Below, piece after piece: positions 1 to 64,000 of a DNA stretch of 64,000 bases. The notes beneath the pieces were generated by a model that made no database searches, had not been told where the DNA came from, and saw only the letters and a program-made list of their open reading frames with translations. Both the position numbers and the translations under genes were made by a program. The stretch covers positions 14,070 through 78,069 of the forward strand of contig CACIQI010000005.1 of NCBI GenBank assembly GCA_902588745.1, written 5' to 3'. How positions within the stretch are numbered: the first letter of the stretch is position 1; each line of letters begins with the position of its first letter. The DNA is from an uncultured Alphaproteobacteria bacterium. Lineage in GTDB: Bacteria > Pseudomonadota > Alphaproteobacteria > HIMB59 > GCA-002718135.

Positions 1-357
1 ATCATTTAACATCCAAGCATCATCTTGAATATCATGTATCATAGGTCTAAAACCTTTTAAAAATTTATTCTCACACAGTTTATCAATGTCATCTTTAGCA
101 TTGTTACTATCTAAATCAACCCAACCCACCACACCTGCAATAAATTCATATTTAGATGCTAAACTTAATGTAAATTCTGTTTCAGCAACAGTGTCAGCAG
201 CTTGGACAATTACTGTTTTAGTAATATTTTTTTGTTTTATAAGTGGCTCAAGATCTTCTGGAAAAAAATCTTTATATAAGACTTTCATATCTGGAGTCAT
301 CCATGAGTAATCTCCTCTTGAAAGTTTCCAAAAATGTTGATGACTATCTACGTACAT
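1..357 (-). CDS. amidohydrolase-2 (COG3618-type) metal-dependent lactonase, L-fucono-1,5-lactonase-like; N-terminal part only, runs off the left edge
   Basis: Not in the ORF track because it is open at the window edge. My translation of the minus strand from ATG 355-357 gives MYVDSHQHFWKLSRGDYSWMTPDMKVLYKDFFPEDLEPLIKQKNITKTVIVQAADTVAETEFTLSLASKYEFIAGVVGWVDLDS... The DSHQHFW start and the VQA...GVVGWVDL block are typical of this family. The start abuts the stop of the upstream dehydratase gene (TAAATG). Confidence 0.7.
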   Translation of the reverse strand, partial: MYVDSHQHFWKLSRGDYSWMTPDMKVLYKDFFPEDLEPLIKQKNITKTVIVQAADTVAETEFTLSLASKYEFIAGVVGWVDLDSNNAKDDIDKLCENKFLKGFRPMIHDIQDDAWMLND

Positions 358-1653
358 TTATTTCCAATAAGTACCATTATTATAATCAAATTCATTAAGA
401 GAACTATCTTTAATTTTTACAGAATACCCTGGATTTGTAGGCGTTACATATCCACCATCTTTAATCATTGCTGGATTTTCAAAATGTTCAGAACAGCTTT
501 CTGCATATTCACTTAATAATAAATCATGATTTGAAATTATAAACTTGTTGATTAGATTTAAATGCTGAACATATTCACATAAACCAACACCACCTGCATG
601 AGGAATAACGGGAGTATTAAACTTACTAGCTATTAAAAGAACTGGTAAAATTTCATTTATACTTGCTATTCTACAACTATCAATTTGGCAGTAATCTAAA
701 GATTTGTGTTCTATAAATTGTTTAAACATAACTTTATTCTGTATCATTTCTCCAGTTGCAAGATTAACGTCGGGATGTGCATCTTTAATTTTTTTAAAAC
801 CTAATACATCATCAGGGTTGGTTGGTTCTTCATAGAATAAAATATCGAACTGTTTTAGTTTCCCAATATTTTCTATAGTCTCGTTTACGCTCCAGATTTG
901 ATTGGAATCTACCATTAATTTATTTTTATTACCTATTAATTCTCTAACAAGTTTACAGCGATGGATATCCCTTTCTATATCTTGACCAACTTTCATTTTA
1001 AAATGAGTCCAGCCCTTACTTAAATTTTCTTCAACTAGTCTTTTCATTTTTTCATCTGAATATCCTAACCAACCAGCTGCTGTTGTATATGCTGGAAAAA
1101 TAGTGGAATTTAAATCGTCTAAATTTGAAGGTAAATTTATTTTTTTCTGATCAATTATTTTAGCTGCTTCATCTTTAGTAATTACATCGTCAATATAAGA
1201 AAAAGAGAGTTTATCTAACAAATCTCTTGTTTCTAATTCTATTATGTATCTCCAAAGAGGTTTTTTATGAAATTTAGAAATTAAATCCCATATTGCATTA
1301 AAAAAAGCTGCAGCTGCAAGATGTGTTACACCTTTTTGTGGTCCTACCCATCTTAATTGACTGTGGTTTGTAATTTTTTCCCATATGGATGCAATATCCT
1401 TTTCTATTTCTTCAACATTTTTTCCAATTATAAATTCTTTAAAATATTCTATGACGGTACAACAAAGATCATTACCTTTTCCAATAGTAAAGGTTAATCC
1501 AATACCAGTTAAATCTTTTTGATCAGTAAATATTGTAACATAAGTTGCAGAGTAGTCACAATCAACATGAACAGCATCAGTTCCCAAATTATCTTTTGAT
1601 GTTGGAAAACGAATATCCTGAGTTTTAATATCAATTATTTTCATATTGGACAT
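358..1653 (-). CDS. fucD: L-fuconate dehydratase (enolase superfamily, mandelate racemase subgroup)
   Basis: 431 aa. The blocks DIRFPTS..GTDAVHVDCDYSATYV, SQLRWVGPQKGV, PAYTTAAGWLGYSDEK, FYEEPTNPDDVLG and PHAGGVGLCE match my memory of Xanthomonas FucD nearly block for block. Confidence 0.88.
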   Translation of the reverse strand: MSNMKIIDIKTQDIRFPTSKDNLGTDAVHVDCDYSATYVTIFTDQKDLTGIGLTFTIGKGNDLCCTVIEYFKEFIIGKNVEEIEKDIASIWEKITNHSQLRWVGPQKGVTHLAAAAFFNAIWDLISKFHKKPLWRYIIELETRDLLDKLSFSYIDDVITKDEAAKIIDQKKINLPSNLDDLNSTIFPAYTTAAGWLGYSDEKMKRLVEENLSKGWTHFKMKVGQDIERDIHRCKLVRELIGNKNKLMVDSNQIWSVNETIENIGKLKQFDILFYEEPTNPDDVLGFKKIKDAHPDVNLATGEMIQNKVMFKQFIEHKSLDYCQIDSCRIASINEILPVLLIASKFNTPVIPHAGGVGLCEYVQHLNLINKFIISNHDLLLSEYAESCSEHFENPAMIKDGGYVTPTNPGYSVKIKDSSLNEFDYNNGTYWK

Positions 1654-2642
1654 CTTTCATCAATTAGTTTTTCATTAAGTAAATCTTTCCACAAATCTTC
1701 AGGGATAGGAAAATTTAAAAATTCTAAGTTTTGCTCCACTTGATCAAGCCTATCCATGCCTAAAATCATGGAGGTGACAAGTTTATTAGTATAGCAAAAT
1801 TGTATTGCTACTGCCGGAACAGGTACATCATATTTTTTACAAATATTTGCAATTTTTAAGTATCGTTGCTTAACTTCTTCTGGAATTTTATCATAAAAAT
1901 AAGTAATATTTTCACCTACACCTTTAGCTAAAATTCCTGAATTAAAAATTCCTGCAAGAATAATTCCTATATTATTTTTTTCAGCAATAGGGAAAAAATC
2001 ATTAAGAGCGTTTTGATCCAATAATGAATATCTGCCTGCAAGAACCATACAATCAAAATCGCCTGCATTTGCAAATCTTGCACATATATCAGAGTCATTT
2101 ACTCCTACTCCAATAGCTTTAATTACTTTTTCTTCTTTTAGTTTTTGAACGGCTTTATAGGCGCCGTCCATTGCTAATTTAAAATAATGATCAACCTCGT
2201 CACCAAAATTAAATCGATCTACATCATGAATTAAACAAATATCTACTTTTGAAACAGCTAATCTTAGTAATGATTGCTCAAATGCTCTCATCACACCGTC
2301 ATAAGAGTAATCGAGATTAGGAGAAAAATTTAAACTTCCTGCAAATCTCCCTCTATCTATATTATCTTTTTTTGCTGGTGTAAGATATCTTCCAACTTTG
2401 GTTGATAAAAAATAACTATCCTCATCTACAGTTTTTAAAAAATTTCCTAATCTATGTTCACTTAATCCATAACCATATAAAGGTGATGTATCATAAATAT
2501 TGATTCCTTTTTCATAGCTTTTTTCAAGTATGTCATAGCAATTTCGTTCATCAAGATTTTCAAATAAATTGCCTAAGGGTGCTCCACCAAAACCAATAGC
2601 TGTTAAGTTTATATCAGTTTTTCCAAGCTGTCTTTTATTCAT
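1641..2642 (-). CDS. aldo/keto reductase, D-threo-aldose (L-fucose) 1-dehydrogenase-like
   Basis: 333 aa with an AKR-like N-terminus (LGKTDINLTAIGFGGAPLGN, YDTSPLYGYGLSE). Overlaps fucD by 13 nt. Substrate is inferred from context only. Confidence 0.7.
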   Translation of the reverse strand: MNKRQLGKTDINLTAIGFGGAPLGNLFENLDERNCYDILEKSYEKGINIYDTSPLYGYGLSEHRLGNFLKTVDEDSYFLSTKVGRYLTPAKKDNIDRGRFAGSLNFSPNLDYSYDGVMRAFEQSLLRLAVSKVDICLIHDVDRFNFGDEVDHYFKLAMDGAYKAVQKLKEEKVIKAIGVGVNDSDICARFANAGDFDCMVLAGRYSLLDQNALNDFFPIAEKNNIGIILAGIFNSGILAKGVGENITYFYDKIPEEVKQRYLKIANICKKYDVPVPAVAIQFCYTNKLVTSMILGMDRLDQVEQNLEFLNFPIPEDLWKDLLNEKLIDERCPI

Positions 2643-4143
2643 GAATATTGCCCATAATTGATGAACTCATTTCTTCATAGTTATGATTATTGATAGTTTC
2701 ACCAACTACCTTAAAATCTTTCATTGTAATAATTCTATCTGCTAAGCTAATCATTTCAGGCATATCACTGGTAATTAAAATTATTGATGTGCCTTTTAAA
2801 GATAGTTCAATAATTAATTCATGAAGGTAAGATTTTGTTTTTATATCTATACCAACTGTAGGTTCATCAATAAATAATATATCAGTTCCAGAAGCTAGCC
2901 ATTTAGCTACACTAATTTTTTGCTGATTACCTCCAGATAAATTAGAAACAATTTGTTGGTAGGAAGGTGTTTTTACTTCAAGTTGTTTCACATAAGGATC
3001 TACTTTATTGTAAACAATACTGTCATTTAAAAAAGATAATATTTTTTTCAAATTTGACCAGACTGTTATTCCAGCATTGGATAAAACATCATGCATTAGA
3101 ATTAATCCCTCTTTTTTTCTGTCTTCACTTATGTATCCAATTTTATATTTTTCTAGTGCATCTTTTGGAGACTTAATTTTAATTTCTTTATTGTTGAGTA
3201 AAATCTGTCCAGAATTAATTTTATCTAACCCAAGTACACATTTTATTAATTCTGTTCTTCCTGCACCAACTAAACCGTATAATCCAAGTATTTCACCTTT
3301 TTTTAAATTTAAATTAATATTTTTATGACCAAGGTCAGTATTTATTGATTGTAAATCTAGTAAACTTTCATCTGTAAAATCAATATTTTTCTTAGATTTA
3401 ATTATTTGTTCATCTCTACCAATCATTAATTTAACAAGTTTCTGTCTATTAAGATTAGTAATTTGTTCAGACTCACAAGCATTTTTACCATCTCTCAAAA
3501 CAGTAACTTCATCACAAATTTCAAATACTTCCTCTAATTTGTGACTAACAAAAACTATACTGACATCTTGTTCAGCAACTAATCGTTTAAGTAATGCAAA
3601 TAAATTTTTTGTATCTTGTGGGGATAATGATGAAGTTGGTTCATCTAATAATAGTATTTTTGATTCTAAGGATAAGGCTTTAGCTATTTCACATAGTTGC
3701 ATTTTTGCAACTGTTAAATCTGATACTATTGTATTTGGATCTATATCCAACTCCATAATATCGAGCCATTTTTTTGATTCTTTGGCAACAGTATTATAAT
3801 CAATTAGTCCTAAATTATTTTTAGGAAGGTTGGTTAACATTAAATTTTCACCAACTGAAAACCTCCTAATTAAATTTCTTTCTTGGTGCACAACTGAAAT
3901 TCCAGCATTCATTGCTTCATTAGGTGAAGAAAAAGACTTCTCTTGATTATTTAAAAATAGCTTTCCTTCATTTTGATTATATACTCCTGTAATAATTTTA
4001 ATTAATGTAGATTTTCCTGCTCCATTTTCACCAAGAAGTGCATGGATTGATTTTTTTTTGAGTCTAAAGTTTGCATTATCAAGAGCTTTAACACCAGGAA
4101 AATTTTTTGTAATGTTACTGAGTTCTAAAATATAATCACTCAT
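2635..4143 (-). CDS. sugar ABC transporter ATP-binding protein with duplicated NBD (CUT2, RbsA/MglA/AraG type)
   Basis: 502 aa. Walker A GENGAGKST, a second degenerate P-loop GLVGAGRT, signature LSGGNQQK and Walker B ILFIDEPT. Confidence 0.9.
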   Translation of the reverse strand: MSDYILELSNITKNFPGVKALDNANFRLKKKSIHALLGENGAGKSTLIKIITGVYNQNEGKLFLNNQEKSFSSPNEAMNAGISVVHQERNLIRRFSVGENLMLTNLPKNNLGLIDYNTVAKESKKWLDIMELDIDPNTIVSDLTVAKMQLCEIAKALSLESKILLLDEPTSSLSPQDTKNLFALLKRLVAEQDVSIVFVSHKLEEVFEICDEVTVLRDGKNACESEQITNLNRQKLVKLMIGRDEQIIKSKKNIDFTDESLLDLQSINTDLGHKNINLNLKKGEILGLYGLVGAGRTELIKCVLGLDKINSGQILLNNKEIKIKSPKDALEKYKIGYISEDRKKEGLILMHDVLSNAGITVWSNLKKILSFLNDSIVYNKVDPYVKQLEVKTPSYQQIVSNLSGGNQQKISVAKWLASGTDILFIDEPTVGIDIKTKSYLHELIIELSLKGTSIILITSDMPEMISLADRIITMKDFKVVGETINNHNYEEMSSSIMGNIHE

Positions 4144-5104
4144 CTGAAAAAACCTTTGTTCTTCTCTCTTCTCTATATTCTCTGTATCTATTTATAAATA
4201 CCGCTAATAAAATCATAAATCCTAAAAATATTTGAACAAAAAAAGGATCAATTTTAAAAATTACTAAAGCTTGAGAAATTATAGAAACTAATATCACACC
4301 AAATGCAGTAGCAATAACATCTACTTTTCCACCAGCAAGTATAGCGCCTCCAATTACCGGAGCAGCAAATGAAGGTAATAGCCAAGAATCACCTATATTG
4401 GGTGTCCCAAGTTGTAATCTACAAACCACTAACATTCCACCGATAGCAGCTAAAAGGCCTGATATAACATGAGCATAAATAACTATTTTTGTTGAAGATA
4501 TTCCTATTAGTTCTGATGATTGTACATTATTCCCGTATGCCAGCATATACCTTCCAAGTGATGTTCTATTCATTAAAATCCACATCAGCACAGTTATAAT
4601 AATTGGTATAATAACTAAGTAAGGTATAGGGCCAAAGATTTTTGCATTTCCAAAAAATTTAACAGCCTCAGGAATTTCATAAAAAGGTTGAGCCTCTGTT
4701 ATTCCTAAATTCATTCCCTTAAAAATGTAAAGTGTAGCAAGGGTAATAATAAAAGCTGATATGCCAGTTTTAACAGTGATGTATCCATTTATAAAACCAC
4801 AAGCAAGACCAATTAATAATCCAATGAGAACAGCAGGTAAAATAGACATGCTATAAACTTCCATTAAGCCAGTAAATGAAATCGCAACTAAGCCACCAAT
4901 TGCTCCAACAGATAAGTTCATTTGACCAATTGCAATGATAATCATTTGTGACATTGCCACAACGAGCATCAAACTAACACTCAGCATTAAAACATATAAA
5001 TTAAATGGAGAAATAAATGCAGGCTTAAACAATGAAATTAATATTGAACCAAAAATTAAAACTAAACCAAGTCCAAACCAATCTTTTTTTAAAAGCGCGC
5101 TCAT
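4136..5104 (-). CDS. CUT2 sugar ABC permease (RbsC/AraH-like)
   Basis: 322 aa polytopic hydrophobic protein. 8-nt overlap with the ATPase gene and 4-nt overlap with the upstream permease. Confidence 0.85.
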   Translation of the reverse strand: MSALLKKDWFGLGLVLIFGSILISLFKPAFISPFNLYVLMLSVSLMLVVAMSQMIIIAIGQMNLSVGAIGGLVAISFTGLMEVYSMSILPAVLIGLLIGLACGFINGYITVKTGISAFIITLATLYIFKGMNLGITEAQPFYEIPEAVKFFGNAKIFGPIPYLVIIPIIITVLMWILMNRTSLGRYMLAYGNNVQSSELIGISSTKIVIYAHVISGLLAAIGGMLVVCRLQLGTPNIGDSWLLPSFAAPVIGGAILAGGKVDVIATAFGVILVSIISQALVIFKIDPFFVQIFLGFMILLAVFINRYREYREERRTKVFSDE

Positions 5105-6087
5105 GAAACAATTGAATTTTTAACAGTAAAATATTCCCTGGCTCTATCTAGCAGAACAGCTCCTAATAATATGATCCCAAGAAAAAATCTTACCCAAAAT
5201 TCACCAACGTCAATTAAGTATAATCCATTATTTATTAATGTGACAAGAATTGCTCCTAGCATTGTTCCAAAAACTGTAACCTTACCTCCAGAAAGAAGTG
5301 TTCCACCCAATACTGGAGCTAAAAAAGCAGGTAATAACCAGTCAAATCCAAGATGACCAGCCATAGACGGAATTGCAGCACCAATTCTTGCTGTTAACAT
5401 TATACCAGCTAGTGCTGCCAAGAATCCTGACAGCATATGACAATAAATAAACATTCTATCTACAGAAATACCTGATAATTCAGCAGCATCAGGATTAGCT
5501 CCAGCTGCGATAAGCTTTCGGCCAATATCAGTGTATTTAAAAATATAATAAAGTACAAAACAAGTCAGCACACTGATAATTAGTAATGGTGAAATATATT
5601 TATTGAAAAGTTTTAAACTTCCAAAATCAGTAAAAGCCTCTGGTAGTTTTCTAAAAGCTTCTGCTTCAGTTAGCAAGGTCATGAAACCAAAATAAATACT
5701 CATCGTTGCCAGTGTAACAATGAAACTATGAACACCTGTTCTAACAGTTACAAATCCATTAATCCAACCTAGAAATGAACCAAAAGCTAAAACTAAAATG
5801 ATTGTAATAGAAATAGGAATTCCCATACTTTCCATACACCAACCACCAAACATTGCTGCAGAAACACCTAAAGCACCTAGAGATAGATTTAAACCTCCAG
5901 TAAGTATAACTACCATCATTGCTAAACCAATCATTATATCTAGAGCAACTACTCTTGAGAGAGCATAAATATTGAATCTTGAAGTAAATCCATCAGTTGA
6001 AAAGGAAAAAATACAAATAAATACAATTACCAAAATAAGTAAACCAAACTGATTAGTTTTTACAAAATTAGGAATTTTATTATTCAT
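5101..6087 (-). CDS. CUT2 sugar ABC permease (RbsC/AraH-like), paralog of 4136-5104
   Basis: 328 aa polytopic protein. Shares the ...TGG.NLS.GA... and ...LLP.F.APV.GG..L.GGK... blocks with the neighbouring permease. Confidence 0.85.
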   Translation of the reverse strand: MNNKIPNFVKTNQFGLLILVIVFICIFSFSTDGFTSRFNIYALSRVVALDIMIGLAMMVVILTGGLNLSLGALGVSAAMFGGWCMESMGIPISITIILVLAFGSFLGWINGFVTVRTGVHSFIVTLATMSIYFGFMTLLTEAEAFRKLPEAFTDFGSLKLFNKYISPLLIISVLTCFVLYYIFKYTDIGRKLIAAGANPDAAELSGISVDRMFIYCHMLSGFLAALAGIMLTARIGAAIPSMAGHLGFDWLLPAFLAPVLGGTLLSGGKVTVFGTMLGAILVTLINNGLYLIDVGEFWVRFFLGIILLGAVLLDRAREYFTVKNSIVS

Positions 6088-6094
6088 AAAAAAA

Positions 6095-6111
6095 GGGGGC
6101 TTAATGCCCCC
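6095..6111 (-). terminator. GC-rich hairpin plus T7 tract between the binding-protein gene and the first permease gene (intrinsic terminator/attenuator)
   Basis: The minus strand reads GGGGGC-ATTAA-GCCCCC followed by TTTTTTT running straight into the permease ATG (6087). A 6-bp all-GC stem is conspicuous in this AT-rich DNA. Confidence 0.7.
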
Positions 6112-6119
6112 ATATTATT

Positions 6120-7148
6120 TTAACTTGGACAGTTTAGATATGTGCTATCAAAAGTTTCTAAAATTTCTAGAGAAATTCCTCTCATAGCCATAACGTATGT
6201 ATCAACATCGCTAATATCAACAAATACAGTACCTGAATCAATAAATTGATCAGTTTGTGCAGTTGATTTCCAAGGTGCATCAGCTTTGAACTCACAACCT
6301 TGTCTAACTTTGTCCATTACATATGAACCAATGTAACCTTGTCCATATGGGTTTTGAAGCATAGTTCCATGAACATAACCATCTTTAATAGCTTTTAAAA
6401 CTACTTCGTCATGATCAATACCAACCATTTTAATTCTTTTATCACCCATATTAGTTAAAGCTTGTGCTGCTACAACAGCAGGAACCCAAGCAGTAGTAAC
6501 AATACCATCTACTTCACTTCCTTGAGCCGCCATGAAAGCATTAATTTTTTCATCAGCTGGTTCATAAGCATCAATATCAGCAATAACTTGAATAATTTCT
6601 ACTCCACCACCTGCTTCTGAAACAGCTTGTTCAACAGCATTGATTCTTAGAGTTGTATTTGGATCAACTAAGAAACCAGTAAAGTGAGCAATTTTTCCTT
6701 TGCCACCTAAAGCTTTAATTAATTCTTTTGTACCAAGATAAGCTGAGTGACCAGTGTCAGTTCCAAAACAAAATTTTGCTTGAGTTGGTTGTTCAACACA
6801 TCCTGCTAAAGCAGCTGTTGGTATACCAGCATCATCTAGTTCACCTAAAATTTTATTTGTACCAACTGCATCACCAGGAAATACAAGTACTGCATTGTAA
6901 CCTTGACCAACTAAACTTTCAATTAACTCGTTTTGTTGACTTAGATCCCACTCTGCAGGAACTCTGTAATCTGCTTTTCCTAAACCAAAGTCTTCTACAG
7001 CATCTAAACCTGCTTGTTCCCACGCAGCAAAATAAGGGTGCGGGCCACCAGGGACTAGAGCTACTTTAGTAACACCATGACCACCGGCAAAAACAGGTGA
7101 TACTAGTAAAGCAAAAAAAGAAGTTAAAAATATTATAAATTTTTTCAT
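6120..7148 (-). CDS. periplasmic sugar-binding protein (type-1 periplasmic binding fold, RbsB-like)
   Basis: 342 aa. Signal peptide MKKFIIFLTSFFALLVSPVFA followed by GGH. First gene of the CUT2 operon. Acidic, low-Lys composition unlike its neighbours. Confidence 0.8.
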   Translation of the reverse strand: MKKFIIFLTSFFALLVSPVFAGGHGVTKVALVPGGPHPYFAAWEQAGLDAVEDFGLGKADYRVPAEWDLSQQNELIESLVGQGYNAVLVFPGDAVGTNKILGELDDAGIPTAALAGCVEQPTQAKFCFGTDTGHSAYLGTKELIKALGGKGKIAHFTGFLVDPNTTLRINAVEQAVSEAGGGVEIIQVIADIDAYEPADEKINAFMAAQGSEVDGIVTTAWVPAVVAAQALTNMGDKRIKMVGIDHDEVVLKAIKDGYVHGTMLQNPYGQGYIGSYVMDKVRQGCEFKADAPWKSTAQTDQFIDSGTVFVDISDVDTYVMAMRGISLEILETFDSTYLNCPS

Positions 7149-7252
7149 TATTCCTCCTTAAATTTTTTTTAATGTATTCAGATTTAGAACTTAAATCAAC
7201 AAAAATAAAATAAAGTATTTATTTATAATTATATTGATTATACTATTGTCGC

Positions 7253-8440
7253 ATGCTGTATTCATTTAGATGGTTTGGTCATAATGATCCTTCAAAATTA
7301 GATCAAATTCGACAGATAGGTGTTGAAGGAATCGTATCATCACTAGCACAAATAAAATATGGTGAAAAATGGTCTGCATTCGAAATCAAGAAAAGGAAGA
7401 AATTTATTGAAAGTTTCAAAATTAATAACAATAAAAATTTAACTTGGAGTGTTGTTGAAAGTCTTCCTGTCCACAATGACATAAAAAAAAGGTCAGGGAG
7501 ATATAAATATTACATAGATCAATACAAAGAGTCATTGATAAATTTAGGAAAGAATAAGATTAAAAATATTTGTTACAATTTTATGCCATTGATTGATTGG
7601 GTGAGAACAGATTTAAATCATCAACTACCAAATGGAGCATTTGCTTTAAAATATAATCATCTTCATGTCTGTGCATTTGAAAATTTTATTTTAAAATCTA
7701 AAACAGCAAAAAAAAGGTATTCACCCAAAGAAATCCATACTTCAAAAAAAATATTAAAAAAAATGAATTCTAGTGATTTAAAAAAACTTAAAATGTCTTT
7801 ACTTGGAGGGTTAGCTGCAAACGATAGAAAGTATACAATTAAAGATTTAAATTATGAGATTGATCAATTTGCAGAATTAAATCATAGTGATTTACAAAAT
7901 AATTTAAAAGATTTTATAGAAGAAATTTATCCAATCATAAAAAAATATAATATTCATTACAATATTCATCCAGATGATCCTCCATATAATGTTTATGGAT
8001 TACCAAGAATTGTTTCTAATGAGAAAGATATTAATTTTATTGTGAATATAAAAAAAGATACAAATGTAGGTTTAACTTTTTGTACAGGATCCCTTGGTGT
8101 TAATAAAAAAAATAACTTAGTCAATATAATTAAAAAATATGGTTCTTATATAAATTTTATTCATTTAAGAAATATAAGACACATTCCAAAATCTCTCGAT
8201 TTTTATGAAGATGACCACCTTAATGGAAGCCTGGACATGGTGTCTATTGTCAAAGCAATATTAAAAGAAGAAAATAAAAGGAAAAAAAGTAATCATCCTA
8301 TTAAACAAATTCCTATGAGGCCTGATCATGGGCATACAATACTTCATGACCAATTTAATTCAGTAATACCTGGATATTCATTATTAGGCAGAATGAAAGG
8401 GCTAGATCAGCTTAAAGGTGTAATAAAAGCTATAAATTAA
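7253..8440 (+). CDS. uxuA: mannonate dehydratase
   Basis: 395 aa, the length of UxuA. The N-terminus FRWFGHNDPSKLDQIRQIGVEGIVSSL parallels E. coli UxuA (WRWYGPNDPVSL...). Confidence 0.85.
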   Translation: MLYSFRWFGHNDPSKLDQIRQIGVEGIVSSLAQIKYGEKWSAFEIKKRKKFIESFKINNNKNLTWSVVESLPVHNDIKKRSGRYKYYIDQYKESLINLGKNKIKNICYNFMPLIDWVRTDLNHQLPNGAFALKYNHLHVCAFENFILKSKTAKKRYSPKEIHTSKKILKKMNSSDLKKLKMSLLGGLAANDRKYTIKDLNYEIDQFAELNHSDLQNNLKDFIEEIYPIIKKYNIHYNIHPDDPPYNVYGLPRIVSNEKDINFIVNIKKDTNVGLTFCTGSLGVNKKNNLVNIIKKYGSYINFIHLRNIRHIPKSLDFYEDDHLNGSLDMVSIVKAILKEENKRKKSNHPIKQIPMRPDHGHTILHDQFNSVIPGYSLLGRMKGLDQLKGVIKAIN

Positions 8441-9479
8441 TTTTTACCTTATATTTATTTGCTAAAAACAAAAAATCAGTTTTTAATTCCTTATCTATTG
8501 GAATACCTGTTTTTAATCTTTTATTAGAAGTAATTTTTTCTTTTTCGCCTGGATATAAAATTGGATTATTATTTTTTTTTGGTTTTTGTTTTTTTAGATC
8601 ACTCATATAGTTTTTCATACCTTTAAAATATTGTTTTTTTGTAGTGAAAGCATTTAATGAAATGGCGATTAAGAAATGTCCTAACTTTCTTGGTGTACTA
8701 AAATCTGGTCCAATCATTGATAATAAACGGTATCCATGAGCCATACCAATAAGAGGTCCACACATTATTTCTACAGAAGAAGATAATCCAAAACCTTTAT
8801 ACCCATATTCTTTACCTCCAAGTGGAGCCAAAGAAACAGCGTCATAAGGGTTAGTCGTGTAGTTTCCGGATTTATCAAGTGCAATCTCAGATTTTAATTT
8901 AGTAGAATTTGCTCTGGCTCTCATAACTTTATTCCATGCTATCGAAGTTGAAGAAAAATCTGCATGTAAAAAGTCTTTATTACCTATTGGTGCTGTAAAA
9001 GAATAAGGATTAGTCCCGTGAAAAGGTTTCTTACCATTATACGCTATTGCAAAAGCATCTGAGTGTGTAAATGAAAAACCAACACAGTCGTTTTGTGCAA
9101 TATCCATAGAATATACACCTGCAGCACCATAGTGTGAGGAGTTTATTATGCCAATTGAAGCAATGCCATTCTTCTTTGCCATAGATGATACTATTGCTGA
9201 TGCCTTTAAAGCTGCTACATGCCCTAAGCCATCATCAGCATCATAGACAGCTACACCTCTATTTTTTTTTATAAGCTTCATTTTAGGTTTTGCTTTTATT
9301 CTTCCGTTTTCAATACATTTTACATAATGAGAAAATAATCTAATACCATGACTGTCCACGCCTCTAAGAGAAGAATCTAAAAGTGATTTAATAAGTAAAT
9401 TTCTATCCTTTTTTGGAACAGATAGTTTTGATAAAATGCTATCAAAAAATTCATTTATTTTGTTGGGTAAAATTTTCAT
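8430..9479 (-). CDS. Ldh_2 family (malate/L-lactate/sulfolactate/2,3-diketogulonate-type) NAD(P)-dependent oxidoreductase
   Basis: 349 aa with LRGVDSHGIRLFSHY and SHYGAAG blocks typical of Ldh_2. The 3' end overlaps the uxuA 3' end by 11 nt (convergent). Confidence 0.75.
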   Translation of the reverse strand: MKILPNKINEFFDSILSKLSVPKKDRNLLIKSLLDSSLRGVDSHGIRLFSHYVKCIENGRIKAKPKMKLIKKNRGVAVYDADDGLGHVAALKASAIVSSMAKKNGIASIGIINSSHYGAAGVYSMDIAQNDCVGFSFTHSDAFAIAYNGKKPFHGTNPYSFTAPIGNKDFLHADFSSTSIAWNKVMRARANSTKLKSEIALDKSGNYTTNPYDAVSLAPLGGKEYGYKGFGLSSSVEIMCGPLIGMAHGYRLLSMIGPDFSTPRKLGHFLIAISLNAFTTKKQYFKGMKNYMSDLKKQKPKKNNNPILYPGEKEKITSNKRLKTGIPIDKELKTDFLFLANKYKVKINL

Positions 9480-9480
9480 C

Positions 9481-10911
9481 TTATGAAATTATTTCTTTTA
9501 ATAATGATTTTAAAGGTTTTTCTTTCATTAAATTTAGATTTTTTTTGACTGCTGTTAACATTTCTTCTTTTTTACTTTCCGAAAGATTAAAAATATTTTT
9601 ATTATTAATTATTTCTTCAAAAAAATTATCCTTATTATTTTTATAAACATTGTAAAAGTATTCTTTATTTCCATCATCAAGTCTATTTTGATCTTCTTCA
9701 ATAATTTGAAATAAGAAAAATAACCAAGAGGCTATGATAAATTGAATATATTTAGTTGCTCCTTTATTATTATTGTAGGTATCAAGTATTCTTATAGGTA
9801 TTTTTAAAGAACCATCCATAGCAATTCTTAACAATTTATCCTCTATGTAGGTATTTTTAAATCTTTCTAAAATTTTCATTTTGTACTCATTTATATTAAA
9901 ATCATCTTTAGTTTCTAAAGTGGGTAACACTTCTTGGTCTAAAAAATTTAAAATAAAATTGTAAATATTTTTATCCTCTATTGCTTCATGAACATATGTA
10001 TACCCACACAAATGACCAATGTATGCTACAGCTGAGTGGGAAGCATTCAGTATTTTAAGTTTATTATTTTCATAAAATTTTACGTCTTCAACAAATTTTA
10101 TTTTATTATTTGATAAAATATTTTTTAGCTCATCATTATTTGATTGAATATACCAATCTCTATAAGGTTCAGTAACCACAATTGTATTATCATTATATGG
10201 CAAGTTAAAATATTCAGATTGTTTATTATTATTTGGAACAATTCCATCAACCATAGATAATGGGAACTCAATATTATTATCAAACCAATCTAAACACTTT
10301 GGATATTTTTTTTCTATAAATTGTTTAACTAAATTTTTTAAAATTGTTCCATTTTCAGACAAATTATCGCAACTTAAAACGATTAATTTTTTTTTGTTTT
10401 TCTTATATCTTTCTATTATTCCAAAACTTAGATGACCTATCAAAGTTGATAACTCTTTATCCTCTAAATCATTAATAATTTGATTCGAAAAATTTAATTT
10501 TTTATTTTTATCAAAATGATATCCCTTTTCTGTAACAGTAATTGTAATTAATTTAATTTTTTCAGATACAATTAAATTTCTTATTTCATTCTTGTGTTTT
10601 AAACCAAATAAAACTTTTTTAATTGGATTTAAAATATCAACTTTTTTATAATTATTTGATATCCTTACCAAAGAATACAAGTAGTCTTGTAACTGCATTT
10701 TATTATTTGTTTCTTCAGACCTTAAATTGACCCCAATTATGGAAATGTTTTTATTATTTTCTAATATTTCATGAATATATAGTGCTTGGTGAGCTCTATG
10801 AAAATTACCAATACCGAAATGAAGTATGCAATCTTCATTATTATTAATATTATAACTTGGAAATGATTGTTCTTTTAAAAGATTTCTATTTATGTTTTTA
10901 TTTAATTGCAT
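9481..10911 (-). CDS. mannitol dehydrogenase family oxidoreductase, fructuronate/tagaturonate reductase-like
   Basis: 476 aa. The HFGIGNFHRAHQALY dinucleotide-fold block sits about 30 aa from the N-terminus, as in UxuB/MtlD-family enzymes. Confidence 0.8.
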   Translation of the reverse strand: MQLNKNINRNLLKEQSFPSYNINNNEDCILHFGIGNFHRAHQALYIHEILENNKNISIIGVNLRSEETNNKMQLQDYLYSLVRISNNYKKVDILNPIKKVLFGLKHKNEIRNLIVSEKIKLITITVTEKGYHFDKNKKLNFSNQIINDLEDKELSTLIGHLSFGIIERYKKNKKKLIVLSCDNLSENGTILKNLVKQFIEKKYPKCLDWFDNNIEFPLSMVDGIVPNNNKQSEYFNLPYNDNTIVVTEPYRDWYIQSNNDELKNILSNNKIKFVEDVKFYENNKLKILNASHSAVAYIGHLCGYTYVHEAIEDKNIYNFILNFLDQEVLPTLETKDDFNINEYKMKILERFKNTYIEDKLLRIAMDGSLKIPIRILDTYNNNKGATKYIQFIIASWLFFLFQIIEEDQNRLDDGNKEYFYNVYKNNKDNFFEEIINNKNIFNLSESKKEEMLTAVKKNLNLMKEKPLKSLLKEIIS

Positions 10912-10941
10912 ATTAATAATTAAAATATACTTAAACAGAAG

Positions 10942-11694
10942 ATGATCAATAAAATATATAAAAGTGTGCTTATAACTGGTGCATCAAGTGGTATTGGCTT
11001 AGAAACACTTAAAAGATTTTTAAAAGAAAATGTAAAAGTTTATGCTCTTGATAAAGACGTTTCAATATTAGAGAAATTGAAAAAAAAACATAAATTTGAA
11101 ATCATTCAAATTGATCTCTTTGACACGGATCAAATTTATAAAAAACTTTCCAAAGTAAAAGTTGATATTGTAGTTTGTAATGCAGGCATTGGAAGAGGGG
11201 CTGAAGGTATATTAAAAGCGTCAAGGCAAGATATTGAATTATCTACAAGATTAAATGTCGAGTCTTATCTTCATACTTTAAAAACTATTGTTCCAGGAAT
11301 GATAAAAAGAAGAAAAGGACATGTAGTTTTAATGGGGTCTCTTGCAGGTCTATACCCACAAATGAGTACTGTTTATGGCGGTCAAAAAGGTGCTATACAT
11401 AGAATCGCACAAAGCTTAAGAATTGAACTTAGCGGTTCAAGAGTTAAAGTTTCTGAAATATGTCCTGGAAGAACTAAAACAAATTTTGGTAAAGCTGCAT
11501 TTACAGATAAAAATAAAGCTAAAAAATTTATGTCTGGTTTTACTCTTCTCGAGCCAAGAGATATTGCTGATGCTATTATGTTTGCAGTAAGTGTTAGATG
11601 GCGAAGCAATATTAGCACTATTGAAATTTCTGGCACAGAACAATCCCCAGGCGGAGTGCCGATTATTCCAGTAAAAGATCCAATACTTTCATAA
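10942..11694 (+). CDS. short-chain dehydrogenase/reductase (SDR)
   Basis: 250 aa with TGASSGIG, NAG and YGGQK (YxxxK). Confidence 0.85.
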   Translation: MINKIYKSVLITGASSGIGLETLKRFLKENVKVYALDKDVSILEKLKKKHKFEIIQIDLFDTDQIYKKLSKVKVDIVVCNAGIGRGAEGILKASRQDIELSTRLNVESYLHTLKTIVPGMIKRRKGHVVLMGSLAGLYPQMSTVYGGQKGAIHRIAQSLRIELSGSRVKVSEICPGRTKTNFGKAAFTDKNKAKKFMSGFTLLEPRDIADAIMFAVSVRWRSNISTIEISGTEQSPGGVPIIPVKDPILS

Positions 11695-11735
11695 ATTAAT
11701 TAAATATTTTTTATTTTAATATAATAAAATTAATT

Positions 11736-12839
11736 ATGGAAAAACCTGTCAGATATGGTGTTATTGGCATAGGAGGTATGGGAGCAAATCATGCTAAAAA
11801 ATTACAAGAGAATAAAATAGAAAATGCCATCTTAGCCGCAGTTGCTGATTCAAATGTAGAATATAAAAATAAATATGAAAATATTCCTTTTTTTGAAAAT
11901 ACTGATAATTTTTTTGATAATAAAATTATAGATGCGGCAATCATTGCTACACCTCATAAATCGCACATAGATCTAGCGAAAAAAGCTCTCGAAAATAATA
12001 TTAATGTTATAATTGAAAAACCCTTAGCAATAACTAGTAAAAAGTGTCGAGAATTTATTAATATTTCACAAAGTTTTAAAGCATTTTTTACTGTTATGCT
12101 AAATCAAAGGACTAATCCTGTTTATGTTAAGATAAAGGAACTAATTAATGGAAACGAATTAGGTAAAGTTCACCGTTTTCAATGGACAATAACTAATTGG
12201 TTTAGAACAAACTATTATTATCAGACGTCTAATTGGAGAGCTAAATGGGAAAGTGAAGGTGGAGGCGTTTTAATAAATCAGAGTATTCATCAACTTGATT
12301 TGTGTCAGTGGTTATTTGGTATGCCTGACAGTGTATATACTGATTTGGGATTAGGTCGCTTTCATAAGATAGAAGTTGAAGATGAAGTGACTTCAATCTT
12401 TAAATATAAAAATGGATTAAAAGGTGTATTTATTACAACAACAGGTGAAGCTCCTGGTGTAAACAGATTGGAAATTGCATCAGATAAGGGTTTAATTACA
12501 ATTCAGGATAATAATGTTACATGGGAAAAAATAGATTCATCTACTGAATTTATTAATAACTCTAAAACACTTTTTGGAATGCCTAAAAAAGAAAAAATTA
12601 ATTTTAATTTTAAGGCTGATTTGGATCAACATATTGAGCATCAAAGACTTATTCAAAACTTTACAAACTTCCTCCTAGGAAAAGAAAAACTGTTAGTGAA
12701 TGGAAAAGATGGTTTAAATTCAGTTGAATTAATTAATGCCATGGTTCTATCGGGATTAGAGGAAAAAAAAATAGAGCTTCCTTTAGATGAGGTTAAATAT
12801 GAACAAAAATTAGAAGAAATGATAAGTAAATCAAGATGA
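11736..12839 (+). CDS. Gfo/Idh/MocA family oxidoreductase
   Basis: 367 aa with the VIGIGGMGANH Rossmann start and an EKPLA motif. Confidence 0.85.
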   Translation: MEKPVRYGVIGIGGMGANHAKKLQENKIENAILAAVADSNVEYKNKYENIPFFENTDNFFDNKIIDAAIIATPHKSHIDLAKKALENNINVIIEKPLAITSKKCREFINISQSFKAFFTVMLNQRTNPVYVKIKELINGNELGKVHRFQWTITNWFRTNYYYQTSNWRAKWESEGGGVLINQSIHQLDLCQWLFGMPDSVYTDLGLGRFHKIEVEDEVTSIFKYKNGLKGVFITTTGEAPGVNRLEIASDKGLITIQDNNVTWEKIDSSTEFINNSKTLFGMPKKEKINFNFKADLDQHIEHQRLIQNFTNFLLGKEKLLVNGKDGLNSVELINAMVLSGLEEKKIELPLDEVKYEQKLEEMISKSR

Positions 12840-13606
12840 AAATTAATCAAATTGCAGTAACTCTTTATACCGTTAGAGATTTTTGCCAAAATGAAAAAGA
12901 TTTATTTGAGAGCCTTAAAAAAATCAAAAATATTGGATATAGTAGCATTCAAATCAGTGGTGTTGGTTTAATTAATCCTAAAAAAATAAAAAGCATGTGT
13001 GAAGATTTGAGTTTAGTTATATGCGCTACACATGAACCAAATGAACAAATTATAAATAATACTGATGAAGTTATTAATAAGTTAAAAATTTTTAATTGCG
13101 AATATTCCGCTCTTCCTTATCCATTAAATGTAGATATGAAAAACTTAGAAGAAATTGATAAATTCATAGAAGATATAAATATCGCTGGCTCCAAGTTTCA
13201 TGCAGAAGGAAAGGTGCTATGCTACCATAATCATGCACTTGAATTCCAAAAAGTTCAAAATGAAATAATTTTAGATAGAATTTATAAAAATACAGATAGT
13301 AGATTCATACAAGGAGAGCCAGATATTTATTGGATACAAAAAGGTGGTCAAAATCCACTAATGTGGTGTAAAAAATTAGATCAACGAATGCCATTATTAC
13401 ATTTAAAAGATTTTATAATGATAAATGATCAAGAAAGTTTTTTTGCAGAGGTTGGCTTAGGTAATTTAGATATCAAAAATATTGTTAAAAGAGCAACAGA
13501 TTCAGGTTGTAAGTGGTTTATTGTTGAACAGGATGAATGTAATGGCGATCCTTTTGATTCACTTCAGATTAGCTATAATAATTTAGTAAAATATGCAGTT
13601 ACTTAA
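12836..13606 (+). CDS. xylose isomerase-like TIM-barrel protein (sugar phosphate isomerase/epimerase family)
   Basis: 256 aa with the pattern YHNHALEF, D.YW, HLKD, VEQD. ATGA overlap with the upstream Gfo gene. Confidence 0.75.
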   Translation: MKINQIAVTLYTVRDFCQNEKDLFESLKKIKNIGYSSIQISGVGLINPKKIKSMCEDLSLVICATHEPNEQIINNTDEVINKLKIFNCEYSALPYPLNVDMKNLEEIDKFIEDINIAGSKFHAEGKVLCYHNHALEFQKVQNEIILDRIYKNTDSRFIQGEPDIYWIQKGGQNPLMWCKKLDQRMPLLHLKDFIMINDQESFFAEVGLGNLDIKNIVKRATDSGCKWFIVEQDECNGDPFDSLQISYNNLVKYAVT

Positions 13607-14812
13607 GAAAAAAACTTTTTGCGTTTTGATGTAATAAATTATTAATATCCCTTTCTATTATAAATTTTGATAACTCGTAATTTTTCTTAGAAAGATCTTC
13701 ATAATATTCATATAAAATTTCATGTAAGATATTTTTGAAATGAGACCATTTATATATAAGTTGATCAGTAACTCTTGCATCGGAATGCTGAGGTATAAAT
13801 GAAAGACCTAGCATATCAATCCTCATTTTTAGAACAATTTTTATAATACTTGGCTGGTTCATAAACCACCAAAAACCAAATATTTTTAAATTAGGATGTT
13901 TACGAGCTAAGACAGTTAATTCGTGCTGATCATTTAAAGATAAACAAGTTACAAGAAATTTGTTTTCCGGAAAAGAATTACATAATTTACTTAGTTCTTT
14001 GAGATTAATATCACCAATCCCATCTCCAGCTAAACCAAAACTACTATTTACAGCTCGTTTAACACCTAACATTAAAGACAATGGGATATTTTTTTTATTT
14101 AACCATGATAAAATTAATTTCCAAAGAGGATCATTTAAGATTTCTTTAAAATTATCTGAATTTGCTGAAATAGCTGCATACACTGGATTTGATACTAAAA
14201 AACAACTATCTAAATAATTTATTACAATATCATCTGCTTTTTGATTTATCTTAGTTTGATTTTTTGCAACCTCAGTTGCTTGGGAATTGTTAATAATTAA
14301 ATCATCCAGTCTTAATGATGATTGAAATATATTTCTATCCCAATCATTATCTTTATATAAATTCCATTCATCAATATCAAATGGATTATTTGTCATTACT
14401 AAAGAAGCAACATTTGATAATTTTAAAATTTTTTCATCTGTAAGAGATTTATTTTCATATTCATTTTTTAGTTCTTCAAAAGTTTATTATTATAATTAAT
14501 ATCTAATTTTTGAAGTACCGTTAGTACGCCTTTACACGCTTCAGAAATTGGTGTTCTATTTTGAAATAATTCTTCCCAGATAAGTTTTGCTTTATTTACG
14601 TCATCAAGAGAGTAAAATTTTTTTGCACTTATATTTGCATTGGTTAATAATTCTGCAATTAAATAATGATAGTTTAATAAATTAACAAAACCAGAAAGAG
14701 AATGACTTTTAAAGGCAGATGGAAATAAATGCGTATGAATATCAAAAATTTTTGTATTATTAATAACGTCATCTAAAGTATCGGATAATTCCTGATTAGA
14801 CATATTCATCAC
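13599..14812 (-). pseudogene. Bh0493-type uronate isomerase (amidohydrolase superfamily) split by one frameshift into 114-aa and 265-aa ORFs
   Basis: The N-terminal ORF has DIHTHLFPS...YHYLIAELL...LIWEELF..RTPISEACKGVL. The C-terminal ORF has MTNNPFD...NKFLVTCLSLNDQHELTVLARK...FGFWWFMNQP...FIPQHSDARV..QLIYKW. The downstream frame is already open from 14483 (TFEELKNEYENKSLTDEKILKLSNVASLVMTNNPF), so the two frames overlap in 14471-14483. Confidence 0.7.
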
Positions 14813-15828
14813 TTAATATTGCCAAGCCTAATCGCATTTTTTTGAGCTTTGATTGCCAATTCCATAACTTTTAAACAATGTGATTGATCCATTGCAGTAC
14901 TAGTTCTGTTTATAACATCACCCATTAATCTCTCAAAATATGTTAGGGGTTCTTTAGAAGCATTTTTATATTCATATTTTTTATTATTAACTAAAAAAAG
15001 GTGATCTGTACCCTCTCTACCAACAAGATCGACATACTTTCTTAATTCAATGTATCCTTTTGTACCTAAAATGACCAATCTGCCATCACCCCAATTAGGT
15101 AAAGCATCAGGAGTGTACCAGTCTACCCTAATGTAACCTCTTCCCTTATCTCCATGAATTAAAATTTCACCAAAATCTTCAAACTTATTATGTTCAGGAT
15201 TTGCAAAATTACCTGTTGAAGAATTTATAATTTCTACATTTTTAGATCCAGTAAAAAATAAAAACTGATCTATTTGATGTGAAGCAATATCACATAAAAT
15301 ACCGCCATATTGATCGTAATCAAAAAACCAATCAGGTCTAGTTTGGATATTCAATCGGTGAGGTCCCATTCCAATTGTTTGAACAACATCTCCAATTTCA
15401 CCCGCTTGAATTAAATCATAGGCAGCTTGAACTGACGGCACTTCAAATCTTTCAGAAAAATCAATTGAAAAAATTTTTCCTGTTTTTTTTGCAGTATTTT
15501 CAATTTCTTTAAGTTGTTCTAAAGTTGTACAACCAGGTTTATCTAACATTACATCTTTTCCAGCATTCATACACTCAATAGCTAAAGCTGCTCTTTTAAC
15601 TGGAATGTCTGCTATCAATACTAATTCAATTTCTTTATTTTTTAATAAATCCTCTTTATTTGTAAAGCGGGGTATATCAGGATGTTTTTCATTAAAATCT
15701 TTTGTAATTTTATTATCAGTTTCATTCCACCAGCCAATACATTCGCATCCCAAATTTAACATACCATTTAATTGTCCAAAAATGTGTCTATGCTCAACAC
15801 CCATTGCAGCAACTTTAATTTTTCTCAT
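14809..15828 (-). CDS. Gfo/Idh/MocA family oxidoreductase (divergent N-terminal motif)
   Basis: 339 aa with the family layout, DKPGC in place of EKP, and a C-terminal alpha/beta domain. Confidence 0.78.
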   Translation of the reverse strand: MRKIKVAAMGVEHRHIFGQLNGMLNLGCECIGWWNETDNKITKDFNEKHPDIPRFTNKEDLLKNKEIELVLIADIPVKRAALAIECMNAGKDVMLDKPGCTTLEQLKEIENTAKKTGKIFSIDFSERFEVPSVQAAYDLIQAGEIGDVVQTIGMGPHRLNIQTRPDWFFDYDQYGGILCDIASHQIDQFLFFTGSKNVEIINSSTGNFANPEHNKFEDFGEILIHGDKGRGYIRVDWYTPDALPNWGDGRLVILGTKGYIELRKYVDLVGREGTDHLFLVNNKKYEYKNASKEPLTYFERLMGDVINRTSTAMDQSHCLKVMELAIKAQKNAIRLGNIK

Positions 15829-15839
15829 GATTAAATATC

Positions 15840-16868
15840 TTACTCCATTGTAATTAGTTTATTTTTTTTAGATGATTCTATCATTGCATCAATTAGATAA
15901 TGAACTTTCAATGCTTCTTTTCCAGTAATTTCAAATTTTTTATTTGTATTAATTGATTTTGCAAAATTAAGTATAAGATCTTTATGCCAATCAAATGGAA
16001 AGGCCATAGGATCAGCAGTACCGCCAGTCCCAGATTCCTCTCCAAACTCTTCTTTTTTACCGTTCCTCCAATTAATAATAAGTGTTCCTGCTTCAAGTTT
16101 GACTGTTGCATTTTCACAATGAAGAACAATTGACTCTGATGAGCCTGGAAAAACACTCGTTGAAGCGAATAAAGATGCAATTACGCTATTTTTAAATTTA
16201 ATACCACCAGTTACAAAATTTTCTGACTCCATTTTATGAAACTTTGTAGTTTCCGCCATTACCATCACGTCTTTAACATCCCCTAAAAGACTGATAGCAA
16301 GATCAAGTGTATGAATAGCTTGGCTTATAAGAACTCCTCCACCATCTCTCTTGTATGTTCCTCTACCTGGTTCATCATAATAGGACTGTTCTCGCCACCA
16401 TGGAATATTGATTTGAGCTGAAAAAATTTGACCAAATTTATTCTCATTTATTAATGATTTTAATTTAATTGAGGATTTTCTAAATCTGTGTTGAAAAACT
16501 ATACCGAGGTTAACTTTATTATTTTCACAAATTGAGACTATACTTTTTGCATTTTCTAAAGTTCGTTCAATTGGTTTTTCCATTAAGATATGTTTTCCAT
16601 GTTTACTAAATTGCTCTACTAGTTCTAAGCGTTGATTTGGAGGGGTGATGATATCCACCATGTCAACTTCAGGATTATCATAAATGCTATCAATGTCTTG
16701 AAATGAATTAAAATTATAATTTTTAGAAAAATTTTCTCTTTTTTCCTTATTTCGAGAAAAAACTCCAACTACATTAATATCGTCCTTTAATTCATTTAAA
16801 GCCAAGGCATGGGGTTTTGCAGCCATACCCGTACCAATAATGGCAAGTCCAATTTTTTTAGAACTCAT
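15840..16868 (-). CDS. Gfo/Idh/MocA family oxidoreductase
   Basis: 342 aa with IGLAIIGTGMAAKPH and EKPIERT. Confidence 0.85.
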   Translation of the reverse strand: MSSKKIGLAIIGTGMAAKPHALALNELKDDINVVGVFSRNKEKRENFSKNYNFNSFQDIDSIYDNPEVDMVDIITPPNQRLELVEQFSKHGKHILMEKPIERTLENAKSIVSICENNKVNLGIVFQHRFRKSSIKLKSLINENKFGQIFSAQINIPWWREQSYYDEPGRGTYKRDGGGVLISQAIHTLDLAISLLGDVKDVMVMAETTKFHKMESENFVTGGIKFKNSVIASLFASTSVFPGSSESIVLHCENATVKLEAGTLIINWRNGKKEEFGEESGTGGTADPMAFPFDWHKDLILNFAKSINTNKKFEITGKEALKVHYLIDAMIESSKKNKLITME

Positions 16869-17950
16869 TAATTATTTTTTTTTGATACAGACATGCCATT
16901 CTCTTCAAAAAGATGAACTGAATCTCTTTTAAAACGCAGATATAATTCTTCTCCCTTATTAATTTTATATTGCCCGGTATGATGAACAATTAATTGTTTT
17001 ATTCCTTCACCCTGACAATAAAAGTAAGTTTCACTTCCGAGCTGTTCAGTAAAATCAACATTTACTTTCAAATCTGAATTTTGCTGTTCACAAACTTCTA
17101 TATGTTCAGGTCTTATCCCAAGAGAATAAGCTGTATTATTTTGTAAATTTTTATGATTTGTTTGTAAATTCATTGCATCTGAAACTAAATTGAATGAACC
17201 AGACTTATCAATTGCATTAACTTTTATAAAATTCATTTTCGGAGATCCAATGAAACCAGCTACAAAAATATCACTGGGATTATTATATAAATCAAGTGGT
17301 GCTCCTGCTTGTGCAACATAGCCATTATTTAAAACTACTATTTGATCAGCCAATGTCATTGCTTCAACTTGATCATGTGTAACATAAATCATTGTACCAC
17401 CAATTTTTTCATGAAGTGCTGATAATTCTTTTCTCATTGTTACTCTTAACTCAGCATCAAGATTAGATAAGGGCTCATCAAACAAAAAGGCTTTTGGATC
17501 TCTAACTATTGCTCTTCCAATAGCTACTCTTTGTCTTTGACCACCAGAAAGTGCTTTTGGTTTTCTTTGAAGATACTCTTCAATTTGTAAAAGTTTAGCT
17601 GCACTATTAACTTTTTCTTCAATTGTTTTTTTATCAATTTTTAAATTTTCCAATGCAAAGGCCATATTTTTAAAAACAGACATGTGAGGATACAAAGCAT
17701 ATGATTGAAAAACCATAGCCAAACCTCTTTCTGAAGCGGGTATATTACTTACTTCATTTCCGTCGATTAAAATTTCTCCTGATGTAATTCTTTCTAATCC
17801 AGCAATAATTCTTAATAATGTTGACTTACCACATCCAGAGGGGCCAACTAAAACTAGAAATTTTCCACTTTCAACTTTCAAATCAACTCCATGAATTACT
17901 TCTGTTTGATCATAACTTTTAAAAATGTCCTTTAATACGATTTCAGTCAT
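16868..17950 (-). CDS. CUT1 sugar ABC transporter ATP-binding protein (MalK/UgpC/MsiK type)
   Basis: 360 aa with GPSGCGKST, LSGGQRQR, FLFDEPLS and a C-terminal regulatory/TOBE-like domain. Confidence 0.9.
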   Translation of the reverse strand: MTEIVLKDIFKSYDQTEVIHGVDLKVESGKFLVLVGPSGCGKSTLLRIIAGLERITSGEILIDGNEVSNIPASERGLAMVFQSYALYPHMSVFKNMAFALENLKIDKKTIEEKVNSAAKLLQIEEYLQRKPKALSGGQRQRVAIGRAIVRDPKAFLFDEPLSNLDAELRVTMRKELSALHEKIGGTMIYVTHDQVEAMTLADQIVVLNNGYVAQAGAPLDLYNNPSDIFVAGFIGSPKMNFIKVNAIDKSGSFNLVSDAMNLQTNHKNLQNNTAYSLGIRPEHIEVCEQQNSDLKVNVDFTEQLGSETYFYCQGEGIKQLIVHHTGQYKINKGEELYLRFKRDSVHLFEENGMSVSKKNN

Positions 17951-18960
17951 CTATCTCTTCTCATTATTGCTTTGTCAGGGTCAGCATGTTGTAAGTGTAT
18001 AGGCGGCATCCCATTCAAGATTTTTTTTATATCATTCATCATCATATCTCTTATATTTTTATATGAATAATCTAAAGCACCTGCAACATGTGAAGTAAAT
18101 AAAATATTAGATTTTTTTCTAAAAATTGAATCTGCTGGCACAGGCTCGACTGGATATACATCTATAGCTGCTCTAAAATATTCATTTTCAGCAAGTTCAA
18201 TAAATTCGTCAAAATCAACAACCTCCGCTCTACTGACTAGAACTACTGAACTATTTTTTTTAATTAATTTTAATTTATCTTTACTAATAAATCCTTCATT
18301 TTCAGTAGTTACTCCAGCTAATATGAATATAAATTTATTGTTAGATAGTAAATCATCAATCGATACAGGGTTTACACCTTGGCTTTCTAAGTATTCATTA
18401 GATAACCATGGATCAAATACTGAAATTTTACAGTTAAATGGTTTTAACAAAGGAAGTAAACTTTTTGCTAAATTTCCAAACCCAATTAAACCAACATTTG
18501 AATTAAAAAGAGTGTAAGCAAATTTATTTTCTTTAATTCCATATTGCTCTTCAGAATTTAAAAATTTTTTGTAAACTCCCAAAACATTTCTAGAAAGTGA
18601 GATTGCGTAACCTATACAAGCTTCGGCAACAGCAGGAGCCATGGCAGGTGCAGCTGATAAAACATAAATACCTCTTCTATGTGCTTCATGATAATCAATA
18701 TTCGGTTCCCAATTTGCTTTGACATTTATAATAGCTTTAATTTTTTTTGATTTATCTAAACGTTCTTTAGGCATAGCAGTCTGTCCAACTAATATTTCAA
18801 TTTCTTCAATATTTTTATCTACAAGTTCATCAGGTGCTCGACTGCCAAAGTGATAGATTAAATTAGATATTTTTTCTAATTCAGTCTTAACATCATTGGT
18901 AAAAACCATTTCTTCATTTCTTGGATAAGGATCAAAAAAAATTAGAGGCTTGTGTTGCAT
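17947..18960 (-). CDS. D-isomer-specific 2-hydroxyacid dehydrogenase family protein
   Basis: Contains GLIGFGNLAKSL (NAD fold), SRAEVVD, DVYPVEP and TSHVAG. I place the start at MQHKP (ATG 18958-18960), sharing one base with the upstream permease stop (TAATG). The 37 extra codons of the tracked ORF lie inside the permease gene. Confidence 0.8.
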   Translation of the reverse strand: MQHKPLIFFDPYPRNEEMVFTNDVKTELEKISNLIYHFGSRAPDELVDKNIEEIEILVGQTAMPKERLDKSKKIKAIINVKANWEPNIDYHEAHRRGIYVLSAAPAMAPAVAEACIGYAISLSRNVLGVYKKFLNSEEQYGIKENKFAYTLFNSNVGLIGFGNLAKSLLPLLKPFNCKISVFDPWLSNEYLESQGVNPVSIDDLLSNNKFIFILAGVTTENEGFISKDKLKLIKKNSSVVLVSRAEVVDFDEFIELAENEYFRAAIDVYPVEPVPADSIFRKKSNILFTSHVAGALDYSYKNIRDMMMNDIKKILNGMPPIHLQHADPDKAIMRRDR

Positions 18961-20024
18961 TACTTCATACCTGTACTTGCTATTCCTGTTGTTATAAATT
19001 TTTGTAAGTAAGCAAATATAATTGCTATAGGTAATAAAGTTACCATAGTCATTGATAATACATAATTCCACTGACTAGTAAGTTCTCCGTGAAATGCGTT
19101 TAATCCAATTTGCAATGTATAAACTTCACTTTTTGATAAAACTATTAAAGGCCATAAGAAATCATTCCACCTCCACATTATGGAAAAAATTGCTAAAACT
19201 GCAATCGCAGGTATAGATAAAGGTAGGACAACTCGCCAATAAATTGCCCATTCACTTGCGTGATCCATTCTTGCTGCTTCTATAAGCTCTCTAGGCAATG
19301 TAAGCATATATTGACGAAGTAAAAAAACTCCTGTTGGTGTTGCAGCACCTGGAAGAATTACGCCCCATAATGAATTTATCATTCCAAAGTTTGCAACAAC
19401 ATAAAAAACTGGTACCAAAATTATCGTTAATGGAATTAATAATGTACCTATAACAAAAACAAGTGCAAAATTTTTCCCTCTAAACTCATATATAGAAAGT
19501 GCATATGCTGCCATTGAATTTATTATTAACGTTATTATTGTTGCTACAACAGTAATGAAAGTTGAGTTTTTGAAATAAAGTAAGAAATCATACTTTCTTA
19601 AAGGATCAACATAGTTTTGCCACTGAATTTTAAATTCTCTAATTTTTTCTCTTTTATCAATGGGTACTTTTACTGTTTCTCCTGGGTTTAGAGGATCAAC
19701 CATTTTAGCATTAATTCCAATTCTTTTAATTTGTGCTAACTGCTTTACTGACCCATCTTCTTGTGTCACATTAAAAATTGGTAAGGGTTTATCGTATCCT
19801 TCAACATCAACTTGAATTTGAGAAAGTGGCAAAATTGTTGGAGGATATTCTTGTATACCTGCTAATGTCTTTAATGAAGATAATCCTAACCACACAACAG
19901 GACCAAACATTAAAAGAACACCTAAAAATAAATAAAAATAAGAAAAATAATCTGTCCAATGATATTTATTTTTATATCTTTTTTTTGTAGCAATTTTTAT
20001 TATTCTTGAAGTTGTTTCAGACAT
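18960..20024 (-). CDS. CUT1 sugar ABC permease (MalG-like) with an enlarged periplasmic loop of about 100 aa
   Basis: 354 aa with the EAA-type loop REL.EAARMDHAS.W.I...V.LP. Confidence 0.85.
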   Translation of the reverse strand: MSETTSRIIKIATKKRYKNKYHWTDYFSYFYLFLGVLLMFGPVVWLGLSSLKTLAGIQEYPPTILPLSQIQVDVEGYDKPLPIFNVTQEDGSVKQLAQIKRIGINAKMVDPLNPGETVKVPIDKREKIREFKIQWQNYVDPLRKYDFLLYFKNSTFITVVATIITLIINSMAAYALSIYEFRGKNFALVFVIGTLLIPLTIILVPVFYVVANFGMINSLWGVILPGAATPTGVFLLRQYMLTLPRELIEAARMDHASEWAIYWRVVLPLSIPAIAVLAIFSIMWRWNDFLWPLIVLSKSEVYTLQIGLNAFHGELTSQWNYVLSMTMVTLLPIAIIFAYLQKFITTGIASTGMK

Positions 20025-20025
20025 A

Positions 20026-21057
20026 TTAGATTTCTTGATGTTTACTTTCTTTATTTCGACTGAAATATAATTGCATAAGTGTTAAAAATAAAAGTACCAC
20101 ACCGAGAACCATAGATGCGGCGGCTGCAAGACCAAAATTTTGAACAGATCCAGATGAAGCAAATCCTGTGGTAAAAATATATTGAACAATCAATGATGTA
20201 GATGTTCCAGGCCCCCCACCAGTTAAAACATATATTTCATCAAATGTTTGAACACCTTTTATTGAGGCAAGAATAAATACAACTAATAAATTTGGCATTA
20301 GAAGAGGTAGAGTTATTCGAAAGAAAATTCTTTCTCGGCTAGTTCCATCCATTTCGGCTGCCTCATATAAATTTGGAGGTATTGCTTGAAGACCTGCTAA
20401 TACAATCAGAGTGTAAAAACCCATATGGGCCCATATTGATACAAAGATTACAGATGCCATAGCCCATGATGGATCCGTTAAAAATGATACTTTGTCTCCA
20501 CCATAAGACTCAATTATTGCATTGAAAGCTCCATTTTTTAGCAGTATCCATTGCCAAATCAAACCAACAACAACTGGTGACAATAAAACAGGGAAAAAAA
20601 ATACCGATCTAAAAAAGCCTCTGCCAATAATTTTCTTATTTAATATCACGGCAGTCAAAACTGAAAAGAAAATCATTAAGCCAACTTGAAAAACAACAAA
20701 AAATATAGTGTTATAAACTCCTCTCCAAAAAAAATCTTCTGTACATGTATTTGGGTTTAAATAACTCTCACAATCAAATAACTGATCATATTGTTTTGTT
20801 GTAGGAAGTTCTCTCTCAGCAAATAACAGTTCGTCACCAGATGATAATGAAAAGAAAAAGTTTGCACCAAGAGGGATTATTACAAATAATCCAAAAAAAA
20901 TTAAATTTGGAAGCAAAAAAATATATGGCATATTTCTTACACCAATAATTTTTTGAATTGGCCACATGATTAAATCAATAGCATGCATTAAAAATGCAAA
21001 GGGAATGTTTAAAATTCTAAGGAAAAAAATTTTTGTTTGATTTCTAATATTTTCCAT
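20026..21057 (-). CDS. CUT1 sugar ABC permease (MalF/UgpA-like)
   Basis: 343 aa with the EAA loop LYEAAEMDGTSRERIFFRITLPLL. Confidence 0.85.
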   Translation of the reverse strand: MENIRNQTKIFFLRILNIPFAFLMHAIDLIMWPIQKIIGVRNMPYIFLLPNLIFFGLFVIIPLGANFFFSLSSGDELLFAERELPTTKQYDQLFDCESYLNPNTCTEDFFWRGVYNTIFFVVFQVGLMIFFSVLTAVILNKKIIGRGFFRSVFFFPVLLSPVVVGLIWQWILLKNGAFNAIIESYGGDKVSFLTDPSWAMASVIFVSIWAHMGFYTLIVLAGLQAIPPNLYEAAEMDGTSRERIFFRITLPLLMPNLLVVFILASIKGVQTFDEIYVLTGGGPGTSTSLIVQYIFTTGFASSGSVQNFGLAAAASMVLGVVLLFLTLMQLYFSRNKESKHQEI

Positions 21058-21075
21058 TAAATGATTTCGAAAAAA

Positions 21076-21096
21076 AGCTGCTCAAAATGAGCAGCT
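21076..21096 (-). terminator. hairpin plus T tract between the binding-protein gene and the first permease gene
   Basis: The minus strand reads AGCTGCTCA-TTT-TGAGCAGCT (9-bp stem) followed by TTTTTT, about 15 nt before the permease ATG (21057). Confidence 0.65.
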
Positions 21097-21122
21097 TTAT
21101 ATTATTATTATTTTGGATGTAA

Positions 21123-22403
21123 TTATCCGCCGTATTTTTCTTTAAGTTGTTTTTCAACATCTTCATCCATACGCGTCCAAGCTTCTTCCATTGTCATTTC
21201 ACCAACAATAGCTTGTCCTAATCTTGAGATAATTGCGTTAAACATTATACGGTTGTCAACGTGTGCCTGAAGATCAAAAGCGACTTGATCAATAGTTGGC
21301 ACTGCGCCAGCAAAAGTGTTTAATGCATGTTTTGCGTTTGGATCATCAGTTTGATAGTCAACTTGTAGATCTAAGTGTCCAGGGATAGCAAGAACTTGAC
21401 CAATAAAACTACTTAGTTGTTCTTTACTAGAAAGATAATCCATTACCTTTCCAACAGCTGGATTAGCATTGAATGCTAATAGTGCATTTCCACCTGGCAT
21501 TCCAGTACATGCAGCAGGACCACATGGAGCTGGTACAGCCCACCAATCAAAATCATCTCCTACTTCATTTGCAAATCTTCCAATTTGCCATGAACCACTC
21601 ATCATGAAAACTACCTCAGCAGCATTCCACCAATCATTTGGAGCATGATATTTAGATCCTGAAACTGATCCCCAAAGATCTTTACTCATTGTACCTGCTT
21701 GGTGCCAGTCATAAAGCATTTGAGTCATAGCTTTTAATCCATCATCAACTAATTTTGGATCACCATTTGAATCAAAATATTTCGCACCCATAGAAATCGC
21801 AGGGCCTGATACACGGTGACCTGATCTATCCCAAGCCATTGGTATAGGAGTACCTGTTTTTTCTGCTACTTCAATTGAAACTGCTGCCCATTCTTCCCAA
21901 GTTGCACCAGGGCCTAATAGATCTACACCAGCTTGTTCAAATAGAGTTTTATTTACATATGGACCAGTAACGGTCATTGTAGAATGGAAACCATGAATTG
22001 AAGTTGTATCTCCAGGCTTACGATACCAATTTAAAAAAGGACCGAAGCTTTTTTCATAGTAACTTGGATCAGCTACATAAGGCGTAATATCAGCATAATA
22101 TTTGTTTAATCCACCAAGATCAGTAACACGAGCAATGTCAGGACCTTCACCAGCAGCAAGCTGGATAGGTAGAGTGTTCATTATTGCATCATATGGTACA
22201 ATATCTAAAATTACATTTATATCTGGATTAGCTGCATTAAACTCATCAATTTGTGCTGCAATTGGCACATTTTCTTTGTCTCCATCTCCATACCACATAA
22301 TACGTACATCTGTGGCAGCAAAAGAAACTGCAGAAATTAAAGTTAATGAGAATGAAACTAAAGCTACAGATATTGCTTTTAAAATAAACTTAAAGTTCAT
22401 CAT
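21123..22403 (-). CDS. extracellular solute-binding protein family 1 (CUT1 sugar-binding protein)
   Basis: 426 aa. Signal peptide ...LISAVSFA followed by ATD. Operon-first position. Confidence 0.85.
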   Translation of the reverse strand: MMNFKFILKAISVALVSFSLTLISAVSFAATDVRIMWYGDGDKENVPIAAQIDEFNAANPDINVILDIVPYDAIMNTLPIQLAAGEGPDIARVTDLGGLNKYYADITPYVADPSYYEKSFGPFLNWYRKPGDTTSIHGFHSTMTVTGPYVNKTLFEQAGVDLLGPGATWEEWAAVSIEVAEKTGTPIPMAWDRSGHRVSGPAISMGAKYFDSNGDPKLVDDGLKAMTQMLYDWHQAGTMSKDLWGSVSGSKYHAPNDWWNAAEVVFMMSGSWQIGRFANEVGDDFDWWAVPAPCGPAACTGMPGGNALLAFNANPAVGKVMDYLSSKEQLSSFIGQVLAIPGHLDLQVDYQTDDPNAKHALNTFAGAVPTIDQVAFDLQAHVDNRIMFNAIISRLGQAIVGEMTMEEAWTRMDEDVEKQLKEKYGG

Positions 22404-22496
22404 TTATCCTCCAATTTTTTTCAGACTTAAACATATTAAATTATTATATACAAGTAATAAAAACCCAGAAATAATGGCAAATTTTGAAATTAAATA

Positions 22497-22521
22497 ATAA
22501 TATTTTGTTAAAAAATATTAT
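22497..22521. promoter_or_regulatory. inverted repeat ATAATATTTT-N5-AAAATATTAT, 17 nt upstream of the isomerase-like gene
   Basis: 10-bp perfect arms read directly from the sequence. They are all A/T, so chance occurrence is not negligible. Confidence 0.25.
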
Positions 22522-22538
22522 AAACATATCAAAATTCA

Positions 22539-23912
22539 ATGATTGGTTATTTAGCATTAGCAAGAGATACATTTGATATAAATTATGCTTTAGATAATAA
22601 AAAAAGGTTTGAAAAATTTATAGATATTTTAGACATTAAATACTCACATTTTAAAGAATTAATTACAGATGATGAAACAGGGAAAAAAGCTATTAGATAT
22701 TTTAAAAAACTAAATTGTAGCAAATATATCATTGCTCAAACAACTTTCACTGATGCAAAATTTATAACAAGTTTTGCTAAAACATTTAATAAACCAATAC
22801 ATTTAATAAGTTTTAAAGAGCCGAGAACAGGTAAGCGGTTAAGATTGAACTCTTTATGTGGTGTAAATCTTGCTATGCATTCTTTAATCAAATTAAAATA
22901 TAAACCAGAATTTTCAATATTTATTAATAATAAATTATTTGAAATGGAAAAAATTAATAATTTTTTAAAAAATAAAAAAATTTTAAAAAATAATACATTG
23001 AAAAAAATAAAAAATCCTAAAAAGAAAGATGATATTATTTTTTCAAAAAAAAAGAATTTAGGACTTGTTGGAAAAAGACCAGATGGATTTTTTACCTGTG
23101 ATTATGATAATAGAGAAATAGAAAAAAAATTAAATTATAGTCTTAAGAAAATTAAATTAGAAACTTTGTTTAATATTTCTAAAAATGTTAGCACTAAAGA
23201 TATTACAAAAACTAAAAATCAAATAAAAAAAGATTTAAAATCAGTCTCAAAGTTGAATGCAAATGAATTAAATAAAAGTATTTCAATTTTTCATGGATTA
23301 GAAAAAATAAAAAATGATAACAAAATTGATACTTTTGCAATTAAGTGTTGGCCTGAAATGTTTACTCAATTTGGATGTGCATCATGTGGTCCAATGGCTA
23401 TGATGAATGAAAAGGGAGTTAGTAGTGCATGTGAAGCTGATGTATTAGGAAGTATAAGTTGCGATATTTTAAATAAGATAAATAACAGCCCGTCACTTTT
23501 AGTAGATGTTGTTGATTGTGATCCCAAAACTGATACTTTAGTTTTTTGGCATTGTGGATTAGCTCCAATTAGTATGGCAAAAAAAAATACAGCAAGTGCA
23601 ACTGTACATTCTAATAGAAGGAAAGCATTGCTTCATGATTTTGCATTTAGACCTGGAAAAATAACAATATTTAGAGTTTCAAAATCAGAAAATAAATTAA
23701 AATTTATTGTTATTAAAGGTGAAGTTTTAGATAAAAAAAATTCATTTTCAGGTACTTCGGGTGTTGTGAGATTTCAAACAAATACCTATCAAAAATTAGT
23801 TAGATTATTCACGTCTGGTATCGAACATCATCTAGCATTCACATATGGAGATGTATATTCAGAAATAAAAAAACTAAGTGCGCAATTGAATATTCCAATT
23901 TACACAACATGA
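22539..23912 (+). CDS. L-fucose/L-arabinose isomerase family protein (short FucI/AraA-like aldose-ketose isomerase)
   Basis: 457 aa. The C-terminal half carries AIKCWPEMFTQFGCASCGPMAMMNEKGVSSACEADVLGS and FWHCG blocks typical of this family. A K/N-rich low-complexity linker lies in the middle. Confidence 0.65.
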   Translation: MIGYLALARDTFDINYALDNKKRFEKFIDILDIKYSHFKELITDDETGKKAIRYFKKLNCSKYIIAQTTFTDAKFITSFAKTFNKPIHLISFKEPRTGKRLRLNSLCGVNLAMHSLIKLKYKPEFSIFINNKLFEMEKINNFLKNKKILKNNTLKKIKNPKKKDDIIFSKKKNLGLVGKRPDGFFTCDYDNREIEKKLNYSLKKIKLETLFNISKNVSTKDITKTKNQIKKDLKSVSKLNANELNKSISIFHGLEKIKNDNKIDTFAIKCWPEMFTQFGCASCGPMAMMNEKGVSSACEADVLGSISCDILNKINNSPSLLVDVVDCDPKTDTLVFWHCGLAPISMAKKNTASATVHSNRRKALLHDFAFRPGKITIFRVSKSENKLKFIVIKGEVLDKKNSFSGTSGVVRFQTNTYQKLVRLFTSGIEHHLAFTYGDVYSEIKKLSAQLNIPIYTT

Positions 23913-24997
23913 AAACAAAAATTAAATATGGAATTGTTGGAAGTGGACTAATGGGTTGTGAACATATTTCAAATATTAATCTTATAGATTCAGCTGAAGT
24001 AGTTGCCATCTCAGACAGTAATGAAAATTCAATAAATAAAGCTAAAAATCTTATCTCAAATGATATTAAAATCTATTCAAATAATAATGAAATTTTTAAA
24101 AATAATGAAGTGGATGCTTTTATTATTTCGACTCCCAATTTTACCCATCATGATATAATTAAAGAAGCGTTAAAAACAAAAAAACATTTATTAATTGAAA
24201 AACCCTTATGTACAAAATTAGAAGATTGTCTTGAAATTAAAAAATTATCAACTTCATATCCATCAGTTATATGGGTGGCTATGGAGTATAGGTACATGCC
24301 ACCTGTTAAAAAAATGATCCAAGAAATAGGTAGTAATAAAATTGGTAAGCTTAAAATGCTTTCAATTCGTGAACATAGATTTCCATTTCTCAAAAAAGTA
24401 GATGATTGGAATAGATTCCAAATAAACACCGGTGGAACATTAGTAGAAAAATGCTGTCATTTTTTTGATTTAATGCGCCTAATTACAAATAGTGAAGTTA
24501 CACAAGTATATGCAAGTGGTGACCAAAGTGTAAATCATCTTAATGAAAATTATAATGGAAAAGTTCCTGATATATTGGACAATGCATTTGTAATTTTAGA
24601 TTTTAAAAATGGAATAAGAAGTTCTTTAGAACTTTGTATGTTTGCAGAAAATTCAGAAATGCAAGAAGAGCTATGTGCTGTTGGAGATAAGGGTAAAATA
24701 GAAACAGGTGTGCCAGCTGATGTATCTGGAAAAAACTCTTCAGAAGTTAGAATAGGTTTAAGAAACTCTAAAAATGCAATTAAAGAATTAGTTGAGGTAG
24801 ATAAAAAAATTTTATCAGCTGGGCAACATCATGGATCGACTTATTATCAACATTTAGAATTTATTAAAGCAATTAATAATAATTTAAAACCACAAGTTTC
24901 TATAAACGATGGTCTTCATGCAGTGGCTATTGGAGAAGCAGCAGAGAAATCAATAAAAGAAAATCGTGTGGTTAAGATGAGTGAATTTAATCTTTAA
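23909..24997 (+). CDS. Gfo/Idh/MocA family oxidoreductase
   Basis: 362 aa with YGIVGSGLMGCEH and EKPLCTK. ATGA overlap with the upstream gene. Confidence 0.85.
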   Translation: MKTKIKYGIVGSGLMGCEHISNINLIDSAEVVAISDSNENSINKAKNLISNDIKIYSNNNEIFKNNEVDAFIISTPNFTHHDIIKEALKTKKHLLIEKPLCTKLEDCLEIKKLSTSYPSVIWVAMEYRYMPPVKKMIQEIGSNKIGKLKMLSIREHRFPFLKKVDDWNRFQINTGGTLVEKCCHFFDLMRLITNSEVTQVYASGDQSVNHLNENYNGKVPDILDNAFVILDFKNGIRSSLELCMFAENSEMQEELCAVGDKGKIETGVPADVSGKNSSEVRIGLRNSKNAIKELVEVDKKILSAGQHHGSTYYQHLEFIKAINNNLKPQVSINDGLHAVAIGEAAEKSIKENRVVKMSEFNL

Positions 24998-25922
24998 AAT
25001 ATTCAAAAAATTTATTTGTTTTATCAATTATAAAATTACTTACTCTAACGTTTGATTCAGCAGTTACACCTGCAATATGAGGTGATAAGATGCAATTCAT
25101 ATCATTTGTAATATTGTTAAAAAATTCTTCATTTACTGGTTCATTTTCAAAAACATCTAATGCGAAACCAGAGATATATTTATTTTTATAAGCATCAATT
25201 AAGTCTTTCTCATTGATGACGCCACCCCTAGAAGAATTAATTATAATTGGTTGTTTTTTCATTTTAATAAAAGCTTGTCTGTCAAATAGATACTTTGTTT
25301 CATTATTTAATGGGACATGAATAGAAATTATGTTGGCCAAATTAAGAATTTCATCGAATGAAACTTTCTTAACATTTTCTGCCTCCATTTGTTTTGAGGT
25401 TATAAAAGGATCATATGCAATACAGCTAACATCAAAAACATTTACAAGATTTAAAACTTTTTTTGAAATATCCCCAAAACCTATTAGACCAAAAGTCTTT
25501 CCTTTAAGTTCTTTTGTAACAATTGATGTCCTTGGCCATTTTCCTTGTAGAGTTTGTTCTTTAATAATGTGAGTTTTTTTTAATAATGTAAGAGAAGAAT
25601 TCAAAACGTATTCTGCAACAGAGTCAGAATTCATACCTGTTGCTGGCTGAACAATGATATTATTTTTTTTACAGTATTCTGTATCTATATTATCAAGACC
25701 AACACCTAATCTTCCTATAAACTTTAAATTTGACGCATTTATTAAAATTTTCTTATCTAAACTTGTTTTATTCCTTACGATGATGCCATCAAATTTCTGA
25801 ATTTCTCTTTCTAAAAAATCTTTATTTTGCCAGGCATCTTTTTTATAGATTACATCAAATTTTTTATTAATATTTTGCAATGATTGTGAATCTATAAATT
25901 CTGTAATTAAAATTTTTGTCAT
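24987..25922 (-). CDS. D-isomer-specific 2-hydroxyacid dehydrogenase (phosphoglycerate/glycerate/hydroxypyruvate reductase-like)
   Basis: 311 aa with GLIGFGDISKKV, SSRGGVI, DVFENEP and SPHIAG. Confidence 0.85.
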   Translation of the reverse strand: MTKILITEFIDSQSLQNINKKFDVIYKKDAWQNKDFLEREIQKFDGIIVRNKTSLDKKILINASNLKFIGRLGVGLDNIDTEYCKKNNIIVQPATGMNSDSVAEYVLNSSLTLLKKTHIIKEQTLQGKWPRTSIVTKELKGKTFGLIGFGDISKKVLNLVNVFDVSCIAYDPFITSKQMEAENVKKVSFDEILNLANIISIHVPLNNETKYLFDRQAFIKMKKQPIIINSSRGGVINEKDLIDAYKNKYISGFALDVFENEPVNEEFFNNITNDMNCILSPHIAGVTAESNVRVSNFIIDKTNKFFEYFKD

Positions 25923-26827
25923 TTAATTTTTCTAATTTTTAATTTTTTTAAAAACTTTTTTACGTTGTTTAAATTTGGTATTGAATATATGCCTCCTGCT
26001 TTCATGCATTTTAAAGTTGCAGTAGCTGCTGCCAATTGAATACTTTGAGAGTTTGATTTATTTAATGATAGAGCTGTTGCAAAAGCACCATGAAAAACAT
26101 CTCCTGCACAATTCGTTTCAACTGTTTTTACTTTTGGAACATTACAATGATATAATGAGTTATTTTCAACCCAATAAACACCTTTTGATCCCATAGTAAC
26201 TGCAACAAATTTATTTGTTTCATTGAATATTTGAAAAAGAGCCTTTTGCGTATTGATGTTTTTTTTATAAGTTTTCAAACCTTCTTCAGAAAATATAGGG
26301 TGCGAAGCTTTGTGAACAATTTCAGAAATTTTATTAGAATTTTTAAAATTATCTAGATCAGCAACACATTTAATATTTTTTTTATTGGTATTAATAGCAA
26401 TATAAGAGGCCATATCTATCCATCTCATATCTATTGAATAAATATCCTTTTTTTTAAAATTTAATTTGGGTATTTTCTTATAATCAAGTAATTTTGGATC
26501 ATTGTATGCTGCTAGTAATCTTTCACCCTTTGTATCCTCAATTACAAAGCTTTGCGAAGACTGACATTTTTTAATAAAAATTGATTTACTAGTATTTATA
26601 GAAAATTTTTTTAATTCATTTTTTAAAAAGACTGATGAATCATCATCTCCAAATTTTCCTATGAATTTTGATTCAGAGCCCAAAATTCTTGCAGTAAATG
26701 CCGATACTGCTGCTGAACCACCTAATCTTTTATCAATACCTCTAGATAAAACTTTAATTGGTTTTTTTGGAAATTTATTAATCCTACTTATGTAATCTGT
26801 AAATATTGATCCTGCACAAATGATCAT
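25919..26827 (-). CDS. PfkB family carbohydrate kinase
   Basis: 302 aa with an N-terminal GGSAAVSA block and the C-terminal PfkB signature TNCAGDVFHGAF. Confidence 0.85.
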   Translation of the reverse strand: MIICAGSIFTDYISRINKFPKKPIKVLSRGIDKRLGGSAAVSAFTARILGSESKFIGKFGDDDSSVFLKNELKKFSINTSKSIFIKKCQSSQSFVIEDTKGERLLAAYNDPKLLDYKKIPKLNFKKKDIYSIDMRWIDMASYIAINTNKKNIKCVADLDNFKNSNKISEIVHKASHPIFSEEGLKTYKKNINTQKALFQIFNETNKFVAVTMGSKGVYWVENNSLYHCNVPKVKTVETNCAGDVFHGAFATALSLNKSNSQSIQLAAATATLKCMKAGGIYSIPNLNNVKKFLKKLKIRKIK

Positions 26828-26837
26828 AAAATATTAA

Positions 26838-27407
26838 TTAAAGGTATTTAACTTTACCAATAAACTTTCTAAACCTATCTCTTATAGTTATAGGATTGAG
26901 CGGAATGGGATCAATTTTAACATTTCCAGAATTGATCTTTGAAATTATTACATATGAATTATCTTTATCATCAATGGCTTTGTTTAATTCATTAACTGTT
27001 TCCTCGCCAGAACATTCAATCACATTTTTGCAGCCAGCTCCTAATGCAACATCCTTTAAGGAAGTTTTCTCATCAGTAAATGTTCGTTGATCTCCTGTAG
27101 ATCCATAAGAACCATTATCAATTATCAATAAAGTATAGTTTGATGGCGCTCTATTACCTATTGTTGCTAAAGTATTCATATTCATTAAAACTGATCCATC
27201 ACCATCTATACTAATAACGTGTTTATTTTGGGATAGTGCCAAGCCTAAGCCAATAGAAGATGATAAGCCCATACTGCCTAACATATAAAAAAAATTTGGT
27301 TGATCACTAATTTTATATAATTCTTGAGATGGAAGACCTATATTACAAATAACTAAGTTATCTTTAAGAATATTTTGTACCTTATTTAATAAATCAAAAC
27401 GGTTCAT
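26838..27407 (-). CDS. TPP-dependent decarboxylase beta subunit, sulfopyruvate decarboxylase ComE-like (phosphonopyruvate decarboxylase not excluded)
   Basis: 189 aa, the size of ComE. TPP motif IDGDGSVLMNMNTLATIG...LLIIDNGSYGSTG. Confidence 0.65.
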   Translation of the reverse strand: MNRFDLLNKVQNILKDNLVICNIGLPSQELYKISDQPNFFYMLGSMGLSSSIGLGLALSQNKHVISIDGDGSVLMNMNTLATIGNRAPSNYTLLIIDNGSYGSTGDQRTFTDEKTSLKDVALGAGCKNVIECSGEETVNELNKAIDDKDNSYVIISKINSGNVKIDPIPLNPITIRDRFRKFIGKVKYL

Positions 27408-27904
27408 TTATCATCTTTCATTAAATTGAAATCACATAAAATAGCTACTGGTGATTCAACAACTTTGGCATGTTTGCTAAAAGTTGAAATTTTATCTAAT
27501 TCTTTTTCAGAAGAGCAATGCAACATAGGTATTCTCAACGTTTGTAAAATATCTTCAGTAATCTTCGCCATTCCACCTTGCGCTCCTACTGGCTCACCAG
27601 GTGTACCCCTGTAACTAATTAAAAAAACAACAGGCATTTGATATAATTGTAATAGAGAAACAATTGCATTCACTGAATTTCCAATCCCTGTATTCTGCAT
27701 CATTATACACGGGAATTTATTTCCTAAATAAGCTCCAGCACAAATACCCATACCTTCTTCCTCTCTTGGTACAGCTGAATAATAAACATCTTTATCATTT
27801 TCAAGAATATCAATCATGTTGGCTAATAACTTACAAGGAACACTTAAGTAAAAATCTACTCCACCTTTTTTTAAATTATCGATGATTTTTTTACTGATTT
27901 TCAT
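27404..27904 (-). CDS. TPP-dependent decarboxylase alpha subunit, sulfopyruvate decarboxylase ComD-like
   Basis: 166 aa, the size of ComD. Pyrimidine-binding domain blocks (PREEEGMGICAGAYLG, MQNTGIGNS). ATGA overlap with the beta subunit gene. Confidence 0.65.
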   Translation of the reverse strand: MKISKKIIDNLKKGGVDFYLSVPCKLLANMIDILENDKDVYYSAVPREEEGMGICAGAYLGNKFPCIMMQNTGIGNSVNAIVSLLQLYQMPVVFLISYRGTPGEPVGAQGGMAKITEDILQTLRIPMLHCSSEKELDKISTFSKHAKVVESPVAILCDFNLMKDDK

Positions 27905-27950
27905 TTATGCGGATGTCTATAGATATAAAATTATAAAACAATAAATTAAT

Positions 27951-29003
27951 TTATTTAAAATCATTTCTTAATTTTATTTTTGTATTTGAATTATATGTTT
28001 CGCCTACTTTTAATATAGTTGATGGAAAATTTGGTTGATTAATAGCATCTGGAAAAATTTGCGTTTCTAGACACATACCATATTGTAATCCATAATTTCG
28101 ATTATGTTTACCATGATATGAATCTTTCATCATATTACCAGTATAAAATTGTATTCCAGGTTGATCAGTCGAGTATTCAACTCCCATACCAGTAATATTA
28201 CTGTAGATGGAAGCTATAGATTGATCAATAGAATGATCTTTGAGAACATAATTGTGATCAATACCACCGCCATCTAAAAAAGATTTATTTATTTCAAATG
28301 AATTATTAAGATCATATTTTGTATTAACTACATCGAATAATTTACCAGTAGGAATTGATCCCTCATCAGTTTCGCAAATTTGATTAGATGATATTCTTAC
28401 AACATGGTCAGTAATATTTTTATAATTATCTTTATGGCCATGGAAATTCCAATAGTTATGATTAGTCATATTAACAATAGTATCTTGATCTGTAGTAGCA
28501 TTAAAGGAAATTAGAATTTCGTTATTATTATTAAGTTCGTAAATAGTTTTACAATTTAGGTTGCCTGGATAATTTTCTTCTAAATGTTTAGACTGGTAAG
28601 TGAGTTCTACTTTTATACTTTGGCTTGTTTTTATAATATCGGCTATTTTCCAAATCTTTTTATTGAAACCTACCTCTCCACCATGAAGATGATCAGGTTC
28701 AGTATTAGAATATAAATTATATTCTTTCCCATTAAGAGTAAATTTACTTTGCCCTATTCTATTACAAACTCTTCCAATAATTGAATTGAAATATCCATGA
28801 GCTTCCAGGCAATCATCTAAATTACCATAACCTAATAAAACATCCTCTGTTTCAGAAAGATTCGAAGAAATTGGAATACAAACTTCACTCATATAACCAC
28901 CATAAGTATAAAAACTAAAACTATAATTGTTTGAGTTAATAATATTAACTATGTCAATATTTAAACCTTTATCATTTTGAAGTTTGGTAATTTTATATTC
29001 CAT
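27951..29003 (-). CDS. aldose 1-epimerase (mutarotase)
   Basis: 350 aa with HLHGGEVGFNKKIW, TNHNYWNF and CLETQIFPDA blocks of the GalM family. Confidence 0.85.
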   Translation of the reverse strand: MEYKITKLQNDKGLNIDIVNIINSNNYSFSFYTYGGYMSEVCIPISSNLSETEDVLLGYGNLDDCLEAHGYFNSIIGRVCNRIGQSKFTLNGKEYNLYSNTEPDHLHGGEVGFNKKIWKIADIIKTSQSIKVELTYQSKHLEENYPGNLNCKTIYELNNNNEILISFNATTDQDTIVNMTNHNYWNFHGHKDNYKNITDHVVRISSNQICETDEGSIPTGKLFDVVNTKYDLNNSFEINKSFLDGGGIDHNYVLKDHSIDQSIASIYSNITGMGVEYSTDQPGIQFYTGNMMKDSYHGKHNRNYGLQYGMCLETQIFPDAINQPNFPSTILKVGETYNSNTKIKLRNDFK

Positions 29004-29902
29004 TATGTTTTCCTTAATCTTTGAAAATTATTTTTTCTTTGTTGAAGATAAATGATTAATCCACCTAAAACTATGAAAAAAGCACCTGGGAAAAGTTGAT
29101 CAACTGGCCATTCTGCAAAAAATATCCAACCTAAAATAAGTGCAAAAAATATCTCAATATAATCAAATGGCATAATTTTACTAAGTTCTGCTTTTCTAGC
29201 ACCATATATTAAAAGTAAAGTTCCAGATCCTCCTGCAATCCCCATTATACAAACTACTAAGAAATCATTTATACTTTTGAAATTTTCCCACATACCAAAA
29301 AACACCACTAACATACATGCAACTATGATTGTCCCTGTTTGACCATACAAGTTGATAAGTGGTGAAGGAACATGATCCTCAAAACTTAAGGATGTTACCC
29401 TTGCTAGTGAATATCCAAAAGCAGCAAGTATAGGAAGTAATAACATATAATTAAAGTCTGATGACCAAGGTTGCATAATTAAAACGATACCTACAAAACC
29501 AGAAATTACTGCACTCATTTTGTACCAACCAAATTTTTCACCTAATAAAGGAATAGCAAGAAGGGTGACCATCATGGGCCCAGTGTATTCCATGGTAGCG
29601 ACTAAAGCAAAAGGTAAGTAAGCATAAGAAGTATAGAGACATAATTGAGCCAATGCTACAAATACTCCGCGGAATAATCCTAACTTCCATTGCGTTATTT
29701 TTATTTGTCTACCATTGCGGTGCCAATCTTGTGAAAAATATAAAGCAATAACACATGGGATCATTCCAAATAAATTTCTAAAAACAGAAAGTTGAGCTGC
29801 TGGATATTCGTTTCGTAAAAACTTTATCGCAATCCCCATACAATCCAATAAAAACAAACCTGAAAGTGATAATATAACAGCTAAAAATAAATTATTTTTC
29901 AT
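29003..29902 (-). CDS. EamA/DMT family transporter
   Basis: 299 aa, about 10 TM segments, two EamA-like halves. Shares one base with the mutarotase start. Confidence 0.8.
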   Translation of the reverse strand: MKNNLFLAVILSLSGLFLLDCMGIAIKFLRNEYPAAQLSVFRNLFGMIPCVIALYFSQDWHRNGRQIKITQWKLGLFRGVFVALAQLCLYTSYAYLPFALVATMEYTGPMMVTLLAIPLLGEKFGWYKMSAVISGFVGIVLIMQPWSSDFNYMLLLPILAAFGYSLARVTSLSFEDHVPSPLINLYGQTGTIIVACMLVVFFGMWENFKSINDFLVVCIMGIAGGSGTLLLIYGARKAELSKIMPFDYIEIFFALILGWIFFAEWPVDQLFPGAFFIVLGGLIIYLQQRKNNFQRLRKT

Positions 29903-29915
29903 TAATCATAATCTA

Positions 29916-30974
29916 TTATTCTAAAATAATTTCTTTTCCTACTTCTTGACTTTTATAGATTCCATCTAAAATTTTCATTACTTGTAGAGAGTGTTCAGCC
30001 GGAATAGTAACTGGTTGATCGTTTGCAACAAACTCTGCAAACTCGATACATTCTTTGGCATGAGGTTCAATAGTGTCTTTTAAATTTCCTTCAATTTTTT
30101 TAGTTATGTGAGTTTGAGAATTGATATCATTTTTTATAATCTCACAATTAGGCCAATGCAAACCAGCTTCTCTTCCGTATAACCATACCTGCATATCTTC
30201 TATTTTATCTTCTGGTAGTTTATGATGAAGCATCCATGATACTTCAAGCATCAAGGTTGCACCATTTTTAAACCTAACAAACGCAGCTGCAAAATCCTCA
30301 ACGTTCATTGCTTCCTTATCGTATTCTCCATTGTAACTAAAAGAATTTGGATGCTTTGCTAATTCTGTTTTTGACACACCCGTCACAGAAAGTGGTTCTG
30401 GATTGTTCATAAACCAAAGAGTTAAATCTAATACGTGCACCCCTATATCAATACAAGGCCCTCCTCCTGAATTTTCTTTTTTTAAAAAACCAAGTGAGAC
30501 TGGTAAAAAATTTCTTCTAAGCATCCAAGAACGTGCATGATATATCGAACCAATTGATTTGGATTGATCTTTTATTAATTGAGAATCTTTTCTAAATCTA
30601 AAGTGTTGAGCACACATTAATTTTTTTTTCGTTTGATCTCTTACTTCAATCATTTTTTTTATTTGTGAGGCATTTGGAGCTAAGGGTTTTTCACATAAAA
30701 CATCTTTGCCTGCTTGCATTGCTTTAATTGCTAAATCACAATGATAGTTATTAGGCGCACAAATATCTATTACATCTATATCTGGATCATTAATCATATC
30801 TAAGGGATCAAGATATAATTTTTTTATTTGATTTGTATTACCCCAATCTTCGAGTGTTGATTTGTTTATATCAGAGCCTGCTATTAATTCTGCATGTTCT
30901 GACATGCGCCAACCAGGTACATGTAACTTCGCAATGCCACCAACGCCAATAATGCCAACTTTTATTTTACTCAT
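29916..30974 (-). CDS. Gfo/Idh/MocA family oxidoreductase
   Basis: 352 aa with VGIIGVGGIAKLH and EKPLAPN. Confidence 0.85.
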   Translation of the reverse strand: MSKIKVGIIGVGGIAKLHVPGWRMSEHAELIAGSDINKSTLEDWGNTNQIKKLYLDPLDMINDPDIDVIDICAPNNYHCDLAIKAMQAGKDVLCEKPLAPNASQIKKMIEVRDQTKKKLMCAQHFRFRKDSQLIKDQSKSIGSIYHARSWMLRRNFLPVSLGFLKKENSGGGPCIDIGVHVLDLTLWFMNNPEPLSVTGVSKTELAKHPNSFSYNGEYDKEAMNVEDFAAAFVRFKNGATLMLEVSWMLHHKLPEDKIEDMQVWLYGREAGLHWPNCEIIKNDINSQTHITKKIEGNLKDTIEPHAKECIEFAEFVANDQPVTIPAEHSLQVMKILDGIYKSQEVGKEIILE

Positions 30975-30990
30975 ATTTATATTTTTTAAT

Positions 30991-31980
30991 TTAGATATTT
31001 ATCCATTTTTTTTCTTTTTCTGATTGGTAAATTGATTCCATTATACTACTTCTCAATGCTGCTTCTAAAGGAGTAATTAAATTTTTAGTATTGTTATCAA
31101 TTAATGAATTGAGAAATAAATCAAATGCATGAGGTAATGCTTCTGGTAAATTTTCTTCTATTCTTTCTGTTTTTTTACCATCCTTATTTTCGTTTATAAT
31201 TAGTTGCTCATTCGTTGTTCTTGCGTGAGCTTTTGTTCCACTTAAAAAAATAGTATAAGGCTGTGCTATATCTATCCATCCCGCAGCAATACTAGCTATC
31301 AATCCACTTTTAAATTTTATTAATGCTTCTCCACTCTCTTCACAACCTGGATATTGATTATATACTTTTGTAAAGGTTGCACTTACTGACTCAACATCAG
31401 AAAAAAACCATAAAAGAAGATCTAAAACATGTGTTCCTAAATCGCCAAAAGCCCCAACGCCTGCAACTTTAGGATCTGTCATCCATTGATAGTCTTTGAA
31501 AATATCCCTCATAATACCATCGTGACAATTAATGAGTCGAATTCTTGAAATTTCGCCAAAATAATTATCGGTAATTAATTGTTTAAGCTTTATGTAAACA
31601 GGATTGCTTCTCATGAAATATCCAGTTTGAAAAATAATATTTGAAGACTCAATAAGATTTGCCATTTCAAAAGAATCTTTTTTTCCTATCCCCAAAGGTT
31701 TTTCTATAAAACAGTTTTTTTTATTCTCGGTAATCTGTTTAACTAATTCATAGTGCAAATTAGTTTCTGAACACACAATAACACCATCTAAATTAGGTTC
31801 TTTCAATAAATCAATATAGTTATCATAATTCTTACATTTCAGTTTTTCTGAGTCACTTTTTGACCTGTTCTTGTCTTTGTCCCAAACACCAATACAATTA
31901 ATTTTAATGTTTGAAATTACCTTAGAAATAAAATTTGGTGTATGAATATGAGAGGTTCCAATAAATGCTATATTTTTCAT
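30991..31980 (-). CDS. Gfo/Idh/MocA family oxidoreductase
   Basis: 329 aa with IAFIGTSHIH and EKPLGIG. Confidence 0.8.
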   Translation of the reverse strand: MKNIAFIGTSHIHTPNFISKVISNIKINCIGVWDKDKNRSKSDSEKLKCKNYDNYIDLLKEPNLDGVIVCSETNLHYELVKQITENKKNCFIEKPLGIGKKDSFEMANLIESSNIIFQTGYFMRSNPVYIKLKQLITDNYFGEISRIRLINCHDGIMRDIFKDYQWMTDPKVAGVGAFGDLGTHVLDLLLWFFSDVESVSATFTKVYNQYPGCEESGEALIKFKSGLIASIAAGWIDIAQPYTIFLSGTKAHARTTNEQLIINENKDGKKTERIEENLPEALPHAFDLFLNSLIDNNTKNLITPLEAALRSSIMESIYQSEKEKKWINI

Positions 31981-31998
31981 TACAGTTATAAAAACTAC

Positions 31999-32985
31999 TT
32001 ATAGAGCACAACACTGATCGACCCAGTGACCTGGTTCAACTTCAATAAGGCCCATTTTTATTTCTCCACCTTTGCAATCTACTCCAGGATTAGGACATCT
32101 GGTTCTAAACACACAACCTGGAGGTGGATTTAATGCACTAGGAATTTCTCCCTTTAGTTCTATAGCTTCAGATCTTTTCTCTGGATCAATTGATGGAATA
32201 GAAGATAATAGTGCCTTTGTGTAAGAATGTTTTGGATTCTTAAATAATTCTCTTGAGGGTCCCATTTCAACTATGTGCCCCAAATACATAACTGCAACAA
32301 CATCACATACATGAGCTACTACACTTAAATCATGACTTATGAATAAATAAGTTAAGTTAAGCTCGGTTTGAAGTTGTTTTAAAAGATTTAATATATCTGC
32401 TTGTATTGATACATCTAAAGCAGCAACACTTTCGTCTGCTACTATAAATTTTGGATTACTTACTAAGGCTCTTGCAATTGATATTCTTTGTCTTTGTCCT
32501 CCAGAAAATGCATGAGGAAATCTTCTTAAATGCTCAATATTTAATCTACATTTTGAAGCAATGTCTCTTACTCTTTCATCAGTTTCTTGTCTTGAGTTTG
32601 TTATTTTCATCACTTCTAAAGGCTCTGCAATAATATCCCTCACTGTCATTCTTGGACTTAAAGCAGCATAAGGATCTTGAAAAATTAATTGAGCTTTTTT
32701 TCTATATTCTTTTAAATCTTGTTTGTTCATATCTGTTAAATCATAATCTCTTTCATCGTCATGAAAAATAACATTTCCAGAACTAATTTTATTAGCTCCA
32801 AGTATTGCTCTACCAAGAGTAGTTTTTCCTGAACCAGATTCACCCACTAAACCAAAAAAAGATCCTTTTTTAATTTTGATATTGATATTGTTTACAGCAT
32901 GTATTTTTTGTTTTTTTGAAATAAAATTTTCTTGATAATCAAAATTTACTGAAACATTATTTACTGAAATTAAATTATCACCCAT
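31999..32985 (-). CDS. Opp/Dpp-type ABC transporter ATP-binding protein (OppF/DppF-like) with a Cys-rich C-terminal tail
   Basis: Contains GESGSGKTT, FSGGQRQR and the tail CVFRTRCP...C...GHWVDQCC. I place the start at MGDNLISV (ATG 32983-32985), giving an 8-nt overlap with the upstream ATPase gene. The longer tracked ORF extends into that gene. Confidence 0.85.
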   Translation of the reverse strand: MGDNLISVNNVSVNFDYQENFISKKQKIHAVNNINIKIKKGSFFGLVGESGSGKTTLGRAILGANKISSGNVIFHDDERDYDLTDMNKQDLKEYRKKAQLIFQDPYAALSPRMTVRDIIAEPLEVMKITNSRQETDERVRDIASKCRLNIEHLRRFPHAFSGGQRQRISIARALVSNPKFIVADESVAALDVSIQADILNLLKQLQTELNLTYLFISHDLSVVAHVCDVVAVMYLGHIVEMGPSRELFKNPKHSYTKALLSSIPSIDPEKRSEAIELKGEIPSALNPPPGCVFRTRCPNPGVDCKGGEIKMGLIEVEPGHWVDQCCAL

Positions 32986-33967
32986 TTTGACCACACTTAA
33001 TTCCACATTGATCAACCCAGTGACCTGGTTCAACTTCAATTAATTTCATTTCTATTTTACCATCTTTTCCTTCTGGATTATGATGGGGGCATCTAGTTCT
33101 AAATACACACCCAGTTGGTCTATCTAATGGACTTGGAATATTTCCAGGTATTGGAGATAACGGTGCGTCTAAGTTATTTATATCAGGTAAAGCTTGTAAT
33201 AGCCCTTTTGTATAAGGATGTTTTGGATTTTTAAGGATCTCATTTACTGGACCTTTCTCCACTACACTTCCCAAATACATAACCGCTACATGATCAGCTA
33301 CCTGAGCAATAACACCTAGATCGTGAGTAATAAATATTACTCCCATTTGATATTCTTTAATAATATCTTTAATTAGATTAATTACTTGAGCTTGAATTGT
33401 TACGTCTAAAGCAGTTGTTGGCTCATCTGCTAATAAAAGTTTAGGCATTGTTGATAGTGCCATAGCTATCATTGCTCTTTGACGCATTCCCCCAGATAAT
33501 TCAAATGCATATTGATTAAACCGTTTTTCTGCATCTGCTATGCCTACTCTTTTTAGCATGTTTATGGATATTGATTTTGCTTCCTCTTTATTAATATTTT
33601 TATGAATTAGTAATTGCTCAACCATTTGTGCGCCAATTTTTATTGCTGGAGCAAAACTTGCCATAGGCTCTTGAAAAATCATTGATACTTTACCACCTCT
33701 TATTTTTTTTAAGTCTTGCTTAGAGGTAAATTGAAGAACATTTTCGTTGTCTAAAATTATTTCTGCATCTTCATTATAAGAAGTATTACCTGGATTTAAT
33801 TTCATAATCGATTTAGCAGTCACAGATTTACCTGATCCGGATTCACCAACTATACCAAGTACTTCACCTTGATCTACAGAAAGAGAGATATTTTCAACTG
33901 CAGTAATTCTACCTTCGTCAGTATCAAATTTTACATCTAAATTTTTTACTTCTAATAAATGACTCAT
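32978..33967 (-). CDS. Opp/Dpp-type ABC transporter ATP-binding protein (OppD/DppD-like) with a Cys-rich C-terminal tail
   Basis: 329 aa with GESGSGKSV, LSGGMRQR and the tail CVFRTRCP...GHWVDQCGIKC. Confidence 0.88.
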   Translation of the reverse strand: MSHLLEVKNLDVKFDTDEGRITAVENISLSVDQGEVLGIVGESGSGKSVTAKSIMKLNPGNTSYNEDAEIILDNENVLQFTSKQDLKKIRGGKVSMIFQEPMASFAPAIKIGAQMVEQLLIHKNINKEEAKSISINMLKRVGIADAEKRFNQYAFELSGGMRQRAMIAMALSTMPKLLLADEPTTALDVTIQAQVINLIKDIIKEYQMGVIFITHDLGVIAQVADHVAVMYLGSVVEKGPVNEILKNPKHPYTKGLLQALPDINNLDAPLSPIPGNIPSPLDRPTGCVFRTRCPHHNPEGKDGKIEMKLIEVEPGHWVDQCGIKCGQNG

Positions 33968-33968
33968 A

Positions 33969-35129
33969 TTATTTTACCTTATGAGGATCAGCTGCATCAC
34001 GTAATCCATCCCCCACATAGACAAATGTTAAAATTAATACGACTAAGAAAAATACAGGGATAAAATACCATTGATAGTTTAAAAGTACGTCGGCCTTTGT
34101 TGCATTTTGTAAAAGTACACCTAGAGAGTTTACTGGTTCTCTCAAACCAAGTCCTATAAAACTTAAAGCTGTTTCAGATAATAACATGTATGGGAAACTA
34201 ATGACTAAATCGACAATAATATAGCTCGTGAAACTTGGTAACAAGTGTCTTATAATAATGTGAGTAGATGATGCTCCACAAAGTTTTGCAGCAAGAATAT
34301 ATTCTTGGCTTCTTTCACTAAGTAGATGCGTTCTTACTCTTCTAGCAAGTGTTGGCCATGAAATTAATCCAAGTAAACAGGAAATAAAAAAGAACCGTAA
34401 TTCAGAACTCCATTCTAATGGCGCAAAGGCAGCAAGACACATAAACAGAGGTATGGGTGGAACCGTTCGAATTGCATCAGTAAACATTTGTAATACGCTA
34501 TCAATCCAACCACCATAGTAACCTGAGATCCCGCCTATTATTAGGGATAGAACAAAAGATATAAATACACCAAGAGTTCCAACAGCCAGTGAAATGTAAA
34601 TTGCGCTTAAGGTTCTACTGAATAAATCTTTTCCTGCCTTATCTGTGCCAAATATATGGATACCGCCTTCTTCAACTCCAAATAAATGAGTATTAAATGT
34701 AAAACCTGGAATTTTAAAATCTAAAATTTTTCCTGGAAGATTTATATTAAAATCAAAAACTTTATATTCCCATCCTTCAACAAAAAAATAAACGTATCTT
34801 CTTTTTTCAGTATCAACTTTATAGACCCATCTAAAATTTGTATCTGCTCCTCTATACTTTTCTAATGTGTGTAAAAACGGCCTAGCAGAAAATCCATTAT
34901 CATCCCAAAACATTGGAATTTGAGGTGCTCCGTTTTCATAATCTTTATCTCTTCCTTTAATTGTTGGATCATAAGGAGATAGAAAATCTGCAAAAAGACT
35001 ACAAATAATCATAAATAATAAAATAGAACCAGCAATCATAGCAGATCTATTTCCAAAAAAGCGTGTTCTTACTAATTGCATCTGAGTTGCAGTATAATAA
35101 GCTTCTTTTTTTTGATTACTAACCTCCAC
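33969..35129 (-). CDS. Opp/Dpp-type ABC permease (OppC/DppC-like) with a long periplasmic N-terminal loop
   Basis: 386 aa polytopic protein, in operon position. Confidence 0.85.
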   Translation of the reverse strand: MEVSNQKKEAYYTATQMQLVRTRFFGNRSAMIAGSILLFMIICSLFADFLSPYDPTIKGRDKDYENGAPQIPMFWDDNGFSARPFLHTLEKYRGADTNFRWVYKVDTEKRRYVYFFVEGWEYKVFDFNINLPGKILDFKIPGFTFNTHLFGVEEGGIHIFGTDKAGKDLFSRTLSAIYISLAVGTLGVFISFVLSLIIGGISGYYGGWIDSVLQMFTDAIRTVPPIPLFMCLAAFAPLEWSSELRFFFISCLLGLISWPTLARRVRTHLLSERSQEYILAAKLCGASSTHIIIRHLLPSFTSYIIVDLVISFPYMLLSETALSFIGLGLREPVNSLGVLLQNATKADVLLNYQWYFIPVFFLVVLILTFVYVGDGLRDAADPHKVK

Positions 35130-36132
35130 CCATAACTCCTTTTCTTATTCTTGGATCAATTATAGCTAAAATAATATCCGTTATAAAATTTACAAAAACA
35201 ATTGTTGCTGTTAGAAGAAAAATAATTGCACCTGCTAATTGCTGATCATTTGATCTTGCTAAAGCTTCAATCAACAATGCCCCGGCTTCTGTAAGAATTA
35301 AAATTAAGGCCACAATCGGCAATGCACTAAATATACGATTAAGGTCGAAACCTATAGAATTGATTACTGGACCTAAAGAATGTTTTGCTGGATATCTCCA
35401 CAACAAACTCATTCCTGATATTCCTCTAGCCCTTGCAGCCATTACATATAGTTTATCATTTTCATCTAGCATTAGTGCTCTAACTGTTTGAAGAGCAAAG
35501 GCAGTTGCATTCCAACCTAAAACAAATATTGGAAGCCAAGCTCTACTTAAAAAATCAAATAGTTTTGCTGATGACCAGGGTTCGTTTTCATATTCTTGAG
35601 AAAATAAACCTGTCATCGTATCTCCATAGTAAACAGTCATAAAAAGCATAATACAGAGTGCTACTAAAAAATTAGGAAGTGCTATTCCAAGATAACTAAT
35701 AAATTTAAGCGTATTATCTAATGATGCATATTTTGTCGTGGCCGATATGATCCCAACTGGTATGGCAATTAAATATGAAAATATTAGTGCAACCAAACAT
35801 ATTGTTAAAGATAAAGTAAATCTTCCACTTAATAATTCATTAATATTCATTCTCAGAATACAACTATCACCAAAATCTCCATTAAAAACTATATTAGAAA
35901 CCCATTTGCCATATCTATACAAAAAAGGTTTATCTAAACCTAAACGAATTTTTTCTTTTTCTATGTCTTCATAAGTTATTTGTGATCCTTGTGTATTTTT
36001 AAATGCTAGATATCTTTCAGCACAAGTTCCAGGAACTAATTCCATTAATGAAAAAACAATAAAGCATACAAGAAGCAAAGTTATAATTGCAAGTCCTGCT
36101 CTTGTGAGAGTAAATTGTATAAAATTAATCAT
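35119..36132 (-). CDS. Opp/Dpp-type ABC permease (OppB/DppB-like)
   Basis: 337 aa, polytopic, with the family-typical C-terminus ...DIILAIIDPRIR. Confidence 0.85.
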   Translation of the reverse strand: MINFIQFTLTRAGLAIITLLLVCFIVFSLMELVPGTCAERYLAFKNTQGSQITYEDIEKEKIRLGLDKPFLYRYGKWVSNIVFNGDFGDSCILRMNINELLSGRFTLSLTICLVALIFSYLIAIPVGIISATTKYASLDNTLKFISYLGIALPNFLVALCIMLFMTVYYGDTMTGLFSQEYENEPWSSAKLFDFLSRAWLPIFVLGWNATAFALQTVRALMLDENDKLYVMAARARGISGMSLLWRYPAKHSLGPVINSIGFDLNRIFSALPIVALILILTEAGALLIEALARSNDQQLAGAIIFLLTATIVFVNFITDIILAIIDPRIRKGVMGGG

Positions 36133-36170
36133 ATAAATAATTAGGAGACAAGAATAATTAAAAAAAGAAA

Positions 36171-36193
36171 AGCGGCAATATATAATTGCCGCT
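36171..36193 (-). terminator. hairpin plus T tract between the binding-protein gene and the first permease gene (also T-flanked on the plus strand)
   Basis: AGCGGCAAT-loop(5)-ATTGCCGCT (9-bp stem) flanked by an A-run and a T-run. On the minus strand it is followed by TTTCTTTTTT upstream of the permease ATG (36132). Confidence 0.7.
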
Positions 36194-36217
36194 TTTTTTA
36201 TTATTTATTGAGTTAAA

Positions 36218-38272
36218 TTACTCGTCTAACCACCATTGAGTAGCTAGGTATGGGTATGTTCTATAATACTCATACGAAGTAGTTTTAAACTGCGTAAAGT
36301 TTTTCAAAGCATTTCTATGATAAGTTGGGAAAGGTGCTTTCACCGTACCAATCAATAGACTTTGCTCTGTTAACATTGTTGCAATTTTTTCACCCCACTC
36401 ATTAGACTCAGCAGTACCAAGAGCGTAAGATTGGAATTTATCAATTCCATCACTTAAGTCATATACCCACTGAGGAGGTTTAGTACCTTCGTCACCATTA
36501 CTATCAATGTATGCTGCCCAATCTAAACCTTGTGTATGGTTAAAGTAGTTACCAAACGGAGGTTTAAATGTTTCTGGGTTACCAGCAACAATTGCTAATG
36601 GTTGACCTTTATCCCAAACATGAACGTCAAGTTGGTTAGCAGCTTGCGAACCACGATATTCATCTGGAGTTACCTCTTTAAAAGTAGTTTTTACTCCTAC
36701 TTCATTGAAGTATCTTGCAACAAGTTCAACTTCAACACCACCAATACCTTGAGTAGCATAGTCAATGTTAATAGCTAGAGCATCACCATTTGGTAATTCT
36801 CTAAATCCATCACCATCAACGTCTTTTAATCCTACTTCATCAAGCAGAGCATTAGCTCCATCTGGATCGTATTGAGTCATATGCATTTTTATACTTTCAG
36901 GAACGAAGTCAGGTGCAGGAGAAAATCCTACAAACTGCTCAACTTTACCTAAACCGTAATATGCAACTTCGTTGATCTCGTCTCTATTCATTGCAATTGA
37001 CATTGCTTGACGGAAACGAATATCCCCATAGACTTTACGTTTTTCAGGATCAGGATGTGTTACATTAAAGCTAAATAATGCAGCACCACAACCTGGATTG
37101 ATTTGAACTTGATATCCACCAGACTCAGCACCATCAAGTAATTGAGGAGCGGACTCTAATTGAACAGACTGTGATTTATAATCAACTTCACCATTAACAA
37201 GTTTTAACAATCTTATTTCATTTTCATTGATGTATCTTTCATTTTGATAATCAATGTATGGTAATTGATTCCCAGCTGTATCAACTTGGAAAAAGTATGG
37301 GTTAGCTGCATAGACTCTACCTTCAGTAGTGTCTTCAATAGTCATGTAAGCTTCTAAAGAAGGATAAGCTGCATAAGGTAATCCAGCAACTAGATCTGGT
37401 TTAGCTAGTAAAGGAGTTGGAGTATCAGTCCAACCTGAGTTACCATAATATGCTGCTAAAGCATCATAACCATCTGCAAATCCTAATGCCTGAGCATTTG
37501 CATCAGCATTTGAATCAATTTCCGGATGGAATTGTTCTAGGAAATGTGAAGGCATGAAGAACTGGTTATATGACCATGCAATAGTTGCAGTTAAACCAGG
37601 GAACGGAGATGGTAAGTTAAATCTTACTGTTTGATCATCAATTACATCAACAGTCATTGGCTCACCACCAACTAAAAGATATGGATATGGTTTTTCACGA
37701 ATCTTTGGATTCATCATCAAATCTTCGTACCAAAACTCAACATCTCTAGCCACAAAAGGTTCACCATTTGACCACTTGTGACCTTTACGTAACATGAATG
37801 TTAAAGTAGTAAAATCATCATTCCACTCATAATCTTTAGCAACGTTTGGAACAATTGTAGTTAAGTCATCAGCAAAACGTAATAAGTTAACGTGTCTTGT
37901 AGATAACATATCAGAAGTTCCAGCTTCAGTTGCGTTCGATAAGAAGTTTATTGTATTTCCATATTTACCAATAGACTCATATGGTACTACAACAAGCGGT
38001 TCATCAGGTAATCTATCCTCAACTGGAGGTAGACTTCCTGGGTTACCTTGTATTGTAGCGTTTATGCTAGCAATATTTGGATTATCTGAAAACTTCATAG
38101 TACAGCCAGCTGCACTTTCATATTCTGATAACTCATATTGCTGAGGATATTTTCCGCCTGTCTGTGCATCGTTCATTGTTGTACCTACGCAATGACCACC
38201 TGCAAAAGAGCTTCCACTCCAGACAAAGGTTGCGGAAGAAAATACTAACGCTATGAATAGTTTTTTTAACAT
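36218..38272 (-). CDS. extracellular solute-binding protein family 5 (Opp/Dpp-type), unusually large
   Basis: 684 aa. Signal peptide ...VWSGSSFA followed by GGHC. Operon-first position. Acidic, low-Lys composition. Confidence 0.85.
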   Translation of the reverse strand: MLKKLFIALVFSSATFVWSGSSFAGGHCVGTTMNDAQTGGKYPQQYELSEYESAAGCTMKFSDNPNIASINATIQGNPGSLPPVEDRLPDEPLVVVPYESIGKYGNTINFLSNATEAGTSDMLSTRHVNLLRFADDLTTIVPNVAKDYEWNDDFTTLTFMLRKGHKWSNGEPFVARDVEFWYEDLMMNPKIREKPYPYLLVGGEPMTVDVIDDQTVRFNLPSPFPGLTATIAWSYNQFFMPSHFLEQFHPEIDSNADANAQALGFADGYDALAAYYGNSGWTDTPTPLLAKPDLVAGLPYAAYPSLEAYMTIEDTTEGRVYAANPYFFQVDTAGNQLPYIDYQNERYINENEIRLLKLVNGEVDYKSQSVQLESAPQLLDGAESGGYQVQINPGCGAALFSFNVTHPDPEKRKVYGDIRFRQAMSIAMNRDEINEVAYYGLGKVEQFVGFSPAPDFVPESIKMHMTQYDPDGANALLDEVGLKDVDGDGFRELPNGDALAINIDYATQGIGGVEVELVARYFNEVGVKTTFKEVTPDEYRGSQAANQLDVHVWDKGQPLAIVAGNPETFKPPFGNYFNHTQGLDWAAYIDSNGDEGTKPPQWVYDLSDGIDKFQSYALGTAESNEWGEKIATMLTEQSLLIGTVKAPFPTYHRNALKNFTQFKTTSYEYYRTYPYLATQWWLDE

Positions 38273-38359
38273 ATATTTTCTCCTATAAGATAAATTTATC
38301 GTATGATTTTGTTTGTAAACAATTTTGACTTTTTAGCAAAAATATTTGACGTTTTTATT

Positions 38360-38381
38360 ACAATTTTTTTAAAAAAATTGT
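38360..38381. promoter_or_regulatory. perfect 22-bp palindrome ACAATTTTTTTAAAAAAATTGT in the divergent promoter region
   Basis: Read directly from the sequence. It lies 43 nt upstream of the sulfatase ATG and 88 nt upstream of the binding-protein ATG. Confidence 0.35.
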
Positions 38382-38423
38382 GTATTTCTTCTTAATTAAT
38401 TACTTTAATAATTATTAGTAAAT

Positions 38424-39959
38424 ATGGAAAAATCTAAAAAATCTGTTCTTTTTATATGTGCTGATCAATGGCGTTTTGACTGCTTTAGCTTCCTAAATCA
38501 TCCATATGCTCTAACACCAAACTTAGACAAACTTGCTTCACAAAGTATAATTTTTAAATCACATTTTGCTGGAATTGTCCCTTGTGGTCCATCTAGAACT
38601 ACTATGCTGACTGGTTTATATCCATTTATACATCGTTCAGTATATAATGGTGCTCCTCTTGATAAAAGATTTACAAATATCGCTAAAGAAGTTCGTAAAC
38701 TAAATTATAATCCAAGACTTTACGGATACACTGATACCTCTTGGGATCCGAGATATTTGGATCCAGAAGATAAAAAAAATTTTACATATGAATCACCAAT
38801 GGAAGGGTTTGATGATGGTTGTGTTTTACCAGGAGGAAAACCGGAGCCTTGGGCTAACCATCTTAATCAAAATGGTTTTGAAATTAATAAAGCAGAAGAT
38901 TTGTACAAAGGAAGAAAGCCTAAAGATGATCAAGCGTATATTTATGAACCATATTATATTCCAACTGAATTTTCAGACACCGCATTTTTAGCAGACAAAG
39001 TTGTTAACGACTTAAAAAAGGTTAAAGATTCATTTTTTATGCATGTATCTTTTTTAAAACCACACCCACCCTTTCATGTAGCTGATCCATGGTTTAGTAA
39101 ATTTAATCCAGATAGTATTAACTTATCTAAAAATAATATTTCACTGAAAGAATTATCAAAAAAACATCCACTACTTAAAGAGTTATGTAAAAAATTTTTA
39201 CTTAAAGAAAATTTCTCTGAAATTAATTATGATCTTTTAAAAGATCAAGATATCAAAAATATTATGAGTGTCTATTTTGCTATGTGCGCAGAAGTTGATT
39301 TTAATATTGGTAAAATTTTGATTGCTCTTAAAGAAACAGGGCAAGAAGAAAATACAATGATAATTTTTACTAGTGATCATGGAGAAATGTTAAATGAAAA
39401 TAATTTATGGGGGAAATTAGGTTGGTGGGACTCTTCTTATAGAATTCCATTATTTATTTATCTGCCTCAAAACAATCCAAAAGAAATTAACCTTTTAACA
39501 GAATCTGTAGATGTTGCTCCTACAATTTTAGAATGGCTTGGTGGTGACATTCCCATTGATTGGAATGGTCAATCACTGATGCACAATATCAATCATAAAT
39601 ACAAAAAATCACCTAATAAAGAATATGTTGTTTTTGATTATGATTTTAGAGAAAGTACTTCATTTGTTAAAGATAAAAAATTAGCACCCGAACAATGTAA
39701 TCTATCGGTCATTAGAAATAATAAATGGAAATATGTTCATTTTCCTTCATTGCCATGTTTATTATTTGATTTAGAAAAAGATCCTGAGGAAATAAATGAT
39801 CTATCAGACTTAAGAGAATTTCAAGATATAAAACATGAACTAGTATCAAAATTGTTAAGTCACCGCATGATTCATCAGGAGCGACAATTATCAAACACTA
39901 AACTTTCCAGTTCAGGTGTTAATACAAATTCTGGACCATTTAGCAGAAAAATGGAATAA
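38424..39959 (+). CDS. sulfatase family protein, Cys-type (formylglycine motif C-G-P-S-R)
   Basis: 511 aa. N-terminus VLFICADQWR, then PCGPSRTTMLTG (CxPxR), then FTSDHGEM later. No signal peptide is evident. Confidence 0.85.
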   Translation: MEKSKKSVLFICADQWRFDCFSFLNHPYALTPNLDKLASQSIIFKSHFAGIVPCGPSRTTMLTGLYPFIHRSVYNGAPLDKRFTNIAKEVRKLNYNPRLYGYTDTSWDPRYLDPEDKKNFTYESPMEGFDDGCVLPGGKPEPWANHLNQNGFEINKAEDLYKGRKPKDDQAYIYEPYYIPTEFSDTAFLADKVVNDLKKVKDSFFMHVSFLKPHPPFHVADPWFSKFNPDSINLSKNNISLKELSKKHPLLKELCKKFLLKENFSEINYDLLKDQDIKNIMSVYFAMCAEVDFNIGKILIALKETGQEENTMIIFTSDHGEMLNENNLWGKLGWWDSSYRIPLFIYLPQNNPKEINLLTESVDVAPTILEWLGGDIPIDWNGQSLMHNINHKYKKSPNKEYVVFDYDFRESTSFVKDKKLAPEQCNLSVIRNNKWKYVHFPSLPCLLFDLEKDPEEINDLSDLREFQDIKHELVSKLLSHRMIHQERQLSNTKLSSSGVNTNSGPFSRKME

Positions 39960-39966
39960 TAAAAAT

Positions 39967-41016
39967 ATGTTAACGACTGTTATAGGCGCCTATCCAAAAC
40001 CAAGCTACTTAAAAATAACTGATTGGTTTAATGCTTCTGGTGGTACAGATACAGAATATCCAACTAAATTTTACGAAGATGAAATAAAAAAAATGGGCGA
40101 TAATGTTGAAGAGTTATTTAATAAAGCTAGCAAAGAAATAATTAGTGATCAGGAAGAATGTGGTATTGATATCCTAACCGATGGTGAAGTTAGAAGAGAA
40201 AATTATATTCACTATCATTGTAGATATTTAGAAGGAATTGATTTTGAGAATCTCACAGAAAAAGTTGCTAGGACAGGGAATTATAAATGCTGGTTACCAA
40301 CAATAACTTCAAAAGTTAAAGCAAAAGAATCTTTTTTGGTTGAAGAGTGGAAAAAAAATCAGAGTTTAACGAATAAAGATTTAAAAATTACTATACCTGG
40401 ACCAATGACTATAACAGACACCATAGCAAATACATTTTATGATTCAGATGAACATATGGGTGAAGACTTAGCTGATGCTATTAATGTAGAAATTAAAAGA
40501 TTGGTTGATGCAGGATGTAAATACATTCAAGTCGATGAACCGTTGTTTGCTAGAAAACCAGAAAATGCTCTTAATTTTGGAATTAAAAACCTAGAAAGAT
40601 GTTTTAAGGATATTAATAATCAAAGTATAGAAAAAATTACACATATTTGTTGTGGCTATCCTGATAAATTAGATGCAGTAGATTATCCAAAAGCGCCTTT
40701 AGATTCATACAGTAAAATTAGTAAAGCTTTAGATGAGTCAATTATAGACACAGTTTCTATTGAAGATGCTCATCGATATAATGATTTAAATTTTTTAAAA
40801 GATTTTAAACAAACAAAAGTTATTTTTGGTTTAGTAAAAATAGCAAGCTCTCAAGTTGAGACTAAAGAAGAAATTGTCTCAAGAATAAATGATGCATTAA
40901 AGTTTATTGATACTGAACAATTAATTGTTGCTCCTGATTGCGGCCTTGGTCACTTACCTCGAGATTTAGCAAAAATAAAATTAAAAATAATGGTGGAAGC
41001 TGCTGATAGTTTCTAA
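39967..41016 (+). CDS. core-only cobalamin-independent methionine synthase-like protein (MetE C-terminal domain family)
   Basis: I place the start at MLTTVIGAYPKPSYLK (ATG 39967-39969), just after the sulfatase stop. Contains DGEVRRENY, HICCGYP and APDCGLG zinc-ligand-type blocks. 349 aa. Confidence 0.75.
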   Translation: MLTTVIGAYPKPSYLKITDWFNASGGTDTEYPTKFYEDEIKKMGDNVEELFNKASKEIISDQEECGIDILTDGEVRRENYIHYHCRYLEGIDFENLTEKVARTGNYKCWLPTITSKVKAKESFLVEEWKKNQSLTNKDLKITIPGPMTITDTIANTFYDSDEHMGEDLADAINVEIKRLVDAGCKYIQVDEPLFARKPENALNFGIKNLERCFKDINNQSIEKITHICCGYPDKLDAVDYPKAPLDSYSKISKALDESIIDTVSIEDAHRYNDLNFLKDFKQTKVIFGLVKIASSQVETKEEIVSRINDALKFIDTEQLIVAPDCGLGHLPRDLAKIKLKIMVEAADSF

Positions 41017-42128
41017 TGGACTAAAGTTTCTGGATTAGCATAATCATAATTTAAATCATCAGCAATAGCTTTATATGTAACGGCACCTTTAAAAATATTT
41101 AAACCATTCATAAAATTTTTATCATTTTTTAAAGCATCATTAAAACCGTTAGAAGCTAAGTTTTGAATAAATGGTAAAGTAACTGCATTTAAAGCAAGTG
41201 TAGAAGTTCTAGGAACTCCCCCTGGCATATTTGCAACACAGTAATGAACAACGTCATCAACAACATATGTAGGGTTTGCATGAGTTGTTGGTTTACTAGT
41301 TTCAACACAACCACCTTGATCAATTGCAACATCAACAATTACAGATCCACTTTTCATCTCTTTTATCATGTCCTTAGTTATAATCTTTGGAGCATTAGAG
41401 CCTGGAACAAGCACACCACCAATTAGTAAATCACATTCAGAAATATAATCTTTTAGATTTATTTTATCACTGTGTAGTGGTTCTATTTTATCACCAAATT
41501 TTTCTTGTAATTCTTCTAATCTTTTTTCTGATTTATCAACGATGAAAACTTTTGCTTGCATACCGGTAGCAATTATTGCTGCATTTTCACCTACAACACC
41601 TCCACCTAAAATTAAGACATTTCCAGGTTGAACCCCAGGCGCACCCCCTAAGAGTAAACCACTTCCACCCTTATGTTTTTCAAGTGAATACGCACCAGCT
41701 TGAATCGACATTCTGCCGGCTACAGCACTCATAGGTGCAAGAAGTGGTAATTTATTATTATGATCACTTACTGTTTCATAAGCTATACAAATTGAATTTG
41801 AATCAATTAAACCCTTTGTCAATTCTGGAGCTGCTGAAAGATGTAAGTAAGTAAACAAAATTTGGTTTTCTCTTATCATTGAAACTTCATTCATTAGAGG
41901 TTCTTTTACTTTTACAATCATTTCAGAATCATTGAAAATATCCTCAGCTGAATTTACAATTTTTGCACCTGATAATTCATAATCACTATTTGAAAATCCA
42001 GCACCAATTCCTGCATCTTTTTGAATTAGTACTGTATGTTTATTCTTTACTAATTCTTTAACACTTTGCGGAGTAAGCCCAACCCTAGACTCCTGAGCTT
42101 TAATCTCAGAGGGAACACCTATTTTCAT
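41013..42128 (-). CDS. ald: alanine dehydrogenase
   Basis: 371 aa. MKIGVPSEIKAQESRVGLTP...ILGGGVVG... is collinear with Bacillus/Mycobacterium Ald as I recall it. Confidence 0.9.
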   Translation of the reverse strand: MKIGVPSEIKAQESRVGLTPQSVKELVKNKHTVLIQKDAGIGAGFSNSDYELSGAKIVNSAEDIFNDSEMIVKVKEPLMNEVSMIRENQILFTYLHLSAAPELTKGLIDSNSICIAYETVSDHNNKLPLLAPMSAVAGRMSIQAGAYSLEKHKGGSGLLLGGAPGVQPGNVLILGGGVVGENAAIIATGMQAKVFIVDKSEKRLEELQEKFGDKIEPLHSDKINLKDYISECDLLIGGVLVPGSNAPKIITKDMIKEMKSGSVIVDVAIDQGGCVETSKPTTHANPTYVVDDVVHYCVANMPGGVPRTSTLALNAVTLPFIQNLASNGFNDALKNDKNFMNGLNIFKGAVTYKAIADDLNYDYANPETLVH

Positions 42129-43468
42129 TATCTGTCATGCATATAGTTAGAGATACCTGTTCTTAATTTTTCAATTATCTCATCAATATGTTTTTTTTCA
42201 CAAGTAAATGGAGGTGCAACAATTAAACAATCACCTGTTGCTTTCAAGCTTAAGCCTGCTTCAAATAATTTTTTAAAACAAGCATATCCAGCTTTGCCTA
42301 AACGCTCATCCATTTTAATATCAATTCCTCCCATCATTCCATATCCTCTTATATCAGTAATGATATCCAAGTCTTTCAAAGTAAATAAACCATCTAAGAA
42401 ATATGGAGACATATCTTTTGCTCTATTAAATAAATCTTCTTTCTCGATTATATCTTGCATTGCTAAACCTGCTGCCATTGAAACAGGTATAGCAGAATAA
42501 GTATAACCATGAAAAAATTCTATAGCTCCTGTAGGTGAAGCATCAACAATAGTGTCATAGATATGATCACGTGAAGCTACTGCGCCTAAAGGTACAACAC
42601 CATTAGTAATTGCTTTAGCCATTGTCATGATATCTGGACAAACATCAAAAGCTTGGGCTGCAAATGGGGCGCCCATTCTTCCCCAGCCAGTAATAACTTC
42701 ATCAAAAATTAAAAGAATTCCGTGTTTGTCACAAATTTCTCTTAGTCTTTTTAAATATCCTTTTGGCGGAACTAAAGTTCCTGTTGATCCTGCCACTGGC
42801 TCAACAATACATGCAGCAATATTTTCAGCACCTATGTTACCAGCAATCCTTTCAAGATCATCTGCTAGATCAGCACCTGTTTCAGGTTCGCCCTTTACAA
42901 ATAAATTTTCAGGTAAATGAGTATGTCTTAGATGATGTACATTTGGCATGAGAATATTTGAGAAAGTTTTTCTATTAGCAATCATTCCGCCAACAGAAAT
43001 TCCTCCAATATTCATTCCATGATAACCTCTTTCTCTTCCTACTATGTGAGATCTATGACCTTCTCCTTTTGCTTTAAAATATGCTATGGCTGTCTTAATT
43101 GCTGTTTCTACAGCTGATGAACCACAAATAGTAAAAAATATTTTATTTAAATCTTCGGGCGTATGTTTTGAAACTTTTCTAGCTAAATCAAATGAACCAC
43201 CAAAACCTTGTTGAAATGGTTGAACATAATCTAATTGCTCTAATTGTTTAGATACTGCTTCTCTTATTTCTGGTCTTGAATGACCCGCTGGACTACAAAA
43301 TAATCCTGAGCTAGCATCAATTAATTTATTTCCATAATGATCAGTATAATAAACACCTTCTGCCTTAACCATTAATCTTGGACTATTTTTATAGTCTCTA
43401 TTAGATGTAAATGGCATCCAATGTTCTTCTAATGAATTAGGTATTTCAGTTCTTTTTTCTAAGTCCAT
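42128..43468 (-). CDS. class-III aminotransferase, omega-amino acid:pyruvate type (beta-alanine/taurine-pyruvate aminotransferase-like)
   Basis: 446 aa. HWMPFTSNRDYKNSPRLMVKAEGVYYTD...LFCSPAGHSRPEI...GRERGYHG resembles Pseudomonas omega-APT as I recall it. Its stop shares one base with the ald start (42128). Confidence 0.85.
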   Translation of the reverse strand: MDLEKRTEIPNSLEEHWMPFTSNRDYKNSPRLMVKAEGVYYTDHYGNKLIDASSGLFCSPAGHSRPEIREAVSKQLEQLDYVQPFQQGFGGSFDLARKVSKHTPEDLNKIFFTICGSSAVETAIKTAIAYFKAKGEGHRSHIVGRERGYHGMNIGGISVGGMIANRKTFSNILMPNVHHLRHTHLPENLFVKGEPETGADLADDLERIAGNIGAENIAACIVEPVAGSTGTLVPPKGYLKRLREICDKHGILLIFDEVITGWGRMGAPFAAQAFDVCPDIMTMAKAITNGVVPLGAVASRDHIYDTIVDASPTGAIEFFHGYTYSAIPVSMAAGLAMQDIIEKEDLFNRAKDMSPYFLDGLFTLKDLDIITDIRGYGMMGGIDIKMDERLGKAGYACFKKLFEAGLSLKATGDCLIVAPPFTCEKKHIDEIIEKLRTGISNYMHDR

Positions 43469-43586
43469 CTTTTTCCTTATTAAAGATTGAGTATATGAAA
43501 TTATCGATAAATCAAAGAATATTTCTTACACAATAAAGAAATATCATAGGAAAAATTGTAGCAGTGGTATAGAGAGAATACCAAAT

Positions 43587-44486
43587 ATGAGCACATTACC
43601 AGAAGATCTTAAAAGTAAAGCCTTAGAGACTCCCGACATACCAGCAGCAGTTGTGTGCCCCAATCAAGAAAGCATATTATTAGCTGTAATTGAAGGTAAG
43701 AATATGAACCTCATCGATCCAACTTTAATTGGAAATAAAAGTTTAATTGAAGAAACAGCGAAAAAATTAAGTTTGGATATTTCTAATTTTAATATTGTAG
43801 AGGCTAAAGATGAAGAGGATAGTGCTTCAATTGCTTGTCAAATGTCTAATGAAAATAAAAGTAAAATCATAATTAAAGGGAATCTTCATACTGATATTTT
43901 AATGCGCTCTTATTTAAAAAAAGAATTTAATTTACTTGATGGTAGAAGATTAAGTCATATTTGGCATATGACTACACCGCAGCTTAAAAAACCTCTTTTT
44001 ATTACTGATGGCGCCTTAAATGTTTTACCAAGAGTTGATATAAAATTACAAATTCTTAAAAATGCTGTTCAATTTTGTAATAAATTAAATATTAGTAAAC
44101 CAAAAGTTGCAATTTTATCAGGTACAGAAGATCCAATTGAAAGTATGCCAAGTTCAGTTGATGCCAAAAAAGTTATGGAACTTGCGTCAGAAGAAAAAAT
44201 TAATGCATTTATTCATGGACCGCTTGCTTTTGATAATGCTGTTTCTGAGGAAGCAGCGAAAATAAAAGAAATCAATAATGATGTTGCTGGTGATGCTGAT
44301 GTATTATTAGTACCTAATTTAGAAACTGGAAATTCTTTGTCTAAAATAATGGTTTATTTTATGAATGCTTGTGCGGCAGGAATAGTAATTGGTGGTAAAG
44401 TACCAGTTGTAGTCCCTAGCAGAGCAGATAGTAAAAATTCTAAACTTGCATCAATTATGGCAGCTGTAGTTGCTGCAAATAACTAA
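43587..44486 (+). CDS. pta: phosphate acetyl/butyryl transferase (short PTA_PTB-only type)
   Basis: 299 aa with KGNLHTD, ITDGALN and NLETGNSLSK blocks of the PTA_PTB family. Confidence 0.75.
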   Translation: MSTLPEDLKSKALETPDIPAAVVCPNQESILLAVIEGKNMNLIDPTLIGNKSLIEETAKKLSLDISNFNIVEAKDEEDSASIACQMSNENKSKIIIKGNLHTDILMRSYLKKEFNLLDGRRLSHIWHMTTPQLKKPLFITDGALNVLPRVDIKLQILKNAVQFCNKLNISKPKVAILSGTEDPIESMPSSVDAKKVMELASEEKINAFIHGPLAFDNAVSEEAAKIKEINNDVAGDADVLLVPNLETGNSLSKIMVYFMNACAAGIVIGGKVPVVVPSRADSKNSKLASIMAAVVAANN

Positions 44487-44509
44487 TTAGTAAATAAATT
44501 TTAGCTCGA

Positions 44510-45367
44510 ATGCTTTTAAGACATTACTTTTTAATTTTAATAATCACTTTTTTATTTGGAAGTGCCTACCCTGTTCAGAAAGTTATTTTTAATGAAAATG
44601 TACCACCATTATTAATGGGAAGTTTAAGAATGTTAGTGGTTTTCATATGCCTTTTGCCTTTTTGGAGATTTAGAATTCCTGAAAAAAAATACTGGTTACC
44701 ACTTCTCTTTTTTTCAATTGCTATGGGTTTTTTAGCAAATGTTTTTATGACATTATCTTTAAATGAAGCAAATATAGTTTCTCCAATAATTATTGGTTCT
44801 CAATTGGCTGTACCATTTGCAATATTATTAAGCTCATTTTTTTTAAAAGAGAAAGTAAGTATTAAAAAATGGGTACTAATATTTATTTCTTTTTTTGGCA
44901 TCATTTTATTGGGCTTTGATCCATTAATAAGAAATGAAATTTTTGCATTATTCTTAATTACGTTAATGGCATTCTTCTATGCTAGTGCACAAGTATTTTC
45001 CAGGTACCTAAAAGATTTAGAAGTCACTCTCACAAATGCAGTAATGGGACTAGTTGGATTTGTATTACTAATTATTTCATCATCAATATTTGAAGGACAA
45101 ACAGTAAACGAAATAAAAAATATTAGTTTTCAATCATGGTTATTAATATTGCATTCAGGTATCTTTGTTTCAATCGCTGCTCACATGTCGATGTTCTATT
45201 TATATAGGATGTATCCTGTTAATAGGGTATTTCCATTTTACGCTTTATTTCCTGTATTTGGTGTGTTGTTAACATTTATAATTTTTTATGAAATACCAAC
45301 TTTAATTACTTTTATTGGAGGTATAATTGTAATCTTAGCAACTTATTTTATAAATAAAGAAAATTAA
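44510..45367 (+). CDS. EamA/DMT family transporter
   Basis: 285 aa, about 10 TM segments. Confidence 0.8.
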   Translation: MLLRHYFLILIITFLFGSAYPVQKVIFNENVPPLLMGSLRMLVVFICLLPFWRFRIPEKKYWLPLLFFSIAMGFLANVFMTLSLNEANIVSPIIIGSQLAVPFAILLSSFFLKEKVSIKKWVLIFISFFGIILLGFDPLIRNEIFALFLITLMAFFYASAQVFSRYLKDLEVTLTNAVMGLVGFVLLIISSSIFEGQTVNEIKNISFQSWLLILHSGIFVSIAAHMSMFYLYRMYPVNRVFPFYALFPVFGVLLTFIIFYEIPTLITFIGGIIVILATYFINKEN

Positions 45368-45374
45368 ATTTTGA

Positions 45375-46142
45375 TTATTTAGCTGTCCATCCTCCATCAA
45401 TTACTAGTGATGAACCAGTCATCATTGAAGCAGCATCTGAAGCAAGATACACTACAGCACTAGCAATATCACTTTCTGTTGCTACTTTTCCTAAAGGTAT
45501 GTTTTCAATTACAGATTTTTTAAAACTTTTATCTTTAAAAAATTTTTTGACCATTGGGGTTTCCACAAATGTAGGGCAAACGGAATTAACTCTGATGTTG
45601 TGCTTAGCCAAATCAATAGCCATCCCTTTGGTAAGACCTTCAACACCAAACTTAGTCATATTATAAACACTTCTAAGAGGAGCGCCTACTTTACCTAACT
45701 GAGAAGAAATATTTATTATTGATCCACCAATTTTTTTTCTATTTTTTGATTTAAGCATAACTTTTGTAGCTAATTGAGCAATATCGAATGATGCTTTAAT
45801 ATTAAGATCAACCACTTCACTCATATCTTTTCTTTTAATTTTGGTGAAATATTCAGGTCTATTTGTACCAGCATTATTTACTAATATGTCTAATTTATTA
45901 ATTTCTAAAAATATTTTTTTTATTTCTTTTAAATTAGTTACATCACACACATAATAACTACATTTCTTTTTGAGTTTTTTAATTTTGTTTTGAACAATTA
46001 AAAGATCTTTCTCTGTACGACTAAGAATTATTACATTTGCGCCTGCTTCTGCTAATGCTATAGCACATGCTTTACCTATGCCTTTGCCTGACCCTGTCAC
46101 AAGAGCAGTCTTATTTTTTACATTAAAATTTTTTAGAAACAT
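45375..46142 (-). CDS. short-chain dehydrogenase/reductase (SDR, FabG/gluconate-5-dehydrogenase-like)
   Basis: 255 aa with TGSGKGIG, NNAG and YNMTK. Confidence 0.88.
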   Translation of the reverse strand: MFLKNFNVKNKTALVTGSGKGIGKACAIALAEAGANVIILSRTEKDLLIVQNKIKKLKKKCSYYVCDVTNLKEIKKIFLEINKLDILVNNAGTNRPEYFTKIKRKDMSEVVDLNIKASFDIAQLATKVMLKSKNRKKIGGSIINISSQLGKVGAPLRSVYNMTKFGVEGLTKGMAIDLAKHNIRVNSVCPTFVETPMVKKFFKDKSFKKSVIENIPLGKVATESDIASAVVYLASDAASMMTGSSLVIDGGWTAK

Positions 46143-46155
46143 TTGATCTGATTAT

Positions 46156-46815
46156 TTACAATGAAAAAATAGATTGATCTAATAAATTCATTTTTTTAAT
46201 ACACATTTGAAAACTATCTTCTAAATGGTAATCGCCTGGAAACCCAATGCATTTAATTCCAGCGTTTACGGCAGAATTACTACTTTCTTCAGTATCCTCT
46301 ATTGCAATACAATCTTCTGGCTGTAAATTTAATTTATCTAATGTAACTTTATAAATTTCTGGATGTGGTTTTTCATTTTTAACAAATGATTTATTACCAA
46401 TGAATTCAAATTCTTCTTTTGAAATTTGACCAGAAAGACTTTCAAATACTGCATCGACATTATTTAAAGTTGTAGAAGTTGAGAAAGCAAGTTTAATATT
46501 ATTATCTTTTGTATACTTAATTATTTCATCAACGCTCTTTCTTAATTTTTGTTTATTCTGAATAATGAACGAGCTAAAGATTTCTGTTTTTCTATTTCTA
46601 ATTTGTGAAGCATTTACATTAACATTATTTTTTTCAGCAAAATCTTCTACCCTTTTTGTCCCTCCAGATTTTTTTAACAAAATTTTATAGTCTTGCTCAT
46701 CCCAATACCAATCAAGTCCAGCTTCTTTAAAAGCTTCATTAAATGAGTTACGTTGAATGTTAGAAGATTCAATTAGTGTCCCGATAGATCCAAATAAAAG
46801 TGCTTTATATTTCAT
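46156..46815 (-). CDS. HAD-IA-like (CbbY/beta-phosphoglucomutase-like) protein with degenerate motif I
   Basis: 219 aa. Motifs II-IV are recognisable (FSTST, EKPHPEIY, IEDTEESSNSAVNAG), but motif I reads LLFGSIGTL instead of F-D-x-D-G-T-L. Confidence 0.75.
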   Translation of the reverse strand: MKYKALLFGSIGTLIESSNIQRNSFNEAFKEAGLDWYWDEQDYKILLKKSGGTKRVEDFAEKNNVNVNASQIRNRKTEIFSSFIIQNKQKLRKSVDEIIKYTKDNNIKLAFSTSTTLNNVDAVFESLSGQISKEEFEFIGNKSFVKNEKPHPEIYKVTLDKLNLQPEDCIAIEDTEESSNSAVNAGIKCIGFPGDYHLEDSFQMCIKKMNLLDQSIFSL

Positions 46816-46834
46816 AAGATTAGAAATTTTATTA

Positions 46835-47716
46835 TTAACCTTTTACTGCTCCAGCAGTTAAACCACTTATTAATTGTCTTTGGAAAAACATGATTATCAT
46901 AAAAAGTGGTGCAGTTGCTGAAACAACACTTGAGACTGCCCACATATAATTTCCACTATGTTCAATTGTGCCCAAATAAGCATTAATTTTAGGAACCATA
47001 GTATAATTCTGCTGATTTAAAAGAAGTGAAGTAACTGTAAAATCATTATAGGCTAACATCATACTGAATAACCCTGCTGTAACAACTCCAGGCCACATAA
47101 CAGGCATTATAACAAAGCGAAACGCTTGAAAATATGAACAGCCATCAATTAGCGCACTTTCATCTAACTCTTTAGGAACTGTTTTAAAGAAGGAATAAAG
47201 TAACCATAATGTAAAGGGTTGATTGATTGCAACTAAAACAATTATGGTAGTTGGAAGTATGCCCCAAACGTTCAATTGGAAGAAAGGAAATAGATAACCA
47301 GAAACTAATGTAATGTGTGGCATCGCTCTAAAAATCAATGCAGCTATTAAGATCCAAAAAGTATATTTATATGTCGATCTAGACAAGGCATAAGCACCTA
47401 ATGTTCCTAAAAATAAAGAGATTGTAACAACTGAAACAGTAATAATAATTGTATTCATTGTTGCTTTCCAAAATTCACCTTCAGTCCAAGACTCTACATA
47501 TGCCTTAACTGTAGAAGTATCTCCTGTTTCTATCAAAGTATTAACTCCTGTGACTGCAAACATCCAATCAGCTCTTGAGAAAAAGTCGGCTTTTACTTTA
47601 AATGATCCCCAAAAAGTCCATATAAAAGGAAACACGGAAATAATTAACCAAGCAAGAATAAAAAAACTATTTATTAAAATTAGTTGTTTTGAGTATCTGT
47701 TAATTTTTGATTCCAT
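46835..47716 (-). CDS. CUT1 sugar ABC permease (MalG-like)
   Basis: 293 aa with the EAA loop LDESALIDGCSYFQAFRFVIMP. Confidence 0.85.
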   Translation of the reverse strand: MESKINRYSKQLILINSFFILAWLIISVFPFIWTFWGSFKVKADFFSRADWMFAVTGVNTLIETGDTSTVKAYVESWTEGEFWKATMNTIIITVSVVTISLFLGTLGAYALSRSTYKYTFWILIAALIFRAMPHITLVSGYLFPFFQLNVWGILPTTIIVLVAINQPFTLWLLYSFFKTVPKELDESALIDGCSYFQAFRFVIMPVMWPGVVTAGLFSMMLAYNDFTVTSLLLNQQNYTMVPKINAYLGTIEHSGNYMWAVSSVVSATAPLFMIIMFFQRQLISGLTAGAVKG

Positions 47717-47717
47717 A

Positions 47718-48746
47718 TTATCTTTCCGTTCTAAATTCTCTCCATGTTCTTATAAGTACTGGTGTTAATAGAATTGCTACACCAATAATAGTTAACATAG
47801 ATGTTGCTCCTGCAGATCCAAATAACATTTTGTTTTCACTTCTTAAGTCATTATAAATCATCCAAGAAAGTGATTGAGCAACTCCTTCAGCAGCGAACCC
47901 GATTATTGGCTCAAGAACCCTAAAATTATCCATTAGACAAATTAATATAATAAATGTTGCTACCGGATAAAGATGTGGAATAACAATGTGTCTGACTCGT
48001 TCATATCTTGAGGCGCCATCTATGATCGCTGCTTCAATTGGATCTTGAGGAACAGTTTGTAATGCAGCATAAAAGACAACAAAAGCAAATGGTGTATTGT
48101 GCCAAATCCCATAAATAATCAGAGTAATCCAAGTCAATTGACTTGAGGACTTTAGTGATAGGTTTGGATCATCAAATAAGAATTGAATAAATGAACCTAA
48201 TATTCCCTTAGCATCTATCATCCAAAATAAAACGAGAGATCCAATCAATGGTGTTACAATCATAGGCAGTATAACACCAAAAATGGTTGGGCCTTTTAAA
48301 CTTTTTGTAATTGTATTTACACTTAAAGCAACGATGAAACCTAAAACTACAACTGGTGGTGTAACGGCAAAACAAAATGTAAGTGTAAATAAAAGTGCTT
48401 TGTAAAAAGGTAAATTTAGTAAGATATCCGTAAACTCAGCTATGGATGAGGAATTAGTCCAAGCCTCTTTAATTTCATCAAAAGCTAAATGATTTCTATC
48501 GCCGTATGTTCCTAAACCATTAAATCTTCCAAGAGGCTGTTCCTCTTGTAATTTTGTAGTGGCCTCAATATCTACTTTAGTTTCAGTTTTACATCCAAAT
48601 GGATCGCATTTTTCTACTTCCATTAAAATTTGTTCAGGTTCAATATGTAGAGATTGAAAAAAACTAGAAATAATTGGAAGTCCAATAAATAATAGCATTG
48701 CCAATCCACTTGGAAAGAAGAACCAAAAAAATGTTCTGTGGGGCAT
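47718..48746 (-). CDS. CUT1 sugar ABC permease (MalF-like)
   Basis: 342 aa with the EAA loop IEAAIIDGASRYERVRHIVIPHL. Confidence 0.85.
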   Translation of the reverse strand: MPHRTFFWFFFPSGLAMLLFIGLPIISSFFQSLHIEPEQILMEVEKCDPFGCKTETKVDIEATTKLQEEQPLGRFNGLGTYGDRNHLAFDEIKEAWTNSSSIAEFTDILLNLPFYKALLFTLTFCFAVTPPVVVLGFIVALSVNTITKSLKGPTIFGVILPMIVTPLIGSLVLFWMIDAKGILGSFIQFLFDDPNLSLKSSSQLTWITLIIYGIWHNTPFAFVVFYAALQTVPQDPIEAAIIDGASRYERVRHIVIPHLYPVATFIILICLMDNFRVLEPIIGFAAEGVAQSLSWMIYNDLRSENKMLFGSAGATSMLTIIGVAILLTPVLIRTWREFRTER

Positions 48747-48766
48747 CTATTTCTTACTAAAAAAAA

Positions 48767-48790
48767 AGTGGAACATAATAATGTTCCACT
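48767..48790 (-). terminator. hairpin plus T8 tract between the binding-protein gene and the first permease gene
   Basis: The minus strand reads AGTGGAACAT-TATT-ATGTTCCACT (10-bp stem) followed by TTTTTTTT, 12 nt before the permease ATG (48746). Confidence 0.7.
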
Positions 48791-48812
48791 TTATCATAAA
48801 TATTTATACGGT

Positions 48813-50048
48813 TTATAGAAATCCTTGCTCAGTAGCTTTTGCTACATAAGCAGCTTCTACATCCGCTAATGCTTTTTCAGCAGACTCATTTCCTTGAAGG
48901 AATTCAACAAGTTCTGTACTCAAAGCACCATGTAATAGACTCATGTATGGTAAGCTTGGGTAAGGTGTTGCACCTCTATTAGCAGCGTCAACAACTGGCC
49001 CTGCTGTATCTCCAGGCGAATAACCATCAATCAACCAAATTGTTGCATTTGGATTAGCATTTGCCATTTCTGTTGAAGTTGCTGCACCTAAAAGAGCTCT
49101 AAAAGATGCTTCTGCATTTTCATCAGAAGTGTTTGTTGCAATTCCAAATCCATCCCACCATAGAGTTGTTGCTGGTTTACTTCCACCACCTACAGATGGA
49201 GAAGGAGCTAATCTAGTATCAGCTTTAATTGCTTGATCACCTTCGTCATCTAACAATGAAGCTGCACCTGAGTTCCAGATATGCATTAATGCTACATTAC
49301 CAGACTCCCATTCTTCTTTAACTGCATTTGTATCTTGAGTTAAGAAATCAGGGTTACTTACTTCGGTTAATCTTTTAAGCATATTAAGAGCAGCTACACC
49401 TTTAGCGTTATTTACACTAACTTCAGCTGTTCCAGCTTTAAAGAAATCACCTCCATGACCTAGGTACATGTTTACAAACTCTTGACCTAAGTTCCATCCA
49501 GATTTGAAAGCACCAGCATATGGGTTAGCCATTTTACCAGAAGCTTTAATTTTTTCTGCAGCCGCAATTACCTCTTCATATGTTGAAGGAACTGCGATAC
49601 CTAAATCATTAAGAATACTTTCTCTGTACCAAAGATGTTGAGCATTAGCCATAAATGCTACTGCATAAATTTTACCATCAATCACGATTTTTTGATTGTC
49701 TTGTAATGCACTTCCGTATTTAGCAACTAAATCATCAAGTGGACGAATTAAGTTATCATTCATTAAAGTTGTAATTGAACCATTAGTAACAAGTTTAGCA
49801 GAGAATTCAGCTGGGTTAGCTGAAAGTGCTGCAACTTGTAATTTATTATGATCAACAGAATGTGTTACAGAAAAATCTGCATCAGGTCCTGCACAACTTT
49901 TTACTTCATCCATGAAAATTCTGTATGTTGTAAATTCGTTTGCTAGAATCTTTATTGATCCATCTGTTACTCCACAAGGTGAGTGCCCACCGGCATATGC
50001 ACTTGTGCTAACAAATGTGAACAATAGAGCTATTAATAGTTTTTTCAT
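48813..50048 (-). CDS. extracellular solute-binding protein family 1 (CUT1)
   Basis: 411 aa. Signal peptide ...FVSTSAYA followed by GGHSPC. Operon-first position. Confidence 0.85.
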   Translation of the reverse strand: MKKLLIALLFTFVSTSAYAGGHSPCGVTDGSIKILANEFTTYRIFMDEVKSCAGPDADFSVTHSVDHNKLQVAALSANPAEFSAKLVTNGSITTLMNDNLIRPLDDLVAKYGSALQDNQKIVIDGKIYAVAFMANAQHLWYRESILNDLGIAVPSTYEEVIAAAEKIKASGKMANPYAGAFKSGWNLGQEFVNMYLGHGGDFFKAGTAEVSVNNAKGVAALNMLKRLTEVSNPDFLTQDTNAVKEEWESGNVALMHIWNSGAASLLDDEGDQAIKADTRLAPSPSVGGGSKPATTLWWDGFGIATNTSDENAEASFRALLGAATSTEMANANPNATIWLIDGYSPGDTAGPVVDAANRGATPYPSLPYMSLLHGALSTELVEFLQGNESAEKALADVEAAYVAKATEQGFL

Positions 50049-50070
50049 ATATTTCCCCTTATTAATAAAG

Positions 50071-50083
50071 TGTGAAATTCACA
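50071..50083. promoter_or_regulatory. LacI/GalR-like palindrome TGTGAA-A-TTCACA upstream of the binding-protein gene
   Basis: Perfect 6-bp arms, 23-35 nt upstream of the binding-protein ATG (50048). Half-sites resemble GalR/CcpA-type TGTGAA half-sites. Confidence 0.4.
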
Positions 50084-50131
50084 TTTAAGTATAAATCCTT
50101 TATATTGGTATTAGAAAATAATGCAATAATA

Positions 50132-50157
50132 TGAATTGATATTCAAGATTTTGAATA
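50132..50157. promoter_or_regulatory. array of TGAAT/ATTCA half-sites including TATTCA-N6-TGAATA, 20 nt upstream of the LacI gene
   Basis: TGAAT 50132-50136, TATTCA 50140-50145 and TGAATA 50152-50157. The same motif recurs at 52787-52804 and 56989-57006. Confidence 0.5.
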
Positions 50158-50177
50158 TTGAAATGGGGGGATAATTC

Positions 50178-51176
50178 ATGAGTTTTAAAAAGACTGCGAC
50201 ATCACAGGACGTAGCAAAACTAGCAGGAGTATCCCAATCAGCTGTTTCTAGATGTTTTACAAAAGGTGCTAGCATTTCTAGTAGAACAAAATTGAGAGTC
50301 TTGGAAGCAGCTAGGAAATTAAAATATAAAGCACCTAATATATCTTCTAATTCAATATCTAATGACGATAGCGGATTAGTTGCTGTCATTTTACCTTACG
50401 TTACAAGCAGATATTATCCAGAAGTTTTAATAGAGTTACATGAAGCACTTAGGAATGGGGGGTTTAGAATTTTATTAATTACAACTGATGATGGAGAGGA
50501 ATTAGATGAAAAATTAATACAGCCATACTTAAAAGAAAAACTTATTGCAATAATATCAGCCACAAAACCTACTGAAAAATTTGTTGAAGACTGCAATCAA
50601 AAAAGAATACAGTTTATTGCCTATAATAGAAGTTGGAATATACCAACGATAAGTTCCGTTGCATGTGATCATCGTAACGGAGGAGAAATAGTTGCAGAAT
50701 ATTTTACAAATAAAAATCATAAAAATATTGGTCTCATTGAAGGGCCAAAAGGATCTTTTGTTAGCGATGAGCGATGCAAAGGTTTTAAAAATTATCTTAA
50801 AAATAATAAAAAAATTAAATTAAATATTGAAAAAGGTTTTTTTACTTATGAAGGTGGATATCAAGCAACTGAAAAAATTTATAATAAAAACATAAGTGCA
50901 ATATTTTGCGCTGACGACACAATGGCATTTGGTTGTTTAGATTATATTAAAAAAAATACTTCGTTAAAAACACCTTCTCAATTAGAAATTATTGGTTATG
51001 ACGATATATCTATGTCAGCTTGGGAATCATATAACCTAACAACTGTCAGACAGCCTATTAGACAAATGTCAAAACTAGCAACTCAATTAATAAATGAATT
51101 TATTAAGGATCCAGATTTTGAACCTATAAATCATATTGTACAGGGAAGACTTATAAAAAGAAAAACTACAAAATAA
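50178..51176 (+). CDS. LacI family transcriptional regulator
   Basis: 332 aa. N-terminal HTH ATSQDVAKLAGVSQSAVSRCF plus a periplasmic-binding-fold effector domain. Confidence 0.9.
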   Translation: MSFKKTATSQDVAKLAGVSQSAVSRCFTKGASISSRTKLRVLEAARKLKYKAPNISSNSISNDDSGLVAVILPYVTSRYYPEVLIELHEALRNGGFRILLITTDDGEELDEKLIQPYLKEKLIAIISATKPTEKFVEDCNQKRIQFIAYNRSWNIPTISSVACDHRNGGEIVAEYFTNKNHKNIGLIEGPKGSFVSDERCKGFKNYLKNNKKIKLNIEKGFFTYEGGYQATEKIYNKNISAIFCADDTMAFGCLDYIKKNTSLKTPSQLEIIGYDDISMSAWESYNLTTVRQPIRQMSKLATQLINEFIKDPDFEPINHIVQGRLIKRKTTK

Positions 51177-51177
51177 T

Positions 51178-51597
51178 TTATTTAAATTTTAATCCCATCT
51201 GTTCAAAAACACCATGATTATCTACCATAACGTAATTATCTAAAAACTTTCCATCTTTAATGGTCCAAAAATCTGAAAATTGCATTTTGATAGATTTGCC
51301 TGTTGGCTCTACTCCAAGATATGTTCCACTATGTGTACCTGTTAGAAATCCCGTTGCACTAATCCACTCACCTTCAGCAACCACAATATCATTTTTTACA
51401 TGATAATCTGGAAATGCTTCATAAAAAGGTTTTAGAACTTTATATTTAAAATTTTCTATACCATGGATATCACCAAAACCTGGAGGACCATGCCAGACCA
51501 TATTATCATGCCAGTACTTGTGTTGTGCTTCTAGATCTTGAGCATTAAGTGCATCATACATATCAGCTAATAATTTTTTACTTTCATCTAAAGTCAT
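51178..51597 (-). CDS. single-domain NTF2/SnoaL-like protein (predicted ester cyclase type)
   Basis: 139 aa. YWHDNMVWHGPPGFGDIHG...TGTHSG.YLG..PTGK......DFW.I.DGK pattern typical of SnoaL-like ester cyclases. Confidence 0.75.
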   Translation of the reverse strand: MTLDESKKLLADMYDALNAQDLEAQHKYWHDNMVWHGPPGFGDIHGIENFKYKVLKPFYEAFPDYHVKNDIVVAEGEWISATGFLTGTHSGTYLGVEPTGKSIKMQFSDFWTIKDGKFLDNYVMVDNHGVFEQMGLKFK

Positions 51598-52733
51598 TTT
51601 TTATCTCCTAAAATTTGCATTAGAATTGCAAGCTCATTAAAACCAGTCCACTCTTTAATAATTTTATTATTTTTAATTTCCCATTGTGTGATTCCCCACA
51701 AATACACTTCTCTATTAGTTGGTTGGCCATATGAGCCATTCCCTTTATGCGTTCCTACTGCGCCCCAACGAACCGATACTAAATAGCCGTCTTTTGTATT
51801 TCCCATCCAGTATAAATCTTCAATACTAAGTGCAAGATCAGGAAATGAAGCTAAAATTGAAATTATAAATTTTCTTAATTGCAAAACTCCTTTAAATTTA
51901 CGACCAGTTGAACCTTCAAATTCTACCTTACTAGAGTATGCTTTATTTATTGCAGAAAAGTTTCGTCTATTCCAAATTGTATCATAAACTGCATGAACAA
52001 ACTCTCTTACATTTGTAATTTTATCTGGAATATCAAAACTAATTGGTTTTAATTTAGTAATATTTCTTGTTGGCTTAGAGTTTTTAAAGTGAGGAGCATA
52101 GGGCCCTGAAATTCCATCATCAACAAGTTGCTTGGCAACTTGATTTAAATCTAATCCGAGTTGTTTAATTAAACCTGCTGTATCGTAGACAACATTTTCG
52201 TAATAAATTTCATTATTTTTTGCTACACAATTTGCAATACAAAATAATCTTACTTTTTTACCAGTTGGTTTAGAAAATTTGCTAAATCCTGTATTTGTTC
52301 CGGTAATAATTGTTCTATGCGAAGTATGAAAACTTGCGTTTTCATTTCCTGCCCAAATAACTTCATCTGCAAATAATCGAATATCTGGAAAGGCGTTGTT
52401 TGTGTGTACAGTATCAGCTACTATTTTTTCAGATCCAGATTGTAAACCAAATTCATCCCAAACTCTGCAATCTTTACTGTAGGTATCATAGATGTAGCCA
52501 ATATTTTTTTCTTCCCAGATTTGATATGTAATCCTTACAATATAATCAATTATATTTTTATACTGATCCTCAAACCCCTTCATTGATTGATGTTTAAGTT
52601 TTTTTGGTTTTGGATTTAATGACTTAGCAGTTCCTCCACCACCGTATGCTTTTAATGAAATATCATAACTCTTAGGCATATGATGATCTTGAAGGGCTTC
52701 TGGTCTTTTATCTATAATTTTTTTAAATTTCAT
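51594..52733 (-). CDS. two-domain NTF2/SnoaL-like protein, type I (paralog of 54978-55970)
   Basis: 379 aa with two tandem SnoaL-like halves (ITYQIWEEKNIGYIYD...VIWAGN...TGKKV and VYDTIWNRRNF...VRWGAVGTHKGNGSYGQPTNREV). Confidence 0.65.
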   Translation of the reverse strand: MKFKKIIDKRPEALQDHHMPKSYDISLKAYGGGGTAKSLNPKPKKLKHQSMKGFEDQYKNIIDYIVRITYQIWEEKNIGYIYDTYSKDCRVWDEFGLQSGSEKIVADTVHTNNAFPDIRLFADEVIWAGNENASFHTSHRTIITGTNTGFSKFSKPTGKKVRLFCIANCVAKNNEIYYENVVYDTAGLIKQLGLDLNQVAKQLVDDGISGPYAPHFKNSKPTRNITKLKPISFDIPDKITNVREFVHAVYDTIWNRRNFSAINKAYSSKVEFEGSTGRKFKGVLQLRKFIISILASFPDLALSIEDLYWMGNTKDGYLVSVRWGAVGTHKGNGSYGQPTNREVYLWGITQWEIKNNKIIKEWTGFNELAILMQILGDKK

Positions 52734-52766
52734 AATTTGTATTTGTAATGAGATACATTTAAAAAT

Positions 52767-52804
52767 ATTTCAAAGCAATGAAATTTTATTCAAAAAAATG
52801 AATA
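52767..52804. promoter_or_regulatory. tandem inverted repeats ATTTCA-N6-TGAAAT and TATTCA-N6-TGAATA, starts 20 bp apart
   Basis: Read directly: 52767-52784 and 52787-52804, centred in the 107-bp divergent spacer between the two SnoaL-like genes. Confidence 0.5.
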
Positions 52805-52840
52805 TTGTCTTTTTTAGTTTATTAATATAATCAAAATGGA

Positions 52841-53845
52841 ATGACTGATCTCCAAGCAGAAAAAAAATTAGTATTAGATTATTTCAATGAAATAGATAGT
52901 TGCAACATTGATTCATTATCTGAAGTTATATCCAAATACGCATCAGAAGAATTTAGTATGAAATGTACCCACCCATTCAACGAACTAGGTAGTATAGATC
53001 TTGTTGCTAATAATCTTTGGAAACCAATTAAAGATTCATTTTCACCTATACAACGTCGATTAGATATATTTTATGCTGGGATAAATTCATTAGATAAAAA
53101 TAAAGGTAAATGGATCTCCAGTATGGGTCATTTCATGGGTGTTTTCAATAAACCGTTTGTAGGCCTTAAACCAAATTATAAATCTACTTTATTAAGATTT
53201 GCTGAATTTTATAAAGTGGAGAATAATAAAATTACTGAAGGAGTAATTTTTTTAGATGTAATGAATTTAATGCAGCAACTAGGTCTTTCTATAATTCCTG
53301 AATCTACAGGTCTCGTTTGTGTAACACCAGGACCAATGAATCATAAAGGTTTAAAATTTGATATTTCTAATGAAAGTGAAAGTCAAAAAACATTGGATTT
53401 AATTCATAGAATGCGCGATCGACTTGTTAAAGGATCCAAAATGCAATCTTATAAAGAAGAATTAGAATTAGATTGGCATAATGACATGATTTGGTGGGGA
53501 CCAGGAGGTATAGGGGCTTCATATACTATTGATGGTTATCAAAAAGGTCATACAAAACCATTTCAAGATGGTTTAGAATTTGTTCGTTTCAATGGACACA
53601 TACTTAGTAGCTCTGAAGATGATCTCGGAGGTTGGTTTGGTTGGCCAAATTTAATTATGAAACCTAAAGGAGAATATTTAGGATTAACAAATGCAAGTGA
53701 TATTGAATCAGAAATGAGAGTTGTAGATTTATATCGAAGAGATGGAGATAAACTAGCTGAAAACTGGATCTTTATTGATCATTTACATTTTTTAAAAAAA
53801 CTAGGAGTGGATCTTTTAGAAAGAGCAAAATTTTTAAATCAGTAA
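52841..53845 (+). CDS. two-domain NTF2/SnoaL-like protein, type II (paralog of 57045-58142)
   Basis: 334 aa. The C-terminal half WHNDMIWWGPGGIGASYTIDGY resembles the single-domain protein 51178-51597. The N-terminal half is a more divergent NTF2-like domain. Confidence 0.6.
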   Translation: MTDLQAEKKLVLDYFNEIDSCNIDSLSEVISKYASEEFSMKCTHPFNELGSIDLVANNLWKPIKDSFSPIQRRLDIFYAGINSLDKNKGKWISSMGHFMGVFNKPFVGLKPNYKSTLLRFAEFYKVENNKITEGVIFLDVMNLMQQLGLSIIPESTGLVCVTPGPMNHKGLKFDISNESESQKTLDLIHRMRDRLVKGSKMQSYKEELELDWHNDMIWWGPGGIGASYTIDGYQKGHTKPFQDGLEFVRFNGHILSSSEDDLGGWFGWPNLIMKPKGEYLGLTNASDIESEMRVVDLYRRDGDKLAENWIFIDHLHFLKKLGVDLLERAKFLNQ

Positions 53846-54973
53846 TTAGATAACTTTTGAGGCAAGTTTAGTACCCTCAACTAATGCATGAAGCTTTTCA
53901 TAACAAATTTTTTCATCAATTTTTCCAAAACCAGCAAATGTACTAAAACCACAATCTGTCCCTGCCATCAATTGATCTTTTGGAATGACTGTAGAAAACT
54001 GAATTAATCTATCTGCAACAACTTCTGGATGCTCAACAAAATTAGAGGTTGAGTCGATTACTCCAGGTACTAAGACTTTATCTTTTGGTAACTTTATATC
54101 TTGAAAAACTTTCCATTCATGTGCGTGCCTAGGATTAGAAGATTCAATGAGAAAGTATTTTACCTTTGATTTCAAAATTATAGGTAATATTTTCTCTAGA
54201 GCAATATCGTGTGTGTGGGGTCCTTCATAATTGCCCCAACATATATGCATTCTAGTTTGCTCAACATCTACATTAGATAATGCTAAGTTTAGACATTCAA
54301 TTTGTAGTTCTGCACGTTTTATAAACTCATCTTCAGATAAATTTTTAAAATTCATATGTCTTGCTAAAGCAAGGTCTGGGCAATCTAATTGAACTTGGAT
54401 ATCTGATTTTGTTATTAGCTCATATTCTTTGGCCATAATATTAGATAATTTATCCAAATATTCATCTTCGGTACTATAAAATTTATTTGGCATAAAAACA
54501 TTTATGACGCCAGGTGATGCTGAGTTCATAAATGCATGTCGGTGATTAAGTTTATCAAGTGAATTTTTAAAATTATTTATATCCTGTAGAAGAGAAGTTT
54601 CATCTTTTACTTTTAATTCGTTTGTACAACATGGTCTGGTATAAGTTGGAGTGCCACCACTTTTAGCAATCTTTTCTTTGTATTCTGGAAAATCATCAAG
54701 ATCAGCAGGTGCTCTTCTTTCGCTTTCACCTGAGAACCCATCAATTCTGTCTTTAATATATGTAGCGTAGCTAATTTTACTCATCTCCCCATCACTGACA
54801 AAATCAATTCCAACATCAAGTTGGCTCTTAACAACACTTTCCACGTTATTTTTTAATACTTCATCAAAACTACTTTGACTAAATTTCTCTCCTTTATCTT
54901 TTGCAAATAGAAATTCTGAAAGTTCTTTTGATCTAGGAAGGCTTCCAACATGTGTTGTTAAAATATTAGACAT
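53846..54973 (-). CDS. core-only cobalamin-independent methionine synthase-like protein (MetE C-terminal domain family)
   Basis: 375 aa with TTHVGSLPRS, DGEMSK, HICWGN and GTDCGF blocks. Confidence 0.75.
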   Translation of the reverse strand: MSNILTTHVGSLPRSKELSEFLFAKDKGEKFSQSSFDEVLKNNVESVVKSQLDVGIDFVSDGEMSKISYATYIKDRIDGFSGESERRAPADLDDFPEYKEKIAKSGGTPTYTRPCCTNELKVKDETSLLQDINNFKNSLDKLNHRHAFMNSASPGVINVFMPNKFYSTEDEYLDKLSNIMAKEYELITKSDIQVQLDCPDLALARHMNFKNLSEDEFIKRAELQIECLNLALSNVDVEQTRMHICWGNYEGPHTHDIALEKILPIILKSKVKYFLIESSNPRHAHEWKVFQDIKLPKDKVLVPGVIDSTSNFVEHPEVVADRLIQFSTVIPKDQLMAGTDCGFSTFAGFGKIDEKICYEKLHALVEGTKLASKVI

Positions 54974-54977
54974 TAAA

Positions 54978-55970
54978 TTAACCTGTTTTTAATAAAATCT
55001 GTTTCCAGATCATAGTTTCATCATAGAGAACCCATTCATTTTTAATACCTCTTTCTCCAAATTCAACATGATTAATACCCATTATATAAATTTTCGAATT
55101 AGAGGCTTTCCCAAAAAGACCATCTCCTTCATGTTTACCTACCATAGACCATCGAACTGAAGCTTTTTTAGGTTCATATTTTTCTTCTGTAAAAGCAATG
55201 TGCTCAACTGAGAACAATGCGTTAGGAAAAGCATCTCTTAATTGTTTCCAAAATTTTATTACCTCATCTCTACCATAGTGAGTATTTCCCCCTGGTTGAA
55301 ATTGCTGTATGGCTCTGTCATAACTATCATTTATTGTTTTCTCTAAATTGATGTTCATAATAGAGGTTAAGATATTTGCATATAATTCTCCAATGTTACC
55401 AGATGCTAAAATAGGAGATTTATAAATTGATTTAACAGGTGTATTTTCATCAAAGGGTTTACTAGCTTTTTCAGGACCACCCTCATCTTTAACAAGATTA
55501 CTTGCAAATTTCTTGGGGTCAATTCCAATTTGTCTCACAATTGCTCCTTGATCTCTCACAAGCCACTCATCATAAACTTGATTATTCATGCATGCACAAT
55601 CAGCGATAGTTCGGTAATATAGTTTTTTTCCTGTTGCTTTCCCATACATCCCATCAACAGAATGAGTAGAGGTTGATAAAATGCGATGCGACGAAAAATA
55701 TCCCTCATCATCATTTCCTGTCCAAATTACATCTTCACCTAAAAGTGTTCTATCGGGAAATAGTTTTTTACTAGCATAGGTACTTTCAATTACTGGGTCT
55801 GCACCATAAATTACTCCAGATGGAGATCTTGTAGGTGTGGGGAGGCTTACATTTGGAGTATCAGCATAATAATCTCTTATTGCTTCAACATCGTTTTTTT
55901 CCCAAATTTGATATGTAATCTTTAAAATATAATCAGGAAAATCTTTGAATTGTGAATCAAATCCTTTCAT
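54978..55970 (-). CDS. two-domain NTF2/SnoaL-like protein, type I (paralog of 51594-52733)
   Basis: 330 aa. FKDFPDYILKITYQIWEKNDV...VIWTGNDDEGYFSSHR...ATGKKL and VRWSMVGKHEGDGLFGKASNSKI parallel the paralog. Confidence 0.65.
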   Translation of the reverse strand: MKGFDSQFKDFPDYILKITYQIWEKNDVEAIRDYYADTPNVSLPTPTRSPSGVIYGADPVIESTYASKKLFPDRTLLGEDVIWTGNDDEGYFSSHRILSTSTHSVDGMYGKATGKKLYYRTIADCACMNNQVYDEWLVRDQGAIVRQIGIDPKKFASNLVKDEGGPEKASKPFDENTPVKSIYKSPILASGNIGELYANILTSIMNINLEKTINDSYDRAIQQFQPGGNTHYGRDEVIKFWKQLRDAFPNALFSVEHIAFTEEKYEPKKASVRWSMVGKHEGDGLFGKASNSKIYIMGINHVEFGERGIKNEWVLYDETMIWKQILLKTG

Positions 55971-55981
55971 ATAATTAATAT

Positions 55982-56953
55982 TTAATTAGTTTGTCGTATT
56001 ATAAATAAATTACCATCATGATTACTTATCTGTCTTATTGAACGAAGTGAATTTTTTGGAACAGAAAAAGTATCTTTTTCTTTAATTACAACTTTGTCTC
56101 CATCACAATCTATTTCCCATTCACCAGATAAACAATGATACACTTCTGATTTCTCCAGTTTGTATTCATGTATATGAGCACTCTTGCCGTTGAGAAGTGA
56201 AAGGCTAAAACCTGTTTCATGCGGTATATTTGGAGTAAAAGATTTATCATGAATTTGAAACTGATCAATGTAGTTGATAATTTTATTAGATTGATAGTGA
56301 TCATCATCGACAAAATATTTATCTTTATCATTAAATCGAATAACAAACTTTTCTATGTCTTCTGAAGAGTAATGATCGAAACTCTCTAATTCATTATCTT
56401 CTAATGGCTGAATAATTTTAGTTTCATCTGTTACTTTCTGTTTCTCTGTGTCTATTAAAGAATTATCATTCATTAATACCATGCCAGATTCTTTTGCATC
56501 TTTTAAAAGTTTAGGTGTCCAAGTAATAACACCTGGATCATTTTCACCTAACACAACAAACATTAAAGCTTCTTCATCACTTACATTTTGAAAACCTCTG
56601 AACATGTTTGTGGGAAAAGAAGCGATATCACCTTTTTTTAGTATTACTTCTCCTTCTGTGCCATCAACACCCCAATAAAAACGCCAGGCACCTGAGTGAA
56701 TTATAAAAACTTCTGCTGTTGTGTGACTATGTAATCCAGAGCCATTCATCGGCGCAGCACTGACAGCACCAATATTAAAGCCATGTTCTTCAGCTATTTT
56801 AACATTTTGTTTAGCATCTTCACTTACACCAGGTCCTATAACTGAATAATTTTTCCTATCTTGATGACCTTTTAGTTTTCCCTCAACAAAAGGTATATTA
56901 CTAGGAATAAGTTCATCGAATTTAGCTAATCTAGATGTAATATTAATTGACAT
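55982..56953 (-). CDS. bicupin protein (two cupin domains, both with HxH...E metal-ligand pattern)
   Basis: 323 aa. Cupin 1 is GSGLHSHTTAEVFIIHSG and cupin 2 is GKSAHIHEYKLEKSEVYHCLSG. Confidence 0.7.
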   Translation of the reverse strand: MSINITSRLAKFDELIPSNIPFVEGKLKGHQDRKNYSVIGPGVSEDAKQNVKIAEEHGFNIGAVSAAPMNGSGLHSHTTAEVFIIHSGAWRFYWGVDGTEGEVILKKGDIASFPTNMFRGFQNVSDEEALMFVVLGENDPGVITWTPKLLKDAKESGMVLMNDNSLIDTEKQKVTDETKIIQPLEDNELESFDHYSSEDIEKFVIRFNDKDKYFVDDDHYQSNKIINYIDQFQIHDKSFTPNIPHETGFSLSLLNGKSAHIHEYKLEKSEVYHCLSGEWEIDCDGDKVVIKEKDTFSVPKNSLRSIRQISNHDGNLFIIRQTN

Positions 56954-56968
56954 ATTTTAATGATCTTT

Positions 56969-57006
56969 TATTCATTTTTTTTGAATATTATTCAAAATAA
57001 TGAATA
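56969..57006. promoter_or_regulatory. tandem inverted repeats TATTCA-N7-TGAATA and TATTCA-N6-TGAATA, starts 20 bp apart
   Basis: Read directly: 56969-56987 and 56989-57006, in the 91-bp divergent spacer between the bicupin gene and the type II SnoaL-like gene. Confidence 0.5.
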
Positions 57007-57044
57007 AATCAATTATTATTTAACAATAGTGTTATTAAATTATT

Positions 57045-58142
57045 ATGGCAAATAAAATACAAAACTTTGATACAGGTGAGAAAGATAACTCAAACATAAT
57101 TCATTTAGATCTTGATCCAAAGATAAATATTGAAAACAAAATATATTTTAAAAATTTATTAAAAAAAATTGTCGAGTGCTCTTTAGATAATTTAGAAGAA
57201 AATCTTGAAAATTTATATCACGTAGATGCTGAGTTTAATGGATTTCATCCAATTAATGAAATTAAAGGAATTGAAGAAATAAAAAATAAATTTTTAATAC
57301 CTCTAAAGAAGGCATTCCCCGATCTCGAAAGAAGAAATAATCTAGTTATTGGAGGAGCATTTAGAGATAAAGTTTTTGTTTCATTTATTAGTCATTTAAC
57401 TGGAACTTTTAAAAATGAGTGGTTAGGCGTAAAGCCGACTAACAAAACAATTTATCTTAGAACATGTGAAGCACATCAGATTACAAATAATAAAATAATA
57501 AAATCCTATACATTAATTGATACTGTAGATTTTATCCGTCAGGCTGGATATTGGCCTATAAATAAATCTCTTGGGGTAGAAGGGATGTGGCCTAGTCCAA
57601 TCACAGGTGATGGAGAAAATAATCAAAATTTAGATAAGGAACTGTCTCTTCAATCTTTGAATCAAGATTTAACCATGCAAAGAAGTTTAAATATTAAACC
57701 TGAGACTGAGCCAGGTCTATCAAAAGATCAAATAAGGGAGAAATTAATTAATCATCCTCAACAAGATTATTGGCACCCAAAAATGATGTGGTATGGGCCA
57801 AGTGGTATAGGTACAGCTAGAGGTTTAGATGGTTTTGTTGATCATCATCAGCTCCCATTTAGACTTACATTCAAGGAAAGAGATTATTGGAAAATCGGTC
57901 ATTATATTGAAATTGGAGATGGAAATTATTCTATGACTGGTGGTTGGCATAGTATTCAGTGTGTTCATGGATCAAGTGATTGGTTAGGATATGAACCTAC
58001 TCAAAAAAAAATAACAATGAGAGTTATGGATTTTTATTTACATCATGAAGGGTTAATTAGAGAAAATTGGGTACCGATCGATATAGCACACATATTAGAT
58101 CAAATAGGCATTGATATCTTTAAATTAATTCATAAAAAATAA
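57045..58142 (+). CDS. two-domain NTF2/SnoaL-like protein, type II (paralog of 52841-53845)
   Basis: 365 aa. WHPKMMWYGPSGIGTARGLDGF and the C-terminal ...ENWVPIDIAHILDQIGIDI parallel the paralog (...ENWIFIDHLHFLKKLGVDL). Confidence 0.6.
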   Translation: MANKIQNFDTGEKDNSNIIHLDLDPKINIENKIYFKNLLKKIVECSLDNLEENLENLYHVDAEFNGFHPINEIKGIEEIKNKFLIPLKKAFPDLERRNNLVIGGAFRDKVFVSFISHLTGTFKNEWLGVKPTNKTIYLRTCEAHQITNNKIIKSYTLIDTVDFIRQAGYWPINKSLGVEGMWPSPITGDGENNQNLDKELSLQSLNQDLTMQRSLNIKPETEPGLSKDQIREKLINHPQQDYWHPKMMWYGPSGIGTARGLDGFVDHHQLPFRLTFKERDYWKIGHYIEIGDGNYSMTGGWHSIQCVHGSSDWLGYEPTQKKITMRVMDFYLHHEGLIRENWVPIDIAHILDQIGIDIFKLIHKK

Positions 58143-58144
58143 TT

Positions 58145-59464
58145 ATGGCAATAGAATATTTAAAAAAAGGTTTAGACGAAAAACAAAGAATTGAAGATAA
58201 TGATAAAGTAAAAAAAATTGTTGAGGAAACGTTAAGTAAAATTGAATCAGAAGGCGATAAACATATTAGAGAGTTATCTCAAAAATTTGATAACTATTCT
58301 CCAGATAGTTTTAGATTAAGTGAAGATCAAATTAATCAATTAATGAGTGAAGTCTCTGATGATGACAAAGAAGATATTAAATTTGCTCAAAAACAAGTGC
58401 GATCATTCGCGGAAGCACAACTTAAAACTTTAAGTGAATTAGAAGTAGAAACGCATCCAGGTGTGATTCTTGGTCATAAAAATATACCAGTACAAGCAGT
58501 AGGATGTTATGTACCTGCCGGAAAATTCCCAATGGTAGCTTCTGCTCATATGTCAGTTGTTACTGCCTCTGTTGCTGGGGTTCCAAGAATTGTTGCTACC
58601 ACCCCACCATTTAAAGGTAAGCCAAATCCAGCTGTCGTTACAGCAATGAAAATGGGTGGTGCTCACGAAATTTATGTTTTGGGAGGAATGCAAGGAGTTG
58701 GTGCTATGGCTATTGGTACAGAAACTATTAAACCTGTAGATATGCTTGTTGGACCTGGCAATGCATTTGTTGCTGAAGCGAAAAGACAATTGTATGGCAA
58801 AGTTGGTATCGATTTATTTGCTGGTCCAACTGAAACAATGGTAATTGCAGATGAAACTGTTGATGGTGAAATATGTGCAACAGACTTATTAGGACAAGCT
58901 GAACATGGATATAATTCTCCTGCTGTGATGATAACAAACTCAAGAAAACTTGCAGAAGAAACATTTAAAGAAATTGATAGAATTTTAGAAATTTTACCCA
59001 CTAAAGAAACAGCAAGTACAAGCTGGAGAGATTATGGAGAAATAATTTTATGTGATACTTATGAGGAGATGTTATCTAAAGCAAATGAAATAGCTTCAGA
59101 GCACGTTCAAGTTATGACAAAAAAAGATGATTGGTTTTTAGAAAATATGACATCTTATGGAGCTCTATTTTTGGGCGCTAGAACTAATGTTGCTAATGGT
59201 GATAAAGTCATAGGCACTAACCATACTCTTCCTACTAAAAAAGCTGGAAGATATACTGGTGGTTTGTGGGTTGGTAAGTTCATTAAAACCCATACTTATC
59301 AAAAGATTATGACAGATGAAGCTGCAACTCTCATCGGAGAATATGGATCTAGACTTTCACATTTAGAAGGTTTTATAGGTCATGCAGAACAATGTAATGT
59401 GAGAGTAAGACGATATGGGAAAAAAAATGTTGGATATGGAAAACCAGCAGGAGAAAAAATTTAG
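58145..59464 (+). CDS. histidinol dehydrogenase family NAD-dependent 4-electron alcohol dehydrogenase (HisD paralog; sulfopropanediol 3-dehydrogenase HpsN-like candidate)
   Basis: 439 aa with a LLGQAEHG block, a GPGNAFV block and a C-terminal H..E region of the HisD family. No other his genes are adjacent. Confidence 0.85.
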   Translation: MAIEYLKKGLDEKQRIEDNDKVKKIVEETLSKIESEGDKHIRELSQKFDNYSPDSFRLSEDQINQLMSEVSDDDKEDIKFAQKQVRSFAEAQLKTLSELEVETHPGVILGHKNIPVQAVGCYVPAGKFPMVASAHMSVVTASVAGVPRIVATTPPFKGKPNPAVVTAMKMGGAHEIYVLGGMQGVGAMAIGTETIKPVDMLVGPGNAFVAEAKRQLYGKVGIDLFAGPTETMVIADETVDGEICATDLLGQAEHGYNSPAVMITNSRKLAEETFKEIDRILEILPTKETASTSWRDYGEIILCDTYEEMLSKANEIASEHVQVMTKKDDWFLENMTSYGALFLGARTNVANGDKVIGTNHTLPTKKAGRYTGGLWVGKFIKTHTYQKIMTDEAATLIGEYGSRLSHLEGFIGHAEQCNVRVRRYGKKNVGYGKPAGEKI

Positions 59465-59465
59465 C

Positions 59466-59861
59466 TTATTTTAATTCCCCTTTAACTCTCATTTCATTTC
59501 TAATTTTTGTTGCCGAGATATCATGTATTTCTTTTCCTAAATCATGTTCTGTAAATGAATAACCAACTCCTCTTCCATAAGAAATATCTATAATGTTTGG
59601 AACCTTAACAACTACATATTCTTTGCCATCAGTAAAACCATGTTGAGCTAAACCTTCATTGATTTTTGCTTTTACTTCTTCAAATTGAAATGGATTGTCA
59701 GCTTGACCTTCTACACCTGCATCTACACCTCCCACATCACGATACATTATACATACCTGACCTGTTTTCTGAAGTGACCTTTTAAATAATTCTGTATGTC
59801 CATCATGCCATGGTTGCCATCTACCTAACATTTGTACTGTTGGTTTTTTCCAATCAAACAT
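59466..59861 (-). CDS. minimal cytidylyltransferase-fold nucleotidyltransferase (HxGH ... ISxTxxR)
   Basis: 131 aa. GRWQPWHDGH resembles the GRFQPFHxGH of NadM/NadR-type adenylyltransferases. The C-terminus carries ISATKIRNE. 8-nt overlap with the upstream kinase-like gene. Confidence 0.65.
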   Translation of the reverse strand: MFDWKKPTVQMLGRWQPWHDGHTELFKRSLQKTGQVCIMYRDVGGVDAGVEGQADNPFQFEEVKAKINEGLAQHGFTDGKEYVVVKVPNIIDISYGRGVGYSFTEHDLGKEIHDISATKIRNEMRVKGELK

Positions 59862-60267
59862 TTTTAATCTCCTTTGCTAGATTTTCTATTTCTTCATCTG
59901 ATAAAAATTTGGTTATTTTAATGTCAGTTTTATTTGGTTGTTCAAACATTTTATTTGTATCTTCAAACCTACCTTCTTTAATAGTATCCAGCCAGATAAC
60001 AAAATCAGGCTCAAAAGCTTCTCTTGCTTTTTCAGTTGGTGCTACAAAGTCACAAATTACCCATCTTCCATTTTGTTTTTCGAAATCAGCAAATGTTTTC
60101 ATTCTATTGGCTTGTCGTATTCTACCATCCATTGTAAAATCCCAATCATTTGCTGACTTCCTGACTACATCTGCGTTATACCAAGCACAATTATCAATTA
60201 CTTTGATAAGCCTTTCAGCTAACCAAGTTTTACCAGCACCAGGAAGACCACAAATAAGTATTTTCAT
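59854..60267 (-). CDS. small P-loop kinase, adenylylsulfate (APS) kinase-like
   Basis: 137 aa. GLPGAGKTWLAERL, then YNADVVRKSANDWDFTMDGRIRQANRMKTFADFEKQNGRWVICDFVAPTEKAR, which is collinear with the CysC pattern LDGDNVR..DLGFS..DR.ENIRR..EVA......G......ISP....R. Confidence 0.6.
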   Translation of the reverse strand: MKILICGLPGAGKTWLAERLIKVIDNCAWYNADVVRKSANDWDFTMDGRIRQANRMKTFADFEKQNGRWVICDFVAPTEKAREAFEPDFVIWLDTIKEGRFEDTNKMFEQPNKTDIKITKFLSDEEIENLAKEIKNV

Positions 60268-60278
60268 ATTTTTATAAT

Positions 60279-61070
60279 TTAAATTTTAGCGATAAAATTA
60301 GGGTTAATAACACTTTCTTTCGTGTTGTATAGTAATATATTTTCATTAAAATCTTTAATTGATCCTCCTGCCTCTTCAAGAATAATATGTCCGGCAGCAA
60401 TATCCCATTCTGAAGTTGGACCTAGTCTTGGATAGATATTTGCCTTACTTTCAGCTAAGTAACAAAATTTAAGTGAACTACCAATTTGGATTAATTCAAA
60501 ATTATTACAATTATCATTTATCCAATTATCAAAATCTTTATTAGAATGTGATCGACTACCAATAACCTTTGTTAAATTACTTTTGTCTTTTACTGAATTT
60601 ATTTTTATAAAATCTTTAGTTGATTCAATATTTGACTCTGTAATTAATTTATATGCTCCATTGTTTTTTAAAGCATAATAAAGCAAGGACTTAGCAGGCG
60701 CATATATAATACCAAATATTGGTGAGTTATTTTTTATTAATGCAATATTAACAGTAAATTCTCCATTTTTTTTAATAAATTCTTTAGTTCCATCTAATGG
60801 ATCTATTAACCAATATGAATTCCAAGTTTTTCTTTCTCTCCATTCTATTAGACTTTCTTCGCTTAATATAGGAACATTTGGGCTAAAAGATTTTAATCTA
60901 TTTAAAATTAAATTATTTGATTTTATATCAGCTTCCGTAATAGGTGAATTATCATCTTTTATTTCTATATTATAAGATTTTTTATATACTTTTTGAATTG
61001 CTTTGCCTGCATCTATGGCAGTATTTAATATTTTTAATAAATTTTTTGATTTATGTAATTCTAAGTTCAT
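60279..61070 (-). CDS. cysQ: 3'(2'),5'-bisphosphate nucleotidase (inositol monophosphatase family)
   Basis: 263 aa with WLIDPLDGTKEF and SEWDIAAGHIILEEAGG blocks. Confidence 0.8.
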   Translation of the reverse strand: MNLELHKSKNLLKILNTAIDAGKAIQKVYKKSYNIEIKDDNSPITEADIKSNNLILNRLKSFSPNVPILSEESLIEWRERKTWNSYWLIDPLDGTKEFIKKNGEFTVNIALIKNNSPIFGIIYAPAKSLLYYALKNNGAYKLITESNIESTKDFIKINSVKDKSNLTKVIGSRSHSNKDFDNWINDNCNNFELIQIGSSLKFCYLAESKANIYPRLGPTSEWDIAAGHIILEEAGGSIKDFNENILLYNTKESVINPNFIAKI

Positions 61071-61104
61071 GATTCTTTAAATAGAATTTTTCTATTAATT
61101 AAAG

Positions 61105-62016
61105 TTATATGTAAATGAAATACATATATCCAAAATACAAAGTCAATCCCATAATTCCATAAATACGTCCAATTTTTTTCGCAAATATCATGAACAGTAG
61201 AATTAGTACTGTAATTGACAGCATAAAGTATAAATCTTGATTTGCTAACACTGCAGGAACTTTAAAATTACCAAAAAATGAACTAATGCCTAGAACACCT
61301 AATACATTATAAATATTGGAACCCAGAATATTTCCTAGAGCAAAATCAATCTTTTTTCTAAATGCAGAAACAATACCAACTGCAAGTTCTGGAAGAGAAG
61401 TTCCAAAAGCTACTAATGATAATCCAATTACTGAAGCCGGAACATTATACGTCCTTGCAATACTAATTGCAGAGTCAACAAGTAAATCTGCACCAAATAC
61501 CAAACACGATATACCTATTATAATTAATATTAATGAGATTGTTATTGAATAATCGTTTTTATCTATTTCTAAATTTTCAATTTCTCCTTTTTTTATTTGA
61601 ATATACATTAGATAAATTAATGATGTAGTTGCAACTAACCCAAAAATAAAATTAAAATAAAAAAAAGTCATAATAATTAATACAATTCCTAAAATAATAT
61701 TTATCCAAGCTTGGTTAATCTGATTTTTATTTATATTGATAATTGGAAAAATTAATGTTGTAGTGGCCATTACAAGTATCAAGTTTGCAATATTACTTCC
61801 AACTACAGCACCTAAAGCAAGATCCGAAAAATCATTAAGAACTGCATTAATACTGCTTGCCAATTCAGGTAATGATGTTCCCCCGGCTACAATTACAACA
61901 CCAATTGCAAACAATGAGATATTAATTTTTCTTCCAAAACTAACTGAACCTCTTATAATTATTTCAGCACCTAAAACTAGTAACCCTAATCCAATAATCG
62001 AAAATAATATATTCAT
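61105..62016 (-). CDS. Ca2+/cation antiporter (CaCA, YrbG-like Na+/Ca2+ exchanger family)
   Basis: 303 aa with two alpha-repeats, GGTSLPELASS and FGTSLPELAVG. Confidence 0.85.
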   Translation of the reverse strand: MNILFSIIGLGLLVLGAEIIIRGSVSFGRKINISLFAIGVVIVAGGTSLPELASSINAVLNDFSDLALGAVVGSNIANLILVMATTTLIFPIININKNQINQAWINIILGIVLIIMTFFYFNFIFGLVATTSLIYLMYIQIKKGEIENLEIDKNDYSITISLILIIIGISCLVFGADLLVDSAISIARTYNVPASVIGLSLVAFGTSLPELAVGIVSAFRKKIDFALGNILGSNIYNVLGVLGISSFFGNFKVPAVLANQDLYFMLSITVLILLFMIFAKKIGRIYGIMGLTLYFGYMYFIYI

Positions 62017-62090
62017 TGAAAATTTTTAATTATTTAAGTTAGTTATATGTTTAAATTAAATAGTATATAATAAATAAATTTTTCTAAATT

Positions 62091-63695
62091 ATGAACGAAA
62101 GTTTTGACTATATTATTATTGGCGCTGGTACAGCAGGTTGTATATTAGCAAATAGACTTTCAGAGAATGAAAATATCAAAGTACTTTTGATTGAAGCTGG
62201 AGGCAAAGATACTAATCCTTGGATACATATTCCTGGGGGTTATTTTAAAACTATGCATAATTCTAAAACTGATTGGTGTTTTACAACCGAAGAAGAGGAA
62301 TTTTGCAACAATAGAAAAATGCTTATCCCAAGAGGAAAGACCTTAGGTGGTAGTTCATCAATTAATGGTATGCTTTATATAAGAGGTCATGCGAATGATT
62401 ATAATTATTGGAGACAACTAGGTAATATTGGATGGTCTTGGGAAGATGTTTTACCATATTTTAAAAAATCAGAAGATTACAGGATCTCCAAAAGTGACTT
62501 TCATGGAAATGGTGGGCCAATCAAAGTTGAAAAAATTAGATCAAAATTTAAATTGTTAGATTTATTTTTGGAAGCTTCTCAAGAGTTTGGCTATAAAAAA
62601 AATAATGACTTCAATGATGGTGATAACGAAGGAATGGGTTATTTCCCTATGACAATTGATAAAGGATATAGATGTAGTGCTTCAGTTGCCTTCTTAAATC
62701 CTATCAAAAATAGAAAAAATTTAAAAATTATAACTGAGGCACATGTTAAAAATTTAACCTTTGAAAATTTAAAAGTAAAAAATGTAAATTTATGGAAAAA
62801 CAATGAAGAATTTTCATATTCTGTAAATAAAGAAGTTTTATTGTCTGCTGGAACAATTGGATCTCCTCACATATTACAAGCTTCGGGTATTGGTCCAGGT
62901 AAACTGTTAAATAAAAATAATATTAGTATTGTAAAAGAAATTAATGGTGTTGGAAAAAATTTAACTGATCATTTGATGTTAAGACCAGTTTACAAAATTA
63001 AAAACTTAGAAACATTAAATGACATATATCATAGTTTTACAAAAAAATTTTTAACGGGTTTAAATTATTTAATTTATAAAAAAGGACCCTTAACAGTTGG
63101 GGCAAGTTACTTGTGTGGGTTTATTAAAAGTGATTCGTATTTAGAAAACCCCAATCTACAATTTCATATCTCACCAGCTAGTACTGATTTATTAGGAAAA
63201 GTAGGACTGCATAAATTTCCAGCATTCACTCCTACAATAACAAATATTCGTCCGACAAGTAGGGGTTCAATAGAAATTAAATCTTCAGATACAAGAATTT
63301 ATCCTCGAATAAAAATGAACTACTTATCTACTGAAGAAGATAGAGAAATTGCAGGAAAATCAATAAAAATTGTACGAAAAATAGTTTTAGAATCAAAAGC
63401 ATATAAAAATTATGAACCAGAAGAATATAGACCTGGAATAAAATATAAAGATAATGAATCTCTAGCAAAAGAAGCTGGTAAATTTGCAAACACTATTTTT
63501 CATCCAGTGAGTACATGTAAAATGGGTAATGATGAAAACTCAGTTGTAAGTGATAATCTTAAAGTAAAAGGAATAAATAACTTAAGAGTTGTTGATGCAT
63601 CTGTGATGCCAACTATTACATCAGGTAATACGAATGCCCCTACTATGATGATTGCTGAAAAAGCATCAGACTTAATTATTAATGATCAGAAATAA
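62091..63695 (+). CDS. GMC family FAD oxidoreductase (choline/alcohol dehydrogenase-like)
   Basis: 534 aa with DYIIIGAGTAGC, GGSSSINGM, HPVSTCKMG and the C-terminus NTNAPTMMIAEKA. Confidence 0.88.
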   Translation: MNESFDYIIIGAGTAGCILANRLSENENIKVLLIEAGGKDTNPWIHIPGGYFKTMHNSKTDWCFTTEEEEFCNNRKMLIPRGKTLGGSSSINGMLYIRGHANDYNYWRQLGNIGWSWEDVLPYFKKSEDYRISKSDFHGNGGPIKVEKIRSKFKLLDLFLEASQEFGYKKNNDFNDGDNEGMGYFPMTIDKGYRCSASVAFLNPIKNRKNLKIITEAHVKNLTFENLKVKNVNLWKNNEEFSYSVNKEVLLSAGTIGSPHILQASGIGPGKLLNKNNISIVKEINGVGKNLTDHLMLRPVYKIKNLETLNDIYHSFTKKFLTGLNYLIYKKGPLTVGASYLCGFIKSDSYLENPNLQFHISPASTDLLGKVGLHKFPAFTPTITNIRPTSRGSIEIKSSDTRIYPRIKMNYLSTEEDREIAGKSIKIVRKIVLESKAYKNYEPEEYRPGIKYKDNESLAKEAGKFANTIFHPVSTCKMGNDENSVVSDNLKVKGINNLRVVDASVMPTITSGNTNAPTMMIAEKASDLIINDQK

Positions 63696-64000
63696 TTATT
63701 GAACTACTGTATCTTTAGGATCAATTCCAGCAACTTCAACTGGCGCCTTCATAGCATCTCTTCTAAAAGGTTCTCCTAGTTCTTGATTTAACATAACTTC
63801 TATAAAAGTAGTTATGCCTTCCATTTGATCTTTGCAAGATTTTTGTAAAGCTTCTGTTAGTTCCTCTTGAGTGTAAACTTTAACACCTTTAAATCCACAT
63901 GCTTCAGCAATCTTTGCATAGCTTAATTTAGGATCAAGTTCTGTTCCAACAAAATTATTATTATACCAAAGTGTAGTATTTCTTTTCTCCGCTCCCCATT
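63696..64000 (-). CDS. C-terminal 101 codons of a TPP-dependent enzyme, sulfoacetaldehyde acetyltransferase (Xsc)-like; continues beyond the right edge
   Basis: Not in the ORF track because it is open at the edge. My minus-strand translation gives ...WGAEKRNTTLWYNNNFVGTELDPKLSYAKIAEACGFKGVKVYTQEELTEALQKSCKDQMEGITTFIEVMLNQELGEPFRRDAMKAPVEVAGIDPKDTVVQ*. The layout is an acetolactate-synthase-like C-terminus. The ELGEPFRRDA tail matches my recollection of Xsc proteins, which is unverified. Confidence 0.55.
   Translation of the reverse strand, partial: WGAEKRNTTLWYNNNFVGTELDPKLSYAKIAEACGFKGVKVYTQEELTEALQKSCKDQMEGITTFIEVMLNQELGEPFRRDAMKAPVEVAGIDPKDTVVQ

What the first reader, a model, noticed from the sequence alone, without database searches (positions are those of the whole stretch)
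7077..49991. Three unrelated periplasmic binding proteins all have a predicted mature N-terminus Gly-Gly-His (ATCUN-type Cu(II)/Ni(II) motif)
The binding proteins of three different ABC families end their signal peptides with an AxA-type cleavage site followed immediately by GGH. These are the type-1 sugar binding protein, ...SPVFA|GGHGV (GGH codons 7077-7085, minus strand); the family-5 protein, ...GSSFA|GGHCV (38192-38200); and the family-1 protein, ...TSAYA|GGHSPC (49983-49991). The fourth binding protein (21123-22403) has ...VSFA|ATD instead. A free N-terminus with His at position 3 is the ATCUN motif, and Gly-Gly-His is the textbook Cu(II)-binding tripeptide. Recurrence in non-homologous proteins implies convergence, or selection on the junction itself. 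Binding proteins are expected to be very abundant in the periplasm of such cells. This could therefore represent periplasmic Cu/Ni buffering or redox protection. Alternatively it could be a signal-peptidase or sorting determinant.
Basis: partly seen in the sequence, partly recalled or inferred. Interest (0 to 1): 0.65.

Follow-up and report, generated by a model that had tools for sequence, protein, structure and literature searches.

The report
Gly-Gly-His tips on marine binding proteins
In an abundant group of tiny ocean bacteria, many unrelated nutrient-capturing proteins have independently gained the same three-residue start (Gly-Gly-His), a classic copper/nickel-gripping motif. These cells lack the usual copper-handling genes, so the tips may be an undescribed way of managing trace metals.

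Summary
All three binding proteins have a canonical A-x-A signal-peptidase site directly followed by GGH, at the stated coordinates. The genome holds a fourth case (a Tat-exported TRAP DctP protein, AIA|GGH) and a fifth with SKA|AGH. Chance expects about 0.004 GGH tips among 119 predicted exported proteins (P about 1e-11). A complete sister-family genome repeats the pattern (five G-[GS]-H tips, P about 7e-11). Across the order (HIMB59/AEGEAN-169 by record titles) the tip occurs on at least 12 binding-protein groups from seven Pfam families, up to seven per genome. It was never seen on a non-binding exported protein.

In four families His-3 is invariant while positions 1 and 2 vary (G/D/A/S/E; G/S/N/A). 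Orthologues in other bacteria lack it. The DNA around the sites is unrelated. This indicates convergent, protein-level selection for NH2-X-small-His, which fits an ATCUN Cu(II)/Ni(II) site.

The order lacks P-type ATPases (CopA), multicopper oxidases and Sco1; the window's genome carries cytochrome oxidase and urease motifs. Metal binding and the true N-termini remain untested. The trait is also labile. I found no description in the searchable literature.

The parts
6120..7148 (-). SBP1, a sugar-type ABC binding protein (PF13407), 342 aa. Signal peptide at 7086-7148, predicted cut VFA|GGH.
   Evidence: Orthologues in the same genus are 93-100% identical. Among 115 homologues of 64% identity or more, only this lineage has X-X-H; the others read A|GSDTKV, A|ADPTRV and similar.
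7077..7085 (-). Gly-Gly-His codons of SBP1 (GGT GGT CAT), predicted mature residues 1-3.
36218..38272 (-). SBP2, a family-5 (peptide/nickel-type) ABC binding protein (PF00496), 684 aa. Signal peptide at 38201-38272, predicted cut SFA|GGHC.
   Evidence: Homologues read GGHC, DGHC or GAHC, against GDC, ASC, GAC or AAC without His.
38192..38200 (-). Gly-Gly-His codons of SBP2 (GGT GGT CAT).
48813..50048 (-). SBP3, a family-1 ABC binding protein (PF01547), 411 aa. Signal peptide at 49992-50048, predicted cut AYA|GGHSPC.
   Evidence: Homologues read GGH, GSH, GNH, DGH or GAH followed by SPCG. More distant ones read A|GCG or A|ACN and lack the xHSP insert.
49983..49991 (-). Gly-Gly-His codons of SBP3 (GGT GGG CAC).
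21123..22403 (-). SBP4, a family-1 ABC binding protein (PF01547) without the motif (SFA|ATD). It serves as an internal contrast.

Best explanation
The Gly-Gly-His (more generally NH2-X-small-His) tip is a selected add-on. Binding proteins of the HIMB59/AEGEAN-169 order have gained it repeatedly and independently.

Proposed mechanism, all inferred:
- Signal peptidase I cuts after the canonical A-x-A (or A-x-S) site. This leaves a free alpha-amine two residues before the histidine, on a short flexible stretch ahead of the first beta-strand.
- That geometry is the ATCUN site. The amine, two backbone amides and the His imidazole bind Cu(II) or Ni(II) in a square plane, very tightly and almost redox-silently.
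- Binding proteins are the bulk periplasmic proteins of such cells. A few tagged species would therefore give the periplasm some thousands of high-affinity sites. By my rough estimate from general knowledge, that is comparable to a cell's whole copper quota.
- These sites would act as a distributed Cu(II)/Ni(II) sink or reservoir. The lineage lacks CopA-type efflux, multicopper oxidase and Sco1; the window's genome needs Cu for cytochrome oxidase and Ni for urease.

Shown here: the motif, its position at the predicted cut site, its convergence and selection, its restriction to binding proteins, and the missing copper genes. Inferred: the actual N-terminus, metal binding, and the role.
For: 1. 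Enrichment. Four GGH tips against 0.004 expected in this genome. In the complete sister-family genome G037, four G-[GS]-H tips against 0.006 expected (P about 7e-11), plus a Tat TRAP protein the predictor missed.
2. The DNA pattern for A-G-G-H occurs 2-10 times per genome in 41 of 41 genomes of the genus, against about 0 for the reversed control. In G003, seven of ten hits follow a signal peptide.
3. All carriers examined are binding proteins, from PF13407, PF00496, PF01547/PF13416, PF03480, PF12974, PF13458 and PF00497.
4. His-3 is invariant while positions 1-2 vary. SBP3: GGH, GSH, GNH, DGH, GAH. SBP2: GGH, DGH, GAH. TRAP orthologues at 60-100% identity: GGH, AGH, SGH, EGH. Proline was never seen at position 2.
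5. The state is derived. Other Alphaproteobacteria read A|GSDTKV (SBP1), A|GTLDDVK (the AapJ type, 22 of 22 other loci read, all different families; only G037 has A|GSHGSTLD), or lack it entirely in TRAP paralogues and outgroups.
6. The codons differ and the flanking DNA is unrelated (11-19 of 48 bases identical), so this is not gene conversion.
7. Position frequencies from 158 other predicted sites favour A-x-A|G-x-H over ...G-x|H in 10 of 10 cases. The odds are about 2- to 85-fold using positions -2, +1 and +2 only.
8. P-type ATPases are absent from 51 of 52 genomes of the order and present in 14 of 14 controls. Multicopper oxidase is absent from 51 of 51. Sco1 is absent from 50 of 51. CuA and CuB oxidase motifs and a urease alpha motif are present in G000.
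9. PMC4771312 reports that its SAR11 genome set, which includes HIMB59, lacks copA entirely.
Against: - No N-terminus has been measured and no metal binding has been measured.
- Only about 4% of predicted exported proteins in each surveyed genome carry the tip, and only binding proteins do.
- The trait is labile. Parsimony gives 6-7 state changes within the top 110-118 homologues of SBP2 and SBP3, and some 95%-identical relatives read A|GDC without His.
- ATCUN chemistry does not require the strong preference for Gly or another small residue at positions 1-2.
- In G037, His is not specifically enriched at +3 relative to +1..+5.
- One variant (A|GDGH) puts His at position 4.
- ATCUN-bound Cu(II) exchanges slowly, which suits a sink better than a delivery role.
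- The AlphaFold model was too poor to say more than 'coil, low confidence' for the tip.
Confidence: 0.5

Rival explanations
1. The G-x-H tip is selected for a reason unrelated to metals. Possibilities include a mark recognised by an unknown periplasmic factor (retention or tethering of binding proteins, covalent linkage through the N-terminal glycine amine, or protection from aminopeptidases and proteases), or a tuning of export or processing specific to binding proteins.
For: The strong preference for Gly or a small residue at positions 1-2 goes beyond what ATCUN needs. The motif is restricted to binding proteins. In some Alphaproteobacteria, N-termini of envelope proteins are known to be linked to peptidoglycan (my own knowledge, not tested here).
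Against: No partner enzyme was identified. Position 1 can be Asp, Glu, Ala or Ser, which argues against a requirement for an N-terminal glycine nucleophile. The one invariant residue is His at exactly position 3, and that is the metal-binding determinant. Sec-exported and Tat-exported proteins both carry the tip.
Confidence: 0.2
2. Signal peptidase cuts two residues later (A-G-G|H), so the mature protein starts with His. That would form a histidine-brace-like or other His-1 site rather than ATCUN.
For: A at -3 with G, S or A at -1 is an allowed signal-peptidase pattern. It fits most variants: AGG|H, AGS|H, ADG|H, AGA|H.
Against: Every case has a textbook A/S/V-x-A site, with a bulky residue at -2, immediately upstream. 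Position frequencies from 158 other sites favour that upstream cut in 10 of 10 cases. The GNH variant would put Asn at -1, and the EGH and DGH variants would put an acidic residue at -2. Homologues without His are predicted to be cut after the same Ala.
Confidence: 0.08
3. There is no function. The recurrence would reflect a short mutational path (GGT duplication, GAT to CAT) plus relaxed constraint on the linker after the signal peptide, amplified by shared ancestry or transfer among close relatives.
For: The trait is gained and lost among close relatives. Only a minority of binding proteins carry it.
Against: Expectation is 0.004-0.006 per genome against 4-5 observed, in two genomes of different families. 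There are at least 12 independent protein groups with unrelated flanking DNA. His-3 is invariant across 60-100% identity in the TRAP orthologues. The tip was absent from nine other small AT-rich alphaproteobacterial genomes scanned for the A-G-G-H pattern.
Confidence: 0.1

Closest known systems
ATCUN motif (NH2-Xaa-Xaa-His): serum albumin DAH, histatin-5 DSH, neuromedin C GNH, and the model tripeptide Gly-Gly-His (my own knowledge)
   Same: A free amine created by signal-peptide removal, His at position 3, and no Pro at position 2. GGH itself is the textbook Cu(II)/Ni(II) ligand.
   Different: The known examples are mostly eukaryotic secreted proteins and peptides. Here the tip is grafted convergently onto many bacterial transport binding proteins in one lineage, and binding has not been measured.
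Dedicated periplasmic copper proteins (CusF, CopC, CueP, PcoE/SilE) working with CopA, CueO and Cus (my own knowledge; PcoB disordered His/Met region, PMC12509749)
   Same: Both handle or sequester copper in the periplasm.
   Different: Those are dedicated proteins in regulated operons, mostly using Met/His/Cys sites. Here there would be no dedicated protein. The order lacks P-type ATPases, multicopper oxidase and Sco1, and the site would ride on nutrient-binding proteins.
His-rich N-terminal metal-capturing extensions on periplasmic proteins, such as the Haemophilus Cu,Zn-SOD N-terminal His-rich stretch and ZinT (my own knowledge)
   Same: A short accessory metal-binding segment is appended to the mature N-terminus of a periplasmic protein whose main fold does something else.
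   Different: Those tails serve the protein's own metal cofactor or a zinc-uptake pathway. Here the carriers bind sugars, amino acids, phosphonates or carboxylates, and the tip is a minimal three-residue site.
DUF4331 exported proteins with a conserved Ser-Ser-His tip
   Same: A predicted bacterial mature N-terminus of the X-X-His type that is conserved across a family.
   Different: That is one family with an ancestral tip, found next to Ni/Co transporters. Here there are many unrelated families with recently and repeatedly gained tips.

Membership tests
ATCUN motif | His at position 3 of the mature chain | tested here: met
   This holds given the predicted cut. GGH occurs in four proteins of this genome and AGH in a fifth. 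His-3 is invariant in four families' variants.
ATCUN motif | Free alpha-amino group on residue 1, meaning cleavage exactly two residues before His and no blocking | tested here: inconclusive
   A canonical A-x-A/S site immediately precedes the tip in all cases. Self-trained position frequencies favour it in 10 of 10 cases. No SignalP run and no proteomic evidence was available.
ATCUN motif | Residues 2 and 3 contribute backbone amide nitrogens, so no Pro at position 2 | tested here: met
   Position 2 is G, S, N or A in every variant seen.
ATCUN motif | Measured 1:1 square-planar Cu(II)/Ni(II) binding | not testable with these tools
   This needs spectroscopy or ITC on the mature protein or peptide.
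Histidine brace (N-terminal His-1, as in LPMO or CopC) | His is residue 1 of the mature protein | tested here: not met
   The predicted cut leaves two residues before His. The alternative cut is disfavoured in 10 of 10 cases. This is prediction only.
Bacterial lipoprotein (lipobox) | [LVI][ASTVI][GAS]-Cys at the cut site | tested here: not met
   In SBP2 the Cys follows His (GGHC). In SBP3 it is six residues in. SBP1 and most other carriers have no nearby Cys.
Double-glycine leader peptides (C39 peptidase substrates) | A non-hydrophobic leader ending in GG, processed by a dedicated ABC/C39 exporter | tested here: not met
   The leaders are ordinary Sec signal peptides (a basic n-region, a hydrophobic core, then A-x-A) or Tat signal peptides (RREFLK).
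ABC/TRAP solute-binding proteins | Match to a binding-protein Pfam family above the curated cut-off | tested here: met
   PF13407, PF00496, PF01547, PF13416, PF03480, PF12974, PF13458 and PF00497.

The most novel reading that the evidence does not exclude
Streamlined surface-ocean bacteria that lack the copper-homeostasis genes tested here would use their mass-expressed nutrient-binding proteins as a distributed ATCUN copper/nickel buffer. Tagged proteins and their N-terminal fragments would be released by lysis, vesicles or proteolysis. They would then contribute to the unidentified strong (L1-class) copper-binding ligands that control copper speciation in seawater.
Probability: 0.12. Interest if true: 0.9.

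Novelty: new variant of a known kind. Interest (0 to 1): 0.72.

Why it matters
HIMB59/AEGEAN-169 and its relatives are abundant bacterioplankton. If the tips bind metal, this would be a new and very economical solution to trace-metal handling. It would cost three residues on proteins the cell already makes in bulk, in place of pumps, oxidases and chaperones that these genomes lack.

It would bear on copper toxicity and nickel supply in oligotrophic surface waters. It would also offer a molecular candidate for the long-sought strong copper ligands of seawater.

The hypothesis is directly testable with a handful of recombinant proteins and with existing isolates (HIMB59, LSUCC0245).

There is also a practical warning. 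Recombinant constructs that trim or tag these N-termini would hide the site.

Tried and rejected
- Gene conversion or a shared DNA cassette. Rejected: the codons differ and the flanks are unrelated.
- A DNA-level motif. Some orthologues read GCTGGTGG, the E. coli Chi sequence. Rejected: synonymous variants are common.
- Lipobox and double-glycine leader. Neither is met.
- A general signal-peptidase preference. Rejected: about 95% of predicted exported proteins, and all non-binding ones examined, lack the motif.
- Generic enrichment of His at +3. This is weak: 6 of 119 in G000, and in G037 no higher at +3 than at +1..+5. The signal is specifically G/x-small-His.
- AlphaFold2 of SBP3 with 26 sequences. 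Mean pLDDT was 66.6 and the tip was coil below 50, so it is uninformative. No fold search was run.
- A PDB sequence search with one carrier found only ordinary sugar-binding homologues, with alignments starting after the tip.
- Literature. No paper in the held library combines ATCUN with binding-protein terms or with SAR11/Pelagibacter. The supplement of the SAR11 binding-protein paper is not held.
- Scope outside the order.
  - Nine small AT-rich alphaproteobacterial genomes from seven other families had no signal-peptide A|GGH.
  - One further family of 0.9-1.6-Mb genomes (f105) has sporadic cases at about 0-1 per genome: two kinds of DctP-like protein and one protein of unknown family. I suspect f105 is Pelagibacteraceae but could not verify this.
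  - SAR116-labelled records also carry the TRAP orthologue with the tip.
Full report
**Observation.**
- SBP1 (6120-7148, minus strand) reads MKKFIIFLTSFFALLVSPVFA|GGHGVTKV.
- SBP2 (36218-38272, minus) reads MLKKLFIALVFSSATFVWSGSSFA|GGHCVGTT.
- SBP3 (48813-50048, minus) reads MKKLLIALLFTFVSTSAYA|GGHSPCGV.
- The fourth binding protein (21123-22403, minus) reads ...SAVSFA|ATDVR.

Pfam assigns the first three to PF13407, PF00496 and PF01547, and the fourth to PF01547. The window lies in a 1.5-Mb, 29% G+C genome.

**Chance.** I called genes on the whole genome (1,488 ORFs, 96% coding). I predicted exported soluble proteins with a rule that uses only the n-region charge, the hydrophobic core and the -3/-1 residues. 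This gave 119 candidates.
- GGH occupies +1..+3 in four of them, against 0.004-0.005 expected (P about 1e-11).
- No other tripeptide recurs more than twice.
- The fourth case lies outside the window. It is a 370-aa Tat-signal TRAP DctP protein on contig C32 (MKKNLKRREFLKK...AAPAIA|GGHQEWIICS).
- A fifth protein, a 425-aa family-1 binding protein on contig C1, reads SKA|AGH. Its orthologues in two sister genomes read SKA|GGH.
- The only other in-frame A-G-G-H sites in the genome are inside cytoplasmic KatG and an aminotransferase.

**Breadth.**
- The degenerate DNA pattern for A-G-G-H occurs 2-10 times per genome in 41 of 41 genomes of the genus. The reversed control pattern occurs about 0 times.
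- Reading the contexts showed further signal-peptide|GGH proteins in sister genomes. These are two more family-1 groups, a family-8 protein, a phosphonate-type protein and a family-5 paralogue, with up to seven per genome in G003.
- The sister family has others. They include a LivJ-like protein (AFA|GGHAVKIATVGP) and a 474-aa family-1/8 protein.
- I fetched the complete 1,410,127-bp sister-family genome G037 and repeated the survey. Four of 142 predicted exported proteins start G-[GS]-H, against 0.006 expected (P about 7e-11). A Tat TRAP protein (AIS|GGHMEWIAC) was missed by my predictor.
- Every carrier examined is a solute-binding protein, from seven Pfam families: PF13407, PF00496, PF01547/PF13416, PF03480, PF12974, PF13458 and PF00497. 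No non-binding exported protein with the G-x-H tip was seen.

**Taxonomy.** Record titles of the closest loci are GORG single-cell genomes (AG-...), with HIMB59-labelled MAGs at about 61-62% identity. This places the order as HIMB59/AEGEAN-169, also called 'SAR11 subclade V' (PMC10308909).

**Selection and convergence.**
- SBP3 homologues: the tip reads GGH, GSH, GNH, DGH or GAH, always followed by SPCG. More distant members read A|GCG or A|ACN and lack the insert.
- SBP2 homologues: GGHC, DGHC or GAHC, against GDC, ASC, GAC or AAC.
- TRAP orthologues across both families of the order (60-100% identity): A|GGH, A|AGH, A|SGH, S|GGH and S|EGH. The 42%-identical paralogues (A|ADRIEV) and homologues from other phyla lack it.
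- SBP1: only this lineage among 115 homologues of 64% identity or more has X-X-H. The rest read A|GSDTKV, A|ADPTRV and similar.
- The AapJ-type amino-acid binding protein reads A|GSHGSTLD only in G037. It reads A|GTLDDVK or close variants in G000, its genus-mate G065 and all 22 other alphaproteobacterial loci I could read, each from a different family.

So His at position 3 is the invariant. Position 1 is free (G, D, A, S, E) and position 2 is small (G, S, N, A) and never Pro. The state is derived, and it arose separately in each protein group.

The four sites in this genome use different codons, and their flanks share only 11-19 of 48 bases. This excludes gene conversion or a mobile cassette.

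The trait is also labile. Parsimony on trees built without the N-terminal region needs 7 state changes (SBP3) and 6 (SBP2) among 110-118 close homologues. Some 95%-identical SBP2 relatives read A|GDC. Together with the turnover of which binding proteins carry the tip in different genomes, this suggests selection on a bulk property of the periplasm, not on any one transporter. That last step is inference.

**Where is the cut?** All carriers have a textbook A/S/V-x-A (or A-x-S) site with a bulky -2 residue directly before the tip. The competing cut two residues later (A-G-G|H) is formally allowed. I took position frequencies from 158 other predicted sites in G000 and G037. They favour the upstream cut in 10 of 10 cases, by about 2- to 85-fold using only positions my predictor did not select on (-2, +1, +2). 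With all five positions the margin is larger. This is a prediction, not a measurement. Either cut would leave a His-containing N-terminal site.

**Mechanism proposed.** A free amine with His at position 3 and no Pro is the ATCUN Cu(II)/Ni(II) site, and GGH is its model peptide (established chemistry, my own knowledge).

The genomic background fits a metal role.
- P-type ATPases, and hence CopA, are absent from 51 of 52 genomes of the order at 85% completeness or better. They are present in all 14 control genomes.
- Multicopper oxidase is absent from 51 of 51 genomes.
- Sco1/SenC is absent from 50 of 51.
- G000 has CuA and CuB cytochrome-oxidase motifs and a urease alpha motif.
- Hogle et al. 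report that their SAR11 genome set, which includes HIMB59, lacks copA entirely (PMC4771312).

I therefore propose that the tips make abundant binding proteins double as a periplasmic Cu(II)/Ni(II) sink or reservoir. I give this about 50%. Binding, occupancy and role are all untested.

**Rivals.**
- A non-metal role of the tip, such as recognition, tethering or protease protection. This would better explain the Gly/small-residue bias, but it does not explain why His-3 is the invariant.
- The later cut, giving His-1.
- A neutral mutational origin. This is contradicted by the statistics, the independence of the gains and the conservation of His.

**Scope outside the order.**
- Nine other small AT-rich alphaproteobacterial genomes from seven families had no signal-peptide A|GGH.
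- One further family of 0.9-1.6-Mb genomes (code f105) has few A-G-G-H sites (mostly 0-2 per genome) but sporadic carriers. These are a DctP protein (VHA|GGHGGVELKFGH), a Tat-signal DctP-like protein (ATA|GGHKTLKMQAAWP) and one exported protein of unknown family. I suspect f105 is Pelagibacteraceae but could not verify it.
- Two SAR116/Puniceispirillales-labelled records carry the TRAP orthologue with the tip.

**Novelty.** Full-text searches found no paper that links ATCUN to bacterial solute-binding proteins or to SAR11/HIMB59. The motif itself is classical. What appears undescribed is its convergent, lineage-wide grafting onto transport binding proteins, in a clade that lacks the copper-homeostasis genes tested here.

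**Limits.**
- No SignalP run, no N-terminal proteomics and no metal data were available.
- The AlphaFold model was poor.
- The pattern scans only see Ala at -1 with GGH, so the counts are lower bounds.

Noticed in passing
Whole order (G000 and 51 relatives); not a window feature: No P-type ATPase of any kind (PF00122) in 51 of 52 genomes of the order, although all 14 control genomes have one. The same sample has no multicopper oxidase and almost no Sco1, while G000 (the only genome checked) has an aa3-type oxidase with CuA.
   Followed up: partly
window 6120-7148 and contig C32:502-1611 of the same genome: SBP1 and the TRAP binding protein are 99-100% identical in amino-acid sequence across many different species-level genomes of the genus. 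This suggests very strong constraint or recent gene-specific sweeps or transfer.
   Followed up: no
window 36001-38000, 48001-50000, 20001-22000: The 2-kb bins over three of the four binding-protein genes (SBP2, SBP3, SBP4) are G+C-richer (0.35-0.36) than typical neighbouring bins (0.26-0.31). Their products are Ala/Gly/Asp-rich, unlike the Lys/Asn-rich cytoplasmic neighbours.
   Followed up: no
L142 and L145 (loci): Records labelled SAR116 or Puniceispirillales carry an 83-85% identical TRAP binding protein with the same tip (SIA|GGH, AIS|AGH). This is either lateral transfer between co-occurring clades or mislabelled or misbinned genomes. A 'Flavobacteriaceae' MAG (L156) carries a 62% identical copy, which is probably misbinning.
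   Followed up: no
P0163 (homologue of window 48813-50048): One cluster of 21 member sequences reads AYA|GDGHSPCG. The one-residue insertion moves His to position 4 and would break a strict ATCUN site.
   Followed up: no
window 38424-39959 and 39916-41016: A sulfatase and a MetE-C-terminal-like protein are encoded divergently next to the family-5 binding protein SBP2. A mannonate-dehydratase-like gene (7253-8440) lies next to SBP1. The three tagged proteins therefore belong to different substrate islands.
   Followed up: no
G037 (stitched from L222-L296), genes at about 139786 and 209048 (minus strand): Two small exported proteins of unknown family (about 176 and 163 aa) are predicted to start A|DKH and A|DQH. 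Both are X-X-His, but neither is of the G-small-H type and neither is a binding protein.
   Followed up: no

Follow-up and report, generated by a model that had tools for sequence, protein, structure and literature searches.

The split thiamine enzyme ComDE encoded in the window (the whole stretch of DNA analysed, 64,000 nucleotides in length) is probably a genuine sulfopyruvate decarboxylase that lies in an island for the breakdown of sulfoquinovose (SQ) and is fed by the SQ genes. SQ is an abundant sulfur sugar of algae; the host, a streamlined open-ocean bacterium of the HIMB59/AEGEAN-169 type, is not counted among SQ consumers in current papers. The sequence-only reading had proposed a sulfosugar/sulfolactate link, and support for it comes from a GH188 sulfoquinovosidase (SqgA), a YihV-like kinase and an SftI-like isomerase near ComDE, and from a distant alphaproteobacterium (locus L123) in which such genes share a single operon with ComDE. 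Sequence comparison establishes to which families ComDE, SqgA, the kinase, the isomerase and Xsc belong, and that their linkage is conserved (Table 1).

Table 1. Features of the island and of the sulfoacetaldehyde-linked genes in the window.
Feature	Position	Strand	Basis or remark
CUT1 sugar ABC importer: SBP_bac_1, two permeases, UgpC-type ATPase, embedded second 2-hydroxyacid dehydrogenase	16868..22403	-	
SftI-like sulfoquinovose-sulfofructose isomerase, FucI/AraA superfamily, 457 aa	22539..23912	+	NF048012
SqgA, GH188 NAD+-dependent sulfoquinovosidase, 362 aa	23909..24997	+	similarity to FlSqgA/ArSqgA structures
SerA/PGDH-like D-2-hydroxyacid dehydrogenase	24987..25922	-	PF02826/PF00389
YihV-type sulfofructose kinase, PfkB family, 302 aa	25919..26827	-	best solved relative YihV
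ComE, sulfopyruvate decarboxylase beta, 189 aa, TPP_enzyme_C	26838..27407	-	TIGR03846
ComD, sulfopyruvate decarboxylase alpha, 166 aa, TPP_enzyme_N	27404..27904	-	TIGR03845, PF02776
Aldose 1-epimerase, GalM-like; proposed SQ mutarotase	27951..29003	-	PF01263, 229.8 bits
EamA/DMT membrane transporter	29003..29902	-	PF00892
Two Gfo/Idh/MocA oxidoreductases: Gfo_e 29916-30974, Gfo_f 30991-31980	29916..31980	-	Pfam, NCBIfam
Opp/Dpp-type ABC importer: 684-aa SBP_bac_5 binding protein, two permeases, two ATPases	31999..38272	-	
Sulfoacetaldehyde-linked module	41013..45367	mixed	NCBIfam
Alanine dehydrogenase (Ald)	41013-42128	-	NCBIfam
Omega-aminotransferase	42128-43468	-	NCBIfam
Phosphate acyltransferase, Pta-type	43587-44486	+	NCBIfam
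Second EamA transporter	44510-45367	+	NCBIfam
xsc 3' end, sulfoacetaldehyde acetyltransferase	63696..64000	-	full gene extends to about 1.5 kb past window

At the ComDE locus all open reading frames called in the earlier reading were reproduced in the ORF listing, and every family call was backed by Pfam and NCBIfam. The two overlaps that it reported, between the alpha stop and beta start (27407-27404) and between kinase and dehydrogenase (25922-25919), were read directly from the sequence as ATGA, both on the minus strand; on the same strand a 10-nt gap (26837-26828) separates the TAA stop of the beta subunit from the ATG of the kinase. Two features had gone unnoticed: the same-strand run, which begins with the Opp-type importer (38272) and closes with the dehydrogenase (24987), comprises 13 genes, and the gene convergent on that of the dehydrogenase encodes a sulfoquinovosidase. 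A scan of 22300-38600 predicted a single terminator-like hairpin, positioned after the binding-protein gene, and none between the ComE and kinase genes. Gfo_e and Gfo_f form an optional cassette, present in about 31 loci and missing from many others.

The resemblance to sulfopyruvate decarboxylase, first noted from size and architecture, is borne out by family models: the beta subunit scores 223.3 bits with TIGR03846 (cut-off 221.5) and the alpha subunit 161 bits with TIGR03845 (cut-off 147.95). ComD is 81-100% identical across 84 related loci, and among 400 sampled alphaproteobacterial genomes the ComE orthologues form a discrete group (52-58% identity, 195-216 bits; next matches at most 105 bits). 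Two of these orthologues lie in the contexts HisD/HpsN-like - ComD - ComE - LldD/SlcD-like (L125) and ComDE - LldD-like (L120), and a further one belongs to the sulfo-EMP-like operon of L123. Split phosphonopyruvate decarboxylases exist as well (PDB 9iz3, RhiEF), and the homology of ComDE to them (84 and 59 bits) raises the idea of a RhiEF-like enzyme for phosphonate biosynthesis. However, ComDE fails the phosphonopyruvate decarboxylase model (133.6 and 100 bits, cut-off 312.5), no PEP mutase was found in the genome, which is 79.6% complete, and the gene context is catabolic; we regard this idea as exceedingly improbable. We take an ordinary sulfopyruvate decarboxylase to be the most likely identity of ComDE. 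Its margins above the NCBIfam cut-offs are narrow, and scores just above the cut-offs mark ComDE as a divergent bacterial branch.

For the convergent gene a generic Gfo/Idh/MocA label was set aside, on the strength of solved-structure matches and a conserved pocket, in favor of GH188 SqgA. According to Kaur et al. 2023 (PMC10755693), structures 8QC2/8QC8 are FlSqgA and 8QC3/5/6 are ArSqgA, both GH188 NAD+-dependent sulfoquinovosidases. The window's protein matches FlSqgA (8qc2) at 354.8 bits (E 4e-105) and ArSqgA (8qc3) at 347 bits, with about 46-48% identity to the solved enzymes, and the catalytic and sulfonate-binding residues K98, Y127, R157, L161, K163, E180, H184 and H307/H308 are kept in 61 of 61 homologues. 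By family, the predicted product belongs to the GH188 sulfoquinovosidases, and its sulfonate pocket is intact; we infer the substrate specificities of SqgA, kinase, isomerase and ComDE from sequence.

Within the genus the kinase/dehydrogenase/SqgA/isomerase/ABC cassette comes in several versions, 50-70% identical, which differ in transporters and in extra genes (GH31, sulfatase plus formylglycine-generating enzyme, alpha/beta hydrolase). This diversity, a sulfatase gene that borders the island and the only distant SftI likeness of the isomerase would fit variants, possibly including the present one, that target another sulfonated or sulfated sugar (sulfofucose, sulforhamnose or a sulfated glycoside) with the same downstream C3 chemistry. 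Yet the variant SqgAs (63-69% identity) all retain every catalytic and sulfonate-binding residue, including those that bind the SQ hydroxyls (Glu at C4-OH among them) and the 6-sulfonate in the solved complexes, and no other such substrate comes near SQ glycosides in abundance (PMC10755693, PMC13436972), which makes another sugar improbable.

The remaining sugar genes point toward SQ to differing degrees. The structure closest to the kinase among those solved is the E. coli sulfofructose kinase YihV (7ag6; 160.5 bits, E 5.6e-46; runner-up 103 bits). The kinase shares Lys27, Arg138, Asp13 and the GAGD motif with YihV (residues from PMC8006165); within the YihV sulfonate triad the Lys and Arg are kept and Asn109 is replaced. 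The isomerase had been likened to YihS: that likeness fell away, whereas the link to SQ isomerization stood, the sole NCBIfam match being SftI (NF048012), aligned along its whole length at 284 bits (cut-off 700). Its gene overlaps sqgA by 4 nt, and the pair is conserved in L123. Similarly, the proposed mutarotase does belong to the aldose 1-epimerase family but is not YihR-like (GalM models 256 and 229 bits, YihR-type PRK15172 28.5 bits); its gene adjoins ComD in 72 of the 75 loci whose upstream flank is long enough, and is also present in the L123 operon. The top NCBIfam model of the dehydrogenase is PGDH (251 bits, under its cut-off). Sulfolactate is the sulfonate analogue of D-3-phosphoglycerate, and we propose that this protein, a homologue of which adjoins ComDE in loci L001, L067 and L123, acts as an (S)-sulfolactate dehydrogenase.

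Both ABC importers have only putative substrates. The CUT1 system, divergent from sftI-sqgA and replaced by unrelated CUT1 versions in variant cassettes, is a candidate SQ/SQ-glycerol importer; a comparison of its binding protein with solved SQ-glycerol binders found no similarity. The Opp-type importer lies upstream of ComDE in nearly all loci, and the same type adjoins ComDE in L123 and L124. The EamA/DMT gene next to the epimerase is a conserved arrangement, its product possibly a sulfite or sulfonate exporter.

In the route that we propose, SQ glycosides (e.g. SQ-glycerol) would enter via one of the two adjacent ABC systems and be cleaved by the NAD+-dependent SqgA; the mutarotase would equilibrate the SQ anomers, the SftI-like isomerase would convert SQ to sulfofructose, and the YihV-like kinase would produce sulfofructose-1-phosphate. 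Cleavage to DHAP and sulfolactaldehyde, and oxidation of the latter to (S)-sulfolactate, may fall to a housekeeping class II FBP aldolase and a core SSADH-type aldehyde dehydrogenase, or to other enzymes. The SerA-like dehydrogenase, translationally coupled to the kinase, would then deliver sulfopyruvate, ComDE would convert this to sulfoacetaldehyde, and Xsc with Pta would yield sulfite and acetyl phosphate/acetyl-CoA. Flux presumably runs in this direction.

The sequence-only reading had cautioned that neither an aldolase nor a sulfolactaldehyde dehydrogenase was visible, a caveat that holds genus-wide, beyond the window: no dedicated SFP aldolase or sulfolactaldehyde dehydrogenase occurs in the island or genus. 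Neither the source genome nor 8 near-complete relatives has a YihT/LacD-type aldolase (DeoC only), and no class I FBP aldolase was found in the source genome. A small class II aldolase was rejected as SFP aldolase; it lies in an inositol-type cluster, and its distribution does not follow SqgA. The SSADH-like candidate is a core gene across the whole family. Published sulfo-EMP enzymes discriminate strictly between sulfonate and phosphate substrates (PMC8006165), which leaves a moonlighting FBP aldolase unproven. If ComDE decarboxylated a non-sulfonated 2-oxo sugar acid, this would account for the absent aldolase, for the abundance of Gfo/Idh/MocA genes and for the close linkage of epimerase and ComD. 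The acid could arise from oxidation of an aldonate, with decarboxylation shortening the chain ahead of the isomerase and kinase steps, or be a phospho-2-oxo acid formed by the kinase and a PdxB/SerA-like dehydrogenase. Such a role is very improbable given that ComDE passes the sulfopyruvate decarboxylase equivalog cut-offs, that its orthologues lie beside HpsN-like and SlcD-like genes, and that the neighboring oxidoreductase and kinase carry sulfonate pockets.

The gene order of the island is repeated in 80 genomes at species level and in 5 contigs from metagenomes; the arrangement is therefore not due to chance, and the island is a conserved feature of a single genus of marine alphaproteobacteria of the HIMB59/AEGEAN-169 type. 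Orthologous clusters consistently without sugar genes had been named as evidence that would count against the SQ link; the sugar genes are retained in 48 of the 62 loci with enough flank. The other 14 read Opp - EamA - epimerase - ComDE, without kinase, dehydrogenase, SqgA and isomerase, and SqgA is wholly absent from 9 genomes with such minimal islands, which implies that ComDE also functions where the SQ module is lacking, and so, oddly, does the epimerase. Median identities are 93-99% for ComDE, Opp and EamA and 59-82% for kinase, dehydrogenase, SqgA and isomerase. The part of the island that stays constant is ComDE; beside it, the SQ genes form an exchangeable module.

The minimal islands, the far stronger conservation of the core and the DHPS/sulfolactate contexts of ComDE orthologues elsewhere would also suit two independent neighbor modules. 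ComDE, Opp, EamA and epimerase would then scavenge an external C3 sulfonate (sulfolactate, cysteate-derived sulfopyruvate or DHPS) for Xsc, and the product of the SQ cassette would be exported, as in classical two-tier SQ degradation. Against this, the sulfolactate-type dehydrogenase is part of the SQ cassette and is coupled to the sulfofructose kinase, which makes sense only if the cassette product continues to sulfopyruvate. SqgA is accompanied by ComE in 48 of 49 genomes in the genus (the exception is at a contig end), only the short gap, with no predicted terminator, parts ComE from the kinase, and in L123 all genes lie in one operon: PfkB kinase - LacD/DUF2090-type class I aldolase - SftI-like - SqgA-like - epimerase - SSADH-type aldehyde dehydrogenase - PGDH-like dehydrogenase - ComD - ComE - Opp-type ABC. 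We judge independent modules unlikely, and prefer a ComDE fed by the SQ genes.

The sulfoacetaldehyde end of that route is also encoded. What had been described as an Xsc-like fragment at the right edge of the window is part of a full 589-aa Xsc (TIGR03457, 956 bits, cut-off 676), which occurs in 65 of the 73 genomes of the family and in all 11 of high quality, and the Pta-type gene was verified. The open reading frame at 62091-63695, considered as Xsc, proved to be a GMC oxidoreductase.

The lower pathway, from sulfolactate via sulfopyruvate and sulfoacetaldehyde to acetyl phosphate and sulfite with a split ComDE and Xsc/Pta, resembles sulfolactate degradation by SlcD, ComDE, Xsc and Pta in Roseovarius nubinhibens ISM (Denger et al. 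2009, cited in PMC13436972). It differs in that the dehydrogenase is a soluble SerA-like D-2-hydroxyacid type rather than an FMN-type SlcD, that sulfolactate would be made intracellularly from SQ rather than imported, and that Xsc lies about 35 kb away, common to a taurine-type module. With sulfo-EMP and hybrid sulfo-EMP1/2 clusters (E. coli YihQRSTUV; Arthrobacter with SqgA and SlaB; PMC8006165, PMC10755693, PMC10665668) the island shares a gateway sulfoquinovosidase (GH188 type, as in Arthrobacter), mutarotase, aldose-ketose isomerase and YihV-type kinase. Unlike them, it has an SftI/FucI-type isomerase, typical of sulfo-TAL clusters, instead of YihS; it has no YihT/SqiA aldolase and no SlaB/YihU, in island or genus; and the C3 sulfonate is proposed not to be the end product but to be desulfonated by ComDE and Xsc. 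SqgA resembles FlSqgA and ArSqgA over its full length and has the same catalytic and sulfonate-binding residues throughout, but occurs in a lineage and a ComDE context not listed in the available text of the survey by Kaur et al. 2023 (PMC10755693). ComDE itself shares the two-subunit architecture and NCBIfam equivalog models of the archaeal enzyme of coenzyme M biosynthesis in Methanocaldococcus jannaschii (Graupner et al. 2000, cited in PMC12141560); its context here, however, is catabolic rather than biosynthetic.

The genes around the ComDE pair, a two-subunit TPP decarboxylase (ComD, alpha; ComE, beta), lie exactly where the sequence-only reading had placed them, as comparison with the ORF map shows; the four-base ATGA overlaps between alpha and beta, and between kinase and dehydrogenase, are present on the minus strand, as is the gap of 10 nt between the beta stop and the kinase start. 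The same-strand run in which it had set these genes is also real, but at 13 genes is longer than first described. In order, the run encodes an Opp/Dpp-type importer (a 684-aa SBP_bac_5 binding protein, two permeases and two ATPases), two Gfo/Idh/MocA proteins, an EamA transporter, an aldose 1-epimerase, ComD, ComE, a PfkB kinase and a D-2-hydroxyacid dehydrogenase. Convergent on it are a FucI-like isomerase gene and a further Gfo/Idh/MocA gene (SqgA), which overlap each other by 4 nt, and divergent from this pair is a CUT1 sugar ABC operon, whose binding protein has no meaningful match to solved binders of sulfoquinovose (SQ)-glycerol. The sole terminator-like site in the 16 kb from 22300 to 38600 is a perfect 12-15 bp G+C-containing hairpin with a T run, readable on both strands; it separates the 684-aa binding-protein gene from the first permease gene and may, as an attenuator, increase the amount of binding protein relative to permease.

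Coordinates of features in the window and, where an L-number is given, in related loci from other genomes or contigs
Feature	Position	Strand	Remark
Ldh_2-family dehydrogenase	8430-9479	-	
Uronate-isomerase-like gene	13599-14812	-	split into ORFs of 114 aa and 265 aa
Isomerase	22539-23912	+	
SqgA	23909-24997	+	
Run of 13 genes	38272-24987	-	
D-2-hydroxyacid dehydrogenase	24987-25922	-	
Kinase stop/dehydrogenase start	25922-25919	-	shared ATGA
PfkB kinase	25919-26827	-	
ComE (beta)	26838-27407	-	189 aa; PF02775 (PP, TPP_enzyme_C)
Alpha stop/beta start	27407-27404	-	shared ATGA
ComD (alpha)	27404-27904	-	166 aa; PF02776 (PYR, TPP_enzyme_N)
Aldose 1-epimerase	27951-29003	-	
Hairpin with T run	36165-36199	both	
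Sulfatase and MetE-like pair	38424-41016	+	
GMC oxidoreductase	62091-63695	+	
Intact uronate-isomerase-like gene	L140:11246-12460		single ORF, ~404 aa
Class I fructose-bisphosphate aldolase	L067:16059-17078		sister genus
GH31 glycosidase	L067:7023-9458		sister genus
GH31 glycosidase	L137:396-2798		one variant
DeoC cluster (L129)	C1:103617-109329	-	
Second-sulfatase variant	L031:15026-20039; L138:2-2348		
Alpha/beta-hydrolase-like ORF	L023:14900-15838		312 aa

The window comes from contig 5 of a genome that measures 1.50 Mb at 29-30% G+C, is 79.6% complete and is here assigned to the HIMB59/AEGEAN-169 group, once called SAR11 subclade V; relatives of its ComE are plentiful in metagenomes from Tara Oceans and in single-cell genomes from the tropical ocean. 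At the left edge of the island two genes diverge from the Opp-type importer, one for a PehA-like sulfatase, which scores 408 bits where the cut-off is 900, and one for a core-only MetE-like protein; the pair is kept at this edge, and a MetE-like gene also lies near ComDE in an unrelated locus (L117). The same island holds an Ldh_2-family dehydrogenase whose score is 206 bits both on the ComC-type model for L-sulfolactate dehydrogenase and on the model for ureidoglycolate dehydrogenase; it is 80-97% conserved in two relatives (L139, L140) and could allow use of (R)-sulfolactate as well. The split uronate-isomerase-like gene is intact in a 96%-complete relative (L140) and also in the variants L137 and L139, and the split is a frameshift or sequencing error in this assembly.

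Separate subunits of about 165 aa (alpha) and 185 aa (beta) served as the size criterion for ComDE. Both subunits pass the sulfopyruvate decarboxylase models, each by a narrow margin: ComD scores 161 bits on TIGR03845 (cut-off 147.95) and ComE 223.3 bits on TIGR03846 (cut-off 221.5). The alternative is a phosphonopyruvate decarboxylase (Ppd), for which the sequence-only reading had proposed a comparison of model scores and a search for PEP mutase. The pair has only two solved relatives, each of them distant: the split Ppd RhiEF (84 and 59 bits) and a second split TPP enzyme. On the Ppd model TIGR03297, with its cut-off of 312.5 bits, the beta subunit scores 133.6 and the alpha subunit 100, and PEP mutase has no match in the 79.6%-complete genome. 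On these two grounds we rejected Ppd.

Genomic context points the same way. Among 400 sampled alphaproteobacterial genomes, ten, from seven other families, carry ComE orthologues at 52-58% identity (195-216 bits), the remaining matches scoring at most 105 bits. Examination of the 12-20 kb around each of the ten gave three contexts that we call diagnostic (L125, L120 and L123). The order in L125 is HisD/HpsN-like - ComD - ComE - LldD/SlcD-like, and in L120 ComD - ComE - LldD-like; in Roseobacter-type sulfonate degradation HpsN takes DHPS to sulfolactate and SlcD takes sulfolactate to sulfopyruvate (cited in PMC13436972, 10.1101/2024.12.10.627767). In the genome studied here, the adjacent 2-hydroxyacid dehydrogenase is the candidate maker of sulfopyruvate, and Xsc and Pta are the consumers of sulfoacetaldehyde. 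The Xsc-like fragment noted at the right edge of the window proved to be the last 305 bases of a full-length gene that starts beyond it (956 bits, cut-off 676); Xsc occurs in 65 of 73 genomes of the family, and in all 11 of those of high quality. The window further encodes Pta, an alanine dehydrogenase and an omega-aminotransferase. Convergent with xsc, and not part of it, is a GMC oxidoreductase gene of choline-dehydrogenase-like type, whose 571 bits fall slightly short of the 605-bit cut-off. Taken together, we regard the ComDE pair as very probably a sulfopyruvate decarboxylase (EC 4.1.1.79).

The sulfosugar link that had been proposed for this neighbourhood is backed by the Gfo/Idh/MocA protein encoded beside the isomerase, which matches solved NAD+-dependent sulfoquinovosidases over its whole length (residues 4-358; 354.8 bits, E 4e-105, to FlSqgA and 347.3 bits to ArSqgA) at 46-48% identity. 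Structures are available for FlSqgA (8QC2/8QC8) and ArSqgA (8QC3/5/6); in the latter SQ binding and catalysis involve Lys107, Tyr136, Glu189, His193 and His321, and the sulfonate is held by a triad of Arg166, the Leu170 backbone and Lys172 (PMC10755693). In the HMMER alignment the equivalents in the window protein are K98, Y127, E180, H184 and H307/308, with R157, L161 and K163 for the sulfonate, and all are invariant in the 61 homologues collected (61/61). We therefore predict that the protein is a GH188 NAD+-dependent sulfoquinovosidase (SqgA).

The further analogy that had been drawn with YihR, YihS and YihV stood for the kinase and failed for the other two enzymes. The top solved relative of the PfkB kinase is the E. 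coli sulfofructose kinase YihV (7ag6; 160.5 bits, the next at 103 bits), and among solved structures no ribokinase or PfkB was matched at E <=1e-15. YihV binds the sulfonate through the KRN triad Lys27, Arg138 and Asn109 (PMC8006165); Lys27, Arg138, Asp13 and the catalytic GAGD motif all match in the alignment, whereas Asn109 aligns with Ala, an Asn being present two residues later. The isomerase, for which no solved relative was found, has a single NCBIfam match, to SftI (NF048012), at 284 bits over its full length and below the cut-off of 700 bits; it is an SftI/SqvD homologue, not a curated equivalog. The epimerase (PF01263, 229.8 bits) scores 256 and 229 bits on GalM models and 28.5 bits on the YihR-type model PRK15172 (cut-off 251), and is thus, by its model scores, GalM-like and not YihR-like. 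The dehydrogenase, a member of the D-isomer-specific family, scores highest on the model for phosphoglycerate dehydrogenase. According to a review, the sulfolactate that sulfoglycolysis produces is the S enantiomer, which by the CIP rules would be the D-configured sulfonate analogue of D-3-phosphoglycerate, so the stereochemistry fits. Two other schemes were dropped once the oxidoreductase was recognized as SqgA and the kinase as YihV-like: one would shorten the chain, from aldonate to 2-oxo-aldonate with subsequent decarboxylation, before the isomerase and kinase act; the other was a phospho-acid route of PdxB type.

The third diagnostic context, L123, comes from a distant alphaproteobacterium of 55% G+C and carries on one strand, in sequence, a PfkB kinase, a LacD/DUF2090-type class I aldolase (NF009498, 337 bits), an SftI-like isomerase (252 bits), an SqgA-like protein (45% identity, every key residue conserved), an epimerase, an SSADH-type aldehyde dehydrogenase (TIGR01780, 644.6 bits), a PGDH-like dehydrogenase, ComD and ComE, and an Opp-type ABC importer. 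TIGR01780 is the family to which known sulfolactaldehyde (SLA) dehydrogenases belong. The association of SQ genes with a SerA-like dehydrogenase, ComDE and an Opp-type importer thus recurs at large phylogenetic distance, and the operon is predicted to supply both steps that are absent from the window, cleavage of sulfofructose-1-phosphate (SFP) and oxidation of SLA. The closest structure to its aldolase is the DUF2090/LacD-type 8tnf (326 bits), with YihT at 54 bits, so its putative role in SFP cleavage rests on gene context.

In 85 related loci the arrangement is sulfatase< / SBP5 - OppBCDF - [two Gfo genes] - EamA - epimerase - ComD - ComE - kinase - dehydrogenase / <SqgA <isomerase / CUT1 importer. 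Nor do orthologous clusters consistently lack the sugar genes: among the 62 loci whose sequence continues for 5.5 kb or more downstream of ComE, kinase, dehydrogenase and SqgA are all present in 45 and partly so in 3, while 14 run straight into backbone genes. Median identity is 93-99% for ComD, ComE, EamA and the Opp genes and 59-82% for kinase, dehydrogenase, SqgA and isomerase; the latter group occurs in several distinct versions, whose CUT1 transporters are unrelated and which bring additional genes (GH31, sulfatase with formylglycine-generating enzyme, alpha/beta hydrolase). The island therefore consists of a constant core and a swappable SQ cassette.

Several of the extras merit description. 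In one variant (L031, L138) the cassette's own CUT1 transporter is followed by a second sulfatase of 434 aa, a formylglycine-generating-enzyme-like protein of 231 aa and a protein of 608 aa with no assigned family, which suggests a sulfated substrate alongside the sulfonated one. In L023 an alpha/beta-hydrolase-like ORF (GFSMGA motif, no NCBIfam match) lies between the isomerase and binding-protein genes, and could encode an esterase that strips acyl chains from lyso-sulfolipid. A GH31 glycosidase of 800-811 aa is encoded directly upstream of ComD in the sister genus (L067), and in one variant (L137) its gene lies downstream of that for the CUT1 ATPase; as a YihQ-type sulfoquinovosidase the L067 enzyme was rejected, since HMMs favour the alpha-glucosidase MalA (291 against 145 bits).

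Co-occurrence was scored in the 64 genomes of the genus that are at least 70% complete. ComE is present in 58 and SqgA in 49: 48 genomes have both, 10 ComE alone, 1 SqgA alone (at a contig end) and 5 neither (Fisher p = 0.002, uncorrected for phylogeny). Nine genomes with a minimal island, in which ComDE stands without kinase, dehydrogenase, SqgA and isomerase, have no SqgA anywhere. In such islands, which hold no SQ gene, the epimerase is still tightly linked to ComD, overlapping it in L004. They are either decayed full islands, or an Opp importer, epimerase and ComDE serving another substrate.

The sequence-only reading had seen no aldolase or SLA dehydrogenase, and the island indeed encodes no dedicated form of either. 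No SFP aldolase of YihT (PF01791) or SqiA (PF01116) type was found in it or its variants, and no aldolase in the cassette variants or in the downstream regions of three of them and of the 96%-complete relative; tblastn of the L123 LacD-type and L067 class I aldolases against the genome found nothing, and no class I FBP aldolase was detected there. A PF01791 search of the genome and eight near-complete relatives returned a single member, which was rejected because it is a true DeoC in a cluster with ribokinase, FucU and aldehyde dehydrogenase. That cluster (L129), which probably represents a (deoxy)ribose route, encodes a GpsA-like dehydrogenase, DeoC (314 aa), a FucU/RbsD mutarotase, ribokinase and an aldehyde dehydrogenase of 786 aa, with ~300 extra C-terminal residues past the ALDH core of ~485 residues. 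PF01116 is represented in the genome by FbaA and a 276-aa type IIB enzyme; the latter, equally close to FBP aldolases and SqiA, was set aside because it sits in an IolC/IolB-like (inositol-type) cluster and does not co-occur with SqgA. A second TAL/FSA copy was likewise discarded, being part of a heptose-biosynthesis cluster. The island of the sister genus (L001, L067) includes a class I FBP aldolase gene together with SqgA, ComDE and dehydrogenase, a weak hint that an FBP-type aldolase is involved; in L067 it (488 bits, cut-off 250) lies ~5 kb from SqgA/ComDE, its neighbours encoding a Gfo/Idh/MocA protein, an aldo-keto reductase and a regulator of LacI type, and in that genus it may provide the cleavage step that is missing.

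For the oxidation, the island holds no dedicated SLA dehydrogenase or reductase. An SSADH-type gene elsewhere in the genome is 50.6% identical to the dehydrogenase of the L123 operon; it is a family-wide core gene, so it gives no co-occurrence signal, and was not accepted as a specific SLA dehydrogenase. Enzymes of sulfo-EMP strictly discriminate between sulfonate and phosphate (PMC8006165), so that a moonlighting role of central enzymes stands as a hypothesis and not as a finding.

The ComDE cut-offs, the SqgA match, the YihV-like kinase and the L123 operon together support the sulfosugar/sulfolactate interpretation with which the analysis began. On this interpretation an SQ glycoside would be imported and SQ released by SqgA, the mutarotase would equilibrate its anomers, the SftI-like isomerase would form sulfofructose and the YihV-like kinase would phosphorylate it to SFP. 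[quoted passage not shown] The SerA-like dehydrogenase would then yield sulfopyruvate, ComDE sulfoacetaldehyde, and Xsc/Pta acetyl phosphate (then acetyl-CoA) and sulfite. We tentatively propose, at somewhat less than even confidence, that this cosmopolitan and streamlined genus of the HIMB59/AEGEAN-169 group fully mineralises SQ glycosides in single cells through such SqgA/SftI-type/YihV-type/SerA-like/ComDE/Xsc wiring without a dedicated SFP aldolase or SLA dehydrogenase, relying either on moonlighting central enzymes (FBP aldolase, SSADH, even GAPDH/PGK, SLA being an analogue of GAP) or on a new cleavage enzyme.

Sulfoquinovose compounds are produced on the gigatonne scale. The SQ reading is purely predicted, yet it concerns a globally abundant lineage and a substrate of that magnitude. 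Roseobacteraceae and Alteromonadaceae are named as the main marine SQ consumers, and SAR11-type oligotrophs are treated as secondary users of short sulfonates (PMC12780224, PMC13436972). Our literature search, which included a genomics paper on AEGEAN-169, a survey of marine sulfoquinovosidases, a SIP study with 13C-SQ and two reviews, found no link between SAR11, HIMB59 or AEGEAN-169 and SQ catabolism. If the reading is true, an abundant oligotroph group is a primary SQ degrader and a major overlooked consumer, the same cell frees the sulfur as sulfite and does not excrete C3 sulfonates, and the two-tier picture of marine SQ turnover collapses into one cell. Gene surveys that apply a threshold of ~54% identity to Roseobacter SqgA may then miss this SqgA. 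The missing aldolase and aldehyde dehydrogenase pose a concrete question about enzyme promiscuity in streamlined genomes.

Set against known systems, the lower half of the window's predicted route is like the Roseovarius-type sulfolactate route, but with a different dehydrogenase, while the upper half combines a kinase known from sulfo-EMP with an isomerase of sulfo-TAL type and, as its gateway, a GH188 enzyme. Because the two halves are joined in one locus, breakdown would be complete in one cell, and the wiring SqgA - SftI-type - YihV-type - SerA-like - ComDE - Xsc would be undescribed.

Follow-up and report, generated by a model that had tools for sequence, protein, structure and literature searches.

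The 64-kb window (the whole stretch of 64,000 nucleotides analysed) contains a SAR11 gene cluster of ~14 kb for nutrient catabolism, which is organised in six transcription units including a lacI gene (Table 1). The cluster encodes an HpsN-like dehydrogenase, five SnoaL-like proteins, a bicupin and a MetE-like protein. The closest solved relative of the HisD-family dehydrogenase was the sulfopropanediol 3-dehydrogenase HpsN (8V35, 403 bits), whereas the best true histidinol dehydrogenase reached 260 bits. A possible substrate of this catabolic island is an algal sulfonate or polyol. Judging from the short gaps between them, the five leftward genes preceding lacI probably form one operon.

Table 1. 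Genes, transcription units and operator arrays of the cluster (window positions)
Feature	Position	Strand	Description
Leftward unit, array 1	45375-50048	-	Five genes, putative operon; homologues of its SDR and ABC genes also occur in the clusters of relatives
SDR	45375-46142	-	
HAD hydrolase	46156-46815	-	
Two permeases	47718-48746, 46835-47716	-	
CUT1-type ABC substrate-binding protein	48813-50048	-	
Operator array 1	50121-50156	none	Divergent spacer, ABC substrate-binding-protein operon (-) / lacI (+)
Array 1 half-sites	50121-50125, 50132-50136, 50141-50145, 50152-50156		ATGCA, TGAAT, ATTCA, TGAAT; spacings N6, N4, N6
LacI-family regulator	50178-51176	+	332 aa, proposed cognate repressor; PF00356 LacI (E 9e-11) and Peripla_BP_1/3/4
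Leftward unit, array 2	51178-52733	-	379-aa double-SnoaL protein, 139-aa SnoaL protein
Operator array 2	52768-52803	none	Divergent spacer, 379-aa double-SnoaL gene (-) / 334-aa SnoaL gene (+)
Array 2 half-sites	52768-52772, 52779-52783, 52788-52792, 52799-52803		TTTCA, TGAAA, ATTCA, TGAAT; spacings N6, N4, N6
Rightward unit, array 2	52841-53845	+	334-aa SnoaL-like protein
Leftward unit, array 3	53846-56953	-	Bicupin (55982-56953), 330-aa double-SnoaL protein (54978-55970), MetE-catalytic-domain-like protein (53846-54973)
Operator array 3	56970-57005	none	Divergent spacer, bicupin operon (-) / 365-aa SnoaL and HpsN-like operon (+)
Array 3 half-sites	56970-56974, 56982-56986, 56990-56994, 57001-57005		ATTCA, TGAAT, ATTCA, TGAAT; spacings N7, N3, N6
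Rightward unit, array 3	57045-59464	+	365-aa double-SnoaL protein, HisD-family dehydrogenase

Exact copies of the inverted repeat TATTCA-N6-TGAATA were found at 50140-50157, 52787-52804 and 56989-57006, all three in divergent spacers of the cluster. Next to them lie a single TGAAT (50132-50136), ATTTCA-N6-TGAAAT (52767-52784) and TATTCA-N7-TGAATA (56969-56987), and on re-reading of the sequence all coordinates given for these copies in the preliminary description were correct. Dinucleotide shuffles of the window predicted 0.02 exact matches and 0/100 shuffles reached three, while the AT-matched background for the non-coding segments predicted 0.002-0.003. With up to two mismatches 25 matches were counted against 16 expected, with no clear enrichment elsewhere in the window; thus the signal is confined to the three cluster spacers. 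The motif scan detected no copy in any other spacer of the 64-kb window, in agreement with what had been reported for the other divergent ones.

Only one and a half sites had been recognised before the lacI gene. However, a weaker half-site, ATGCA, is located there six bases 5' of TGAAT, and with this fourth element the four-half-site architecture becomes common to all three spacers. The shared pattern spans 36 bp and consists of four half-sites of alternating orientation, WT[T/G]CA-N6(7)-TGAAW-N4(3)-AT[T/G]CA-N6-TG[A/C]AT (order <- N6 -> N4 <- N6 ->). In the whole window this degenerate pattern matched only at 50121, 52768 and 56970, and 0/2000 shuffles did so. With 11, 9 and 11 bp between successive half-site centres, the whole array lies on the same helix face. 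From array 1 to array 3 the distances between outer dyads are 20, 20 and 19.5 bp, which all orthologues keep and which agree with the two-turn phasing of ~20 bp proposed earlier. The pairing TATTCA-N6-TGAATA itself needs a different reading: the motif copies are real, but this everted arrangement is not the canonical register of the LacI family. The canonical one is the central inverted pair TGAAT-N4-ATTCA, present at 50132-50145 and 52779-52792 and in an N3 version at 56982-56994. The inner-left half-site of array 2, TGAAA, is weaker than its outer-right counterpart. Distances between the arrays and the six start codons range from 35 to 91 bp, and each short spacer is mostly taken up by its array; array 1, for example, is centred ~39 bp upstream of the ATG of lacI and ~91 bp upstream of the start of the substrate-binding protein gene.

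The regulator encoded directly beside these proposed targets carries a helix-turn-helix (HTH) DNA-binding domain whose recognition helix, LAGVSQSAVSR, is invariant. It gave full-length matches to models of the dimeric RbsR, CcpA and PurR (RbsR-type model 189 bits, CytR model 129 bits) and is devoid of a C-terminal tetramerisation extension. Its hinge (residues 51-66) is degenerate, YKAPNISSNSISNDDSG instead of the hinge signature Y-x-P-N-x-x-A-R-x-L. No other region of the protein varied as much among 118 orthologues as the hinge, which contained indels and had an entropy of 1.79 bit, compared with 0.22 bit for the HTH. No helix was placed at residues 49-66 in the AlphaFold model, which is weak evidence since the model as a whole had low confidence (mean pLDDT 63). 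The ORF list and a domain and profile search of the cluster revealed no second regulator gene.

For phylogenetic footprinting, 25 orthologous Pelagibacteraceae loci were compared, in which LacI was 69-98% identical. The half-sites were invariant or showed only TGAAT/TGCAT switches, while the N6 and N4 spacers and the flanks drifted. In spacer 1 (22 unique sequences) entropy was 0.14 bit in half-sites, 0.77 in internal spacers and 0.98 in flanks; in spacer 3 (18 unique sequences) half-sites had 0.03 bit against 0.66 in flanks. The difference between half-sites and flanks was significant in both (permutation p<5e-5), whereas the footprint of spacer 2 was weak (p=0.06), the orthologous spacers being too alike. 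All four half-sites were equally conserved in the three spacers of all orthologues. Array 3 was found in every locus reaching that spacer, always with its N7/N3 spacing. In loci L014-L022 the three-gene Sno139/379/334 module and array 2 were missing together, and arrays 1 and 3 were retained. Both half-site orientations and a 1-bp flexibility (N6/N7, N4/N3) were conserved; the central spacing was N4 or N3, and the N6 between half-sites 3 and 4 was the sole spacing that never varied. Altogether, the arrays are a shared, conserved cis-element far beyond chance. The earlier proposal of a local regulon in which the motif joins the SnoaL units to the LacI gene is supported within the window and within ~20 kb of every orthologue.

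Further information came from 55 distant relatives with 33-38% identity to the LacI protein and an identical recognition helix. Their genes accompany clusters with an HpsN-like gene (60-75% identity), MetE-like, SnoaL-like, bicupin and SDR genes and an ABC transporter. At these loci 60 TG[C/A]AT-N4-AT[G/T]CA palindromes were found against 4 expected; of these, 40 are located no more than 400 bp upstream of a homologue of a cluster gene, and no palindrome falls inside such a homologue. The profile of the partner half-site was T(-7) G(-6) [C/A] [A/C] T(-3), with G in 104/107 cases, which TGAAT fits. The subfamily motif defined here is tTG[C/A]AT-NCGN-AT[G/T]CAa, occurring as single palindromes of 14-16 bp, and our literature search returned no published description of it. 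A central CG was present in 41 of 48 N4 sites, and N3 variants made up 5/53 sites. Half-sites flanking the palindromes at N6 were absent (0/120 flanks). In SAR11 the half-sites TGAAT and TGCAT equal that of the relatives with the same recognition helix, whereas the central CG was found in 0/53 unique arrays, the centres being TGAT, TAAT, AATT, TTTT or ATT. A relative whose hinge is normal retains the central CG in spite of being AT-rich (37% GC), so AT bias alone does not account for the loss in SAR11. The hinge changes from PNAIARSLITRRSN in the relatives to PNISSNSISNDDSG in the SAR11 proteins, and the degenerate hinge occurs only in the latter. Three features thus distinguish SAR11: loss of the central CG, a degenerate hinge helix of hypervariable sequence, and two additional half-sites on the outside. 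The hinge loss and the array gain are linked through one evolutionary transition only. Because half-site, recognition helix and gene cluster are the same in the relatives, the central TGAAT-N4-ATTCA pair descends from the subfamily operator.

The preliminary description had left the cognate factor uncertain. The relatives with the identical recognition helix use TG[A/C]AT, which makes the adjacent LacI-family protein the obvious binder, and from these sequence comparisons it very probably binds the arrays. Slightly favoured overall is a model in which the arrays would be composite 36-bp operators of the cluster's own repressor, with two dimers repressing six units until an inducer releases them. 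The HTH would read the half-site 5'-TG[A/C]A[T/A]-3'. Without inducer, two dimers (four headpieces) would sit side by side on the four half-sites, that is, on two 18-mers 20 bp apart. This would be possible because a flexible Ser/Asn/acidic linker, in place of the rigid hinge helix, lets the headpiece dock in either orientation. Bound repressor would block both divergent promoters of each spacer, including that of lacI (autoregulation), because the arrays fill the short spacers so close to the start codons; from their position they probably overlap the promoters. An imported substrate or pathway intermediate would then bind the periplasmic-binding-protein-like domain, and the repressor would be released.

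Whether two dimers do use all four half-sites we consider about evenly balanced. The same regulator could instead bind as one dimer with canonical geometry to the central inverted pair only, the outer half-sites serving as auxiliary elements, for instance as kinetic traps, promoter parts or alternative overlapping registers by which occupancy is increased. This has in its favour that the central pair has exactly the operator geometry of the relatives (TGCAT-NCGN-ATGCA, G at -6), that their N3 variants recur in array 3, and that in spacer 1 the inner half-sites are the two most consensus-like. The canonical geometry of the family, which the closest relatives sharing the recognition helix also use, corresponds to the central inverted pair and not to everted N6 pairs. 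This counts against two dimers, as does the requirement for headpieces in reversed orientation, for which direct precedent is found only in CytR. However, the equal conservation of all four half-sites counts for two dimers and is not explained by one. The weak TGAAA in array 2, which is an inner half-site, and the invariance of the N6 between half-sites 3 and 4 beside a variable central spacing also argue against the central pair as sole operator. Moreover, the relatives certainly use that pair, yet manage without flanking half-sites, so the additions in SAR11 need a reason. We therefore regard binding of the central pair alone as rather unlikely, although it is the strongest competitor of the two-dimer model.

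Considerably less probable is binding by another factor, for example a global regulator or a nucleoid protein. The missing central CG, which is typical rather than obligatory for LacI-family operators (1173/1303 catalogued motifs, PMC4052901), would fit it. By contrast, the half-site shared with relatives that have the same recognition helix, the constant company of this lacI gene, with one array directly upstream of it, the single regulator gene of the cluster and the absence of arrays from the rest of the window all speak against it. We hold it to be very improbable that the half-sites are only promoter elements, as had been feared for -35-like boxes, or chance AT-rich palindromes serving no dedicated regulator. 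In its favour, a T stands before several half-sites, and the resulting TTGAAT matches TTGACA at 4/6 positions; each spacer must also hold two promoters. Nevertheless, -35 boxes cannot account for all four copies in a spacer, which alternate in orientation and keep a fixed N6/N4/N6 spacing; the copies are exactly conserved among drifting neighbours, a chance origin is at odds with an expectation of 0.002, and the half-site is identical to that in operators of GC-rich relatives. Consensus promoter scans of the AT-rich spacers gave no more matches than shuffled sequences.

The system resembles a canonical LacI/GalR local repressor (Ravcheev et al. 2014, PMC4052901) in the adjacent LacI gene, whose product combines an HTH with a periplasmic-binding-protein-like sensor domain, in inverted half-sites with TG at -7/-6 (CA at +6/+7), in the location of sites upstream of starts in divergent spacers, one of them before the regulator's own gene (72% autoregulation in that catalogue), and in a local catabolic regulon including an ABC transporter. 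It differs in that each regulated SAR11 spacer has four half-sites, not one palindrome, that the central CG is missing and that the hinge signature (PN.xARSL) is lost in a hypervariable region. The earlier remark that the motif lacks the central CG of a classic LacI operator is right, and this absence coincides with the degenerate hinge. With the LAGVSQSAVSR subfamily of other Proteobacteria the system shares recognition helix, regulated gene set, half-site TG[C/A]AT and central spacing of N4 (occasionally N3). In these relatives, by contrast, the palindrome with its central CG stands alone, without flanking half-sites, and the hinge helix is canonical.

Obligatory double sites 21-22 bp apart are known in the LacI family, namely from RafR (Enterobacteriales) and ScrR (Burkholderiales) (PMC4052901). 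As in these, two dyads about two helical turns apart occur in every regulated promoter, implying cooperative binding of two dimers. Each RafR or ScrR site, however, is a complete canonical palindrome, while the 20-bp-phased SAR11 dyads are everted repeats whose inner half-sites are shared with the central canonical palindrome. E. coli CytR, a LacI member, provides another parallel: its headpieces bind pentamer or octamer half-sites (TGCAA/TTGCA) whose spacing varies and whose orientation may be inverted or direct (PMC3454398). The SAR11 variants TGCAA and TGCAT resemble the CytR half-site, and the SAR11 hinge is non-canonical. Unlike CytR, which acts as an anti-activator and requires CRP on both sides (PMC3454398), the SAR11 sites have fixed spacings and the protein is closer to the RbsR-type model. 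The four-half-site layout is unusual for the LacI repressor family.

SAR11 is the ocean's most abundant bacterium. To our knowledge, its genomes encode very few transcription factors, almost none of which has a defined operator. SAR11 now gains a concrete candidate pair of regulator and operator with a regulon of six units, and the operator motif TG[C/A]AT-NCGN-AT[G/T]CA is defined for a whole LacI subfamily, which accompanies the HpsN-like/SnoaL/cupin cluster in many Proteobacteria. Given this wide association, identifying the inducer would also tell which compound a widespread marine pathway catabolises. The loss of the hinge helix, paired with an altered operator architecture, is a natural experiment on evolving DNA recognition in the LacI family. 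As a tentative and doubtful further step, the SAR11 repressor may have given up the hinge-helix/CpG lock and may control this widespread catabolic island through two dimers with freely oriented headpieces on an everted and inverted four-half-site array. If true, CytR would be the only other known example of this binding mode, which in SAR11 would not involve CRP.

Re-reading of the three promoter regions of the SnoaL cluster located exact TATTCA-N6-TGAATA repeats at 50140, 52787 and 56989, together with the companion sites of the preliminary description (ATTTCA-N6-TGAAAT at 52767, TATTCA-N7-TGAATA at 56969, and TGAAT on its own at 50132). Dinucleotide shuffling of the window (30% GC) predicts 0.02 matches to the exact repeat, and an AT-matched background built from the window's non-coding segments only predicts 0.002-0.003. 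As had been claimed, no other spacer of the window contained the motif, and a scan allowing two mismatches gave little enrichment elsewhere in the window (25 vs 16). Each of the three spacers, which separate six transcription units, was found to carry four pentameric half-sites in alternating orientation (hs1 to hs4 from left to right; arrays 1 to 3 in the table). The two 18-mers 20 bp apart noticed earlier correspond to hs1+hs2 and hs3+hs4, the outer 'everted' pairs; they enclose an inverted pair, TGAAT-N4(3)-ATTCA, with a dyad 10 bp away from that of either outer pair, so that all four half-sites are on one helix face. The arrays are 36 bp long, in spacers of 91-129 bp, with their centres 35-91 bp from start codons. 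Over the whole window a degenerate four-half-site pattern matched at the three arrays only, and in 0 of 2000 shuffles. A repeated mobile element was excluded, since the arrays are alike in their half-sites only and the intervening sequence differs. Scans of the window for Rfam families and tRNAs returned nothing, and the segments 19072-20025 and 33040-33968, called non-coding by a crude gene caller, are ordinary overlapping ABC-transporter genes.

Operator arrays, transcription units and adjacent features of the cluster (window positions; hs, half-site)
Feature	Strand	Position and content
Array 1		hs1 ATGCA 50121-25, N6, hs2 TGAAT 50132-36, N4, hs3 ATTCA 50141-45, N6, hs4 TGAAT 50152-56
Array 2		hs1 TTTCA 52768-72, N6, hs2 TGAAA 52779-83, N4, hs3 ATTCA 52788-92, N6, hs4 TGAAT 52799-803
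Array 3		hs1 ATTCA 56970-74, N7, hs2 TGAAT 56982-86, N3, hs3 ATTCA 56990-94, N6, hs4 TGAAT 57001-05
Unit 1	-	CUT1 ABC binding protein, two permeases, HAD hydrolase, SDR
Unit 2	+	LacI-family regulator (50178-51176)
Unit 3	-	379-aa SnoaL protein, 139-aa SnoaL protein
Unit 4	+	334-aa SnoaL protein
Unit 5	-	bicupin, 330-aa SnoaL protein, MetE-catalytic-domain-like protein
Unit 6	+	365-aa SnoaL protein, then HisD-family dehydrogenase (58145-59464)
Palindrome		50071-50083, TGTGA-AAT-TCACA
Octamer		57006-57013, AAATCAAT

When species-representative genomes were scanned with the regulator, 25 orthologous SAR11 loci (LacI 69-98% identical) were obtained, and the same scan returned 55 distant relatives (33-38% identity), retrieved because they share the peptide LAGVSQSAV. 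The relatives come from Sphingomonadales, Pseudomonas, Rhodobacterales, SAR324, Woeseiaceae and others, and their recognition helix, LAGVSQSAVSR, matches that of the SAR11 protein at every residue. The commonest palindromic dyad 5' of their regulator genes is TGCAT-N4-ATGCA. In about 960 kb of relatives' loci, TG[C/A]AT-N3-4-AT[G/T]CA occurred at 60 sites (4 expected), 40 of them at most 400 bp upstream of a cluster-gene homologue and none inside one. The 53 unique sites fell in 35 of the 55 loci; 41 of 48 N4 sites had a central CG, and five sites were of the N3 type. With one perfect half as anchor, the other half was T(-7), G(-6) in 104/107, C/A at -5, A/C at -4 and T(-3), and TGAAT/ATTCA already occurred as minority variants (14 of 106 half-sites). 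A second motif of these loci, ACGTC-N4-GACGT, was rejected as coding sequence of a conserved TSYDV peptide. In the window, the central pair read alone (TGAAW-N4-WTTCA, a CcpA-like reading) was not enriched (4 vs 2.3); it is the relatives' operators, not window counts, that give it meaning. Judged from this comparison, the central TGAAT-N4-ATTCA pair is a direct descendant of the subfamily's operator.

The arrays were kept in all orthologous loci that extend to the spacers. Phylogenetic footprinting of these spacers showed half-sites that were invariant or changed only between TGAAT and TGCAT (ATTCA/ATGCA); flanks and N6/N4 gaps had drifted. Entropies of half-sites, internal spacers and flanks were 0.14, 0.77 and 0.98 bit in spacer 1 and 0.03, 0.36 and 0.66 bit in spacer 3 (permutation p<5e-5 for both); in spacer 2 the loci are too alike to inform (p=0.06). 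Outer half-sites were conserved to the same degree as inner ones, and the N7/N3 spacing of array 3 was retained in every orthologue. In loci without the module of the 139-, 379- and 334-aa SnoaL proteins, array 2 was gone and arrays 1 and 3 were retained. Comparison of loci L014-L024 with window 46835-53845 showed that SAR11 gene content varies by module, these three genes and their array coming or going together. A paralogous ABC transporter, whose binding protein is only 40-48% identical, can take the place of the one in the window, and lacI with arrays 1 and 3 remains. A perfect 13-bp palindrome outside the array precedes the start codon of the ABC binding protein by 23 bp and is missing from loci with the other transporter type. 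At the equivalent place locus L012 has GTGCA-AAA-TGCAC, which differs in sequence and keeps the 5-bp arm and 3-nt centre; such a pattern seems to fit a small 5'-UTR hairpin that has undergone compensatory changes better than it fits a protein site.

The cognate factor had been left uncertain because the motif lacks the central CG of a classic LacI operator, and CG is indeed absent from every SAR11 array. The adjacent LacI-family protein is nevertheless the obvious predicted binder, because TGAAT fits the relatives' half-site profile, where it is already a variant, and the recognition helix is the same; very probably it both binds the arrays and represses the cluster. A different factor on the arrays is unlikely, since the half-site is that of the relatives' operator, the arrays are always found with lacI and the cluster has no second regulator gene. 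That the half-sites are only -35-like promoter boxes, as the preliminary description had considered, is also unlikely, given four copies at fixed spacing in alternating orientation and the same pentamer in GC-rich relatives. Promoter-consensus scans of the three spacers gave no more matches than shuffled sequence, AT-rich DNA making such scans uninformative, and promoter positions are thus inferred. The sequencing runs located were metagenomes, apart from a single tiny metatranscriptome. Directly after hs4 of array 3, the octamer AAATCAAT showed no change in any of the 18 distinct orthologous spacers, including those in which the remainder of the flank has diverged. Its minus strand gives TTGATT, which lies 16-17 nt upstream of TAATAT. 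It is a possible -35 box for the bicupin operon promoter; in that case the operator would sit between -35 and the start of the transcript.

Since conservation is equally strong at outer and inner half-sites, the outer ones appear to be read by something, and the simplest reader would be the same headpiece; four half-sites would then engage four headpieces, i.e. two dimers. The 332-aa regulator has no C-terminal tetramerisation extension, as judged by end-to-end alignment with dimeric family members. That a single dimer bound to the canonical central pair accounts for everything is less likely. For two dimers on all four half-sites we would put the chances at even or slightly better. The only sterically sensible pairing would be hs1+hs2 and hs3+hs4, with headpieces docked reversed relative to the dimer axis, which a 16-residue flexible linker makes plausible. 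The LacI-family protein CytR, whose headpieces tolerate variable spacing and inverted or direct repeats, offers a precedent for such docking (PMC3454398). Obligatory double sites 21-22 bp apart are known in the LacI family, and 72% of its members are autoregulated (PMC4052901). Because the arrays fill 36 bp of short spacers close to the start codons, bound repressor should occlude both divergent promoters in each spacer.

The relatives keep the textbook hinge helix YxPNAIARSLITRRSN; the counterpart of SAR11 residues 51-66 in one of them is PNAIARSLITRRSN. In the SAR11 hinge region the Ala-Arg-x-Leu signature and the basic residues are lost, Ser, Asn and acidic residues abound, and indels occur; no other part of the protein varies as much (entropy over 118 orthologues: hinge 1.79 bit, HTH 0.22, core 0.70). 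In LacI and PurR structures the hinge helix reads the central CpG via the minor groove and sets how the two headpieces are oriented to each other, so hinge loss and CG loss are mutually consistent. The loss of CG is not accounted for by AT pressure alone, since an AT-rich relative (37% GC) with a normal hinge keeps it (TGCAAACGTATGCA). The two outward half-sites at N6 were gained in the SAR11 operators (0 of 120 flanks in relatives). The AlphaFold2 model of the regulator had a mean pLDDT of 63, too low to decide hinge disorder.

Of the proposed local regulon, the confinement of arrays to cluster spacers held over the 64-kb window and about 20 kb round each orthologue, which is the scope of the statement. 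A metagenome-wide scan for TGAAW-N3-4-ATTCA-N6-TGAAT gave at least 120 contigs, all unrelated and drawn from soil, gut and further sources; cluster genes were absent from the matches listed, which have no bearing on how large the regulon is. Two of these metagenome contigs, from an unrelated organism (GC 0.37-0.40; L082 2922-2957 and L141 10469-10504), carry ATTCA-N6-TGAAT-N4-ATTCA-N6-TGAAT, which repeats the layout of the window's arrays; no LacI-type HTH is encoded on either contig, and the layout there is probably chance or a different system. In the literature we found no earlier description of this regulon, of the motif or of a SAR11 LacI operator.

The window belongs to Pelagibacteraceae (SAR11; GC 30%), its closest relatives being GORG single-cell genomes and contigs labelled Pelagibacteraceae. 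Taken together, the sequence comparisons indicate that the arrays are a genuine and conserved operator system that belongs to a known family and is unusual in its architecture. The relatives' regulators neighbour the same cluster (HpsN-like 60-75% identity, MetE-like ~50%, SnoaL-like, bicupin, SDR, ABC). Comparison of loci L026-L080 (e.g. L037, L042, L074, L075) with window 45375-59464 revealed the full set of HpsN-like, MetE-like, bicupin, several SnoaL-like, SDR, CUT1 ABC and LacI genes clustered in Alpha-, Beta- and Gammaproteobacteria and SAR324, which looks like a widespread pathway. The HisD-family dehydrogenase scores 358-403 bits against structures of the sulfopropanediol 3-dehydrogenase HpsN (8V35, the best solved relative at 403 bits, and 8WWE) and 260 bits or less against any true histidinol dehydrogenase. 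As it is closer to HpsN than to HisD, the cluster may oxidise a DHPS-like primary alcohol; together with the sugar-type ABC transporter, the enzyme hints at an alcohol or sulfonate, e.g. DHPS-like, as the substrate.
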